A stretch of 63,974 nucleotides of DNA, filler included, from Rhabdomonas costata (GCA_019059605.1; 54 parts of 54 records of this genome joined end to end with filler, not necessarily neighbours in it), one strand, 5' to 3'. Counted from the first letter of the whole stretch, positions 1 to 63,974 are shown. Numbers and translations: made by a program. The notes: generated by a model not told the origin, from the letters alone.

Positions 1-205
1 TTTTTGTAGCCTGTTGATTCGTCATACGGTGGCTGTTTTACCGGGACGACAGGCATCAGAAGACAAATTGTCTGTTTTTTTTCATATTTTTTTCCACAGT
101 GTTTCGAAAGGCTTTTTTAACCACACATACTAGCTTTGAGAAGAGAGGGAGGATCCTTGGAGGGTTGCGGTGAGTTTGAAGCCTCAGCAGAGAGGAGTGG
201 CGCGA

Positions 206-1075
206 ATGGCTGAGAATGAGTCCAAGAAGACGGATGACGTCGACTACCTCGACCCAAAGCAGCGTCCTTTGGTTATGCGGGCGTGGGGGTACCTCATGGG
301 TGTGAAGGCCCCAGAGCCCCTTCCTCCGGAGAGGGCTTGGATGGAGTGGAATATGGTGGATATCGAATTCAACCTAAGTATGTGAGAACTTTTTGCTGTG
401 AGGTCGAACATGCCGACTGTTTTGTTGGTGGTGGTACATGCACTTTCAGCTCTGGTTTGCAAAATTGTCTTGGCGTCAATGATTCTTTTTGGGGAGTTGT
501 TGACAGATCTTTTCTGTAGCTTTGTTGATTTTCTTCGAAAATGCTTTCCTGAAGTTGATCACACTCTGAACCAGAACCCTAAATCATTGTCGCTTGTTGT
601 TGCTTGAATTCTTTGTTCAGATGTGTAGTGCCATTCCCCCGCTGGTTTTGCGCGCTCACTCTGTTATGATAAACCTCGCTGGCCTTTTCTTATTTATTGT
701 ACTTCCTTTAACCTGTCGCACTGAACTTCTGCTTTGGCAGTTGCTTGTTATGTCAATTGCTAGTTGTCTTGATTGGAACGCCATGCAATGCAACGCTTCG
801 CATGCTTCGCAGACCATACTGCTTCTGATGTAAATTGCCATAAGGCCCACCGAGTAGTGATTTATACCCCATTTGCACCGAAATGTGTCCTTCTCAGCTA
901 TATTGTGATCGTCCTTGAGAAACCGGCATAGATGCCTGTCGCCTGCGCGGTGGAGATTTTTTTTGCCAACTTCTCCTCCGCCTCTCCCCTCTTAGAGGCA
1001 CTGGGGCGCCATAAATGGCACCCGTACGATCCCGAGCTGGAGCGCTGGAAGAACCGCAAGCACATGTGCCGGCAG
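206..1075 (+). CDS. 5' part of a spliced gene, unknown protein
   Basis: Exons 206-377 (ATG; donor AA|GTATGT) and 996-1075 (acceptor ctcccctcttag; donor GTCTC) join in frame: MAENESKKTDDVDYLDPKQRPLVMRAWGYLMG...IEFNL-K-ALGRHKWHPYDPELERWKNRKHMCRQ. Confidence 0.65.
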
Positions 1076-1087
1076 GTCTCGTAGGCG

Positions 1088-1187
1088 NNNNNNNNNNNNN
1101 NNNNNNNNNNNNNNNNNNNNNNNNNNNNNNNTTAATTAATTAANNNNNNNNNNNNNNNNNNNNNNNNNNNNNNNNNNNNNNNNNNNN
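1088..1187. other. Artificial contig linker N44-TTAATTAATTAA-N44 (first of 53 copies, about every 1187 bp)
   Basis: Identical 100-bp spacer with a six-frame-stop 12-mer recurs throughout; flanking sequences are unrelated and contigs are almost equal in length (size-sorted concatenation). Confidence 0.99.
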
Positions 1188-2654
1188 GTGGGGTGGGGTG
1201 CTCAGACATGAATGAGGAGGCAGGCGCATCTCCAATCCTTCATTGCGGGTACCTTCAGGCAGATGCACAGGAAGTATTCAGGAAATAGTTCACAGGGGAG
1301 ATAGAGAGACGATGTCACAACCGACCATTGCAAAAGGCAAGGGATCGGGATTGGAAAACTTACCGATCACAACACGCTCAGCAGACAAAAGCGGGAAAAC
1401 CTGGGGTGCGAAAAGTCACCCGAAACAGAAAAAGAATGAAAAGTTCACGAAGGAATCCCTCGAGCCACACAGCAGATTCACCGGCTCCCCTCAAGGCCTT
1501 TGGTCAGAGGAAGGGAAGCCGAGCCTCATGGCCGGCCATCAGGTCCTTCCACATCGCTGCGAAAGGGCAAACAGACGGGTGCCTGCACACCGAAGACTGT
1601 GAACCGGGAAGCGCAAAGCGTACATTTGCCTGGTCAAGTCTTGCTCAGGGAGGGAAATAATGCGTTTGTGTCTGCTTCCTCCGCCTCAGTGTGAGTTGTC
1701 ATTGACGGATATTCGAACTCCCGTGGGACGCTGGCGTTTGGAACGCACAAAGATGGAACCATAGTTGAAAACATCAGGGCTAAAAATATTTTCAAGAAAG
1801 TTCTGTAGGCTGATAATACACATAAAATAAACCCTGGAAAATGCTCACAAGACTGCGAAATGAAATGCATATGCCAATGACTGAACTGCGGCAGCAAAAA
1901 AAAGCCACTGCTAGCGCACGCAGTTGGCAGGATAAAATCATCATGCAATGCCTTGTTTTCCGGAGTTGTTGGTGGTGGAAAGGAGGTCCTTGGTCCCTGA
2001 CATCAAGGGCTGCACTCGGATGTCTATGCAGCACCACAGCAAAGCAAAGAAGCTATGTTTGCCCCGCACCACGCCAGCTTCCCCTGGGTAAGTAAAACCA
2101 CAACTTTGGGGGTTCAACCCGTCACCGACTCCAGATAGCGGCAGTCATAAATAGTGGGTGCTGTACCCACCCCCACGCGAACCCGTTGCAACTTCTTTTT
2201 ACCCCCAAGTGAAACATTCTATTACTAGCAAACCGTCTGCCAGCCTGTCAACATCCCTACCCATTTCTACTCGGNNNNNNNNNNNNNNNNNNNNNNNNNN
2301 NNNNNNNNNNNNNNNNNNTTAATTAATTAANNNNNNNNNNNNNNNNNNNNNNNNNNNNNNNNNNNNNNNNNNNNGGGATTTGCTCTGTTGATCGCTGGCT
2401 AGGTGGAATTGTTGAAGTGAAAAAGGCGAGTGAAGAAATGGGAGTGCTCAAGCTTGTTGCTATCTGCCTTCAGTTGGGTTCGATGCCTTATCTTGCGTTG
2501 ATGTTGTGCCGATTACCTTCAAATCGTTCGCCCTGGAAAATCCTCTGCCGATTATTCTTGCCCTTTTCTCCATCTATGGTGGAGCCCTCTTGCTCTACTG
2601 TAATTTATTCTTGAAAGGGACAATGGGGCTTCGCTTGGTTCCTGTCTCAAACAG

Positions 2655-2773
2655 CAAAAGTACTACACTTCGGCCTCCGTTGTGGAGCTGACCAACCGCG
2701 AGGCCTTTGTGTGCGGGATGGCCGCGCAATACAACGAGAACCTCACCCCAACTTTGGAGGCAGCCCTGAGGAA
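2655..2773 (+). CDS. Internal exon, unknown protein
   Basis: aaacag| ... |GTGCGT; open frame QKYYTSASVVELTNREAFVCGMAAQYNENLTPTLEAALRK with GC3-rich codons. Confidence 0.45.
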
Positions 2774-4812
2774 GTGCGTTCGCCTTTGTCCTCGCTTCTC
2801 AACATAGTACCTTAAAGGTGCCCGACCTTGGTGCTGTCAACGCAACCTGCCATGGGTGACGAACGCGGCTCTCAAAATGCAACCATTTTGTGCAATATAG
2901 CCAGTGATTTGCAGTTGTGGTTTTCTTGAGGGAAGCGCTCGAGCAAGGTGACATTTCTTAGGCTGTTCAATGTGCGCCGGTTTTCTGAAAACCCGCTGCT
3001 TAAATCCGAATCCCATGCCGAGAGCTTGGAGCAAGAGAAAAGGGGTTCTTCAGTATTTTTTTGGAAGCACATTAACGGCGGCAATATGTTTTGTCCGCAC
3101 AAACGGGGAGTCGCGCGATGGTTTGGTGGTGGTGGTGGGTCATCACGAGGGCAAGGACACAAGCGCGTCTCGTGTCGTCACTGACGGCAAAAAGCACACA
3201 GACTCAACGCTGGCGTGAAAACCACTTAGCATGGCTCAGAAGGGCCCGATAAAACCCAGTCTCCCCCCACAGTCACAAAGTGGAAAGAGGGAAGCCCGCG
3301 GACACGGTCCCATATCACAACAATATCTCATTTCAAAAAGGCGAGCAATAACAGAGAGCGAGCCAAGCACACAGAGAAAGTGAATTGCAGGCACGCGCAA
3401 AGAGAATACAACGCGGACAGAAAACGTTCAGATCTTCAATGCTGGACCCACCCACCCCCCCNNNNNNNNNNNNNNNNNNNNNNNNNNNNNNNNNNNNNNN
3501 NNNNNTTAATTAATTAANNNNNNNNNNNNNNNNNNNNNNNNNNNNNNNNNNNNNNNNNNNNTGTTTTGGCTTCACCCTCTCTATTGAGGGTTGAGTATTA
3601 ATAATAGATCAATGATAGACTGTGATGCTAGTGGCGCATTCTGGAACAATCCTGACCATTTGGAGCAGCACTCTTGTCCTTTCTTTTCATACTTCAGCCC
3701 AACTTGGGGTGAGCACAAACAAATGATTTATTGCAAACAAGAAATCGCAGCACTACTAACCAAACCACCACAACGTTGCACCATCATTTGCCCCAATTAT
3801 CCTTGGTTGTCGGTGGCAGTATTCAGTCACGTCAAGAAGGGGATGGGGCACCTCTGATGAGTGCACGATTGTCCTTCGTGCAGACTCCGCGTCCTTTGTC
3901 AGGTAGGTCAGCATACAGAGCACAGCCGTCACAATCTCATCGTTACCCTGTCGAAAAACGTGCAGGTGGGAGCATGACGGCTGGCAATGCCTCATAGGGC
4001 TGTTGTTTCTATCCCTTCGGCGACTGAGGGGAGGAAAGCCAACCGGCAGATTCAGGTGTAAACATGAAACAACATCCTCGATGCGCAACGGAGGGCTGCT
4101 GTCAGGCGTAGGTTTGTTTCACTGAATTCTTCGGGTCTTCGCGCACCCGAACGTTTCTGGAAAAAACACAAAAATACTCAGACCCGTCAGAAAGAGAGGC
4201 AAAACGAATCCGGCATGTGGTCTTTTGAAAATACAGCAGGCCTTCCCACACGCTGCGTGGCGGGTTCTTCAAGCCAGAATTTCTGACCCTCGGGTGGTTC
4301 CTCTTGGAGGCTCTTTAGTATCCCTTTTGCGCCAGTTCTTGCCCCATACAGCGGAGAGTTTCACATTGCCACTGGAGGAAAGAAAGGTTTTCCTTGCACC
4401 TAAAGAGCAGCGAAGTTCATCAATATTTAGGGATCTTCGCGTGCAACACAATGCTATGCGATTAAGTTTGTTGAATGCCCCCCTCCCTTTTTTTACAGCA
4501 ACGCTATAAAAATTTTATAGCGGTGATACAAAATTTTTTTATAGCAGTGATGTTTATTATTTATAGACATTTTCGGCGATGCTGTGAACTGTTGGGTTGG
4601 GTTCTGCTTGTCCGGTATGTCTTTGGCCGCGGAGCGCAGCGGAGCAGCNNNNNNNNNNNNNNNNNNNNNNNNNNNNNNNNNNNNNNNNNNNNTTAATTAA
4701 TTAANNNNNNNNNNNNNNNNNNNNNNNNNNNNNNNNNNNNNNNNNNNNGGTGGGTTGTGTTTGCTTTTTTCGCCGCTTTCCCGCTTGCCCCCGCTTGCTG
4801 GCTCCCTTGCAG

Positions 4813-5819
4813 GCCCAGGCGATGCTCGTCCGCAATTGGGCCCAGACGTTCACCGGAGTGAAACGGCTGGTTGGGCTGCCGTTTCGAAGCCCCCAAGCCG
4901 ACCTGGAGAGGCCGTTCGTGAAGTTTTCCACCAAGGAGGCTCCAGAGGATGGTTTCTTTGCTTGGGCCTCGCTTGTTTCAGGCCGGAGTACTCCCAGCCT
5001 TGTGGACTTCGGCCTCCATGTTTTTCGGACTCAGCCGTAGCTTCGTGTTTTACATATTGGAGATATGTCCCTTTGGACGCCTCTTGTGGTAGTTGTATTC
5101 GAATGGGTTGTTTTTGAGGGAAAGCTTTTTATTCCTCTCCCCTTTATCGGATCCTTCCTTCCCGTGTCCTTCTTCCTGCGCCGTTGTATGCAGACTTTTT
5201 TATGGGTAGACACTGCGGTGATCCCCTTCTGCTCCCGATTGCTTCCCTCTGTAGATGCATTCGGGTAAGTGAAAAAAATTTCCCCCAAGAGAAAGAATTT
5301 CCCCCAACCACTGAGGAAGAAGGCTCCAACACATCACAGTAGATGCAGCATATAGGAGATCCAGGGGGCACCTGCATCGCCACCTAACCCCTGCAAAATC
5401 TTCTATTGGAGTCCCAGGGGACTCCTGTTTCGCCTCCTCGTGGGACTTGGGGGAAATTTTTTCTCTTCTTGGAAATTTTCTCTCAGCCATGCATTCTGCT
5501 TCTGTTTGCTTCCCACGTCACTCGCTTGCAAAGAACACTTTTGTTATGTTTCCAGACAGCCCTTGCTTAGCCGTGTGCACTCTACCGAAGCTTCATTTGT
5601 TTACTGTGAAGCTTTATTACCGCCGGTAGCCGTTACGGTCGGCAATAACCCATCCTTCCCTCGGGCACAAAGAAAAAGAACACACCAAAAATTCCATAAT
5701 AGGCACCTTTCAGCTCTGCCTTCCCGGAGAGGGCCCTTTCGATGGCTCTTCGAGCTTTGCGCCTGAGCAGGTGTACGCCATGCTGCTCTGTCACTTGCAC
5801 CAGCAGGCCCAGGCCGAAG
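4813..5819 (+). CDS. Hsp70-superfamily (Hsp110-like) nucleotide-binding domain, two exons
   Basis: Exons 4813-4951 and 5703-5819 join at phase 1: AQAMLVRNWAQTFTGVKRLVGLPFRSP...APED-G-TFQLCLPGEG...FAPEQVYAMLLCHLHQQAQAE; matches the KRLxG and F(S/T)PEQVxAMLL motifs. Confidence 0.75.
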
Positions 5820-6013
5820 GTTTTACACCCCCACANNNNNNNNNNNNNNNNNNNNNNNNNNNNNNNNNNNNNNNNNNNNTTAATTAATTAANNNNNNNNN
5901 NNNNNNNNNNNNNNNNNNNNNNNNNNNNNNNNNNNTGTGGTGTGTCAGTGGTGGCAAATCAAAAAAGGATGGATAACAACAGAAAGAAGCCGGGGGAGGG
6001 GGTTGCTAGGGAC

Positions 6014-6961
6014 CGAGATGAGGTGAGTTAGGTCGCCAGTCTCCCCACAGTTTGGGCGGACCATAAAGGTATTCATCCCATGCTCGCGGCGATATTGGTT
6101 CAGCGAGAACACGTTGGCGTAGATGTAGTAGTTGAAGTAGATGTCCGGGGGATTCACTGCCCATGCCCACTTCTTGGGTGGCCGGTTCTCAGGCAAAACC
6201 TGGCACCACATCCATGCACATGCACATGCACTCGCGCACACTACATGGACAAGGCAGGTGATTGGCCTTTTTTGCTGCCAGCGGCAGTCTGCTTCTCAGA
6301 ATGTGTGTGTGTGTGTGTGCCTGCGTGCCTGCGTGTAGGGCAAACCTTTCCATGTGTGGACTCGTCTGAGATGACATTGAACACCACTGTGTTGTTCAGA
6401 AACTCAGACAGCTCGGGGTGCTCCTGGGTCAAACAAATAAGCTCTGTTTCAGTTCGTCATCAGTATCACCATCGACTTTGTTTTTACGCCTTCTGGGAGG
6501 GAATATGTCGATGAGCGAGCAAGTTAACATTGTGCGACTGGGACCAGTGAGGCAGGCAGTGGACCTTTTCCTGCGGTCCACAATACGAGCAACCAGAGGC
6601 AGCGTGTGTGTTTGTGTGTGTGTGCGCGCGCGCGAGGGACGTCTTTTCATTCTCAGTTTCCATCTTTTCATTCACGCGCGCTTGGTTCGATAGATCCTCT
6701 TTTCTTCTCTCCATCCCAAGTAAAAAATCGCGCGAGCTTTCACAAGAAGGACTGAACAAAACCTAGCTGCTTCTGCCAACAAGTGGGGACGGTGGGGGGA
6801 TACATTACCCAGGGCTGCAGGGAGGCCTCCCACAGGGGTAGAAAGATGTTGTTCAGCTGCTCCTGGAGGTCCTTACACTTGTAAATCTGCCGGATGGCCT
6901 CAATCCTGGGGATCTGGATGGCCCAGCGGTTGGAGGGCGAGGACAGCCCGTGCGTTTTGAC
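6014..6961 (-). CDS. AMP deaminase homologue, three exons (probably catalytically degenerate)
   Basis: Phase-0 exons 6961-6809, 6423-6346, 6199-6014 give NRWAIQIPRI...LNNIFLPLWEASLQPW/EHPELSEFL...ISDES.../...NPPDIYFNYYIYANVFSLNQYRREHGMNTFMVRPNCGETGDLTHLIS, collinear with AMPD RWxIQxPR, NIFxPLFE, NPPYxYYxYYxYAN and RPHCGEAG. Confidence 0.9.
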
Positions 6962-9363
6962 CTGCGAGTGGGGAAGAGACGGGAACGTAAAGGCGCGGAC
7001 AACCCGGCCAATGAGAATTCAANNNNNNNNNNNNNNNNNNNNNNNNNNNNNNNNNNNNNNNNNNNNTTAATTAATTAANNNNNNNNNNNNNNNNNNNNNN
7101 NNNNNNNNNNNNNNNNNNNNNNTGTTGTGGGGCTGCTCACAAAGGAGGTACCCCTCATCCTGGTCTTCTAGGGGAGCGGTGGGGAGTTTTAAGGACTGTA
7201 TTTGCTCGGAAGTGATGTCTCTGTTGCGTTGCATTCTGAGGAGGAGGAGGAGGAGGAGGATTGTTGAAACTCAAAGGCTTCCCCCTTTTATGCCCCCTAA
7301 TAGGAAATGAAACTTCGCCGCCAGTGGCTTCTCAATGAGTACGTCGGATATCCCGAGTCCCCGGTCGACGCAGTCGTTGCAGCCTCAGTAGCCGCACCGG
7401 AAGCCCGTGACATTGGAGAAATTCCTTCGCAGGAGCTCCTCGGTAATAGCTCCTCTGAAAGCCCTCCGCTGCCCGAGCTCCACGCAGAAACCGTTCCCGT
7501 GCTACTGGGGACCACCGGGGACGTGCCCACCACCAAGGACATCTCCACAGCTTGCGCAGTGAAGGTGACTGTGCGTGCTGTCTCTGTCGTGGTGTGGTGG
7601 TGTGTGTGCAGGGGTGCGGCAGTCGATTGCCTTGAGCCATTGTTTCGGGGTGGTGGCTCGTACCCTTCTGGGCCGCCTTTTGGGGTGCACGAATGTTGTC
7701 CTGGTTACCTCTGTGTGAGCTCTGGCAGGAGGCAAGGAGTTCTTGTTTGGAAGCTAGGCTGACCAAAGGATATTTGCTTACAACGACGTTCCTAAACTGG
7801 GGTGCCTTCTTATTCTGCTGAGATTCTCTGGTTCCTTTTGTTTCGGAGCAACGCTTCTGCTGGGATAGCTGTAAATGTTGTAAAAAAAAATGCTGTAAAC
7901 CTTCCTCTTCCGCTCCGTCATCAAAACACGTGGAAAGCACAAATACCTTGGAGCTCACTTTGTCTCAGAAACACCTCAGAAACACGGGTTGGGTGACGTC
8001 AAATGGTGATGGAAGGCTCTGAGCCTGCTGCCGTCATTCTGGGGTCACCCATTGGCCCCCCCCTCCTTCGTGCGAAAAGCGGTCCGAAAAGTGGTTTCCT
8101 AGTTAAGGCATTCCATCAAGTCCTGCCAAAGCTCACACAGAGGTAACCAGGACAACATTCGTGCATCCCAAAAGGCGGCCCAGAAGGGTACGAGCCACCC
8201 CCCCAACCNNNNNNNNNNNNNNNNNNNNNNNNNNNNNNNNNNNNNNNNNNNNTTAATTAATTAANNNNNNNNNNNNNNNNNNNNNNNNNNNNNNNNNNNN
8301 NNNNNNNNGTGGTGGGGGGGGGGGTGAACGTCATCGGAAGGACATAGGGAGGTGTAAGACAGAATCCATCAATGAGGTTTTCTACTAGATCCCAACTACC
8401 ATGAGGCAGCGCGGAGTTGAAGAAACGGAGCTATTGAAAGGACATCGCTTATGAAACCTGCTGTCTTTTACCCACAGGCCGGTGCGGATTGCCACCGCGT
8501 GGGGGTGACCCCAGCCCCAATTCGGATCCGGTGCGTGTTGAACTCTTTCCGGGGCTGGGTGAGGGAAATGCCGAAGCGCAGACCCCGGTGCACCCTGGCG
8601 GTGGGAAGCAGCCAAAGCCGAGGTACGTGGAGGTCCCCCATCTTCTGTACGCAGCGGTTTGGGTATGAGCCGTGATTCCGCATTGAGCAACACACTGACA
8701 AAACCTCCTCTCGTGTACTGTATTTTGTGTATTGGCGCTTTCCCATTTCCTATTGTTTTCATTTTTTGTAGAATGCTAGCTCAGATGGTAGGTCGCAAGT
8801 GCAGAATGCAAAGACCTGCCAGAGAGGGACATCAGGCCCATCTCAGCCAGCGTACCGTGCTATTCACTTAAACGCCCACACTCTAAAAAATCGGCTGCTG
8901 GCAATTACGGGGGCGCTGCCGAAATGCCATATAACCCGAGTTTCTTTTCTACGGCAGCAGCAAACAGAAGCATTCCAGTCTTAGTGTTTCTTCTGGAAGG
9001 CACAGTGTACAGGTCTGCAGAGGTTCGAAAAATGCATTCCAGCCAATCACTCACAAGAAGGCCCAAAGTGGACCCTTCAGGATGCCATCGCGTGGTGTAG
9101 GGGGAAAAACGGTATAACCGTATAAAACGGAATATAACCAGAATCTGGGACGCTGCTATATTACTCACCTCAAAAGTGTTACCCTCCGGTCAGTCAGGTG
9201 AAAGTCAAGTTATGACACCCATTCCAGGTCCTTCGGCTCCGGCTCCGACCCCAGTCCCGGATTGCCCACATCGGCAGTAATCCCAATGAATAGGATGAAG
9301 ATCGAGCCCAAGGGGGTAGTCCGCTTGTGACTTCTGGAAGGACAAAAAGAGGAATTCCATGAC

Positions 9364-9364
<1 letters not shown>

Positions 9365-9397
<33 letters not shown>
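9365..9397 (+). repeat. (AC)n microsatellite
   Basis: Pure AC run at contig end. Similar runs at 32938-32966 and 43919-43956; (TC)n at 44813-44854; (GCCT)n at 27703-27743. Confidence 0.95.
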
Positions 9398-10749
9398 NNN
9401 NNNNNNNNNNNNNNNNNNNNNNNNNNNNNNNNNNNNNNNNNTTAATTAATTAANNNNNNNNNNNNNNNNNNNNNNNNNNNNNNNNNNNNNNNNNNNNGTG
9501 TGTTGTTTCCGGGGAGCAGTGAATATGTGACGCCGTGGTGTATAACAGTTTGATATTTCTTCGTTCACTGTGATGTTTTTCAGCCCATTGTGTCTCAGAG
9601 GTGCGCCAGCCTCTGCCTACTTGTGCTTTCACAATATCACTGGCTCTTGTGATTACAGATGCACCACATCAGTGTTGTTTTGGCTGTGCGTGGACCCTCC
9701 CCCCCTCCTGCTTTCTTGTTTTCTTTCTCTTCAAATTTTCTTGCGTTCGGGTCCGTACGGATGTGGAGATAAAAAGAGCGGAGGAATGTTCGAAAGGCAC
9801 CTCCTTTCGCTTTTTTCAGCCTCTCTTTGCCTCAGGCTTGTCGTGTGCGACAGCCTGAGGAAGGTGATTTTTCCATTTCCCTACCGGTGCTTTCGGCCGC
9901 GATTCCGAAGTGTTTAGTGCACTAGTGCTGCATGAATCTGTACTTCGGCGCGGAGTTACTGCCGCTCTTTTCTTTATAGCCTCAACACGCACCTCTCAGC
10001 TGTTGCCTGTTGTATGTTCTTGCCTGCTTTTTACATCGGCTTACATCGTGTTTCCAGCAGTCAGTTGAATGTGTTGGAGCAGTCATGGAGAACTCTGATT
10101 TGGCTACGGTAGAACTGAAAGTCACTCCTCTCCCCTTCATTCCATCTGTTTTTGTGGCATTTTTCGACGTGGGGGTTTCGTCCCCAGCCCCATGTACAAT
10201 CTCCCTCCCTCCCAACAACCTCGCGTGTGTATTGCTGGTGCGGTGCAATTTTCTGCGTGTCTGTGGTCAAGGACATGAATCAGCCACCACTTTTAGGAGC
10301 TGATGGTGTCTGACAACCGCCTCCCATGCCCTGTCGCCTCATTGGTGCCACCAAACCCTACCCAACCCAGGCTTCGAAGAGGGCTGCACATACCGCTACT
10401 GTCGCCGGCAACAGCGGCTTTGTGCTGCAACTGAGACCATGCTTTTTTCTTTCTGTGCTAGTTCAGAGGATCCGAGTGCGGTGAAGGAAGGCACATCGTG
10501 ATGGCAAATCCCTCCTTTACAAACAGGGACGAGGCGCATACAGTGACGCATCGTTGCAGAGTTTATGGGGTGTTTTTTTTTGGGNNNNNNNNNNNNNNNN
10601 NNNNNNNNNNNNNNNNNNNNNNNNNNNNTTAATTAATTAANNNNNNNNNNNNNNNNNNNNNNNNNNNNNNNNNNNNNNNNNNNNGGTGTGGCCCAAGGCA
10701 CCCGGATTCCCACCATCAAGCACTATGAGGGAGAGCCGCGGGGATCGAC

Positions 10750-11292
10750 CTCATAGTGCTTGATGGTGGGAATCCGGGTGCCTTGGGCCACAGCCTGAAT
10801 TAAGTTCTTCCCGCCCCGAGGGATCAATACATCGATGTACTTGTCCATTTTCAGCAGCTCCTGAACCGCCTGCATGAAAGGGATCAACAAAAGCAAGATT
10901 GCAAGATTTGAATGACGTTGGAGAGCGAAGTATGTGCAGGTTGCTTTTTTGCAAATTGCTTGCTGAGGTAGTTGTTTGTTTTGTCTCTGCAAAAAAGGCA
11001 GGCGTGCTAGAGTGTGTGCGTGTGCGCACTAGAAGGCTCTCAGTGAGAGAGCCGTAAGAAGCATAGCTTATTTGATCTAGTTTGATCTAGGAGCCTAACC
11101 ATCTGTTCGATGAGGTGAGGGGGCGACAGGCAAACATACCTCGTGGCCTGGAACGGCCAAAAGCTGCACGGCGTCCGAGGGCACGCCTGTCCTCTCACAT
11201 GCAGAGGCCATCGCCTTGGCCAGCACGGCGTTGGTGCGGACCCCCTCGGAGCCTCCTCGCAGCACCACGGCATTGCCGCTCTTCAGGCAAAC
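10750..11292 (-). CDS. proA: Gamma-glutamyl phosphate reductase (ProA, or the GPR domain of P5CS), two exons
   Basis: Exons 11292-11140 (VCLKSGNAVVLRGGSEGVRTNAVL...VQLLAVPGHE) and 10869-10750 (AVQELLKMDKYIDVLIPRGGKNLIQAVAQGTRIPTIKHYE); diagnostic KSGNAxxLRGG and IDxxIPRGG motifs; GT-AG intron. Confidence 0.92.
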
Positions 11293-13900
11293 CTACCAAT
11301 TTTTTGTTCGGCAATAACTGAAGGTTCCTTCAGTTAACTGACAGCAGTGCTCTTGCAAGCGAGCATGATGGGAAATGGGAAGCAGGCAGAATGCATCGCA
11401 ACAGATCACACGGAACCTAAAATCGAACTCAGGCGAAAGAGATATGGTATTTTGACGGCGTGATAGCATTGGTTCACACCGTTTTGTAACTGTACTAAGA
11501 GCTTCATCGTCGCGGCGAGATAAACCTCCAGAAGTAAGGACCGATTGAGAGAGGAACAAGCAGCACAACATCGAAGCGCGCACGCAGAAAACACTCGCAG
11601 CTTTAGAAAGGCACGTTGTCGGGGTTCTGGGAACAGGGGTGGGGAAAGTAACGAGTTATTCCGTGGGCATGCACAACCGGCGTCACACAGATGGTGCATA
11701 ACGCGCTCCTCAGTAATAACAGAGGTAAACGTTATCATCTCAAACTATCCCAACGCATGAAAAACAAACACNNNNNNNNNNNNNNNNNNNNNNNNNNNNN
11801 NNNNNNNNNNNNNNNTTAATTAATTAANNNNNNNNNNNNNNNNNNNNNNNNNNNNNNNNNNNNNNNNNNNNTGTGTTGGTTGGTTGCCGGGTGGCGGCTG
11901 TTGAGAAGGCGAGAAAAAACTTCGGCAAAGTCAGGTCGTCTAGCAAGCTGGACGCAAAGCACATGTGCGTCAGCACCCAAGAATGGACTTAATTGAAGGT
12001 CACTGACATGACCATGCGATTTCCATTTTGCCAAACACTGAATTCAAAAATTGAAAGCTTCTTGAAAACACACATAAAATAGGCCGAAAGCATGAACGAG
12101 GCGAGCAGCCGGCCTGCAGGGCTGCAACCCCAAGAACCTGATTCGGATGAGTGTGAAAGGGCCCTGAATCGGTTTCTAAAAGTCTTGGTCACCCAAGCAG
12201 AAATGGGAATGAAAGCCCAGCAAAGTGAAATATTCACCGACTCTGTACCTGCCCTTGCCTTCCACCCTCAAGTCGCCAGTCTTCCCCAGCCTCCGCGGGC
12301 ATTGGCTGCTGGCTGGAGTAATTGATCTGTCGAGCGTTCAGCGAGGAACCGCGGGCCTTCGGGCCGGAAGAAGCTGAGGCACCCATTGATAAGAGATTCC
12401 ACTGAAACCAACTTCCTCAGGAAGTCTAAAGACAATATATAGAAAGCAAGGGGGAAGGAAAAAAGGCGCAAAAAAAAAAATTGAGAAAACTGTGAAAATA
12501 AGGACGTAGGAAAATCAAGGCTCTGTGCATTCCGTTCTCCAAATCCAAATCCAAATCATTTTTGCACGGATGTGTATGCGAGCGTTGAATCACAGCGGGA
12601 AAGAGCGGTTCACCAAAAGAGCGTTTGACGAAGCCAGGGGTGTAAAACGGGAAAGAAAGGGGGAAGAAAATAAAAGTGTCCTCGTCAAGACGCGCGCAGC
12701 CTCGCACGGGGAGTCCTATGGCACTGTGCTATTCTTTGCTTTGTGTCTGTTTGTTGGCGTTTGTGCATGAAAAGACGGAAAAGAAACCCACCCACACACA
12801 CACACATTGCGCTTTGGCGTGGTGTGCTGTGACGTGCCGTTGCGCTGCTTGTTCACACCTGTTTTGTTGTTGCTGGTGCGTTGGCGTTGGCGTTCCCCCC
12901 ATGTGCCTCAGTGCTCATCCACACACACACATTCCATTGCGAGCTTTGGAGTGGACGGNNNNNNNNNNNNNNNNNNNNNNNNNNNNNNNNNNNNNNNNNN
13001 NNTTAATTAATTAANNNNNNNNNNNNNNNNNNNNNNNNNNNNNNNNNNNNNNNNNNNNGGTGGGGGGTAAATCCTTATAACAAGGGCGCTATCGCGGCTG
13101 ACCAAGATATTCAAGTTGTTCCCCGCTTTTCCCATTGGCATCCTGCCCGGACAAGGCTTCGTTTACCGTCTTGTTGTCTACCGTTGTCAGCCGCGATAGC
13201 GCCCTTGTTATAAGGATTTTCCCCCCACGTAAATGCATATTTTCTCGAACCACCGGGCCATGCCGAATTACCCTTTCCATTTAGTCCACGCCGGCCGGTG
13301 AGTTGGAGTTGTTATTTAGTATGCTGTCGCCGCGCGCCGAGGTTCCCGCCGAAGCGCAAGGTCAGATTTGTGCAAAAATGCACACCGCAACAGAGGCGCA
13401 CTTAGATATTCGGGCTGGACCAGTAAACGTTTCTAATAAACCCTTGGGGTCTGCAAGGAAGAGCTCGAAAGTAGCAGATTTAGATTGAGCCACCAGTGGC
13501 GGCAAGACGGTGTTTTGACATCCGCACTGTTCCATAGCAATTACATCAAAATGAGGCACCCTTGGGGGATACCAACGACCAAAACACCTTTGCCTACAGA
13601 GCAGTTCACCTGACCCTCGGTTGAATGTCAACAGAGAACGAAGGATGCCAAAGAAACTGTAACGTAGTCCTTGAAGTCAGCAGAGCAGAGCAAAGCGAAG
13701 CAAAGCAAAGAAAAGCAGCGAAAACTGTGCATCGCCAATGGTGGCGAAAGCACTTCCACCGTAGCTGCCCAGGTCAAGACCGGGGCCGCCAGGAAGAGTC
13801 CACACACGCCCCAAACCTCCAGTTTAGTGTGCTGTGAATGCGTCTGTGTTGGTGTCTGTATGTAAAGGGCTCTCCACCCCATGGGAATGAAAATGAAGCC

Positions 13901-14029
13901 TCAGAACCGGCGACGCTGCATAGGCCCGCGCTTCACCAGCGGAGGGCGCTTTGGCTTTTTCGCGGTCGTTCCGCCGCGGCGCTGCTTCTCCAGCCTGGTC
14001 TTCGCCTTCGTGTCAGCGAAAGAGAAGGC
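13901..14029 (-). CDS. Putative last exon, basic C-terminus of unknown protein
   Basis: ggcatag|GCC...; AFSFADTKAKTRLEKQRRGGTTAKKPKRPPLVKRGPMQRRRF*. Confidence 0.4.
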   Translation of the reverse strand, partial: AFSFADTKAKTRLEKQRRGGTTAKKPKRPPLVKRGPMQRRRF

Positions 14030-17000
14030 CTATGCCAAAGATACGAAAATTGTAACTTCAATGAGCGCCTTCCTTCTCCAACGCCATGCCCTGATAAATA
14101 AATGAATGCAAACGGAGTCTTCACTCATCCACGGGCCCAACAAACNNNNNNNNNNNNNNNNNNNNNNNNNNNNNNNNNNNNNNNNNNNNTTAATTAATTA
14201 ANNNNNNNNNNNNNNNNNNNNNNNNNNNNNNNNNNNNNNNNNNNNGTTGTCAGGGGGTCACGGTTCTTAGGGTTTCAGGCTGTGAGGGTGTCAGGCTGTC
14301 AGGGTGTCACGATGTTGGGTTCATGCTTAGGGTGTGTTTCTGCGCAGGATGTTGGCTTAGGGTGTGTTATGCGTAGGATTGTGAGGTTGAGGCTGAGGGT
14401 GTGGTGTGAGGGTTCGTGTTGGTTTGAGGGTGTGTGGTTCTGTGTGTCAAGGCAGTAGCTTGGTGTGTTTCTGGTGCTAGGGGTGTGTGTTTCATGGCCT
14501 TGTTTTGGGGTTGGGTGTCGGATGTTGGGGTTACGTGGTGAGGTTGGGTGTAAGGTGAGGGGTATCAGCATGACTATGAGTGAAGAATGCAGTAACTCAG
14601 CATGACTGTAGGGGTGAAAGATGCCCAGAGAGAGAAAGAATGCCAAGATGCCCAAACCTACCTGCGGTGCCTCTTCTACTACGGATGGCTCCACTGCGTG
14701 ACCCATCCTTCGTGACCTTAAGCCTCAAAGCGTAAACGTACCCTGAGATCTCTTCCTGTGGCTACGCCAGGACGGAGCACTCGATAGGACGTGAGAGTGC
14801 GTAGTGACACGTATACCTAATGCATGATGTGACCGGAACCGTGCTTATGCCGGTGGAGGGAACGAGAGGAAGAGGAGTGATGCGAGGAACGGAGCATCAC
14901 GACGATGAGAAGGAGGAACGACCCGTGCAGCGGGGAAGTGACGACGTAGGGATGTTTGGGGTTCATGATGTCGGCATTCGCTCAGCTACGCCTCGCTCAT
15001 GCCTCCTAAATGCATGGTTCGTCGTTCCACCGCTACGCGCTTCCACTCCTCACCCAATACAGAAGAAAGAGAGTGGGAGGGATTCGAGAGGACGTGAGAA
15101 TCCCGACAGTGAAGAGTAAAGCGTTGATGTCGCATGCTCGGTCCCTCGCATGCTCCTGGGGGGTTTCTTTGCTGTCGTCATGGCATCTCGTACCTCGATG
15201 CCATTCCTCCTAGATGCTGAACTCAGAAGAAGGAAGGGGTTTATGCTGGTCGTGAGGTCGCTACGCTCCCTCACTCCCTAGATGTGGATGGTTCATGCCC
15301 TCCACCGCTTCACGGCTACGGGCCCCACCTTANNNNNNNNNNNNNNNNNNNNNNNNNNNNNNNNNNNNNNNNNNNNTTAATTAATTAANNNNNNNNNNNN
15401 NNNNNNNNNNNNNNNNNNNNNNNNNNNNNNNNGTGTTTGTTTACGCTGTTCGTGTGCTGTTGTCTGGTTGCCCTGGCCTTGCGTGATGATGGTGTTGGTT
15501 TTACGGGTAAATGGTGGTAGAAATGCCTTTGATGGAATGTACGATAGGCTAAGGTGTAAAAATGCTGTTCTTGCTGTTCGTATACTCGCATACTGCTCGT
15601 ATACTCCCTACATGTGTGGTTCACTCACTCCCCGACTGACGTCGGTACGTTCGTTCACCACTACATGATCACTACTACGGGATGCCTCGCTACCGGGGGG
15701 GTCTGCGACAGGGTGGGTAATCTTCAAGTGGGGTGATGTCCCATGGCCAACTCGGTCACCTTCCCTTTGGATATCTTCCTTGGAGTTACATCAGGGGGTA
15801 ACATGTGCCTTCTCAGCCTTTCTCAGGCCATCGCTGCCCTCTCAGGGTTCGCCGCTGTGTTCCCCAGCCTGGGGGACATGTGGAGGGGGTCCTCGTTGCC
15901 AGAAATGCCAGAAACCCTGTCTGCACCACACGTTCCTGTCTATTTCTGCATCAACGGCGGAACCCCGCGACCAGAACTATTCTCCCACGACGTGTATTTT
16001 ACATGAGTTATTCGAAAAGTAAATTTGTCCCAACTAGGCACCTGCTGGCCCCCTTGTTCCACGGGCGAAGACCTGGTTGTGGTGGGGCCAGAGTTGCCTT
16101 CAACCCTACGCCTAATTGAGACCAATATGTTAGACCGTGATGTGGATTCGAGCCGAGTTCGGTGCCTGAGTTCGGTGCCTGACAGTATTCGTACCAGTGT
16201 TTACCCTTTGCATACATGGTGAATGAGAACCAGCATGACTGCATAACCCCTCCCTCCCCTTCTTTCCTGAAAGGTCATTGCAGACGGCCATCTGTGATAT
16301 CCTCTTCCTCTATGGTCCGTTTTTGAAAAGGGCGAGAGGATTCCAATATGGATACGGAAGCTGTGTCATTGCGCATGCGTGGTGTTGTGCGTTTGATGTC
16401 ATGTGCTCGAACTCTCTTTTCGCATACAGTGGGGAAGGTGGCCCATGACCTTGGGATTAAAATGGCGCCGCCTGACTTTTTCATTGCCGATGGACAGTCG
16501 GCGCAACAAAAAANNNNNNNNNNNNNNNNNNNNNNNNNNNNNNNNNNNNNNNNNNNNTTAATTAATTAANNNNNNNNNNNNNNNNNNNNNNNNNNNNNNN
16601 NNNNNNNNNNNNNGGGTTTGTGGTTTGTTTCTCTTGCAGAGTACCACGCTCGGTTCCCGGTGTGGCCATACCGCGCGCACTTGCCTGTGCATTTTTCGAC
16701 AGGTGAGCGGATGCAGCGAAGCGGCGGCGATTTTCTTATCAGTTCAGCAGTCGGGCATCGGCGCATGGCTCTCTGTCCATGGGTTTTTTTCGTGGTTGGG
16801 TTGGTTTTGGAATTTAGTGACAGTGAGGGCTGAAACAATAAAAAAGGCAGACGGCGGGGTCCGACTTATTTTCTGTGATGGGCGGAGGGGGGCGTAATGA
16901 TCGGTTCAGCATTTTTATTCATTAGTGTTTGTATTGGGTGGGACTCGAAATTCCAACCCACCCCACTCATGTGAGGGCTTAGCCACCCAGAGAGGAAGGG

Positions 17001-18188
17001 TTGTCCCCTGGCAATCCCAGTAATTATTCTTAGGGGACGCTCGCCAGCGATTCCTATTTATACAAGTTGAAATAATGAGAAAGAGAGAGAACTGTTCTTA
17101 AGAAACGACTACGGTGCGTTCACTGGAGTTTTAGTCCGGGATGTCTGGCAGAGCCGCATAGCGGACCATTCAAGCATGGCTTCGAAAAGCCTCTGAGCTT
17201 GTTTGGTACCTCGTCATTTCTCAACCGTGAAACCGTTCACCCTGCCCCCCGACACACACAAAAAAACTCTTTTCCGCAAATTTCGTTTTGGATGGCGTTT
17301 GGGTTTGCGAGCATAGTGCTTGGCTGCATGAACTGTTTCCCATCTTCTCCTGCACAGGGCGACTGCACGGGATACCGCCCAATGCTTGAAAAGGACTTTG
17401 GAAGTCAGCTGACCGCAGCACAGCGCAAGGACAAGGAGCTCTGGGGTGGCAAGGGCGGGTCTGCCGCGCTGCGTGCGCGGGTTCTCGCTCCCTTGGTAGC
17501 CCCCCCGCTCCAATTATCGTTTCCATTCCAATCACATCCCTTCACATCCATTCGCAAGCATGGCAATGGCACCGTTCTCCGCTAGCGTTTGCTTTCCCTA
17601 CTTCCAAGCAATTCCGAACTCAATAGGGAAAGCCTGCACAGTGAAAACAGCGTCCTCCCTTGGGGAGCCTGCTGTCCGGGAAGAGCACTCCCCCCCCACA
17701 NNNNNNNNNNNNNNNNNNNNNNNNNNNNNNNNNNNNNNNNNNNNTTAATTAATTAANNNNNNNNNNNNNNNNNNNNNNNNNNNNNNNNNNNNNNNNNNNN
17801 GGGTGGTGGGGGTGTGTTTGGTTTGTGGTGGTGTGTTGTGCATACTACTACACGAGATGTGCATGTTTGTTGTTTTCACGAAGTGGCGTGCGCTTTTCAG
17901 TAAATACGGTGAATCAACCGGTGAAATTATCTGTAAGTAGAACTTCTGTTATCGAGATTTGGCGGGTTCAATGGGTTGTGGAGATTTGTTTGTGCATTTG
18001 ATTGCTTTCCACCCTCCATTTTGAACCGCTTATTCATTCATTAACCATCTGGGTTTTACTGATCCAGTCGCAAACTTTAGTTTCAGCTGTTTTTAGATGC
18101 TGGACTGTCTGTCGGTGTTTACTGGTGGAGGAGGTTTTTTTGCTTTCAGTGGCATTTATTGGTGCTTTACGGGGGGTTTGGTCTCGTT

Positions 18189-18355
18189 ATGCCTCCGAGG
18201 GCTGCAACTGCCGTTTTTGACGACTCTCTACCCACCTCGGTGCGCAGTTACGACTTTGGCGAGCCGCTGTATCGAGTCCACAACCTACCAAATGCAGTGG
18301 CCCCCTGCTGTTTGGCCGTGCACCGGTATTATTGTTTCTGCCAGCGATTTTCTGG
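18189..18355 (+). CDS. Putative first coding exon, unknown protein
   Basis: ATG 40 nt after a ttttttgctttcAG acceptor; MPPRAATAVFDDSLPTSVRSYDFGEPLYRVHNLP...; donor GG|GTGAGT. Confidence 0.45.
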
Positions 18356-20248
18356 GTGAGTTCTCGCTTAATTGGGTGCATACGATGATGCCCTGCAATC
18401 CATGTTTTGACGTTTCATCTCAAAAAAGAGAGTCTTGATAGACCCAACAACAAATAAATGCTGGAGAAAGGTATTCTATCTTTTCCATTCTTTGCCATTC
18501 TTACTGTTTAATGGAACGTTACGAACCGCAAATGGGCACAGCAATAACTCAGGGAGGGGGGCATGTGAAACATGGAATCATCTTATGATTATCTTAAAAC
18601 CTGCAAGTCCAAAAGAAAGCTCAACCTGGAAACGTTTTTCTCAGGTGAAGGTGCGGCCCACTTTCTCCAAATGTCCATGTCTCAGTGGGTCCGAATGTTT
18701 CTTCATTTTGAAGCGTTTTTTGATTTTGAACTTTTGATCTGACAACATCCAGAAAAGTCCTGCGCCTGCTGCACTTTTACCTTGAAATTTACTTTCTGAA
18801 GGATCTTCTTTCTTTGGCTTGTGTGGCATCGCAAATGGAGTGGTCCCCGTGTAATTCTCATCCGTTCCTTCTCGTGCGCAAACAAAANNNNNNNNNNNNN
18901 NNNNNNNNNNNNNNNNNNNNNNNNNNNNNNNTTAATTAATTAANNNNNNNNNNNNNNNNNNNNNNNNNNNNNNNNNNNNNNNNNNNNGGTGTGGGGGCCA
19001 AATAAGAGCGCGGGACTGTGGTGCGCTGTGAGAGAGATGGTGCCACAAAGAGCCAAGAGACGGTGCTACAAATGTTATCACGAAAGGTAGTGGTATTACC
19101 CAAATGGTGGACTTGTCCCAATTATGCGAGATGCCGTGATGCCTGGAAAGGGCAAGATCCGGTGAGGGCTTCGGGATATGTGAGCGGGCTTGGTCTCCCG
19201 AACGTGGTTCTGGGCTCAAGGTCCGGTTGTACTGATCATACTTCCTGTTACCAATATGCTTTTTGCAAATTTGTTTTCCAATCCTTTTCCCAAATGCAAA
19301 AAAGTGTTTGAAACACACAACTCATTGCGAATGTGGTCCGCTTTTCACCACCAAACGGGCCTCACGGACCCGCTCAACCACTGGCCCGTTGCAAAAACCG
19401 ACGTTTATCGTTTCCCGTCGCCTTCCCCGACCTGGAAGAGCTCATGAAATTTGTAAAGCTGTGCGAGCGCAGTGGAAAAGCAAGTTAGCAGCAGGCAGCT
19501 CGAAAGGACAGCTTTCGTGGGAGAAGGCAGTTGTGTAGAGCAATGGCCGGTGGAGAAGCAAGCGTGAGAGCAGAGGAGAGGAGAGGCAGCCTGAAGCCGG
19601 ATGTAAGCGCAGAAGAAAGGAGAGGAAGGCAGGGCAAAGAAGAAAAAAGGAGCAGCCCGAGGCAAAGGACAGAAAAGCAGGAAGAGCGAGAGCATATATC
19701 AGGACAGAGAAATAAAAAACGAAGGGGATGAACAATGTACCTTCTTGATCCCTTGATCCTCTAGATCTTCTTTTTCTTCCTTGGCTTCTAATTTCTTCCT
19801 TGCGTGTTGCCTTGCGGTTTCTTTGTCCTTCCTCATCCGCGCTTTTCCGAGAAACTCAGCAACATCACCTGTGTATGCAACCTCTCATGAGAATCACCAG
19901 ATCATCTCTTTACCGTACCTACTTTCTTTCACTTTGCAGAAAAACTACGCAAACCGAAAACACGCAACATACTGGAGCGTTCCTCCTAATGTCAGAAAAC
20001 GACACTTCTCCCCAGGAACACGCCTTTCCCGAAAACACATATTCCAACAGCACATACTTTCAACCACATTCCCNNNNNNNNNNNNNNNNNNNNNNNNNNN
20101 NNNNNNNNNNNNNNNNNTTAATTAATTAANNNNNNNNNNNNNNNNNNNNNNNNNNNNNNNNNNNNNNNNNNNNTTTTGTTGGGACGCATTGCAAAAGGTT
20201 CATGAATCACCTTGATGCTTTGCGTTTGTTCTTTTTTGTTTCGCGCAG

Positions 20249-21032
20249 CACTCCTGGGTCGCTGCAGAGTGCGAGCACCGGCACATTTTCTGAGACCTAC
20301 AACCGTACCATGAAGGCTGCTCTGGGCCTTCTTGGGCAGGCCGATGTGCAGTGCCAGGTCCATGCACTCTCCGTGCTCAACAACCTCTTCTTCTGGAGGT
20401 CCGACTCCTCAGCAGCCCTGCGCAGCCTCCCCTTGGCAGAGAACTATGCCCGTCTGGTCTACCAGTGGTGCCAGTCCGACGTTTGGGTGGAGGTCATGTC
20501 CCCGTACCCCACGAACACCGCTGAGGGGCCTGCCGAGCGGCTAGGAGGGGCTCTGGAGGGGACGCTGGACGGCTTCCGTACTGAGGGTACCCCCTTTGCA
20601 GTTCATCCTGCACTCACTAACCGCGTCTTTGGGGCTGTACAGCTCCTGCCGAAGCTAATGCAGATGTACTCCGCCTTTCAGCTGACCCCCGCCCTGGATC
20701 AAAAGCTGCGGATGTTAATCCACTCTCCCGGAACGCCTCCGAACACCGCCCGGGCGGCCTTCTCTTTGATCTCCACCCGGGGCCCCACTGGGGCTGCCCC
20801 GCCTCGTCCCCACCCAATGGGAGATTCCACCACTTCCGCGCCCAGCAGCGGCACAAGCAGCCCCCAAGGGGTCTCTTTTGCCCCTTCACGGGCCCAGCAC
20901 CATCCCCACCACAAGGCAGTCACTGAGCACCGTGCGGAAGGCCGCCCGCCTTGCAGTCCCGCGGTCTCCGCTTTGGCCCTGAATCTGGACGAGTTAGGCA
21001 GAGGGAGAGGGCAGACGGCACAGAACCGATAA
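20249..21032 (+). CDS. Long terminal exon of unknown protein (helical region plus Pro/Ser-rich tail)
   Basis: Acceptor ttttttgtttcgcgcag; about 260 open codons with GC3 bias ending in TAA. Confidence 0.6.
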
Positions 21033-21517
21033 ACCAAGCAATCAAGGCCAATGAATGTCCAGGGTCAAAGGTCCTCCACATGAAACATAAACCAAGCCCC
21101 CCTCCCACCACCATTTCATGCGCCATCACCCCACTTCAGAAATTCTCTTATTCGGCTCACGAGGTCGCACCCAACCCTTGCAGCTTGGACAGCTAGCAGG
21201 GCGAGTGCCTGCAGCTTGTTAAGGCTAAACAGCTCCGGGGATGGGGTAACCCCCCCACCCNNNNNNNNNNNNNNNNNNNNNNNNNNNNNNNNNNNNNNNN
21301 NNNNTTAATTAATTAANNNNNNNNNNNNNNNNNNNNNNNNNNNNNNNNNNNNNNNNNNNNGGGGGTTGGGGTAGAAGAATAGAAGACGAGAGGAGAGGAG
21401 GAGGGGAGGGATGAGGAAGGAGTGCTGAGCACTAGTACACCGCCCGACTTTACGTTCTGCGCTAAGGTTGTCTCAGCTCATCATTTAGGTCACTGGTCTT
21501 TCCATCCGTCTTCGAAG

Positions 21518-22442
21518 GAACGCACCGCAGGAGGTTCCTGAGCACCCTATGGTGGCGTGCCAGGCAGCGCTGGGGATTGGGGAGATCCTGGGGCTGATGA
21601 ACCGGGAGTGGGCTGAGCGGCGGCTGCCCACCCTTGCCGTGCGGATCGGGCTGCACTGCGGTAAAGTCCTGGTGGGCAATGTGGGCTGCGCAGACAGGTC
21701 TCGTGCCTTGTGAATGTAATTTGCGGGGGTTTGGGACGGGTTTCGGAAGCACTTGTGAAACATTGTCATATCTGCAACAGAGTTTGTCTGCGATAATTGC
21801 CTCAGATTGGTCTGTGCCACCAGCTTTGAAGTTCAGCACTTTATTTGCGCGGTGGGTGGTGGAGCTCCCTAAATTCCGATACAAATTTTTTTGAGGGCGG
21901 GGGGTGCTGAAACCTTTCAGCGCCGAGAGGACACACTCCTCCTTCTGCGCAATATTTCTTCCCCTGCAATGTAATGCCAGTGCTGGCAACATAACCTCGT
22001 CCGCAACGGTGGCGTTGTGGCAAGAAGGGACTGTTTGGCGGTTGGAGTGTGAAGGCTTTGGTGTTTCGCCATACGTACGACGAGCTTCGCTCACGACGCG
22101 ATAGGTGATGGAAGGGGCTCGATTGGTGTGCACCTCAGCATCCAGAAACGAACCTTCTCCTTTATCCCCTATCCACCCACCTACTGCACATAACATGAAG
22201 GACCTGGTATGGTGGATCTAAAAGCCAATCGGGCACCCTACGGAACCAACCAAGAAGGTCAGTTGTGACTTTACTGCCATGGAAGCATCCCTACATGCAC
22301 TGATTTGCCACTTCGTTTCAACGCTTAAGCGGTCACGCACAGTTTGAAAAGTATGTGACAGCAGCTGATGGGTACCTCATGGTTGCTTCCGGGTCTGTCT
22401 TTGTAGGATGAACTACACGGTGCTGGGGGATGGGGTTAACCT
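21518..22442 (+). CDS. Class III adenylate cyclase catalytic domain, two exons
   Basis: Exons 21518-21697 (NAPQEVPEHPMVACQAAL...VRIGLHCGKVLVGNVGCADR) and 22407 to contig end (MNYTVLGDGVNL); canonical RIGLHxGxVxVGNVG and YTVxGDxVN motifs. Confidence 0.93.
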
Positions 22443-22700
22443 AACCTNNNNNNNNNNNNNNNNNNNNNNNNNNNNNNNNNNNNNNNNNNNNTTAATTAAT
22501 TAANNNNNNNNNNNNNNNNNNNNNNNNNNNNNNNNNNNNNNNNNNNNGTGGTGGGTGTGTTTGGTGGGTTTGGGTCGCCATTTGGGCCGTGTTTGTTTAT
22601 TTCTGTCCATGTGCCCTTGCTCAGTGTATGGGCGCAAGTGATGGATGAGGATATTCGCCCGCTGTCGATGTGCACACGGCATGCCGTGATCTCTTTGCAG

Positions 22701-23434
22701 ATTCGTATCTGAAGGCCCTGGACCCCTCTCGATTCCAGGAGGTCATCACCGCGGCAGAGGAGGCAGGCTACTACAACGATCTTGTGCGGTGTGCACATTT
22801 AACCCCAACATGGCATCTCCAGTTGACGACCACTGGCTGTGGCTGGCGCATAATGGCCCGAACTGACGGACTATTGTGGCTCTTTTGTTGCTTGGTTGGG
22901 GTTTTTCACAATTTCCAGCTTTCAAAATCGTGTGGCTGTGAGTATGGGATCGTGCACATTTTTTTTAATGGTATGCTCCCGTCCACCTGGACCTACATTC
23001 CACCTCCAGCTACCTCATTATGGCCCGCACGGAGTCCAAGGTTAAGGAGAGTGTAATCGACACGGAGCTGATGTACGCCTACGCCAAGACGAACCGCCTG
23101 GCTGACCTGGAGGAGTTCCTCGGCACCCCCAACGTGGCCCAGGTGTGTCCTGTGAGTGTGCATCTGGGCGGTGGGATGAGATAGGAAGGAGAGACGGGTG
23201 CCGTATCAGACAATTCCTTGTTTTGAGGGGGAGATTCATTATCTCCTCCATTCTGTCTGTCCTCACCATGCAGGTGCAGTACATTGCCGACCGATGCTTC
23301 AACGAGACGCTGTACGAGGCCGCGAAGATTCTGTACACCAGCATCTCCAACTTCGCTCGGCTCGCGGTCACCCTGGTGCGGCTGAAGAACTACTACGCCG
23401 CTGTGGACGCTGCGGGCAAGGCCAACAGCATCCG
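22701..23434 (+). CDS. CHC: Clathrin heavy chain (proximal leg repeats), three exons
   Basis: Exons 22701-22788, 23010-23142, 23274-23434: [10 protein letters not shown]...YLIMAR...[21 protein letters not shown]...[37 protein letters not shown]...[10 protein letters not shown], collinear with known CHC. Confidence 0.97.
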
Positions 23435-23902
23435 GTGCGGGAGCTCTTTTTGCTCCATCCTCACGCTTTCCCGTGTTCTCCGCCCTCGCACACCCACCAC
23501 CACTTTCTGCGAACCCGTCCGTGGCACGCTCATTACAGTTTTTCCTACATTTGTTGTCAATCTGTGTCAGAACGACCTCCCCCGACCTCCCCCTGCTTAG
23601 ACGCGAGCCCCAGGTGTCCAAAAGTCTCTCTGCANNNNNNNNNNNNNNNNNNNNNNNNNNNNNNNNNNNNNNNNNNNNTTAATTAATTAANNNNNNNNNN
23701 NNNNNNNNNNNNNNNNNNNNNNNNNNNNNNNNNNTTTTTTTGTTTTCAGCTTTCCTTGCTCTTTGGTGTCTCTGTGCCCTTTGGCGCGGCCCCTGTGCAG
23801 ATTTGAATAGCAACTCCTCAGTGGTGAACCCCCCTTCTCAAGGTGCCCCCTCAATTTGTTTCCCCTTCTATTCCCAAATTTCTTGGTGGGGGAGCGGGGG
23901 GT

Positions 23903-24714
23903 ATGGACTGGGACGACGAGTGCCGCACCCCGGAGTACGACCGCCTGCTGCGGCAGTTCGCGGCCAACGTGAGAGACCTTCTGCCTCTGGATGACGTCAA
24001 CAAGATCAGCGACCGGGACATGCTGCGGCGGTTTCTAGTGGCCCGGAAGAACAATCTCCAGGTATGCGTGGGGTTCTGCTGTATGGTCTCTCCTCACTTG
24101 GTGTCTCGACATGGTTTCCCAGTCCTGAGGGACAATTAGCTGAGTTAGTTTTGGCGGTGAAAATAATCTTCTCTTCTTAGCGCAGTTTTGTGGTCCAGCA
24201 TCCTTGGCATAGGAAGGATGGCGACTTGTCGGCCATCAGCCGCGAGGACAGTTGATTTGAATGGTCAAGCAGTGAGATTAGTGGGATTTGCGCCGCCTTC
24301 ATTGGTGGGATATTTGCATACTTTGGTGTGGTTAGGGTTAGGGTAACTGTTTATTGTAATCAGGGGTGCAGTCACATTAAACCGGAATGAAGTCCAGGTC
24401 AACAAGCTCGGATGGTGCTGATAAATGGGAAGCCATACCTGGAGCCCAAACTCCACTACATAGGAAGCGGAGGCCATGCTGCGCAAGTACATGGCCTGGA
24501 GGAAGCAGCACAACGTCAACAACGTGATGTATGAAACCTTCTCTACGGACTTCGTGAAGTACCACCCCGGGGGCATTCACGGGGTAGACCGCAAGGGCTT
24601 CCCGGTGTACTACCAGCGCCCCGAGGCCAAGGGGCTGTCGTACATGCTGGAACACCACAACCAAGATCAGCTGATGCGGTGGCATGTGCACGTAATGGAG
24701 AGAAGCAGAGAAAA
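23903..24714 (+). CDS. Sec14/CRAL-TRIO lipid-binding protein, first two exons
   Basis: Exons 23903-24061 (…DMLRRFLVARKNNLQ) and 24464-24714 (EAEAMLRKYMAWRK…GIHGVDRKGFPVY…); LxRFLxAR, WR and GxDKxGxPV motifs. Confidence 0.9.
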
Positions 24715-25318
24715 GTTTGTTTCTTTCGCTCTCCCTTCAGCTGTTGCTGAGGCCGTAAATGTTCCGGAGTCCCGCTCACTCGAAACAGAAATCATTGTCA
24801 CCAATACCACACCAACCCCCCNNNNNNNNNNNNNNNNNNNNNNNNNNNNNNNNNNNNNNNNNNNNTTAATTAATTAANNNNNNNNNNNNNNNNNNNNNNN
24901 NNNNNNNNNNNNNNNNNNNNNGTGTTGGGTGTGGTTGGTTGGTTTGGTGAGAAACAACTGCGATGACGGTGTGATAGGTTTCAAGCACTCTTATCCCGAG
25001 TTCAAAGGTGCCCCGAACAAGCACAACCCGGAAAAAACAAACCTCATTTCTATTCCAAGCGGCCCCAGCTTCCGATTCAAAAAGGGCAGTGTCAGCAACA
25101 GTGAACATGGCTGAGGCAATTTTGACAGCACAGCACGGCACAGCAGCGCAGCACTTTGTATAGTTTCACAAGCGGGTAAATAACACGCTTGTATCTTCAG
25201 CGATGCATTCCCACCAACCGCGGAACAGTTGAAAAAAAAAGGTATTGGAGTAAAAATACAGAGAAAGGTTGCTGGGTGCGGATGTTGTTCCCTCAAGGGT
25301 GAACAACACCCCCCGCAC

Positions 25319-25735
25319 TTCCCACTTCCGGTGCCGGAACAGGGGGTCACCCAGGCGAGTTTGTCAGCGAAAAGACTCGAGTTCGCCATTCCTAACATAG
25401 GGACCAGCCGAAGGGAATAGAAGAGAGCACTGATTCCGCGAATCTGCAGTTCAGCGTCCATCGCTGGTTTTCAGGAAACCGCGTCACTCCCGTCACTCCG
25501 CCAAATATATATATGCTATAGTGGTATGATCCAGAGAACTGCGCTACATCCATACCGGCGGCAATTGGACCCTGTGCAACCATTAGAAAAATATTGATGA
25601 CTTGCTCAATCCGTTCGTAATGAAGGAAGCGCTGCTTTGCGCCGACCACGTGAGCTATGTCAGTGCTAAGGCGCTGCATAACCTCGCTCGACCCCAATAA
25701 GGTGCTGGAATCGAAAGGAGCGGGCACAGGCCAAT
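25319..25735 (-). CDS. Two spliced exons, unknown protein
   Basis: Exons 25735-25556 and 25463 to about 25319 join at phase 1 across a 92-nt GTATGG...CAG intron, open frame. Confidence 0.45.
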
Positions 25736-26146
25736 CTTACACAATCCTGTTCCACGGTAGCGCAGCGATCGGACCCTTTGAACCCCCTTTACCCAAACAG
25801 TAAAACACGCAAACTCAGACCGGTGGATGTGACGGTCACATTGCAGCATGGAAAAGCAACAGATGCATATGAGGGAAGGGACCCGAGAAACAAACAGTTG
25901 ATGCCCTACCCAAACCACCCATCCCCTTCACAGGTGCACCCACCGAGTGGTCCAGTGTGGTGAAATCCTGACACTCCCGGATCAGCGTGAGGTAATACCC
26001 CAAAAACCNNNNNNNNNNNNNNNNNNNNNNNNNNNNNNNNNNNNNNNNNNNNTTAATTAATTAANNNNNNNNNNNNNNNNNNNNNNNNNNNNNNNNNNNN
26101 NNNNNNNNGTGGTGGGTGTGTTTGGTTTTTGTGGTCTCTGTGCGAC

Positions 26147-26175
26147 TAGGGTTAGGGTTAGGTTTAGGGTTGGGG
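26147..26175 (+). repeat. Interstitial telomere-type (TTAGGG)n repeat, about 5 imperfect units
   Basis: tagggttagggttaggtttagggttgggg. Confidence 0.7.
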
Positions 26176-26178
26176 ACC

Positions 26179-26864
26179 ATGTCGCGCTTTGCCTCGTTGT
26201 GGGACTGGACAATTGGTGTTCGCTTGTCCGTTCTTGTGGAATCCGTGGTGAGTGAAGGGTGTGCTCGCCTTCTGGATTTGGTTGAGCCTTCCACCGCAGT
26301 TGGAAATCGCGACTTAACGGTGATTGAAATGTTATGTCCTGGATACCCGCGGGCAGAAGTGGTTGCTAAGATGACAAGTTTACTCAGCCAGGTGAGAATG
26401 CTCCCGGCTTTGTTCAAGCCTCTCTTATCCGAAATTTCGCTGTCGTGCCTTCTGTTGCTGTGGTTTGCTTGTGTTTTCTCTCCCAGAAATTTGAGGTGCT
26501 TGTCGTGTCAGAGTTCACTCCGAGCCTCCTTCGTCAAAAGCTCTGCCACCAGGAGGGTCAGGCCACGAAGCTGTTTTTGGGTATTCACCAGCGCTTCATT
26601 GCAAAATCTGTGTCATGTGTGGACTTTTCAGGCACGTTTCTGTGTGTTGCAGCCGAAGATGAACCGGCGCACCTTGTGTTTGAAGAGGTTGTCAAGCTGT
26701 GTGGATTCAGCGGGCAACTTTCTCCCCATCGCCCTTCAGCCCCGCCATACTTTTTGGTGGTCACCACGGGACCCTGCAGGGTTTCCCCCAAGCTTGGGCA
26801 GGGCCTATCCAATCTGAAAAAGGTCCTCATTACGTTGGATGGCGTGGATCAACTCTACAAACAG
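26179..26864 (+). CDS. Spliced gene, unknown protein (first two exons)
   Basis: Exons 26179-26391 (ATG; donor GTGAGA) and 26487-26864 (acceptor ttttctctcccag), both phase 0, 197 open codons. Confidence 0.55.
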
Positions 26865-27501
26865 GTCCTGTCCTCACTTGTTTGCTCTTGTTTAGCGAAT
26901 GACCAAGGCCGACCTTTATGGGTCGCCTTTTGACCTTTTTGGTTTGGGTTCTTATTCTTGCATATAGGCCAGGAGAACATAACATCCTAAACATAGTCAC
27001 ACCAGGTCACTCAGTTTTCAGGTGTCGGTTCCTTCCTGCTGATGACTTACGAAGCGCAGTTTAGCCTGCTTGAAACATTAATTACCTCCGCTCAGAGTCT
27101 GGTGGTGTGCTGGCAGTGTGCTGAACTTCTTGGGGACAACTTCCTGAGAAAAGACCACTTCTAAGGGAAGAAGGGAAAGAGGCCTGGAGTCCCCNNNNNN
27201 NNNNNNNNNNNNNNNNNNNNNNNNNNNNNNNNNNNNNNTTAATTAATTAANNNNNNNNNNNNNNNNNNNNNNNNNNNNNNNNNNNNNNNNNNNNTGGGAA
27301 AAGTATCTGCACGACAAACACGACACACAAGTGGAACGCTCGGCCCCACGGCACGCTTTGAAGGTGTACCTCTCGCCAGCCCCCAACCAACACTGCGTTA
27401 GTGCGCCCATCAGTCGATTGCAGTCTCCAGCAACCAGGCAGGCAACAGCCAGTGCGCGATGCGCTATGTGCAGCCGCGGTTCACGCTGTCCTTGGGTGCA
27501 G

Positions 27502-28329
27502 GCATAAGTTTGAGATCCGCAGCGGGGTCATCACGAAGGTGAAGCCCTCAACTAAGAAGACCCTGCGGCACTACGTCGAGGCCCCAGGGTGTGTTTTGGA
27601 TGTGCTAAGATGTGCGTGCAATGCTCGGGCAACAAAGAGGAGGCAGGGTTGTGGTTGTTCTCCGCTGTAACCGCTTGCCAGGAAGAAAATCCATTTATGT
27701 TTGCCTGCTTGCCTGCCTGTTTGCCTGCCTGCCTGCCTGCCTGCACGCATGCTGACCTTCACAGAAAAGAGGGGATTATGCCCGCTTGTGCGCCGAAATG
27801 CCCGCACATATGTTCACCACCCTTTGTTCCGCCAATTATAAGTATTTGGCGATGATGGGTGATGATATTCCATTTTCCTTTTTTACTGACGCAGTTTTTC
27901 ATATCTCTCCAGTCATCGCCCTAATAGTGTTTTGACTTTTGTTTGGGGTTGGGGGGACCGGTTCGTTGCAGAGTGGTGGGAGTTGGCTGTTGCACTGGGT
28001 GACACTGGCAATTGATCGGGCAACTAATTGTCCTCCTTTTTCTTTGCGACTTGTTCTTTCTCTTTCTTTTGAATTACTGCCAACCACACGCACTGGAAAA
28101 AGCAGAAAAGGCGGAATGTTAGCCACCGAACCAAAAAAGAAAAGAAACATGTTCGTGCACTGGTGGTAGGTACACCACCACGGCTTCGTTGGCGCGGGCC
28201 CGCGAGCTATATGGCCCGAACAACTTTGAGCTCCCGCGGCCCTCCTTCTGGCAGGGCTACAAGCAGCAGCTCACCGCCCCGCTGTGCGTGTTCCAGCTCT
28301 TCTGCATCGCGCTGTGGCTGTTGGACAAA
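27502..28329 (+). CDS. P5A-type ATPase (ATP13A1/Spf1-like), two exons
   Basis: Exons 27502-27588 and 28170-28329: ...LRHYVEAP-G-YTTTASLARARELYGPNNFELPRPSFWQGYKQQLTAPLCVFQLFCIALWLLDK; matches P5A (F/Y)GxNxxxxPxPxF...APFFVFQxFCxxLWxLD. Confidence 0.88.
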
Positions 28330-28517
28330 GTGTGCGGTTACCCCCCTCCCCCAGAACCCCACTTATACAGCCGCCCAATGGNNNNNNNNNNNNNNNNNNN
28401 NNNNNNNNNNNNNNNNNNNNNNNNNTTAATTAATTAANNNNNNNNNNNNNNNNNNNNNNNNNNNNNNNNNNNNNNNNNNNNGTGGGGGGGGTCGAGTTCA
28501 TCCCATCCCGCCACTGA

Positions 28518-29568
28518 GTGGAGGTCAGCCCAATTCCAGAGGTGGGTTCCGATTTGATGTCAGGAAATCCGCCACCTCCAAAGCCGAGCGCAGCCACCGC
28601 ACCACAGATGGAGCAGACTTTTCTTAGTCAAATGGTATCCTTTTTCAAGAGCATGGAGCAGCAGCAGCTGGACAATCATAATATTTCACAGGAGTTGCTG
28701 CGGAGAGTGGTGGATGGATCCTCAGCGGAAGGTTTACAGAGTGGATGAGGAGCGCCAGCTTCCACAAATCCAGAGGCGCTGGGAGCATTGCGGAAATTGC
28801 AGGAGAAAGATCTAGAGTTCCCGAAGTACGATGGGAACCCAGCTAATTTCCTACCGTGGCTTGTGTCAGTGGAAGAGCTGAAGAACGTTAGCAGGCTTCC
28901 AGATCAAGTTGCAATCATTTATGCCACAGGCGCCTTTGGTGCACATGTCTATACAGACTGGAAAGAGTTTGTAGAAACGTTGAAGAGGCGGCTGTGTGCA
29001 CAGACGTGGGACTACAACGTAGTGTGTAGGTTGGAGCAATTGAAGATGTCGGAGGGGAACGTCCAATTCTACCATCAGAAGTTCGTGACCTGGATGAATC
29101 TGTTGAAGGGGAAGAAGTTTGACAACGAAACTCTTTTGAAGTATCTGTTTGTCAGAGGTTTGGAAGGGGACATCCAGGCCAAAGTGATGGCGAAGAATCC
29201 ACGGATCATTACAGAGGCAATGGATAAGGCCTGGGAGTATTTCAGAAAGCCAAGACCACATCCACAGGTGATTGTGGCGGTTCCAGATGGCACTGTTCAG
29301 AGAGGAATCGCGGCATTGGGGGCTGTAATGGATTTAGATGCCATACGTTATGGGTACACTCCATTCTCGTGGAGTACGGCCTTTCTAACCTCTACAGAGA
29401 GATATGTCAGCGGTGCCCATTCCACAGTTTCCAGAGGTATGGTTAACGTAAGTCCGGTGCAGAGAAGTGCAAATTTGTTCAAAATGGCGACACCGCCAAC
29501 GTTAGCAGCCACACTTCCGGCGAGTTCAGTAATGTTTTTCGCCACTCAACAGCACAATTTAATGCGAA
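28518..29568 (+). mobile_element. gag: Ty3/gypsy-type LTR retrotransposon gag, degenerate
   Basis: Intronless PKYDGNPANFLPWL...WKEFVETLKRR...LEQLKM.EGNVQFYHQKF...LFVRGL...I...V....P..ITEAMDKA...MDLDAI. Upstream part 28518-28748 is separated by a stop. Confidence 0.8.
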
Positions 29569-29668
29569 NNNNNNNNNNNNNNNNNNNNNNNNNNNNNNNN
29601 NNNNNNNNNNNNTTAATTAATTAANNNNNNNNNNNNNNNNNNNNNNNNNNNNNNNNNNNNNNNNNNNN

Positions 29669-30755
29669 TGATGGGCAGCACAGAGAAGGCATGACCTCGG
29701 ACGCAGGGCAGGCATTTGATTTCGATGCACCAGGGACTTCGCTCACCTCTCACGTCGAGGGCGAGACAGGTGCTGCAGACAAGGCTGCTCGGAAAGGATC
29801 CTCGACATCCCTGTCTTCTTCCAGTGCAGGCTCTCGGGACGTCCCAGATGTCATTTCTCGGGCTGCCGCCGCAGCACAGTTTGCTGAGCAAGGATCAAGC
29901 TTCAGCAATGTCGAGGCAGGGGACAGCGAGGAGGCCAGGAATCACGCCGGGGGACTTTTCGAGCATCCCGCGGAGCAAATAGTTCCAGCAGGTACGACGG
30001 AAGAGCCTGACTTTCCAGGGAGGAGGCCGAGCGATGCAGTGGTCCGAACTCCTTCCGAGGAAGCCCCAGTATTTTCGCATGCGCTGGAGCAAGCCGATGC
30101 TAGCGCGCAGGAAGAGAGGCAAGTGTGCCCAGAGACCTCAGCGATGCCTGGGGGTTCAACTTCTGCGGAATCTGATGTTTGGCGAGGGGCTGCACCAGGA
30201 AGCGCCGATAACGATGACTTCTGGGCCACACCCAACGCGGCTTCATCCTCATCAGTATCGGCTGGAGTTCAAGAGTCGCCTGCCGCGGAAGACAGCGGGC
30301 CCAAGGAAAACCCGTTTGCAGATGACATGTTTGGAGAGGGACCAGCGCAGGCTTCTCCCACGGTGGCTCGTGAGCAAGAGGGGGCGGCCGAAGACCTTGA
30401 CAAAGATGACTTCTGGGCCTCACCAAATGCAGTGTCCTCCTCGGGGTCAAGAGTTGGGGGAGTGCGTGCAGGACGAGCGGATGGTCCCGTGGAAAACCCA
30501 TTTGCAGACCAGGATAACTTGTTCAACGACGGAGCTGTGGAGTCCAGTGCGGCGCAGGCTGGCCTTTTCGAAGGAGACCAGCACAGGGCTGGCGGCGTGT
30601 CTGAGCCCGAAGCGTTTGGCTTTGAGGATGATGGACAGCACAGAGAAGGCATGACCTCGGACGCAGGGCAGGCATTTGATTTCGATGCACCAGGGACTTC
30701 GCTCACCTCTCACGTCGAGGGAGAGACAGGTGCTGCAGACAAGGCTGCTCGGAAA
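29669..30755 (+). CDS. Acidic disordered protein built of 960-bp (320-aa) tandem repeats with NPF and DDFW motifs
   Basis: Whole contig is one open frame; 29691 onward is repeated at 30651 onward; internal duplicated DDDFWAxPNAxSSS and ENPFAD. Confidence 0.75.
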
Positions 30756-32045
30756 NNNNNNNNNNNNNNNNNNNNNNNNNNNNNNNNNNNNNNNNNNNNT
30801 TAATTAATTAANNNNNNNNNNNNNNNNNNNNNNNNNNNNNNNNNNNNNNNNNNNNTGTGTGGTTGCATCAGCTGCGTCAGCAGAGGCAAGGGCATGCACA
30901 AACAAACCGGGTGTCAGGGCATCAGGGTCAAGCTTGGGGAGAGAATCTTCAAATCTTCAAAGTGACCGATTGGACGCAAAAATCTGTGTAAGATACCATG
31001 AGACTCGGGTTGCTCCCTTTGGCAATAAACCTATATGAAGACAGGCTAAAAGAGCGAGGGATGAGGGAAATGAAACAACTCTAATGGAAGCCAACGTCTC
31101 CACCTTGCTACAGGTCCCTCGGGCGATACTGGAAAGAAGTAATTTGAACAGCATTTTTCCTCTTCGGTGAACGCCCCGTTGCTGATTGCTGGCGGCGCTC
31201 TTAGCAGTTAGTCCAATTTCTCTGCCTTCATCCCACGTTGAAACTTCCGTCCGTCTGTTTCAGGTTACGGAGTTTGATGAATAAGAAGAGACTGAGACAA
31301 TCGCCAAGCTAGACAGGCAGGTGCCAGCCTTCACTATGTGCTTCGCAGCGTCCAACGTTGGACCCTTTTTGGCCTCTACATTTTTGAGGGTACAGGTCTT
31401 CCCGTGTGTGTATGTGTGTGCGGCCGACCGCCATTGCTAACAGTTCCAGAAACTCTTTTTTTTTGGGCACCAACGGTAGACGCATAGTGCCCTCAAAGAG
31501 TCCTGACTGCACATCTGCACAGGCCATAGTGTTGCTTTCCAGAAAGTTTGCAGAGAGTCTAATGCTGACAAAGGTGCACTGGCCCAGGTTCTTGAAACCA
31601 GTGGTCAACCGCTTCCTGCGGGCCTCCTTGCAGAGCCAACAAGCCAACAATGAGTAACCAGTCAGTCAACTGGAGGAATAATGCGCGTGCTATAATGTCA
31701 TGCACCACGTTAGCTGCTGCGTGCGCCCTACAAAGACCTGCAGGATGCCAGTTGCCCGGAAAAGTTCAGTGCTGAGTTTTTATTATATCGATTCTGGCCT
31801 CTTACAATGGCTCCACAAACTCCAACCTATGGGATGCACGAACCCATCGAAACCCATTGCTGAACTGGGAATTCGAGACCCCACTACCACCACCAGGACT
31901 GCGCGGTAGTGGCCATGATAATATACCACCCACAACCCNNNNNNNNNNNNNNNNNNNNNNNNNNNNNNNNNNNNNNNNNNNNTTAATTAATTAANNNNNN
32001 NNNNNNNNNNNNNNNNNNNNNNNNNNNNNNNNNNNNNNTTTTTTT

Positions 32046-33052
32046 CAGTTGCACCATGCCGAGCCGTTCCACATACACGTGCCGTGACCTGAGCGCGGCC
32101 GGGTGAGTGAGGTATGACTTTGTCAAGTTGACTCAAAAAGATGCGACAAGGAAACCAGCAGATACAAGGGGTCCCACTTTGCTTACATAAATACATTAAG
32201 AGGTCATTGAAACCGTTTACCTAGCACTGCCAAACGTTAAAGCCCTCCTCCTCCTCCACGCATAACTTAATTATCATAACGGAAGACGTAGAGGTAAGGA
32301 AGAGACTTCGTTCAATTCATTTACTTCAACCCCAGCATTTACAGAGACGACAGATGCCACCAATATTGTCATTCCGACTCCGAAACAAAGCACAAAAATA
32401 TCCCAGACTCAAAAATCGCACGCAAACGCATACACTCGCACACCGCAAGGGTTCAGCGCATCTCCGGGGCTGAGGAAAAAAAGAGAAAAAGCACAGAAAA
32501 CTCGGAACACGCGTACGTTGAGCAGGAAGCCAATGGAGTGAGGTTTACCCATTTGCCCCGAAAAAGAAGCATCAGGGAGCAACGAGATCAGAAATCAGAG
32601 AGCAACGTGGAGTCAATTCCTGGTGGGTTATGATGGGCTGAACAAGAATTCTCATCTGAGGAACTCTGGCACAGTTTAACTGACCCCCTAACACTTCAGT
32701 TACCCAACCTCTTAAGTTACCATCGGTAACCGTTACAAGGTATTACTGGTAACTGTTACCACTCCCACTCCGGAACGTCAGCTGGGCCGGAACGATGAAC
32801 GAGGAGCACGTTCACCATTTTTCAGATGGCAGTTTGCACGATGGAGGGGGAGGGAGTGCCAGTTCCAAGCAATGCTTCACAAACATTGCCCCACCCTCCA
32901 CCCGTGACCACCCATTTTGTGGGCACATGCACAGAGGCACACACACACACACACACACACACACACCATTGCACAGAGCAGTCCGCGCCACGGTAAGCTG
33001 CGGTGCAAGAACAGGTCCCTGTTCCATTCACCCCGTCGCTGCATTGACCATG
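32046..33052 (-). CDS. EGF-like repeat surface protein, three exons including a 26-nt micro-exon
   Basis: Exons 33052-32967, 32469-32444, 32088-32046 splice to HGQCSDGVNGTGTCSCTAAYRGADCSVQCPGDALNPCGHGTCMWNGSAWCN; EGF cysteine spacing. Confidence 0.85.
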
Positions 33053-33305
33053 CTGAGAAAAGAAAGAAAAAGAGTGGGAAAAAAAGGAGAACCAAAACGA
33101 ACAAGAAGAGAGAAACAAAAACANNNNNNNNNNNNNNNNNNNNNNNNNNNNNNNNNNNNNNNNNNNNTTAATTAATTAANNNNNNNNNNNNNNNNNNNNN
33201 NNNNNNNNNNNNNNNNNNNNNNNGGGGTGGGTTATTTCCTGCGCCCTTTTGTGTGCACAAGTGCGCACAAAAGGGCGCAGGAAATAACCCACTGACCAAG
33301 CGTAC

Positions 33306-34170
33306 CAACATTTTGTCTGCCAGGAAGCCCGCACTGTTTCCCAGAATAACGGCGCCCTCACTCAGAAAAGGTTCAATCTGCTTGAGAGTGAAATAGTACG
33401 CCTCAGGGGCGTGATCTAGGAAGACAAAGTCAACTGGAGTGTGGGTGTCTGGCACAACAAATTCTTGAGAGTAGCTGCGCAGGAAGGTCACTTGCTCGTC
33501 CAAGCCAGCCTTCGCGACAAGCTCCTGCAATGAAAAGCGTGTTCAGCGGGCGAGAGAGAAGATTCGGTGGGATGCAAGTCGAAGAACATTCCGAGGATTA
33601 CCAACAGAAAAAAGTTTTACTTCTCTGTTACTTAAACTGCATGAGCAGCTCTGAAGCCCATTGAGACCCAACTGACAAATCGCCTCTCGACGCGACGCCT
33701 TCAGACCCACCCAGGTGTGTAACAAAAGCTGGTGCTGATGCCGTGGAGGAGAAGAAACAATACCATCACGGAAATTGGCGCAATGTCTCGAAAGAAATGT
33801 CTGTTAACAGGGGCTCGCGAAGAGGCGAAAAGGAAGATGTAGGGAGAGGGCAAAAACAAAGTAGAGGTATTGGATCAGGAATACAGTGTTTTCCGCCTCT
33901 CCAAGATGAAGAAACCAATGAGACCAAAAAAGCCAAAGAAACCCTAGCGACAAACAGAAATCGGGAGTCGTAGTCCATGGTGATCAAGTGAGCACCGGGA
34001 AGCATGTTCATTGCGGTCACCAGAGTCGAGTATCCCGCGTAGGTTCCGTATTCTATCAGGTTACGAGGACGGCGTTCCTGCAGATGCAGGGTCAAAATCT
34101 TGGCTTTCAGATACCCCAACGTCATCATCTTGTTTTCCAAACCTTCCTCATCCATGTATCGAAGAATCGC
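33306..34170 (-). CDS. Catechol-O-methyltransferase-like SAM-dependent O-methyltransferase, two exons
   Basis: Exons 34170-33943 (…RPRNLIEYGTYAGYSTL…GAHLITMD…AR) and 33524-33306 (ELVAKAGLDEQVTF…VDFVFLDH…LSEGAVILGN); ExGTxxGYS and DxVFLDH motifs. Confidence 0.88.
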
Positions 34171-34766
34171 CTGTGCAAACAAAAGTGCGTGCGACACGAA
34201 ATGAAAGTGACGCGAGAAGCCAGAGAAAACTCAGGACTCAAGCCCAGTTTATCTAGCGTCATCTAAGCAACATTTTGTAATATTTGGGGGGAGTTTTTGC
34301 AAACGCCTTTNNNNNNNNNNNNNNNNNNNNNNNNNNNNNNNNNNNNNNNNNNNNTTAATTAATTAANNNNNNNNNNNNNNNNNNNNNNNNNNNNNNNNNN
34401 NNNNNNNNNNGGGTTGGGGTGGTTTGTTTTTGGATGTGTGTGTGCGCGCGCTTCGGCGGTATGCTACTACCATCCCCACGTCTCGCAAAATGACGGGGTT
34501 GTCCGCAGCCGTTTTGTGAAGTGTTTGGTGATATCCTGAATTGCGCCGCAGAATATAGGTTTCCGATAGGAGGGGTGACGATAGGTGATCTTTTCCTAAC
34601 CAACGCGGGGGATTTCGCTTGCGAAGCTGGATGCCCTCCAGCACTGTCATGCTTTTTGGCTCGCCATGGGATGTTTATGTTACCACCTTTTTATCAAAAG
34701 CTGAATCTGTGGTTCTCTAACGCATCCACCCCCTCTCCTTTTTCTGGCCTCTCGCCTTTTGCTCAG

Positions 34767-34937
34767 CGGTCAACTGCGGTTACCCCGGGCTTCCCTCCAA
34801 CGCCAACACGCTGAACTGCGCCTCCGGCACGACGTACGGGCAGAGCTGCACGTTTCTGTGCTTTCCAGGGTACACGGGCGGGGGCAGTCTGAGCTGCACC
34901 TCGAACGGCAACTGGATCCAGGGCGGCGCCTGTCAAG
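34767..34937 (+). CDS. Single Sushi/CCP (SCR) domain exon, phase 1-1
   Basis: VNCGYPGLPSNANTLNCASGTTYGQSCTFLCFPGYTGGGSLSCTSNGNWIQGGACQ (CxxP, YGxxCxFxCxxGY, CxxxGxW..C); flanked by gctcag and GTATCG. Confidence 0.88.
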
Positions 34938-35688
34938 GTATCGCTTTCTCGTGCTTGGTGCGCTTCCCCTGCTCTGGGTCCCCGAAGCTTTGAATCGGTT
35001 AGGTGTGCGGTGCAGTCCTCGTGCGAAGTGTTTCGTGAAGTCCCCAGTCGCCAGGCGTAGGTTTTTGGATGGTGGAATGATGATGATTTCTTCACCGGCG
35101 TATGGGTGCAATCGATGTTGGTGGTAGCGGGTAATGGTTACCAGTGGCATCAATTTTCACTATGGAAGAATTTTAAAAAAAAGCTGTCAAAATCCCTCAA
35201 GTCACGTCCCCAGCCTCCCGTTCCGGCCGCTAAACTAATGCTGTCCCTCTCGTGCACCCTTATTCCAGGCTCCCGTAGCCAGCAGTAGTTTTCACCTTTT
35301 TTTTTAAATGCAAAAACAACCATCTAGGGGCCACTGGCAGAGCTTGCCTAACCCCCGGAGACAAAAATAAAGTCATTTCAAGAGTGCAGGCATATTTTAC
35401 GCGATTGCTTTTAGTTAATTCAGCAATAACTTTAGCCCAGTTTTCTATTACCATTTGGAACCTTTACCCCCCCCCCCAACTTCCATTTGGCCAGCGCNNN
35501 NNNNNNNNNNNNNNNNNNNNNNNNNNNNNNNNNNNNNNNNNTTAATTAATTAANNNNNNNNNNNNNNNNNNNNNNNNNNNNNNNNNNNNNNNNNNNNGGG
35601 GGTGTGTAAATACAATGTGCAGTACAGAAAAGATGAGCCGAAAAATGCACAACTCTTTGTTGTTGTTGTTGTTGTTGGGGTTTTTCAG

Positions 35689-36286
35689 GCTTTCCTCCTA
35701 CGTGTGGGCGCTTGCCGTGTTCATTGTCGGCCGCTCTGCCACTATGACGGACGAGTTCATCCTGTCCAAGATCGATCCGTACACCACCACCGAGGCGAGC
35801 ATGAAGAGGGGGCTGTGGTGGAAGGCGGGGCGGCTTCCCCGGAGCACCGTGGAGTCGCTGCGGCCAAGGGGCCTGATTGCGCAGTACTACAACCTTGTCC
35901 TGGGCATGAAGCGGCTCCCCGTGAGGCACGGGCTGCTGAACTTTGCCTGCGGCGCAGGTTCTGCGCTCTCCTCCCCGCGCCCTTCTATCTATGTTTCTCT
36001 GGTCCCCGAACGTTCTTCATTGTCTTCAGTGTTGGTTGAGTCATGAAGCCATCGGTGTTACGGGCTGTGGCCTTAACGGGCCCCTTTCACTCCTGGAAGT
36101 GCGCCCGAATCCTTGGAGCTTTGGCAATAGCTCTGACAGTTTCGCATTTCCTGCGCTCCTTTTTTTTTTTGCGCTTTAAGTTCCCGCGTACATCACCTTC
36201 GCGCTGATGAACCACAGCGCCCAAAACCGCAGGCTGAACTCCTACTTGAAGCAGGACACAGTATTCGGCGAGATGGCTCGCACGCT
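35689..36286 (+). CDS. ATPTB6: Euglenozoa-specific mitochondrial ATP synthase subunit ATPTB6, two exons
   Basis: Exons 35689-35957 and 36181-36286: ...GA-VPAYITFALMNHSAQNRRLNSYLKQDTVFGEMARTL, matching from memory the trypanosome ATPTB6 segment GVPTYILF...H...RRMxxYLxQxTVFGE. Confidence 0.75.
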
Positions 36287-37326
36287 GTATGGGCGGACGG
36301 GCTTGCGCTTCCTCTGCTATCCTAGTGAAGTTGTCGTAAAAAGAGCATCAGAGCATCAGAGACCCCAACGGAATTTTGGAGCCCTAGGGGTAGTGTTTTT
36401 ACGCTGGTGTCGTTAGCAGAAAAAAATAAAACTTCTTTGCAGTGATAGAAACAAGACAGCCACCCAAACCAAAGCAATTCTTTTGTGCTGTGCTTTAGAA
36501 CCATATGGTCTGTTTGTGGCGTTGCTGCACGTTGCTGCAGTAACGTTTACGGCGTGGATTGAAAAGAGGTGATTACAGAGCATCCTTCCACAGTGCAGCA
36601 TTCCACTGTTATGGGTTACCCATGTCAGTGGAATGCTGCACTGTGGAAGGATGCTCTGTAATCACCTCTTTTCAACCCACACANNNNNNNNNNNNNNNNN
36701 NNNNNNNNNNNNNNNNNNNNNNNNNNNTTAATTAATTAANNNNNNNNNNNNNNNNNNNNNNNNNNNNNNNNNNNNNNNNNNNNGGGGGTGGTGGGGGTTC
36801 GTTTTCAACTGTGAAACAAAACAGAAACACACAAGTGAAAACGAACCCCCACCACCACCATTCCAGAAGAAGGGGTGCAATTCCGCGAGCAACGGTTCAG
36901 ATGGGGGGAAAACTTTGTCACCCAAAAGAATCCTGCAAACTGCACGATCGGACGAGAAACTGGCCAACCCGCGTTGGCCTTTCATTTTTTTACTGGAAGG
37001 TTACGTGATGTGAGCTTTGGCTCAACATAGGCAGGGAAGGCCTTTTGCATCACAAAAACCCAGAAGTTTCACAGCTTTTCACAATTCTTTTGCAAATTTT
37101 GCAGGAGAAAATTCTTTCGGAGTTGTGCAATTATAAGTATGCTCTGGAGAAGATTTGACATTTTTCACATTTGTTTTGGATAAATTGCCGGTCCTGCGTG
37201 AGCCACTTCGCGCCCAAAGATCCGGTAAGTTGGGTCCCACGATACATTAGCACCCAACCTGCCCTTCAGCGCCTGCGAGAATCAAACGACTAAGGCAACT
37301 TCGAAAAAGTTGCTAAAACAACCTAC

Positions 37327-37602
37327 CTGCATCTGACGGACCTCCCACAACCATGACAGCGGCTCCCGGTCCAGGCCCATGTCCAGCCCCACGTCCATAC
37401 GGGCCACCCTCTCCAAGTACGCCGCGAGGGAACGCAGCGGCCGGGTGATGGCCAGGCTGAAGACCACCGCGGAGAGGATAGCAACACCCAGAATCCCCAG
37501 GGCGATGCACACCGAGGCAATGACCCCAGTGTGGAAGTTGCTTTCTGCGTTGTCGTTGGTCTCCTGCACCTGGTGCTGGACGGCGGCCAGCAAGGAAGAC
37601 AT
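37327..37602 (-). CDS. Transmembrane helix plus HAMP linker exon (receptor-type adenylate cyclase-like)
   Basis: Phase-0 exon: hydrophobic GVIASVCIALGILGVAILSAVVFSLA followed by ITRPLRSLAAYLERVARMD...S..WEVRQMQ (HAMP pattern). Confidence 0.8.
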
Positions 37603-39185
37603 CTACGGAAACAGGGGGAAAGATATCTCAGAGCTCAGTGCAATAACGGAGTCAGGAGCGACGACAACCTCACGCCACCAGAAATGATGTCGGTGAGGGA
37701 CTGAAAAAGTGAATGTGAACGAGAGCGGCAGCGGCTGCACTCGCTGGACTTGAGGTTTGAAAATTCCGCATTTGTTCGGGTTGGGATGGGGAAGTGTTTT
37801 ATCATTTCCTGTAAGCAAGGATAGACATACTCAGTGTTCACGTACCCACCACCCCAAACACACCCACCACNNNNNNNNNNNNNNNNNNNNNNNNNNNNNN
37901 NNNNNNNNNNNNNNTTAATTAATTAANNNNNNNNNNNNNNNNNNNNNNNNNNNNNNNNNNNNNNNNNNNNGAACCACGTGAGAAACAGTATTTATAGGCC
38001 GACTACTGGATAGACGCATTAGTGCGAAAGAGGTATTTCTTTAAGTTACCACTGCAGAGTTGTTGTTTGCTACTAAGTGGCACCATGCTAGATTCTGCAC
38101 TTTCTGGCTCATGAAAACTGTTCTTAGAATCTTCCGCATTTTTTTCCAATTATTTTACCACTTGTTTCACACTTGCATCCGTAGTGGCACTATAAAATTA
38201 CCTTTTGTACTATGAGGGAGTTGGTTCAGAGAAGAGTGCTGAAGATTCCAGTTGGAGAGTGTAAAAAAGTGTATTCTCCACCTAAGACCACCTAAGTGGC
38301 CCACTTTTTCAACAGTCGGACACTATACAGCGCAGTTGTTGTGCATAGAGCTCCATGAACTGTCTCTCTGATAATTTTGAGGAGACCATATAATCAGTTA
38401 TATAAGACACAAAGACCAGCAAACGCAGAGTGACACCAAAGGCAGTACAAATTTGCAAATTTGGTGAAGTGTCTTGTACTCAAACAATACCCACACACAC
38501 AGTGGAATGGATGCGATTTCGCTTCCTTCCAAACTTGACCTCGAAACTAATGCTTGCCTGTGGAAGTTTGGATTGATGGTAGAGACGTAGAAACGTGTCC
38601 TATAAAACGATTGAATTCTTTGTGTATTTCTACTAGACTGTGAATTTTGTACATCATTAACACGTCAGTACATGATGGTGAATTCCAAATGTTATATACT
38701 GTTAGCAATCAAACATTTTCTGTCAACAAATCTTCTTTAATGTTGCTACCACGGTACTGTTCTACTGACAAATGCTATATACGTGCTACCAAATTCAATG
38801 ATTTTAATATATTTGCTAACCACTGATAATAAATCATACTCATTGTTTTGCTTAACATCTGTCAACGCCATAGTATATATTGCCATTACTGATTGGCATC
38901 AGTAGTCTTGTCGAAAGAGCTAAACATCAAACCACTGCCTAAGACCACACCCGGTGGCACGACATTTTCTTTCTTGTAAATTGAGCTTTAGCGTACTTTT
39001 TCTATTGCTCATGCGCCGTTTTTCATAAGAACCAACTAACTAACTACACAAAAAACCNNNNNNNNNNNNNNNNNNNNNNNNNNNNNNNNNNNNNNNNNNN
39101 NTTAATTAATTAANNNNNNNNNNNNNNNNNNNNNNNNNNNNNNNNNNNNNNNNNNNNGGTGTGTTGGGGGTGGGGGTGCACGCAC

Positions 39186-40227
39186 CTCCAGGTACCGGGC
39201 CTGCTCGACCTGCCCAAAGCTGTCATTGAAGTTGGAGACGTACTGCGCCTTGGGCTGACGCTTGCCATTCCATGTCGAGGGTAGGCTGGCGGAGTTCACC
39301 ACGAGGCCCCAGATCAGCCACACTTTTACCGGATTGGCCGGGTACACGAACTGCGAGTCGCCCCACCGCTGCGCCACTTCTGGGGCACAACAAGAAAAAA
39401 ATATATGCACAGGTTTTTCGTTCAAAAAAAACTGTCCACCCATTACAAACCTGCAATTTTCAAAAAGGCCCCCCGCTAGCCGAGCTGCAGTTTTTGGCAG
39501 GGGCATAAGACTTTGACGTTAATTTTTGGGGGGATATACCAGGTTCAGAGCGGGCAATTTTGGTCATCCTTGAGGACATTGGTAGATATGCGACTCGCTC
39601 CCAACACTTCCCCATGGGGACAAAGAAGCAATTTTGGTCGGAAACCAAACAAAAGCCTCGTTTTGAAAACGTGAAACAGTCAAATCGAAGCACAAGGTGA
39701 AAGGGATTCACCATGCAACACCACTTGCACACGCATCGTAACCCAAATACCACACATCCCAACCACACATCCCCACCCTTGGTGCGCTTGGCCAGGGTGA
39801 GTTTTTTCGGGAAGGACTCCAGGTCCCCTTTCCCCCATGACCATGGGATAACCGCAACCCTTCATGAAGGGTTGCGGTTACCCCATGTGACCCTTGACCC
39901 ACAGTGTACACACGCGAACCCTGATCGGATCGGTGCGTTTAGAGATCTCTTTGTGGGTCCCTTGGGCCAGACACACGTATAACCACCAACACATGTAACC
40001 AAAGTAAACAAAAGGAGGGTTTCTCCTCCCCCCCTCCCCCCGCCGGAATTCCAGATGCCTAGCTCGTTGCTGTAGGGCAGGACGTTCGCCCGGGTCTCGT
40101 TGCTGCGGGAGAGGATCCCCATCCCAATGAAGCTCAGCGCGGAGATCACGGTGAACATGAACAGCACAGGGGCACGGCGCAGGAAGGCGTGCTTGTTCCA
40201 CCGGAACAGCAGCCTCGCGGAGATGTC
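39186..40227 (-). CDS. Dispatched/Patched-like RND membrane protein, two exons
   Basis: Exons 40227-40044 (TM helix VLFMFTVISALSFIGMGIL) and 39379-39186 (PVKVWLIWGL...YVSNFN...EQARYLE), resembling the second luminal loop of Dispatched-like proteins (VxxxWG...F...Q). Requires a GC donor. Confidence 0.55.
39842..39961. repeat. 46-bp palindrome plus copy 1 of a dispersed repeat of about 95 bp
   Basis: Palindrome 39842-39887 with one mismatch; 39878-39893 and 39935-39957 are exact reverse complements of 57345-57360 and 57281-57303. Confidence 0.85.
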
Positions 40228-40351
40228 CTGACCCCCACCCCCACNNNNNNNNNNNNNNNNNNNNNNNNNNNNNNNNNNNNNNNNNNNNTTAATTAATTAA
40301 NNNNNNNNNNNNNNNNNNNNNNNNNNNNNNNNNNNNNNNNNNNNGTGTTGG

Positions 40352-40507
40352 GTGTTTGGCGGGAAGACCCATACCCTCACCATTCGGAGAGTGCTGTGGG
40401 TGGACATCCGGGACATGGAGGAGTCCAGCCTGTGGCCCCACCTGAAGGCCATGACGGAGCGCGGGGTGGAAATCACTCACGTCCTAAGCACGGACGCTGC
40501 GCTTGAG
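40352..40507 (+). CDS. Exon of a receiver-like Rossmannoid domain protein
   Basis: RRVLWVDIRDMEESSLWPHLKAMTERGVEITHVLSTDAALE, strongly GC3-biased; LWVD...G(V/I)...ST..AL pattern; donor GAG|GTCCTT. Confidence 0.5.
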
Positions 40508-40677
40508 GTCCTTTGCGTGAGACCCACGGACTGTTACGGTTTGGTTGGTGCGGACGGAAAGTCTTTTTTCTAGTGCCACTAAAAAAATCTGTTGGCACTC
40601 GGAAAAGTTGACTTGGGGGGCCTATCTTGAACTAATTCTTGATGTTGCACAATCACACCCACAGCGGTCAAATACAC

Positions 40678-41431
40678 CGTTTCCAATATGTTCTGCAAGC
40701 TTGGCAAGATAGAGCCACCTGTATACAAGGACAATCGTCCTGCAGCACTGGATTGAAACTTGTCAAACTATGTGGTCGAAAAAACACGCTGAGATAAAGT
40801 GAAAGCATGAAACGAACCTTCTTGAGCCATCTTAACACTGCCATGAAAACAGAAAGAATGCAGAAAAACTGACGAAAATTCGGCAAGCAACGGACAAGCA
40901 AAAAAAGACCGGGGGAGGGGGGAACCTTTCTCCTGATAGTGGACCGGTTTAAGATCCAGATCCGTGAGCGCTTTCTTCGGCAACTGCTTCATCATCTTTG
41001 CCTCAAAGTCGCCCAGCGTCAGCCCTTCCCCCGCAAAGGTTATGACATCAAGGGCCTTTCGGAACGGATCGGATTTCTCGAAGCAGCACACGAAGCCGTG
41101 GAGGATGTCCATGCACCCCTTCCAGTACACTGCCTGTTGCTCGTGGCATACCTCCACCACAATAGCTCTGAGGGAGTTAAGGTCATGGCCATCCATGGTT
41201 GCATCGGTACTGTCTGCTCTTTTTTTGTCCATCTCCGCACAATGCAAGTAGCGGCGGAGGTCGCGGTGAAGCTTCTTCGTGAGCTTCAACTTCCACTCCG
41301 GCTCCGGCTCCGGAAGGGTCTTCCCGTTCTCTTCATTACAGAAGTCGGGCAGGAACTCCATGGCGCATGCATCAATCACAAACTCGCAGGGCTCCTTGAT
41401 CTTTTCCTCCTTACACTTCTTCCCAAAAAAC
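40678..41431 (-). CDS. Spliced gene fragment, unknown protein
   Basis: Long open exon from contig end to 40926 (GC3-rich), phase-1 donor GTTCCC, putative next exon 40739-40678 (GRLSLYTGGSILPSLQNILET). Confidence 0.6.
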
Positions 41432-41531
41432 NNNNNNNNNNNNNNNNNNNNNNNNNNNNNNNNNNNNNNNNNNNNTTAATTAATTAANNNNNNNNNNNNN
41501 NNNNNNNNNNNNNNNNNNNNNNNNNNNNNNN

Positions 41532-41900
41532 ATCATCGAAGTCACCGTGGCCTGGTTTGAGGTTGTCCGACTCAGGATCAGAGTCTCCGGCCAACTGCAG
41601 ATATCCTCCCTCTTTTTCCTCATCTGCTACTTCACTCCCCTCAGCCTCTTCAGCCTCGGGCAGGGAGTCTGTTTCCTTCGGAGAGGCAGCAGCAGCAGCG
41701 TCAGAGTGAGAAAACGGTGCTTCCAAAGGGCTGTGTTGCGGCGAGTGCAAAAAGGCGGGGTGCACGGGTCCAAACGTTGGCACATCCTCTTCGAAGGCAG
41801 AAGAACCAACTGGAGCAGCAGCAGTCGGACGGGATGAAGCGCTGCTGTCTTCGGCCTCCCCCTCTCCCTCAGGTTGCTGCTGCTCGTCTTCGACAGGACT
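41532..41900 (-). CDS. Acidic low-complexity coding segment
   Basis: Open frame PVEDEQQQPEGEGEAEDSS...EAEEAEGSEVADEEKE to contig end. Confidence 0.45.
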
Positions 41901-43915
41901 GGCCAAGAGAGGAAGACAGGTGGACATCACAGGGCGGTCGACGGGCGCGGAGGAGCGCTTGCCTTCACCGGCGGGCTCGGGACCATCCCTGGGATGCGCT
42001 CTCGTGGCGCCACAAAGCGTTTTGCCTTTGCCTGAAGAAAACGCGTCAAACGTTGGAAATACCAACAGACCAAGGAGAAGCGGAAAGGGGAAGAGGTGGG
42101 CAGTAAAAGAAAGAACCGCTTTCCGCACTTCGTGTGTGGAGAGGGAGAGAGACGAAGAGCAACCAATAAAGGAAAAGGGTATCACAGATCACCAAAACCA
42201 CAGGGTGGGAGTAGCAAGACACCTTCATATTGCTCCACTCTTCTCTCAAGCTCTTCGTGGCTATCAATCAGTTTCCTGAAACGACAAAGAAGCGATAAAG
42301 GTGAGCCTCTTTTGCAAATTCCGCAGGTTGCACTTTTCCCAGCCCTGTCTTTCATTGAAAAAAGTCTTAGGCTTACGATATGTGCTTTAGACGGCTTAGC
42401 GGAGATTTAGCCCGGTGACATACAATATAAACGCACCGAATCGAAGCAAACAGATCGTCGAAGTTGACAACGGCGTCGTAATCTCCTTGCGAGTTTTTCT
42501 TCAAGCTCTCCACCTACAATGCAAGCAGAGGGACGAAAAAAGCAACAGGGGGAAAATGCCCAAGTGAAAAAGAAAAGTGCAACCCAATCCAAAGCGAAAT
42601 TTTGATGCGAGCAGGGTGNNNNNNNNNNNNNNNNNNNNNNNNNNNNNNNNNNNNNNNNNNNNTTAATTAATTAANNNNNNNNNNNNNNNNNNNNNNNNNN
42701 NNNNNNNNNNNNNNNNNNGGTGGGTGTGGCGTGAAGAGATATTCGCGCTCTTTCTAACGCTTCCACTGTTGGACGAAATACCGTGCCGTGAAATACTCCG
42801 CGAAGTTCAGGTGGATGAAATGGTAATCTCGGCCATAACAGGAGGGCAAACCCTAGCTCTAGGCGTATGGAGTGGATCGGGTTGGGCAGGAAGAATAACA
42901 GCTCCGCCAGAACTGATGTAACGCGGAATGCCTAGCTTGAAAACAAAGGCGAGAAGAGTCCACGGAGCGAGGTTGAATGGCTGTGAAAGGGATTGAACAA
43001 TGTGCGCGGCCCGGAAACGCTGGTTCAAGTAGAAGAGACGGATAAGATGGATAACTTGAACTGAATGTCTACTCTAGAGCGGACCACAAGCTACCCAATC
43101 GTACATCCGAGCCTGCACGGACAAGTAGGCAGACCTGCAGCCGTCTTGAAACCGCCATGCATTTTGTGCTGCTGTGCGTCCCCAGTGCTGTTCAAGGATG
43201 GTGCCTACAGGCAGGTGGACACCGGACTTTCTTCTGCTGCCTGACACTCGCCCCCAGACGGCCTTGGTTCCTGCGTCCCCAACAACACTCCCACCGTTCT
43301 CGCGAATCATCTCAGCACATCCGAGGCAACTCGCCGTAAATGACGACGTCTCGTAGTGTATTATTCGGACCGTTTTCAGCAATTATTCTAGAGAAAATAG
43401 ACAACGCCCGAAGCAGAGGCAGGGTTGAGAGACGGCAAGCTCAAGTACCACTCACTTTCCCCATCCCTGTTGTCTGTTGGCGGGCCGGCTTGGAAAGTTT
43501 GGGCAGCCTGAGACACAGGACGAGATGATTCAGTTAGGAAGGGAGCTCCTCTGGAGTCGAGAACAAACATTCTTATCGTTATTGGGTTTCTGCGCCATGT
43601 GGTGTTGGTGGCGCCCTCGGCCCCCCACTCGTTTCCTTCCTCCCTGCATCATACCTTACCGACTCGGACGACTTGACCACCCCAGCCTGCTATGCTGCTG
43701 CTACCTGTATCGGTATAGAGCTTTACCCCTGCCGGCTGACCAACATTCACGGTACCGGCTTGTGGCTCGCAACTATAACCATCTCCAACACTACCCCCCC
43801 CACANNNNNNNNNNNNNNNNNNNNNNNNNNNNNNNNNNNNNNNNNNNNTTAATTAATTAANNNNNNNNNNNNNNNNNNNNNNNNNNNNNNNNNNNNNNNN
43901 NNNNGGGTTGGTTTC

Positions 43916-43957
<42 letters not shown>

Positions 43958-43958
<1 letters not shown>

Positions 43959-44598
43959 TGCTCGGCGTAGAAGCTGGACAAGAACCACTGGGCCTCTTCG
44001 GGGCTCCCAAACCACGGCACCGTGGGAGCTGGGCTGCACGGCACTTCCAGGTCGCCCACCACAAGCCCCAGAAGCTTCTCTCCACGCCGCCGGCTGACGG
44101 CGCGGTGGGCTAGCTTCCGCAACAGCTGAAGCTTCCACTTCACGGGCTGTGTGTGACAGAACCGTCGGAGGAACCGAGAATGCGAATGCGCAGGTTCAAT
44201 GCACAGGCGTCCACAAGGGAGAAATATGTGATCTTTGGTCGTGGTGCTGGGTTTTGGTGACACTAGGGAAAGCGGTCTGGCTCCGATGCCAGGGCATCCA
44301 CATCGAAATGGAAGTCACCCAGAGAAGAGGGGAAAGAGCTGAGCGCAGTGAATGGTTCTGGTTCTACCCCCCCCCCAGATGTTTGGAAGCGCGCAGAGGA
44401 GGCAAGCTGCTACTAGATGAACGACAAAAAAAAAGGAAAACTTCTGCATACACATGAGACTTGTGATAAAGAGCTACACAAACCTTCAGCGGGGGCCTGC
44501 GGTGGTCGCTGGGGCAGGGTGGCAGGTCGGCGGCCAGGGAGACCAACGGGGTCTCGTCCAGGCCCACGGCCTGAGCCCGCTCCGCCGCGGTGAGGTAC
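43958..44598 (-). CDS. Two spliced exons, unknown protein
   Basis: Exons 44598-44484 and 44146 to about 43958 join at phase 0 (…RRPPLK/PVKWKLQLLRK…). Confidence 0.5.
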
Positions 44599-44808
44599 CT
44601 TCCAAAAGCATGAATCCAAATCAAAATCCAGCATCGAGCAGAGACGATCTAGCGAGAGAGCCAGAGAGAGAGAGAAAGAGAGAAACAGCGACGAAACAGA
44701 TGCAAAGTAAGAAGCACGTCTCTCAGTCATCGTCAAAGTCATATAAGGGGCCAGACTCCCTCTGTAGGGGACCAACACAACAAAACAAATCCCAGTTCTT
44801 GGAAGAGA

Positions 44809-44856
<48 letters not shown>

Positions 44857-45645
44857 GCGGATGCTGACGTACACACCGCCCGGTACCATCTCATGTCAGC
44901 GTGAGAGGCGAAATACGATACAGAGAGAAAAAAATACTCACGCCATGCGTGCATCTGGCATTGTCGCTGAGAGAGGTCTTTCCACCACCCCCCNNNNNNN
45001 NNNNNNNNNNNNNNNNNNNNNNNNNNNNNNNNNNNNNTTAATTAATTAANNNNNNNNNNNNNNNNNNNNNNNNNNNNNNNNNNNNNNNNNNNNGTTGGTT
45101 GGTAGCCAAACTCGCAGGTTTGGGCCTACAATTGGTGGGATGATAGCGTTCCAGATTTGAGTTTGTTGGCAGCTTCCCAGCCTCTGGCTGCATGTCTGCA
45201 CATCCATATGGGCCTTTTTGAGGGCTTTATCGACCTTCCAAGGGCCTGAGGGGAGCAGTTTTGGGTGAGCACTTTGCAGGCCTCCATATTGAGCCAAGAT
45301 TTTGGCCGGGACTGCTCAGAATAAATCTAATAGTGGTGCCCAGGATTGCTTCATGCTGGCCCCGGAGTAGGTCATTTCCATTTTTCTTTCAAGGCCAACT
45401 GGTAATGTTGCCGAAGGGTCGGAGAATATTTAACCCGCTTAACTTTCCAGTGAACCTGCCCTCCTCGTCGCGCGAAACCCAAGAATATCATTCACATCGA
45501 GCGACTTGGCCTGTTGCAGATGTGCTCCCTTTGTTTGATTTAGAGCCTGTAAGGAAAGGGGGAGAAGGCTCCGCTATTCCCATGTTTTGTTACGATTTCT
45601 ATTAACTTCCCACGATCTGCTCCGTTCGTGATGACCGAGACAAAC

Positions 45646-45794
45646 CAGCAGGACCAGTCCGCCGCCAGAATCCGTATTCAGGACCATCTGCATTGCCATG
45701 CCGTGAACCTCGTGCAGCATTACCGTCTTCCCAGAGCCCTCCACGCCGCGCAGCAGTACCAAAACGGCGTTCATGGGGTCCGAGTCCTTCGGGC
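45646..45794 (-). CDS. P-loop NTPase exon (possibly STAND-like)
   Basis: VLVLLRGVEGSGKTVMLHEV: Walker A preceded by a hydrophobic strand; flanked by ctctcag and GTTTGT. Confidence 0.65.
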
Positions 45795-46389
45795 CTGAGA
45801 GGACGAAAAGTTTTCCACGCCGGCGGGCACGACCCTTACAAAGCGGTAGCGCAGGGAGCCCTCACCGGAAGCGATGGTGCGGCCACAGGCAGGGTTTGTT
45901 CAGAGCACTCACGTATCAACCCCGACACATCTGACAGCATTAAGCTTGACAGGCCCAAAGAAAAGCTTACTAGTTTGGTTGCAAGGGGTAGGAGGCAATA
46001 CACGTACGGTGGAGTCAGGGGGACCCCCACCGCAACTACATAGGATTAGGAAGACGTTGCCGCAAATATAACGCTGGTCATCGTAAAAATGGTATCATCT
46101 TACATCTTACAAGGACGGCCACAGGCCGCTTGAGCTCCAGCACTCCGCGACACTGCGAATGAGAAAATGAAGCAAAAGTANNNNNNNNNNNNNNNNNNNN
46201 NNNNNNNNNNNNNNNNNNNNNNNNTTAATTAATTAANNNNNNNNNNNNNNNNNNNNNNNNNNNNNNNNNNNNNNNNNNNNGTTTTTGGGTAGAGACGATT
46301 ATGATGGGGTGACGGGACGAGACATCTCTGGGTATACTGCATTCCTTTGTATTGCCTCTACCTGCTAGTCTTTGAACTCTGCACCGCAG

Positions 46390-46995
46390 GTTCTGGGCCC
46401 TCTGGTGCCGCAAGCGCAGCTACTGCAGCAGATCGGTGAGCGGAGCAGCGTTTCCATCATTGTCGGTGTGTATTTGTTGTGTGTGTGTGTGTGTGTGTGC
46501 GTGCATGGCAGGGCTTTGTTTGGGAGGGCTTCTTTTTTATAGGACAACTCAGGGGACACGGTGAGTATTTCTGTGCATCTGTGCATGGGGAAGTGCGGTG
46601 ATTTTAGGGATGCTGGAGCGTTTTCAAGGAAAAGCCCACACAAAAGATACCAAAGCAGATCGGCTGGCCTTGCCGAATCCCTACCACGGGCGCAAAGTTT
46701 GGGTGCGAAATTCATGAATTCAAAATGATGAGTTTTTTTTCGCTGGGCGCGGTGCGGATCGTTCGTCGAACTGATGACATCAGATCGATTCTTTGGGTGT
46801 GGGTTCGAATACTTGCCCCCGTCCCTCACCTCCCGCGCAATCCTCCAAACCGCTTAGATGAAGCCGTGCGAGACAGCGGGCCGCACGACGCGCTGTTTTT
46901 GATGGACGTGATCCACAGTTCACGGTGGGGAGGGCGTCCCGTGAGGCTCTTCCAGCTTGTCCCAGAGGCACTGACCAGCACCCCGGACTACGATG
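46390..46995 (+). CDS. Divergent class III nucleotide cyclase C-terminal region, two exons
   Basis: Exons 46390-46465 and 46858-46995 (phase 1): VLGPLVPQAQLLQQI...SIIV-D-EAV...LMDVI...PVRLFQL; follows the cyclase VxGxxVNxAxxL...IxVxExV...VxxYxL layout but lacks the catalytic N and R. Confidence 0.5.
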
Positions 46996-49403
46996 GTAAT
47001 TTTGTCAGCCCCTTGGGGTCTTTGAGTCTTGCTCACCGAGTCGCTGAGTGGGTTTTCTGAAACGCCGTGAATTTCTGTTTTGCTTTGGTTAGCTGCCTTC
47101 TTAGCTGAAATCTTTATTGCAAGGGTAAACGTGGTACAGGTGTTTGTTTTAGGGCGGTTTTGCTGAAGGTGATTCTTCTGCATCCAACTTTGCTCCGCGA
47201 TGTCTCCCTTGTTCCACTTGCCTCTGATTCAGGTTATTGTGGAGTGCATACGAGTTATCGCAGATGGCATCCCACCATCCCTTTCGCTGTATCCCCTGTA
47301 CACACAGAGCCAGCGCGCAATGCGCCCAACACACACACACACACACAAACCAAACGCTCTGAGTTCTNNNNNNNNNNNNNNNNNNNNNNNNNNNNNNNNN
47401 NNNNNNNNNNNTTAATTAATTAANNNNNNNNNNNNNNNNNNNNNNNNNNNNNNNNNNNNNNNNNNNNGGTTTGTGGTGAAGGTTTGGTCTCGCTGCATTG
47501 CAGGACTGCCTGGGTCCGGAGCATTGGGGAGATCGGCACCCCCCCTGGTGAGCCCCCATTCAAAGTCTCCGCCTCTTTGGAGCGTCAGTACAGCTCAGAG
47601 TGCGAGTCTTGCACACCCTCCTCCTGCAAGGCTCCTATCGGGGTATGTGGCTATTCGCAGCTGAACTTGAATGCGTTTGAAAATACCGTCTCATCGTCAA
47701 TTTCCTGGCTGATTTCGAGATCATCTGGACCCTGATCTTTAGTAATCGGTCGAAATTTGGTTGCTGGGTTGCTGGTTGAAATATATTTGTGCATCTCTTC
47801 CCCTCAAGGGTCATGTTGGGACCAGATCTGCCCAGATTCTGGGATTCTTGGATACGGGGTGGCATTGAATAGTTCTGCCTTTTTTGTTGCCTTATTCTTT
47901 TTGCATGTTTGAGCATGCTTGTTTTGCCGAATATGACCGCTCTTTGAGTCCTCCTCGAGACTGTACGCGCGAGTAAGGGGAGATGCAGGAAAGAATTTCT
48001 GAGGGACGACTGTGGCTTGAGTCCAAAAGGGGCTCCGGGTAATGAGTCTACAAAAATGCGGAATTATCAGCCATCCTTTTAGAATTTCCTTTACTTAAAA
48101 AGAGTAGGACTACTGACTGCTTGAAAGGTGGTAACCTTTCTCCCCGTCTCACTGTGAGGTCTTCACTTTTCACACAGAGTCGTGCAGTGCTGTAGGGGTA
48201 GCCTGGCGATCTCCGCTTATTGCCCGATAAGTTCCCCGTTTACTGCATACGTGTGACACGAGGGGGCATAGATTCCACAGCTGCTTCTGGGGCGGTGTTC
48301 CCACCGATGCACCGATGGGCTTAGTGTCGGTTGGAGGCCTCGACTCGGAGGGTCGTCTGCGGCTTTATTGTGTATCCGGAATGCGTTGGCTGGTTCGTGG
48401 TTGTGTTTGAATCCTTCTTCTTTGTTTCTGTGCTCAACGTTTGTACGAGCTCCCAAGCCATCGCTTTCTCGACAACTCTTGGCCTCCCCCGCCCCCCGCT
48501 AACTTTTTTTTCGGTATTTAACTCTACCGCCAACCAACACGAGACCCCCAAAANNNNNNNNNNNNNNNNNNNNNNNNNNNNNNNNNNNNNNNNNNNNTTA
48601 ATTAATTAANNNNNNNNNNNNNNNNNNNNNNNNNNNNNNNNNNNNNNNNNNNNGGGGGTTGTGTCCCATACCACACCAACATCCAAATAAGGAGGGAGTG
48701 GGTTGCACGAGGCACCGCTCGCCTACCGCTCGCACAGCTGATGACTTCAGTAAAATCCAATATCAGTTTCAACCTTTGCTCGAAGATGCTCACCGCTGTG
48801 CCCGTGTCACCGGCTCTTCAGTGATGCACAGGTGGGGAGGGGGGCGTACGAGGGTCGCCAAATAAAAAGGTTCCTCGTGGGTCAAAGCTGGGACAAAAAC
48901 TATGCACATAGCGTGGACCTATCTCAACAGTGACTTTCCGGGGAATAATGGGACAACACTGACGACCTAGATGCTATTTTGTGTGCAAAATATTTTGTGA
49001 CGTATTTTGGCGTATTTGGGGCTATTCTTTTTTAACCTAATTTTGGTTAATGGTGGGTATTTTATTGTCGTTTTAGGTCATATTTGACTCTTATGGGGGG
49101 AGCGAACTGAAGACAAGCGAGCAAGGGAAGGTCATGGTGCAATTAGGAATTTCAGGGGGAGGATTGTGTCTCAAGGTCCAAAAAAGGAGCCCAAGGAGTG
49201 CCAGAAAGTTTTGGTATTATTTGCCCCACCCCTTTTTTTCCACAAATTTCATGGAAGGCCCTGGAATTTGTATTCGCCAGGTCTTCACTTTTAAGAAACT
49301 CTCTCACAATGCGACGCAACGACTGATGATTTCCAGGAAAACACTTCCATTTTTCTTAGAGGAGGATCCATTTTTCGCTCGCAAAGTTCTGGGACTTTCT
49401 CAG

Positions 49404-49593
49404 GACGCTTGTTGAGGCGCGCCAGGCTGAGATGGAGCAGCGTCAGGCAGAGCTGGACAAACGCCGAGCCGAGCTGAGCAAACTCCGGGAGGAGGTGGAT
49501 CAAGGACAAGCGGAGCTCGATTCGCAGCGTCGGCAGATGCAGTCGTGGCTGCAAAAGCAGGAGCCACTTGTCGCGGAACAGCAGCCCTCGCAA
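49404..49593 (+). CDS. Coiled-coil exon
   Basis: EARQAEMEQRQAELDKRRAELSKLREEVDQGQAELDSQRRQM heptads after ctttctcag. Confidence 0.55.
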
Positions 49594-50012
49594 GTCCTGC
49601 CCCACGCACGCACACACGACCCGCATCCTTTGCAGCATCCATTTCGCTGAAGTTCTGTCAGTTGCTGTGCTTTTCGCTCCCTTTCACCCACTTGGCTTGT
49701 ATTTTGGAAAATAAGCAAGTGGTGTTGTGCTCCCAACAACCNNNNNNNNNNNNNNNNNNNNNNNNNNNNNNNNNNNNNNNNNNNNTTAATTAATTAANNN
49801 NNNNNNNNNNNNNNNNNNNNNNNNNNNNNNNNNNNNNNNNNGTTGTGTTTGTTTCTTTTTATTTAGTTTTTCGCGTACTGGGTTAATTGTAAAATTGGAA
49901 AATTGGAATGTCATTCAAGGAACTTCAATGCTCTCCGGAAGTACTCTCGAAATCGAAAGTGGTTGGTCTTCTGCACTTCTGCACATTTCATGATTTGATG
50001 CTTTGTCTGCAG

Positions 50013-50920
50013 CCTTTCTCAGAGGTTTACCGTAAGGAGAAGTTGTGCGAATCGATGCTGTATAATGCGGCACGAGCTGGTGATGTCTCGGCGATGGAGG
50101 AGGTTTTCCAGCGATGTGGCGTTTGCTGCCTGTACTGGGCAGATCCCATCTCGGGGAGCTACGCTTTTCACGTGGCAGCGGACCGGGGGAGTGTAGAGGC
50201 CTTAGTGTGGCTTCTGAACCGCCACAGTGGCCATCGGCGGGACTTCGATGTGCGCAAGCTGCACAACAGGTTTGGGGAGAGCCCTTTGGACATTTGCATG
50301 CGGCAGTCTAAGAAGCACCCGGAAAGCCTGCGAGTGATGGAAGTGTATTTGCGATGCGAGGCATCGCTTGCGGACAAAAGCCAGTCAAGAGGCTGTGACA
50401 ACATGTCGATTCGGACGTACAACCGATCGTTTGCTCGCTCGGTTGCAATAAGTCCGTTGATTGGAGATCGGAATGTTCTCTTTGATCGCACGAAGGTTTC
50501 GGTGGAGGATCTGTGCGATGGGGTCTTGCAGGAAGGCAGGGCGTACCTTTGTGGGAACTTAGACTATGCGGAGTGGTCGAGACTTCGGGCGGCTCATTTT
50601 CGGAAGGATGAAGTCACTCTGAGCGACTTCTGGCCACGACATCCCAGTCCAGAGCAAATGTCGGCGCAGCTGAAGAAGGCTTTTTTGAGCGGCAGCGATG
50701 ACGAGCTTTTCGAGACTTCCATTCGGCTGTACACGATGGAGTCCTTTTTGTTTCGCTGCGTGAATGCGATATTACGGAACCGCGACGAAACGAAGATTCA
50801 TCTGAAGGCCTACATATGGGTACTGCAGAGTGCCCTGCGGAGGCTGACCACAAGGCAACCTCTGTGCTCGACCTGCTATCGCACCCTTAAGCTGAGCCCG
50901 GAGCAGCAGGCCCAAGACAC
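50013..50920 (+). CDS. Ankyrin repeats fused to a mono-ADP-ribosyltransferase (ART) domain, 3' truncated
   Basis: LYNAARAGD, AFHVAADRGSVEALVWLL and GESPLDI (ankyrin), then IRLYTMESFLFRCVNAILR...L.AYIWVLQSALRRL...CYR (ART N-terminal helices and the catalytic Arg strand). Confidence 0.8.
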
Positions 50921-51032
50921 CCAACACNNNNNNNNNNNNNNNNNNNNNNNNNNNNNNNNNNNNNNNNNNNNTTAATTAATTAANNNNNNNNNNNNNNNNN
51001 NNNNNNNNNNNNNNNNNNNNNNNNNNNTGTGT

Positions 51033-52110
51033 GTGTTGCCAAGTCAGTCCGGGAAGCTGTCACCCAGCGTGTCAGCTTCCCGGACTGACTTGGCAACGCG
51101 CACGGCTTCCGTATCCACATCCCCGTCTTTCAGCACCAGCACAACCAACTCACTCACACCGTCTCTATCTGATTCGATATCGCATTCTCGAACTTCATCA
51201 TCCACTCACTCCAGGTCCCAAAGCCAGCGTGGGACTCACACTCGCTCCTTGACATGGTCTTCCAGCAGCAGCATCACGGGGAGCATCTCGGGAACGCCAT
51301 CCCCGACCCTATCCCCCTCGCAGTCCTCTTCCTTCTCCCACAGTCCGTCCAGCTCACTGTCGGTCTCACTCACAGCCTCCATGACCCTGTCCTCTTCGTT
51401 CTCCTCCAGCCGTTCGGGAAGTCACACCCGCAGCACGAAACAAACAATCTCCCGCTCTATCTCCCGCACGTCAACCCGCAGCCTCTCCCGTTCTCCCACC
51501 TTTTCTCACACGTTCTCCTTGTCAATGACCCGGTCGCAGTCAGGCAGCCAGTCCGCAAGCCTTTCAAGCTCCCCCACGCCTTCTTCAACATTTTCTCCTT
51601 CGAGGACATCTTCTTCTAGTATCTCTGAAACAGAATCGGCTTCCTTCACCTCGACAATTACCTCGTCACCCACCTCCTCGGGCAGTCCGTCCCGTGGCTT
51701 TAGCTGCTCCAAGTCGGGTTCTCTTTCCTCTTCCGCCTCGGAAAGCTCCACAGCGAGCTGCTCCCGCTCGCTCAGTGCCTCTTTATCCGCCTCCAAATCC
51801 CTGTCCCGCTCCTTTTCGCCCAGCATAACGGAGACTATGACGAGCACCTCGTCCGGATCTTCGTCCTTGTCTTGCTCCCACACCTTCTCTCCGAGTAATA
51901 CCCTCTCGACGACCGTCTCTCTAACGACCTCGGTGAGTTTCTCCGGCTCCAGCTCTCGCTCTCACTCTGGTAGCAACTCCCCCACCTTTTCTCCTTCCAT
52001 CTCCTTCTCCACATCGGGAACAGCAACTTTCAGCACCTCGCCCTCAACTTCTCCGTCGTTTACATCGTCGTTGTCCCCGTCCGCCACCGTCATCGCAACG
52101 TGCCTCCACC
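51033..52110 (+). CDS. Ser/Thr-rich mucin-like stalk with S-x dipeptide periodicity
   Basis: Entire contig is open (about 360 codons), dominated by Ser/Thr with mixed synonymous codons. Confidence 0.75.
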
Positions 52111-54735
52111 CCANNNNNNNNNNNNNNNNNNNNNNNNNNNNNNNNNNNNNNNNNNNNTTAATTAATTAANNNNNNNNNNNNNNNNNNNNNNNNNNNNNNN
52201 NNNNNNNNNNNNNCCTCAGATGTGCGCGACTCCCAGGTCGCCGCAGTGTTTGTTTTTCATAGTTTATGGTGGGTTCTAGTCCTCGTGTGTTTTCGTGTGC
52301 TTTTTGTATCATGGGACCCCAAGCAGCCGCACTGGCTTTTCCTGGGTTACGCCATGCCTGGGTCTTGTGAAAGCTCTTTTTAGCCCATTTCGAAAACAAG
52401 GGTATGCCCACACGTACGGGGTGCTTGTTCTTCCAGGTAGGCGATTAACAGACATACGCACATGGATTTAGCAGAGAATGGGCGCCACAACAGGAAGGAG
52501 CACACAGCAGGAATCCCTTCGCGGTGAAACGTGCGTAGGAATCTGTGTGTGTGTGCGTGCAAAACTTTCACAATGCCATGGGGTACGACGAGCGTGCCAA
52601 CGTGTTAGAAAGAATGTGCAAAACCTTCACGAGCTGTGCAAAAAGGATCCTCTTTTGCTTTTTCCTGAATTTGGTGCCCGCTCTCAGCCTCTACGGCCGT
52701 CGAGCGGGGGTGCGCAGGAGGCCGCGCTGCCTTCTCGCCTGACCCCCGTGCCCCCTGCAGGGGCGCGGGACCCCGGCTCGTTCTTTCCTCGGCCCACCCC
52801 AGGCTCACCTGCCTCTGGTCTGGCTTCTTCCTGAACCCGCCCAGTTTCCGTCTTTTTGCAACTCACTCAAGTTGGGATTGGGGCCTTGGGCGTTTTTTCT
52901 CGGCGGGAGCCCTTTCTGCCTTCTCCGCTTCTGAAAAGACGGACGGATTGCATTCGTTGGCTGACACCGAAAACATGTGGTAAACTACAATCGCCAATTC
53001 AGGAATTGGGAAAGAAATGCTGTTGCATTATAAACTTGCTCGTTGGTAATATTTTGAGATATTTTACAAACTCCTTCGCGTTCCATTTTTCATACACCCT
53101 GGCTCTGGTTACGATTCAAGCCTAACCCCAGCGAACAGCGAGCTGTCCCACACTCACAGTGTGTTTGCCTCTTCCAGTGATGGTACGGGGGCGCAGGAAA
53201 GCTGAAGAAAACATCATGCGTCTCTCTCCGTATTTATATCTGTGTTGTCCATTACAGAGCCCACGGGATCAGTTTCGCTGTTCACCACCACCCCCACCCN
53301 NNNNNNNNNNNNNNNNNNNNNNNNNNNNNNNNNNNNNNNNNNNTTAATTAATTAANNNNNNNNNNNNNNNNNNNNNNNNNNNNNNNNNNNNNNNNNNNNT
53401 GGGTTTCCAGTTTCTTCCCGTGTTTTGGGGTTTGTGCACTGCTTGCAGGGCGAAGTTTCGGCGGCAGTTTCATGAGTGGTTCACCTCCTACTCTGAGGCC
53501 CGCAGCCACACCAGCGCACAGCCCTCTCGGCTAGAGGAGCTGGAGCGGACTCGCCCCAGATTCCACATGGACTGCCTCGCACCGGCGGTTTGCACCTGTT
53601 GCTTTTTTTTTTGGTAATGGGTTTGGTGGGCCCGCGGGTGTTATCGTACAAACTCGCACGGCAGTTCTTGCGATCTCCGCAGTGGCCGAAGGTGACGGTC
53701 GGTGCACCGGAGGCCTTCCGAAGGATGTTGTATTGCCCCATGGAGCTCTAACCTCAACTAGTTGTGTAATGAGCACGTGTTTAAAAGGAGCACGTGTTTG
53801 ATTGTTGGTACATATCAGCTCATTTGTCTATTTGTCATGCCAATGTTAATTGATAGCTCCTAAGTATCGAATGTCTCTGGATCGCGACTCTCCGTTGGTC
53901 CCCACCGATGGGTGTCTTTCGATTGAGTGTGCGTGGTTCCGCGTGAATCTGAGTTTTGGGTTGTGGCTTTGGGTTGTGAGAGTTCCGGACAGCACCTGCT
54001 CGCGAGACACGAGCGCCAGATGGCGGAGTGTTAGGTGACCTCTAACAGACATCTTGCGGAGCAGTTGGGGCTTGGAATTGAGAGGGAAAGGCACATACCA
54101 CCGTGCTTTCACCACCTCAGCGTGAGTGGGGAAAAGCCTGTGAACGGGCAGCCCACACACCATCCGCAACCACAGCACGCCGCAGCAGCCTTGGCAAACC
54201 ATTTTGAATCATAATCACTAGGTTTACCGGGCAGGTACCACTTTCCACTTTTCCCGCAACTTTAGCTCATGACAATAGGACTTCGTTCCCGCCTCCCCCA
54301 CCACTCAATGTGTGTGTCAGCACTGTGGCTGCGCCTTTCCTGAATTTCTAAAATAGTGAACTCGTGTTATTTTTTCGGGGGGGGGGGGCGGTGAGGAGGA
54401 GGCCATAGGAGAGACGCCATTTCTCGTGCTGTACTGTGGGACTTCAAAGGAGCTCTCCGCGTTTGCGAGGGTCCACCTTCCCCCCNNNNNNNNNNNNNNN
54501 NNNNNNNNNNNNNNNNNNNNNNNNNNNNNTTAATTAATTAANNNNNNNNNNNNNNNNNNNNNNNNNNNNNNNNNNNNNNNNNNNNTTTTGTGTGTTAGAC
54601 TTATGGGTTCTCGGGAGGCCGTTTCGGAATGCACGCATGGCATTGATGCGCAAGGGAAGTTCACAAGTGAAAAGATTGTGGTGGAGGAGCGGTTCCTTTA
54701 TTACTTCGCGGGCCCCGTGTGGGATCTGGTCTTAG

Positions 54736-54847
54736 AGCCGTGAGATGTGGAGCAGGACGGTGTTGGTGTTCAGCTCAGACAACGGGGGCCCAATTCCCGG
54801 GGATAGTGTGAACATGAACATCGGAGCCAGCAACTGGCCCCTTCGGG
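54736..54847 (+). CDS. Arylsulfatase (ARSB/ARSI-like) internal exon
   Basis: MWSRTVLVFSSDNGG...GASNWPLRG (T(L/V)xxFxSDNGG and NxPLRG motifs); tcttag| and |GTATCA. Confidence 0.88.
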
Positions 54848-55350
54848 GTATCACCCTCCACCCCCGCCCTTCGCCCGATTGCTTTGCCGAGCTTCAATTG
54901 TGGTGCGGCCGCCCGACTGGCGACGGTCACCACAGGAGCAGAGCTTCTTTGCCGTTGCTGCGCTGCAACATAAACAATTTTGGTACACATCAGGTCAAAG
55001 AACACGTCACTGTGGGTTTGTCCACATCTATTCCGCGGAAGTTCCTGCTTGCATTTGCAAGCATGCGTGCTTGCATCTTTAAGCGCGCGCGGGTGCTTGT
55101 CGAATAGAGACAACCGCGCTTTAAGAAAACTGCGCGAGCGGAGGGGATAGCTCCCTAGAACCGCGGTTTAAAAAATGCGCCAGTGAGGTTTCCCAACAAC
55201 TTCCTCCCACGCAGCGCCAGAGCGAGAAACGCCACACAAAGCACACCTCGCGAGCCGTGAAGAAAGTCGCGTGCTAGCTTTTAGCTTGCATTTGGGAAAA
55301 TGCCGTACCTGTGCATGTACAGACCCTCCCTCCCTTCCTCCAAAATATAC

Positions 55351-55538
55351 CTCGTCTTCGGTAAAGCTTGTGGGCAGGGAAAGCTCCCCTCCGACCGCGG
55401 GGGCCGCCGGCTGGGAGAGCTTTCCCATTAAAGACTCCACGTCCAGCCCCAAACCGCCAGAAGGGTCCGTAGGGAAGGCGCCGGATACGGGGCGCACCAT
55501 GGGGGGAGGCGGAGGCAGGCAGTCCAAGTGGAGTTGTC
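55351..55538 (-). CDS. Putative internal exon, Pro-rich unknown protein
   Basis: ttttgtcttcag| ... GAG|GTATAT; open frame QLHLDCLPPPPPMVRPVSG...TSFTEDE. Confidence 0.45.
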
Positions 55539-57276
55539 CTGAAGACAAAATTGAGCATGACCTCAAAGATTCAAGCAATTGACTCAAAAGCCAACAACAT
55601 GCCCCATTGTTTATTGAGGCCGCTCAGAAAAAAAAGACAATATGTGCGCAATCGTCCCCAGGTCCTCACCCNNNNNNNNNNNNNNNNNNNNNNNNNNNNN
55701 NNNNNNNNNNNNNNNTTAATTAATTAANNNNNNNNNNNNNNNNNNNNNNNNNNNNNNNNNNNNNNNNNNNNGTAAATCACCGCTGCAGAAGACCGACAGC
55801 GGCAGCTGAGCAGCTGTGTGTGGAGCGCATATCGCACTGGCTGGCTAATCTCCAGAGCTGATGTGTCTGTCATCTGATAGCCCCTGTGCCTTCTGCATAT
55901 ATGTGGGCAGTCATGGGGCTTGTGCCACAAGTCTGTCTGGCTGCAATGTGGCGCGTTCGCTTTGAGTCACCCCCAACCATCCGCCATGGCCAAACCTCGA
56001 ATTACCCAACAGCCAGAAGCAAACGCAGTCAAAACCGTCAAAGGGATGGATCTCGCCCTTCACGCCCACAAGCTCGATCACCCCCAGGGCCACAAACGCG
56101 GTGCACTGCTGGGCCGTGGGGAAACTCACCCGGAATTGGCCCCCGGAGACCTGGTCCACCCCTCGGGCCCCGTGGCTGCAAAAAGCGGCAAAAAAAAACC
56201 AGCGAAGAACGCGACTATAACGCATCTCTACATGCATTTGCCTTTTCTCGGAGCCTGTGTAGCAACTCATAAGGCAGAACTCGGGGTTTGAGTTCCGGTC
56301 CGGAATAATCTGTCAGGCAGATGTCAGAGTGGCCTCCCCGCAGTGAGGGCAGCGGAGTGTCTTCACGGGCAACCGGGTCAGGAGGACCCACCATGTGCCG
56401 CTGCACACCAGCAACCGCATAACATTGAGCGGAGTATGCGGAGCATGCCGCACCTCCTTCACTGTAAAACCCTTGTGAATTGAAGAAGACTCTCCTTCCT
56501 TCCACTTCGTCACATACAGTGCCAATATGCGCTCCGGGGAGAGAGACAGCATTTCCTGCAATCGGGCCTTCCGACACTCATAGAAGCGCACAGCTGGCTC
56601 AGGCTTGTTGAGAGTAGTAAACGAACAGTACAGTGCAACCCACAACAGATGGAACTGAAGGAGTGAAGGAGAATGAGCTGGGCGGAGTTGCTGAAGCGCA
56701 GGCGAATAGCTAAGTGGGGAAGCTGCTTGCGTATTACGGCTCCCTTCACCTCGATAAGTAATAGGTACGGGTGGACACGCACAACAAACCGAAAATGGGC
56801 AAAAACACCCACCCCCTTTTGCTTATAATTTCGAAAATTGTGTGATTGGTGCACTTTNNNNNNNNNNNNNNNNNNNNNNNNNNNNNNNNNNNNNNNNNNN
56901 NTTAATTAATTAANNNNNNNNNNNNNNNNNNNNNNNNNNNNNNNNNNNNNNNNNNNNTGTGGTGTGGCAGCGAGGAGCGGAAAGCCTGCGGTAGGACAGG
57001 AGCAGCCCGGGTCATTACGAGAGTAGGGGAGAATGGCAGCGAGAAGTGGGAGACCAGAGAGGGAGTGAGGAAGCAATACCGAGGGCCCACAAGGCACGAA
57101 GGGATGCCCGGGCAATTGGAGAGTGGAGAGAAGCGAGGTCCAGATGGCAGCAGGGACAGAGTAAGGTTACCATGCCCGTCCACCAGGAAAGCGGGGCTAA
57201 GCCCGGAGTGGGATGGATGACCCAAACCCAGAAGGGCAATAGCGCCCAAAGGGAAGTGTACGAGCGCGGAAGGTTG

Positions 57277-57370
57277 GGTACCCACAAAGAGATCTCTAAA
57301 CGCGCCAATCGGGGTTCCCAAGGTCCCGCGTAAACTGTGGATCGGGGTCACATGGGGTAAACCAACCCTA
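57277..57370 (-). repeat. Copy 2 of the dispersed repeat
   Basis: Shares 23-bp and 16-bp exact blocks in the same order with 39868-39961. Confidence 0.85.
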
Positions 57371-57713
57371 CGTGACAAGACAGCGGGACAAGGTATCATC
57401 GGCTGACAAGGGTGTGAGGCCCGAGGGGCTCATGCCCCATCGAAAGGTGGGAGCCTAGGGGGGAAGTGGACCTGGAGTCCTCCCCAGAAAAAATTCATCC
57501 TTGCCAAGTGCACCAAGTGTGTGTGTCCAGCTCCCGCAGCTGTAGAGGTTGGGCAAACACCGAGGCATACACGCATCAGGCTAATCTGTACATTCTTCGA
57601 ACTTTGATTGCTTTTATTTGGGTTTCATTCTCAACAGCCTTTCCAGCCCTTCCATCTGTGCGTATCCCTGCCCCGGTTTGCTCCCGTTCTCCCCCTTGTT
57701 GCTCACCTTCCAG

Positions 57714-57908
57714 CTTTCTGAGGTTGTGCCCCGGTGCCCCTCGCAGGTTCTGGTCGACCAACCGATCCACTCGCAAATCAACTTCAACGTGCAGTGCCGG
57801 CTGGCCCTGATCCTTCCCTTCGGGGAGGGCAAGACGGAGAAGGCCTACGAGGTGCTTTCCGGGGCGCAACAGGCCGACGACGAATGGATGTACCAGCTTA
57901 AAGAGAAG
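57714..57908 (+). CDS. Internal exon, unknown protein
   Basis: caccttccag| 65 open GC3-rich codons |GTAGGG. Confidence 0.5.
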
Positions 57909-59868
57909 GTAGGGGTCCCCCTCCCCTCCTTCTTTCACCATTCTGTCTCCTCGCATTGGGGCGGGGGGGGCAACATTTGATTGTGAGAGGGTTTGAGTGG
58001 AAAGGATCCCTTCCGTTTTCCTTCCTCGCTCTGGAAACACCACANNNNNNNNNNNNNNNNNNNNNNNNNNNNNNNNNNNNNNNNNNNNTTAATTAATTAA
58101 NNNNNNNNNNNNNNNNNNNNNNNNNNNNNNNNNNNNNNNNNNNNGGGGTGTTGGGCGAGACTAAGCGCGAACCGGATAAAGCTAGCACCGCGCCAAGCAC
58201 CGAAACTGTGATAACACCCATTGGGGCAGCTCTTCAGGGTTTCAATACGGGACAAAAAGTGCCTGAGAAATACGAGAAAGAGAGCAAAGTGAATTGTTGT
58301 GACGGCGTTGTTTTCCATCCAAGGATTGCAGGGGGCTCCTCCCTCCCTTCAAGGGCAGGAACGAAATACGAGGGTCTGATAGAACTCTTATCACCCCGAG
58401 AGGGGAAAGTAGAAAGGTGGTATTGAAGTTCAGAAATGTTGCCATTCACCTATCTGCCACACAAGGTTGCCTAAATATTCTTCTTATTCTGCCCGAATAT
58501 TTACTTTCCTCGACCTTTGCGTATCCACGGGTAGATGATGAGTTTGAGGGTATCTGAGAAATATACGACTTCCCTAACAAAGTAGGGCGAAGACTGAGCA
58601 AACATCACCTGAACTAGCGCGACTCATCCTCTACTGGCCACTCTTGCTGCAGTTTCTAAGTTAATGATGGGTCTTGGGTCAGTTGACGTGGGAGATCGGA
58701 AATTAGCGAATATATGACAGGGCAGCTGGTGCCAAAGGAAAAGGAGCCGATATTGCGCTCAATTCTGTCGGTATCTCATGCCATGAGATCCAACAAGTCA
58801 ACTCCGTACTCCCTCCATGGCCTTTTTTTAAAAAGGCAATAATGACCTCGACACCCACTGGCTGAGGCTGCAAACTTCATTCAAAACTTCAATCAAAAAA
58901 AACTGAAAAGGCTGACCGTGACACTGGTAGCAAAAGTTGACGAGCGGCAGCGACTGCACACTCAGGTAATCTGCGCAACAGAGGAAATTGCCAATATAGG
59001 GCACAAGAAGCAATGTTGAAGCTCCCTCCCCAATGTTTCCACATAGATTTCCCTCGCTTTCCCTCGCAGGGCTAAAGAAAAGTACACCAACGGACCTCTA
59101 TTCGAGTGTCCTACAGCAAGCACGCCACCAACTAACAAAAGGACGGTTGTGATGTGCCCCTCCCTGTCCTGTCGGAAGAAAGACATGCGCTGTCGACTAA
59201 AACTGCAGCCCAAAGGGCGCCTTCTGCGGGNNNNNNNNNNNNNNNNNNNNNNNNNNNNNNNNNNNNNNNNNNNNTTAATTAATTAANNNNNNNNNNNNNN
59301 NNNNNNNNNNNNNNNNNNNNNNNNNNNNNNCTATTGGGAGGGGTCGGAGCTGTCACGGCTTTCTGACGCACATTCACTATGTGGGCGAGAGGGGTGAGTT
59401 CTTGGTCGACTACATGGCTTTTCTCTTTGGGCTCCTCAAAGAGACGAATTCAATTTTCAAAGGAAGAAGAACTGTGCTCCATTCTTTGGTGGCGTCAAGC
59501 TGAAACTTCTTTCAAAGCGGAGCGCACGAAGATATACCCTAGTCGCCGTTACCCCCCGCCTATCTCCAATGCACGCATGGGCGCATGGGTCTCTTTCCCT
59601 TCCCTTTAACTGAAAGCTCCTAAGCTCAGCTTACTATTTCTGGCATATGCCGATGTTTTCCAGACGGGTAACATCAGCTGTAGTTTCTCGCTTCTCACAT
59701 TTGACTTGACCGGGTCACATATTTGTGAAATGTTTTGCCCGTTTGAATTGGTGCGAGTAAAAATCGGGCGTCGTATGCTCCCACATCCATGCAGAATTTC
59801 ATTTTCCTGCCGTCCTTTCCACTCCTCTCACTGTTGTTCTGTCCCGGTCAGAGTGGGCAGAGGGAGGG

Positions 59869-59991
59869 ATGGCTTCCAACGAGACCCTCACTGCGGTCAA
59901 AGGGATTTCTGTGGGGCACTACACGGACCCCGTGGGGTCGACAGGATGCACGGTGGTGCTCTGCCCCCCGAACACTGTGGGTAGCGTAGAG
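59869..59991 (+). CDS. DmpA-like (peptidase family P1/S58) aminopeptidase, first exon
   Basis: MASNETLTAVKGISVGHYTDPVGSTGCTVVLCPPNTVGSVE matches the family N-terminus (I/L)TxVxGxxVGH...TGCTVVL; ends at GAG|GTGCAC just before the expected VRGGxPGTRE. Confidence 0.85.
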
Positions 59992-62114
59992 GTGCACAGC
60001 CCCCCCCCCCAACACACTCCCACACGAAAAAGAAAAGGCGTCTCGGGCGTCCAACACGTGACTGACTTGGCTGTGCCTGTGTGGCGAGTGAGAGAGCAAG
60101 GTCTCGCTCATGTTCGCTGCCGTATTCCCTTTCCTGTCGCCAGCATATCAGCGTGTCGCTATGGTTTGGCTCTTGGCTTGGTATTTATATGGCTTAGGTA
60201 TAGCAGTGTTCCTTTTTTATAGGATAAGTTCCCGGGGAGGTTTCGGAGGTTCCCCCCTGACCCCCCTCCAGTTTTAAGTCTCACTAACCCTTTTAAACTG
60301 ATTTTTAAGAGATCTCCGAGGAGGATACAACGCTTTCTAACCCTGCAAAACAGAAATAAAACACCTATCTACAGCGTCAGGACATCAAAAAGTGTCAACA
60401 TTGGGAACACAAACCCNNNNNNNNNNNNNNNNNNNNNNNNNNNNNNNNNNNNNNNNNNNNTTAATTAATTAANNNNNNNNNNNNNNNNNNNNNNNNNNNN
60501 NNNNNNNNNNNNNNNNTGCTTGACAGTGGAACTAGAGAGTAGTTTGAAGCGAGTCTACCCGAGCGACTTACTGTGGTAGGGGTTGTTGGGCCACCACACA
60601 ACTGTCTTGCGCCTGACGTTCGTCGAACAGGCACCTGGAGAACGTCTGCGTTGGATTGATTGGGTCGGGGGTCAGTGGGTGGTCCCCTCTGGCTTCTCTG
60701 GTTCTCTTAGGTTCACTGGGCAGCACTTGGAGTTGCCGGTTGTGATGGACGGATAAGTGCAATGGCTTCTGGGGCGCTGGCCGGTCCCCCTGGAGTGCAC
60801 TCGCAGCTCTGTGCACGAACATGCGGAACCCTGGGCAGTCCGTTTGAGAGGGTGTTCAGAACTTTGGAGGGGGGTAACTGTTATCACTGCTTCCTGTTGC
60901 CTGTGGGAACAGTTCTTGGCAGTGCACAATGGACTCCTTGGTTTGCGCATCCACATGTACTTGTTTCCGGTCATTTGCACAGCGTATTGGGGCGAGGCCG
61001 GCGTCACTCTCGAAGGAGAGTTGGGCATGCAAGCAGCGAAGGTGCAGAAATGTTGCTCACTATGTTAGTTACTCGTGCATCTCGCATCGTCAGGGTAACG
61101 CCATGACTTTCATCGCTAATTGCACAGGCACGAAATCCTGCGAGCGCGGACGCTCTCCAGCAGCCCTTTGCCAACCACACGATCAGACACGGGTGGTGGG
61201 GGGTTTAGGAGTGGGGTGCTTACGGATGGTGGAGGGAGAGTCAGGGGCTGCACTATTATATAACTATGGCGCGCTGAAGGTCTCCCGTGGGTGATCCATC
61301 GCCTGTATATTATTCGATGATAAACGCCTGATATAGTGGAGATAGTTTCTTTTGTAATTGTCAACCATACCGAGGAAGCTAAAAACGCGAGTTTGCAGCC
61401 GACAGTATCGAGAGGTGCGCGAATTCGAGGCATTGAGAAGGGTGAGGTTTGAGGTTTGGGTTGATGGGCCTGTTCTTTGCACGGGTGCAATGTGCAATGA
61501 CGGGACTCATCGGGCATGCGAAAACATCACTTTCTGCCCGCCCCCCCCCCTCCCTTCCAGTGACATTCTCTGCTGCCAAAAACCACCAACCACACCCACC
61601 ACNNNNNNNNNNNNNNNNNNNNNNNNNNNNNNNNNNNNNNNNNNNNTTAATTAATTAANNNNNNNNNNNNNNNNNNNNNNNNNNNNNNNNNNNNNNNNNN
61701 NNGTTTTTTGGTAAATATGTAAACTGTGTACTCTGGGTTCTCCCTAGTATTTTAAAACGTTGTGTTTGGGTATCAGAAATCTTTTTACAAGTGTGGTGCG
61801 GCATAATCTTGCAGCTAGTATCGCTGTTCTGGTCGGTCCTTCCAAGTGGGGATTGTTTAGCCTCTTAGGTAGCCTCCGGACAAAAATCAGAGGCGACCAG
61901 AAAGTCGAAATGAACTCCAAGCCGCACGCTCGAAACCATGGCGAAATGCTCGAAATTGATATGACCCACAGAGTTCCTGGCCCGCATCCTGCGCAGAATT
62001 TTTGTAATTAGTTTTTGTATCTGTTGTCACCGTGTGGGCTGCATATCAAGCAAAGCAACACTGACCGAAAATAACGAATTTCGATTTGGAGTTTTTTCAT
62101 ATTGACGTTCCATG

Positions 62115-62185
62115 AGTCACAGTTCAATAACTGGCTTTTTTGGCGTTAAACCCAAGGTTTGGAGTTCGAATCTCCCCTGCCCCTG
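62115..62185 (+). pseudogene. Degenerate tRNA-like (Asn-like) 3' half
   Basis: ttgg-cgttaaa-cccaa-ggtt-tggag-TTCGAAT-ctccc: T-arm/B-box and a distorted anticodon arm; D-arm and acceptor stem not recognisable. Confidence 0.3.
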
Positions 62186-63974
62186 CTGCTTTTTTGTGCT
62201 GTGTTTAATTTATTTTTGCCGCTCGGTTTTACTGGTTTTACTGTCCCTGTGCATGTTCCATCGGATTCCATTTGTGGGGCTGCCCAGGAGGTCGCTCGCC
62301 GACAGCCTCGGCTAGCGTGCGATGACGCCTTGCTCTTTCCTCCAGTGGCTGTGCGTGCGCTAAAGCCCGTGCCACAGGGCCTTGGGACTGCGGAGAGCAC
62401 CACCCCCCCCGCACCTGTGAGTTCCGGAGCCTCGTTCGAGGCGGATTCGTCGATGAAGACAGAATTCCTACGTCCTCAGCGCTCGGTGAACTACTTTTTC
62501 TTTGGTTCTAACTCCCGTGGACGATGGACGGCGGAAATTGTTGTTTCCTTCCGAGAAATCCCACACAACCAAGTTCTGCCAAGTTCTGCATTTAGCAGAT
62601 ATTCCAGCTTACACTGCGGTGCGCAATACAAATTAGTATACCTTGAATGGGAAGACGGTTTCAAGTAAGCACACAAGTAAACAACCAGCAGTTGCACATG
62701 CTCTGAAGGCTCTGCGTATGGCAGGATGAGTTTAATGGAGGAAGGAAGAGGTCAATGACGAGGTCAATGTCCCCTCCCCCCCCCACCCNNNNNNNNNNNN
62801 NNNNNNNNNNNNNNNNNNNNNNNNNNNNNNNNTTAATTAATTAANNNNNNNNNNNNNNNNNNNNNNNNNNNNNNNNNNNNNNNNNNNNACTTCTGCTGAC
62901 TGCCCAAAACCACGCGGCAAAGACTGCAAAGGCTGAGTGTCACGACTGGATTATGCGTTGTTTCTGCCGTGCTGAAAAGAAATTGACAAAGCTCGATTGG
63001 AAATGTACTTTTTTGGGACAAAAATTCCCCAGCTGGAGCCTCTCCCCGGTTGGGTCAATGTTGGTTTTTATGCTGGGTGCCCCGTTGGAAAAGGGGCGTT
63101 TTATGCGTTGTTCAGCAACTTCAAAAGGGTCCGATTTGGCTTTAGTCGGGCAGGGGCCAAAATCAAGGCAAAAACGTGGTTTTTGGCTTAAAATGGTCAA
63201 AAATGATGAAAATGAAGCAGAGCTCAAAAACTACGGGTGTAAGTGGGGTGGAAATACCAGAAACCGGAGCTACTGGAGCTAAAAGAAAGCGAAGGCCATT
63301 CTTTACTGTGAGATAGGATTTCCTCAAATCGAGCTTGGTCGATTATAATGAATCAACGCAGTGGATCCACAGCAATGAAGCGGCAAAAGAGGGGCTGCGG
63401 AGTGTCGAAAGTGCACTATGTACAAATTCACACCGATGGCGTAGAAAGGAGCACAAGGACCATCAAACGAAAGGAGAAAAGGACAAGTTTTTTTTTGTGA
63501 AAAAGAGTGTCCTCTCGTGGCAATTCAACGAGTTCACAAGTGAACACGATAAGAGCTTTGCTGAAGGACCATCTTAAACAGACTGAAAAAAGTAGCACGG
63601 GTGGTGTGGAACATCAAGAAAATAGAGAAATAGGATGAAGGAGTAAAACCAAAACTTTTGGGAACAGAGCTCTCTAAGCGGAGCAAGAACAAAAAGGGGT
63701 CAATTATAAAGGAAAATTTTTACAAGGGAAAAATAAGATGGGAAGAATAAAAGGGTGAAAAGACCCGTCAGCACCAAAAGTGGCTCACCAAGCAGTAGCT
63801 GGGGAAATTTTTAGAAGGCGAGAAAACAAAGAGGAGAGAGCGAGAAGTATCGTTCTTTTTTCGTCAATGTGTTTGTCCCCGAACAATATCAAGCAGTAAG
63901 ATCAAGGTTTCACAAATCGTCAAAAGTTCCAGCACTTTTGTCAACCGCCACACACCCCCAACCACACCCAACAC

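Follow-up and report, generated by a model that had tools for sequence, protein, structure and literature searches.

Does Rhabdomonas costata define some of its spliceosomal introns by RNA structure? The question is raised by six GT–AG introns which the original prediction had picked out from this stretch of DNA (the window, 63,974 nucleotides) and whose two ends were seen to base-pair, apparently in place of a polypyrimidine tract. The window consists of 54 unlinked contigs of 1081–1089 nt each, and the span given for the class had correctly been said to bracket unlinked contigs. From it 21 complete GT–AG introns of 72–751 nt could be rebuilt, in keeping with the about 20 estimated before and including all six flagged introns; the GT–AG borders of 21/21 introns are partly by construction, as GT–AG pairs were what was searched for.

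Introns and the support for their junctions

Eleven introns form the best-supported subset, with homology or transcript backing; for the remaining ten the sole support is the continuity of the open reading frame together with the splice signals. Donors reading GTGAG or GTAAG are found in 5/10 introns of the latter subset (6/10 when GTGAAG is included) versus 0/11 of the former.

Among the flagged introns, the Hsp110 intron (4952..5702, plus strand, 751 nt, GT–AG) has an A-rich acceptor and a tract score of 4, the score being an ad hoc measure that is uncalibrated for this organism. Both its exons are 100% identical to the R. costata transcript-derived protein P0001 (eukprot:RCo044750), which marks the organism as a euglenid, most probably R. 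costata or a species very near to it, and tblastn of this protein confirmed the junction, which joins ...PEDG to TFQLCL... The junction of the Sec14/CRAL-TRIO intron (24062..24463, plus strand, 402 nt, tract score 4) was confirmed by the transcript-derived protein P0002 with 92% identity. Thus, GT–AG introns with a weak tract are genuine in this organism. AMP deaminase (AMPD) intron 2 (6200..6345, minus strand, 146 nt, tract score 1) lies between exons that fit positions 331–379 and 414–469 of Pfam AMP_deaminase, the 34 intervening positions of the profile being represented by 33 residues. Across intron 2 of the clathrin heavy chain gene (23143..23273, plus strand, 131 nt) the Pfam Clathrin profile is continuous, five residues filling the five positions between two matches. 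The P5A-type ATPase intron (27589..28169, plus strand, 581 nt, A-rich acceptor, tract score 3) is followed by an exon 2 that matches Pfam Cation_ATPase_N, and its junction was chosen by frame consistency. The last flagged intron, the putative "EGF intron 2" (32103..32449, plus strand, 347 nt), has a C/A-rich acceptor and is called the contig-28 intron here. The gene label "EGF" was not retained: there was no Pfam family at E ≤ 1, no transcript-derived protein was found, and the sequence gave a weak leucine-rich-repeat-like match. If this repeat-like register holds, the true 3′ end of the intron would lie ∼80 nt further downstream. Of "EGF intron 1" the contig contains the 3′ end only.

The controls comprise the intron 378–995 (378..995, plus strand, 618 nt), which has the strongest tract of the set with a score of 24, the proA intron (10870..11139, minus strand, 270 nt, score 11) and the O-methyltransferase (COMT) intron (33525..33942, minus strand, 418 nt, score 12). 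The COMT exons match Pfam Methyltransf_3 and Methyltransf_24. The upstream exon of the proA intron has a weak Pfam Aldedh match (E 0.0024–0.012, below the gathering score); the proA label is our own reading. A further control, "ATPTB6", could not be located in the window. The first nine bases, GTTTCTTTG, are common to the COMT and Hsp110 introns.

Pairing of the intron ends compared with chance

The first 40 nt of each intron were paired with the last 60 nt using RNAduplex, and cognate ends were compared with permuted pairings (20,000 permutations) and with dinucleotide shuffles. For the 21 introns the mean duplex energy was −18.1 kcal/mol for cognate ends versus −17.6 kcal/mol for permuted pairings (p=0.27), and in the length of the longest helix cognate pairs did not exceed non-cognate ones (p=0.64). 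Pairing stronger than in dinucleotide-shuffled versions of the same intron (p<0.05) was seen in only 2/21 cases, the contig-28 intron (0.017) and the unflagged intron C16 (0.027), and in none of the five other flagged introns (p=0.17–0.78). By the 40 × 60 comparison which had been proposed along with the predicted class, pairing beyond chance is therefore not found, an outcome that had been named in advance as speaking against the class. The 5′ ends are G/U-rich, and between one quarter and one third of the 3′ ends are A/C- or purine-rich instead of pyrimidine-rich; ends of such composition would readily form stems of 6–14 bp, many with G–U pairs. Because of this end composition, most of the stems seen are what any 5′ end would give with any 3′ end of this genome.

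As had been reported, complementary segments are present in each of the six flagged introns, but they are of very different quality. At one extreme, the P5A intron has a possible duplex (27591–27616 with 28110–28134) that ranks at the 51st percentile of non-cognate pairs, and in the full-length fold its ends are unpaired (0.2 expected pairs); here the reported pairing is not confirmed. The predicted Hsp110 stem (+2..+15, 4953–4966, with −43..−28, 5660–5675) has 14 pairs and is part of the minimum free energy (MFE) structure of the whole intron, the fold giving 13.9 expected end–end pairs, matched by 0/12 shuffles; its 40 × 60 duplex does not stand out, with p=0.33 in the comparison with shuffles and a place at the 53rd percentile among non-cognate pairs. 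The 5′ ends of the Hsp110 and P5A introns both find better partners within the intron than near its 3′ end. In AMPD intron 2 a CA-rich 5′ arm (about 6306–6342) is opposite a TG-rich 3′ arm (about 6202–6242), and the duplex of −32.7 kcal/mol is at the 0.5th percentile of non-cognate pairs. As it does not exceed dinucleotide shuffles (p=0.78), this complementarity is compositional. The predicted stem of clathrin intron 2 (+28..+40, 23170–23182, with −19..−7, 23255–23267) would sequester the pyrimidine tract of this intron and is not above shuffles (p=0.66 in the 40 × 60 test; 40% of whole-intron shuffles equal its pairing).

Only three introns are conspicuous in every control: Sec14, C16, and the contig-28 intron. 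The predicted Sec14 stem (+2..+14, 24063–24075, with −18..−2, 24446–24462) brings both splice sites together within the helix. Its ends reach −12.9 kcal/mol as a 15 × 20 nt duplex, with a positional rank of 0.01–0.03 at three window sizes, and the 2.9th percentile of non-cognate pairs at 40 × 60, with shuffle p values of 0.06–0.17 across tests. C16 (17933..18149, plus strand, 217 nt), which has a GTAAGT donor and a U7 tract and is known from reading frame continuity and splice signals only, has a predicted stem (+1..+22, 17933–17954, with −27..−7, 18123–18143) in which the tract itself is paired; its 15 × 20 duplex of −11.3 kcal/mol has a z of −3.4 against non-cognate pairs, a shuffle p<0.01, and a positional rank ≤0.02. 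No other ends in the set pair as strongly as those of the contig-28 putative intron, whose predicted stem (+1..+32, 32103–32134, with −44..−7, 32406–32443) has 19.9 expected pairs equalled by 0/40 shuffles. In the MFE structures the ends are joined by 24 pairs in the contig-28 intron, 20 in C16, 16 in C15, 15 in Sec14, 14 in Hsp110, 12 in clathrin intron 2, and 8 in AMPD intron 2.

Shorter terminal windows were compared on a grid of 6 × 7 window sizes by a permutation test with family-wise p values. Over all 21 introns cognate ends out-pair non-cognate ends (p=0.003); p rises to 0.012 without the contig-28 intron and to 0.067 when C16 is removed as well. The excess is modest and carried mostly by unflagged introns resting on reading frame and signals: it is absent from the 11 best-supported introns (p=0.60) and present in the other 10 (p=0.0002). 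A hairpin test of cognate ends gave p=0.017 (k=15) and 0.009 (k=20), and with 15 × 20 nt windows the ends of 5/21 introns paired better than after mononucleotide shuffling (p≤0.05). We also ranked the 3′-terminal window among all windows of the same intron as partner of the 5′ end. It was in the top 5% in 6/21 introns at 15 × 20 nt (binomial p=0.0004), in 3/21 at 20 × 25 nt (p=0.085), and in 5/21 at 25 × 30 nt (p=0.003), and C16, Sec14, and the contig-28 intron have a rank ≤0.05 at all three sizes. In a published assay, in which the terminal 10 nt of both ends are joined by U7, 8/21 introns (38%) were at 0 kcal/mol; in the data of Gao et al. cited here the same holds for 35.35% of 11,527 GT–AG introns of E. 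gracilis and for ∼3% of nonconventional introns (PMC11170887). The positional ranks support a minority of introns whose termini are each other's best partners. Unusually good mutual termini are securely those of Sec14; AMPD intron 2 has them by its CA/TG composition, and C16 and the contig-28 putative intron perhaps have them as well.

Pyrimidine tract and end pairing

Five of the six flagged introns were said to have no tract, with clathrin intron 2 as the exception, and this description is borne out: on the ad hoc measure the five score 1–4 and clathrin intron 2 scores 15. The scores of the five differ from those of 15 unflagged introns (4–24; Mann–Whitney p=0.017), among which AMPD intron 1 (5) and C23_a (4) are low. 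Scores ≤5 are found in 7/21 introns, that is Hsp110, both AMPD introns, Sec14, C23_a, P5A, and the contig-28 intron. In E. gracilis the pyrimidine tract is C-rich (PMC11170887). Such differences between the flagged introns and the rest are circular, because the classification followed the sight of the stems.

Pairing, when correlated with tract strength, gave no significant anticorrelation (rho 0.17–0.38, p 0.09–0.45, 21 introns), the second outcome that the original prediction had named as speaking against it. Tract strength was likewise unrelated to positional rank (rho −0.09 to 0.25, p>0.27, 21 introns), and the fraction of U showed a non-significant trend in the predicted direction with the cognate-specific energy (rho=0.41, p=0.07). 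Introns with strong tracts had been described as stemless. For proA (−7.9 kcal/mol) and COMT (−9.6 kcal/mol) the 40 × 60 pairing is indeed weak, but intron 378–995 reaches −22.3 kcal/mol and has the longest helix among the 21 introns when G–U pairs are allowed (11 bp), and the strong-tract introns C15 (−28.1 kcal/mol) and C16 (−25.7 kcal/mol) out-pair four of the six flagged introns. On the grid, the cognate excess has p=0.085 in the weak-tract and p=0.014 in the strong-tract group. When an end-pairing subset was chosen independently of the prediction, Sec14 and the contig-28 intron were its only flagged members, and the others, C16, C23_b, and C36_b, have usable tracts. A coupling of end pairing to tract loss is thus not supported in these introns, and with cognate ends not above non-cognate or shuffled ones, the proposal that structure substitutes for the tract loses its basis.

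Rival readings and known systems

We lean, with somewhat better than even confidence in the reading as a whole, towards ordinary spliceosomal GT–AG introns, U2-type, of a euglenid, in which most stems are at chance level, a few ends are unusually good mutual partners, and pairing is uncoupled from the tract. A terminal stem may help to draw the splice sites together in those few. Against this reading stand the cognate excess in shorter windows, the hairpin test, the mononucleotide shuffles, the positional ranks, and the trend with U fraction, as well as the predicted folds of the complete Hsp110 and contig-28 introns, whose ends pair beyond every shuffle. The grid excess, with its p values in both tract groups and in the ten less-supported introns, and the positional ranks would rather suit a real subset, some 15–30% of the spliceosomal introns, in which a helix of the first ∼15 and last ∼20 nt juxtaposes the splice sites with or without a tract. 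We consider this rather unlikely, as the excess vanishes in the best-supported introns, depends on window size, and is carried by few introns known from reading frame and signals, with a donor preference not seen in the verified ones; in addition, the stems would hide the 5′ splice site needed by U1.

That an end-to-end stem replaces the tract, giving a 3′ splice site independent of U2AF2 as in the AC/GT introns of teleosts, appears to us quite improbable. The five tractless introns, the weak trend with U fraction, and above all AMPD intron 2, whose stable CA/TG layout is that described by Lin et al. (PMC4691745), would fit it; the anticorrelation is non-significant on every measure, the weak-tract Hsp110 and P5A duplexes are average, introns 378–995, C15, C16, and C23_b pair equally well or better with strong tracts, and the flagged class was drawn after the stems were seen. 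About as improbable is a descent of the complementary ends from terminal inverted repeats of transposons. A transposon ancestry has been suggested for the nonconventional introns of euglenids (PMC11170887), the Sec14 stem has 11/12 Watson–Crick pairs (manual count) and the Hsp110 core 8/8, and the Hsp110 intron contains a foldback element (inverted repeats of 33 nt) that starts with GTAAGT and ends with CAG. However, the stems have no sequence in common, as had been noted before and as inspection of the arms confirmed, C16 and others depend on many G–U pairs, which at the DNA level count as mismatches, neither an arm nor the foldback element turned up a second time within the window, and no target-site duplications were seen by eye beside the flagged introns. 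We regard as extremely remote that the flagged set belongs to the hybrid or nonconventional introns, removed by a non-spliceosomal euglenid machinery and with GT–AG ends by coincidence. The Sec14 splice sites lie inside one predicted helix as in nonconventional introns, and among the introns of E. agilis 0.8% are hybrids that combine conventional and nonconventional motifs (PMC12501133); yet C-D-G at +4..+6 with a complementary C-H-G 5–6 nt before the 3′ end occurs in 0/21 introns, and in R. costata only seven putative nonconventional introns were accepted in the published account cited here, 26 of 105 read-supported candidates having been inspected manually (PMC8219788).

Our preferred reading, ordinary introns with a few well-matched ends, can be set beside several known systems. 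In spliceosomal introns of yeast, diplomonads, and parabasalids, helices shorten the distance between the 5′ splice site and the branch point; they lie in the interior of the intron and do not cover the splice-site sequences. As here, these helices are inside bona fide spliceosomal introns and are thought to help splice-site pairing, whereas the predicted stems of Sec14, C16, and the contig-28 intron take in the 5′ splice site. Teleost fish have (AC)m–(GT)n bridged introns (Lin et al. 2016, PMC4691745), which AMPD intron 2 resembles in its CA repeats at the 5′ end, its TG-rich 3′ end, its very stable predicted bridge, and the absent tract; unlike them, this is 1/21 introns, its repeats are imperfect, and the other flagged stems are not built of dimer repeats.

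Euglenid nonconventional introns are defined by the code N3-CDG...CH′G-N5–6 followed by a purine (Nomura et al. 2025, PMC12501133; Gao et al. 2024, PMC11170887), which in E. gracilis reads CCAGG at +3..+7 and CCTG at −9..−6 (same sources). Their end pairing places both junctions side by side, as the pairing predicted for some of the present introns would. Nevertheless, the complementary form of the code was found in 0/21 introns, with the 5′ motif alone in 1/21 (C31) and the 3′ motif alone in 2/21 (C15, C40), and in place of the non-canonical borders of nonconventional introns all 21 have GT–AG. The proposed link between conventional and nonconventional introns is therefore not borne out.

Closest are the conventional/intermediate introns of euglenids, reportedly treated by Milanowski et al. 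in 2014 and again in 2016. These published GT–AG introns with an end-pairing structure were judged conventional by their authors, whose conclusion was that such folding probably has no relation to nonconventional introns, and in the passages of the paper cited here no link to a missing tract is claimed (PMC4770533). They are the very class originally predicted, with canonical borders, a stable structure that holds the ends together, and no elements common between introns; they were described in Euglena species, in the genes tubB and gapC, the present ones are from Rhabdomonas. By this likeness the few end-pairing introns, Sec14 most securely, would match the described conventional/intermediate introns, and in this small sample they look like a known curiosity rather than a new intron class.

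Intron set and support of the splice junctions

The window is not one locus; it consists of 54 contigs of 1081–1089 nt joined by N runs around the linker TTAATTAATTAA. By reading the contigs by eye, listing coding blocks and checking frames we rebuilt 21 complete GT–AG introns of 72–751 nt, among them all six introns for which base-paired ends had been proposed and three of the five strong-tract introns named as controls (378–995, proA and COMT). Of the other two controls, the so-called EGF intron 1 is cut off by the contig border, which leaves just its 3′ end, and the ATPTB6 intron was not located in the window. Introns that could not be bounded at both ends were kept out of the set: those of contigs 34, 38, and 48, the final one in contig 23, a candidate of 45 nt in contig 39, and any with just one end inside a contig. 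To place the junctions we relied on visual reading, on checks of the frame, on positions in Pfam profiles and on two transcript-derived proteins. A self-trained codon model failed at this task and served only for listing coding blocks, as it was distorted by the repeats of two contigs: contig 44 (51028–52113) has several open frames on each strand and encodes a serine/threonine-rich low-complexity repeat, and contig 26 (29670–30755) is one long repetitive acidic ORF whose first 40 residues recur internally at a spacing of ∼1 kb.

Two junctions have transcript support. The 46-residue translation of an Hsp110 exon retrieved from a large protein collection a single protein, P0001 (eukprot:RCo044750), which is 100% identical and stays identical into the next exon on the same contig; tblastn of P0001 supports the intron at 4952–5702. 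Likewise, exon 1 of the Sec14 gene retrieved the transcript-derived protein P0002 (eukprot:RCo027391) with 92% identity, and the Sec14 intron (24062–24463) is supported by tblastn of P0002. These matches mark the organism as a euglenid, most likely Rhabdomonas costata or a very close relative. Since the protein set of R. costata derives from transcriptome-based rather than genome-based prediction (PMC8219788), P0001 and P0002 are independent evidence for these junctions. Two nonconventional-type junctions worked out by reading for the Hsp110 intron, 4940–5723 and 4976–5723, are ruled out by P0001, which reads ...PEDGTFQLCL... at this place.

For the AMPD and clathrin introns, including AMPD intron 2 (6345–6200, minus strand) and clathrin intron 2 (23143–23273), Pfam profile positions are continuous across the junctions. 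The P5A ATPase (27589–28169), proA, COMT and cyclase introns were accepted on the Pfam identity of one exon and a frame-consistent junction that fits the pattern of the respective family. In total 11 of the 21 introns are counted as best-supported by homology or transcripts, intron 378–995 being among them on frame and splice signals alone. The other ten (C15, C16, C23_a, C23_b, C23_c, C31, C36_a, C36_b and C40, numbered by contig, and the contig-28 intron) were called from ORF continuity and splice signals only. The Pfam search covered 300 of 848 stop-to-stop ORFs and yielded five ORF matches in three families only; Rfam gave no match in the window.

The gene labels of the original prediction proved right for five of the six introns, but the label EGF for the contig-28 gene is not supported and its intron (32103–32449) is putative. 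The downstream ORF matched no Pfam family at E ≤ 1, and no protein of the same species was retrieved by representative or word-index search. Its sole relative among 1.84 billion representatives is P0003, a protein with cysteine-containing leucine-rich repeats of ∼41 residues; the match is 46% identical with an E-value inflated by seven matches of one query stretch, and tblastn of P0003 against the window gave nothing at E < 1e-3. The exons 32053–32102 and 32451–32630 weakly resemble one such repeat unit (CRDLSAAG ... GVRFTHLPRKRS compared with the repeated C.SLTGGVRFGHLPRLRKL of P0003). If this repeat register holds, the true 3′ end of the intron would lie about 80 nt further downstream.

On the minus strand of contig 34, among the contigs left out, there are coding-looking blocks at 39183–39380 and 40063–40230 with a good acceptor (pyrimidine tract and CAG) before the downstream block; no in-frame GT donor was found near the end of the upstream block. 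A nonconventional intron or a long G-rich extension of the exon may account for the gap. When the CDG/CHG code was fitted by eye, the frame was lost.

Pairing of intron ends and strength of the pyrimidine tract

It had been proposed that in a class of GT–AG introns pairing of the two ends takes the place of the polypyrimidine tract. When the RNAduplex energy between the initial 40 nt and the final 60 nt is compared with 20,000 permutations of the end pairings, the cognate ends of the 21 introns do not pair above chance (mean −18.1 kcal/mol vs. −17.6 kcal/mol, SD 0.86, for re-paired ends; p = 0.27). Nor are their helices longer: the longest uninterrupted helix averages 7.52 bp in cognate and 7.60 bp in non-cognate pairs with G–U pairs allowed (p = 0.64) and 5.14 and 5.20 bp with Watson–Crick pairs only (p = 0.63). 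In fact dinucleotide-matched shuffled ends alone reach −10 to −36 kcal/mol, and thus stems of the size originally described are the norm. Pairing is stronger than in the intron's own shuffles at p < 0.05 in just two cases, the contig-28 intron (0.017) and C16, which had not been flagged (0.027); for the remaining flagged introns p is 0.33 (Hsp110), 0.78 (AMPD intron 2), 0.66 (clathrin intron 2), 0.17 (Sec14) and 0.77 (P5A). Among non-cognate pairs AMPD intron 2 ranks at the 0.5th percentile, Sec14 and the unflagged C15 at the 2.9th, and Hsp110 and P5A at the median. A compositional coupling of the ends (G + T at the 5′ end with A + C at the 3′ end) was considered as well and is not significant (rho 0.28–0.38, p 0.09–0.22).

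Whole-intron folds were evaluated by the partition function as well, which gives the number of pairs expected to link the first 40 with the last 60 nt. The contig-28 intron (19.9 pairs, reached by 0 of 40 shuffles) and the Hsp110 intron (13.9, 0 of 12) stand out; the values are 15.3 for C16 (reached by 5% of the shuffles), 15.9 for Sec14 (20%), 14.5 for C15 (17%), 13.1 for clathrin intron 2 (40%), 8.2 for AMPD intron 2 (38%) and 0.2 for P5A (83%). The very low folding energy of the Hsp110 intron (z −3.6) is due to a foldback element of ∼220 nt inside it (5266–5486), which starts with GTAAGT, ends with CTCAG, and has 33-nt inverted repeats (5275–5307 and 5447–5479, 88% complementary) and internal tandem duplications. 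Its flanks are alike, with ATGCATTC on both sides and a 21-nt direct repeat (5227–5247 and 5494–5514). From these features it looks like a small inverted-repeat transposon with splice-site-like ends of its own, or a nested intron; a second copy was not found in the window.

Long inverted repeats of this assembly should not readily be taken as real. In 8 of the 54 contigs an inverted repeat or palindrome touches the contig end (10687–10792, 13060–13228, 33227–33292, 36554–36680, 36784–36859, 51029–51103, and 7647–7730 with 8121–8204), and most likely these are chimeras of amplified DNA or assembly foldbacks rather than biology. CA/TG microsatellites are also frequent at contig ends in the window. 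In contig 40, an exon lies between the arms of a 26-nt inverted repeat made up of a (TG)n run in intron C40 (46473–46498) and a (CA)n run located some 850 nt downstream (47329–47354).

Tracts are indeed weaker in the flagged introns (Mann–Whitney p = 0.017), and weak-tract acceptors are real: an obvious tract is absent from about a quarter to a third of the acceptors, and the weak-tract Hsp110 and Sec14 introns are confirmed by transcript-derived proteins, which is a small useful fact. On continuous measures, however, pairing shows no significant anticorrelation with tract strength (n = 21). Pairing energy correlates with our tract score, which is uncalibrated for this organism, with rho = 0.17 (p = 0.45), with the pyrimidine fraction with 0.27 (0.24) and with the U fraction with 0.38 (0.09); for the cognate-specific energy the values are 0.19 (0.42), 0.29 (0.21) and 0.41 (0.07). 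The sign of this non-significant trend is the predicted one; for the shuffle z-scores rho is about 0. Strong-tract introns had been described as free of such stems, and indeed proA and COMT pair weakly, but intron 378–995 reaches −22.3 kcal/mol and has the longest helix of the set with G–U pairs allowed (11 bp). Thus, the sequence features behind the original prediction are present, but the 21 introns do not support a class: cognate ends no more stable than re-paired ones and pairing without a significant anticorrelation with tract strength are the very outcomes it had named as speaking against it. The data do not bear out the specific new idea of a stem substituting for the pyrimidine tract.

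Complementarity in shorter terminal windows

In nonconventional introns the pairing sits in roughly the outer 10 nt at each end, and therefore the permutation was repeated with shorter windows on a 6 × 7 grid of sizes. Cognate pairing exceeds non-cognate pairing in every cell, with a minimum z of −3.75 at 15 × 20 nt. Over the full set of 21 the family-wise p is 0.003; it rises to 0.012 once the contig-28 intron is dropped and to 0.067 when C16 is left out too. With mononucleotide shuffles at 15 × 20 nt, 5 of 21 introns have p ≤ 0.05 (C16, C31, C36_b, the contig-28 intron and P5A). As a positional control, we ranked how well the 3′-terminal window pairs with the 5′ end relative to every other window of the intron in question. 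Six of 21 introns rank at or below 0.05 at 15 × 20 nt (C16, Sec14, C23_a, C23_b, the contig-28 intron and C36_b), three at 20 × 25 nt and five at 25 × 30 nt. By the broad definition of the original prediction, under which the best partner of the 5′ end has to fall in the last 60 nt, 4–5 of 16 introns count, compared with 2.3–2.5 expected.

Hence a modest excess of terminal complementarity, dependent on window size and unexplained, remains. It does not follow the tract, being at least as marked in the strong-tract introns (n = 14, p = 0.014) as in the weak-tract ones (n = 7, p = 0.085), and no correlation with tract strength is seen for the positional ranks (rho −0.09 to 0.25, p > 0.27). Nearly all of the signal is held by the ten introns called from ORFs and splice signals (p = 0.0002); in the 11 best-supported introns it is not seen (p = 0.60). 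The two groups also differ in their donors: five of the ten start with GTGAG or GTAAG and a sixth with GTGAAG, and none of the 11 does. Some of the ten may therefore be mis-called, or they may represent a separate intron population. There may be a subset of introns whose ends are truly complementary; it is not the six originally flagged introns, is not linked to the tract and consists mostly of putative introns.

The GTRAG donor is common among other eukaryotes. It occurs in none of the 11 best-supported introns, nine of which have T at position +4; the Hsp110 (4952–4960) and COMT (33934–33942, minus strand) introns start with the identical nine bases GTTTCTTTG. These donors echo the GTGTG consensus reported for Euglena gracilis (PMC11170887).

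Relation to known euglenid introns

Euglenids have two splicing systems, one in which the spliceosome reads GT–AG and the tract and another in which an unknown machinery reads a terminal helix, and how the two originated is an open question. We regard it as unlikely that a substantial minority of the true spliceosomal GT–AG introns of this heterotrophic euglenid have evolved a short helix that joins the first ∼15 nt to the last ∼20 nt, bringing both splice sites into one stem as in nonconventional introns, without the CAG/CTG code and regardless of tract strength. If true, such introns would be a surviving intermediate between the conventional and the nonconventional kind; were helix-reliant spliceosomal introns common in an early-branching heterotrophic euglenid, the missing intermediate would be at hand and the question of origin would become testable.

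By published measures the introns of the window look conventional. For 11,527 GT–AG introns of E. gracilis, Gao et al. joined the terminal 10-nt segments by U7, folded them and saw no pairing peak, 35.35% of them giving 0 kcal/mol as compared to about 3% of nonconventional introns (PMC11170887); in the same assay 8 of our 21 introns (38%) give 0 kcal/mol and are thus conventional-like. None of the 21 fits the nonconventional code as defined by Nomura et al., N3-CDG...CH'G-N5-6 with a purine after it (PMC12501133); hybrid introns make up 0.8% of the introns of E. agilis (PMC12501133). For R. costata itself, 29 of 29 complete introns of six genes have conventional borders, only seven putative nonconventional introns were accepted, and passages of the same paper report no intermediate introns (PMC8219788); its Table S2 maps 11,418 putative introns by their borders, without sequences.

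A stem replacing the tract in euglenids is not claimed in the parts available to us of the papers cited here, which come from a literature search not aimed at proving absence; in these parts the word polypyrimidine does not occur in PMC12501133 and stands in PMC11170887 only for the C-rich tract described in E. gracilis. By analogy, AMPD intron 2, in which CA repeats stand opposite TG-rich ones and a tract is lacking, may be likened as a single case to the teleost (AC)m–(GT)n introns, which splice without U2AF2 (PMC4691745). The closest precedent in euglenids is the conventional/intermediate subtype, GT–AG introns that can be folded so that their ends meet (PMC4770533). Milanowski et al. regard these introns as conventional and their structure as probably no sign of kinship with nonconventional introns, leaving true dual-mechanism introns as a possibility (PMC4770533). 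The end-paired introns of the window are at best a few examples of this already described curiosity.
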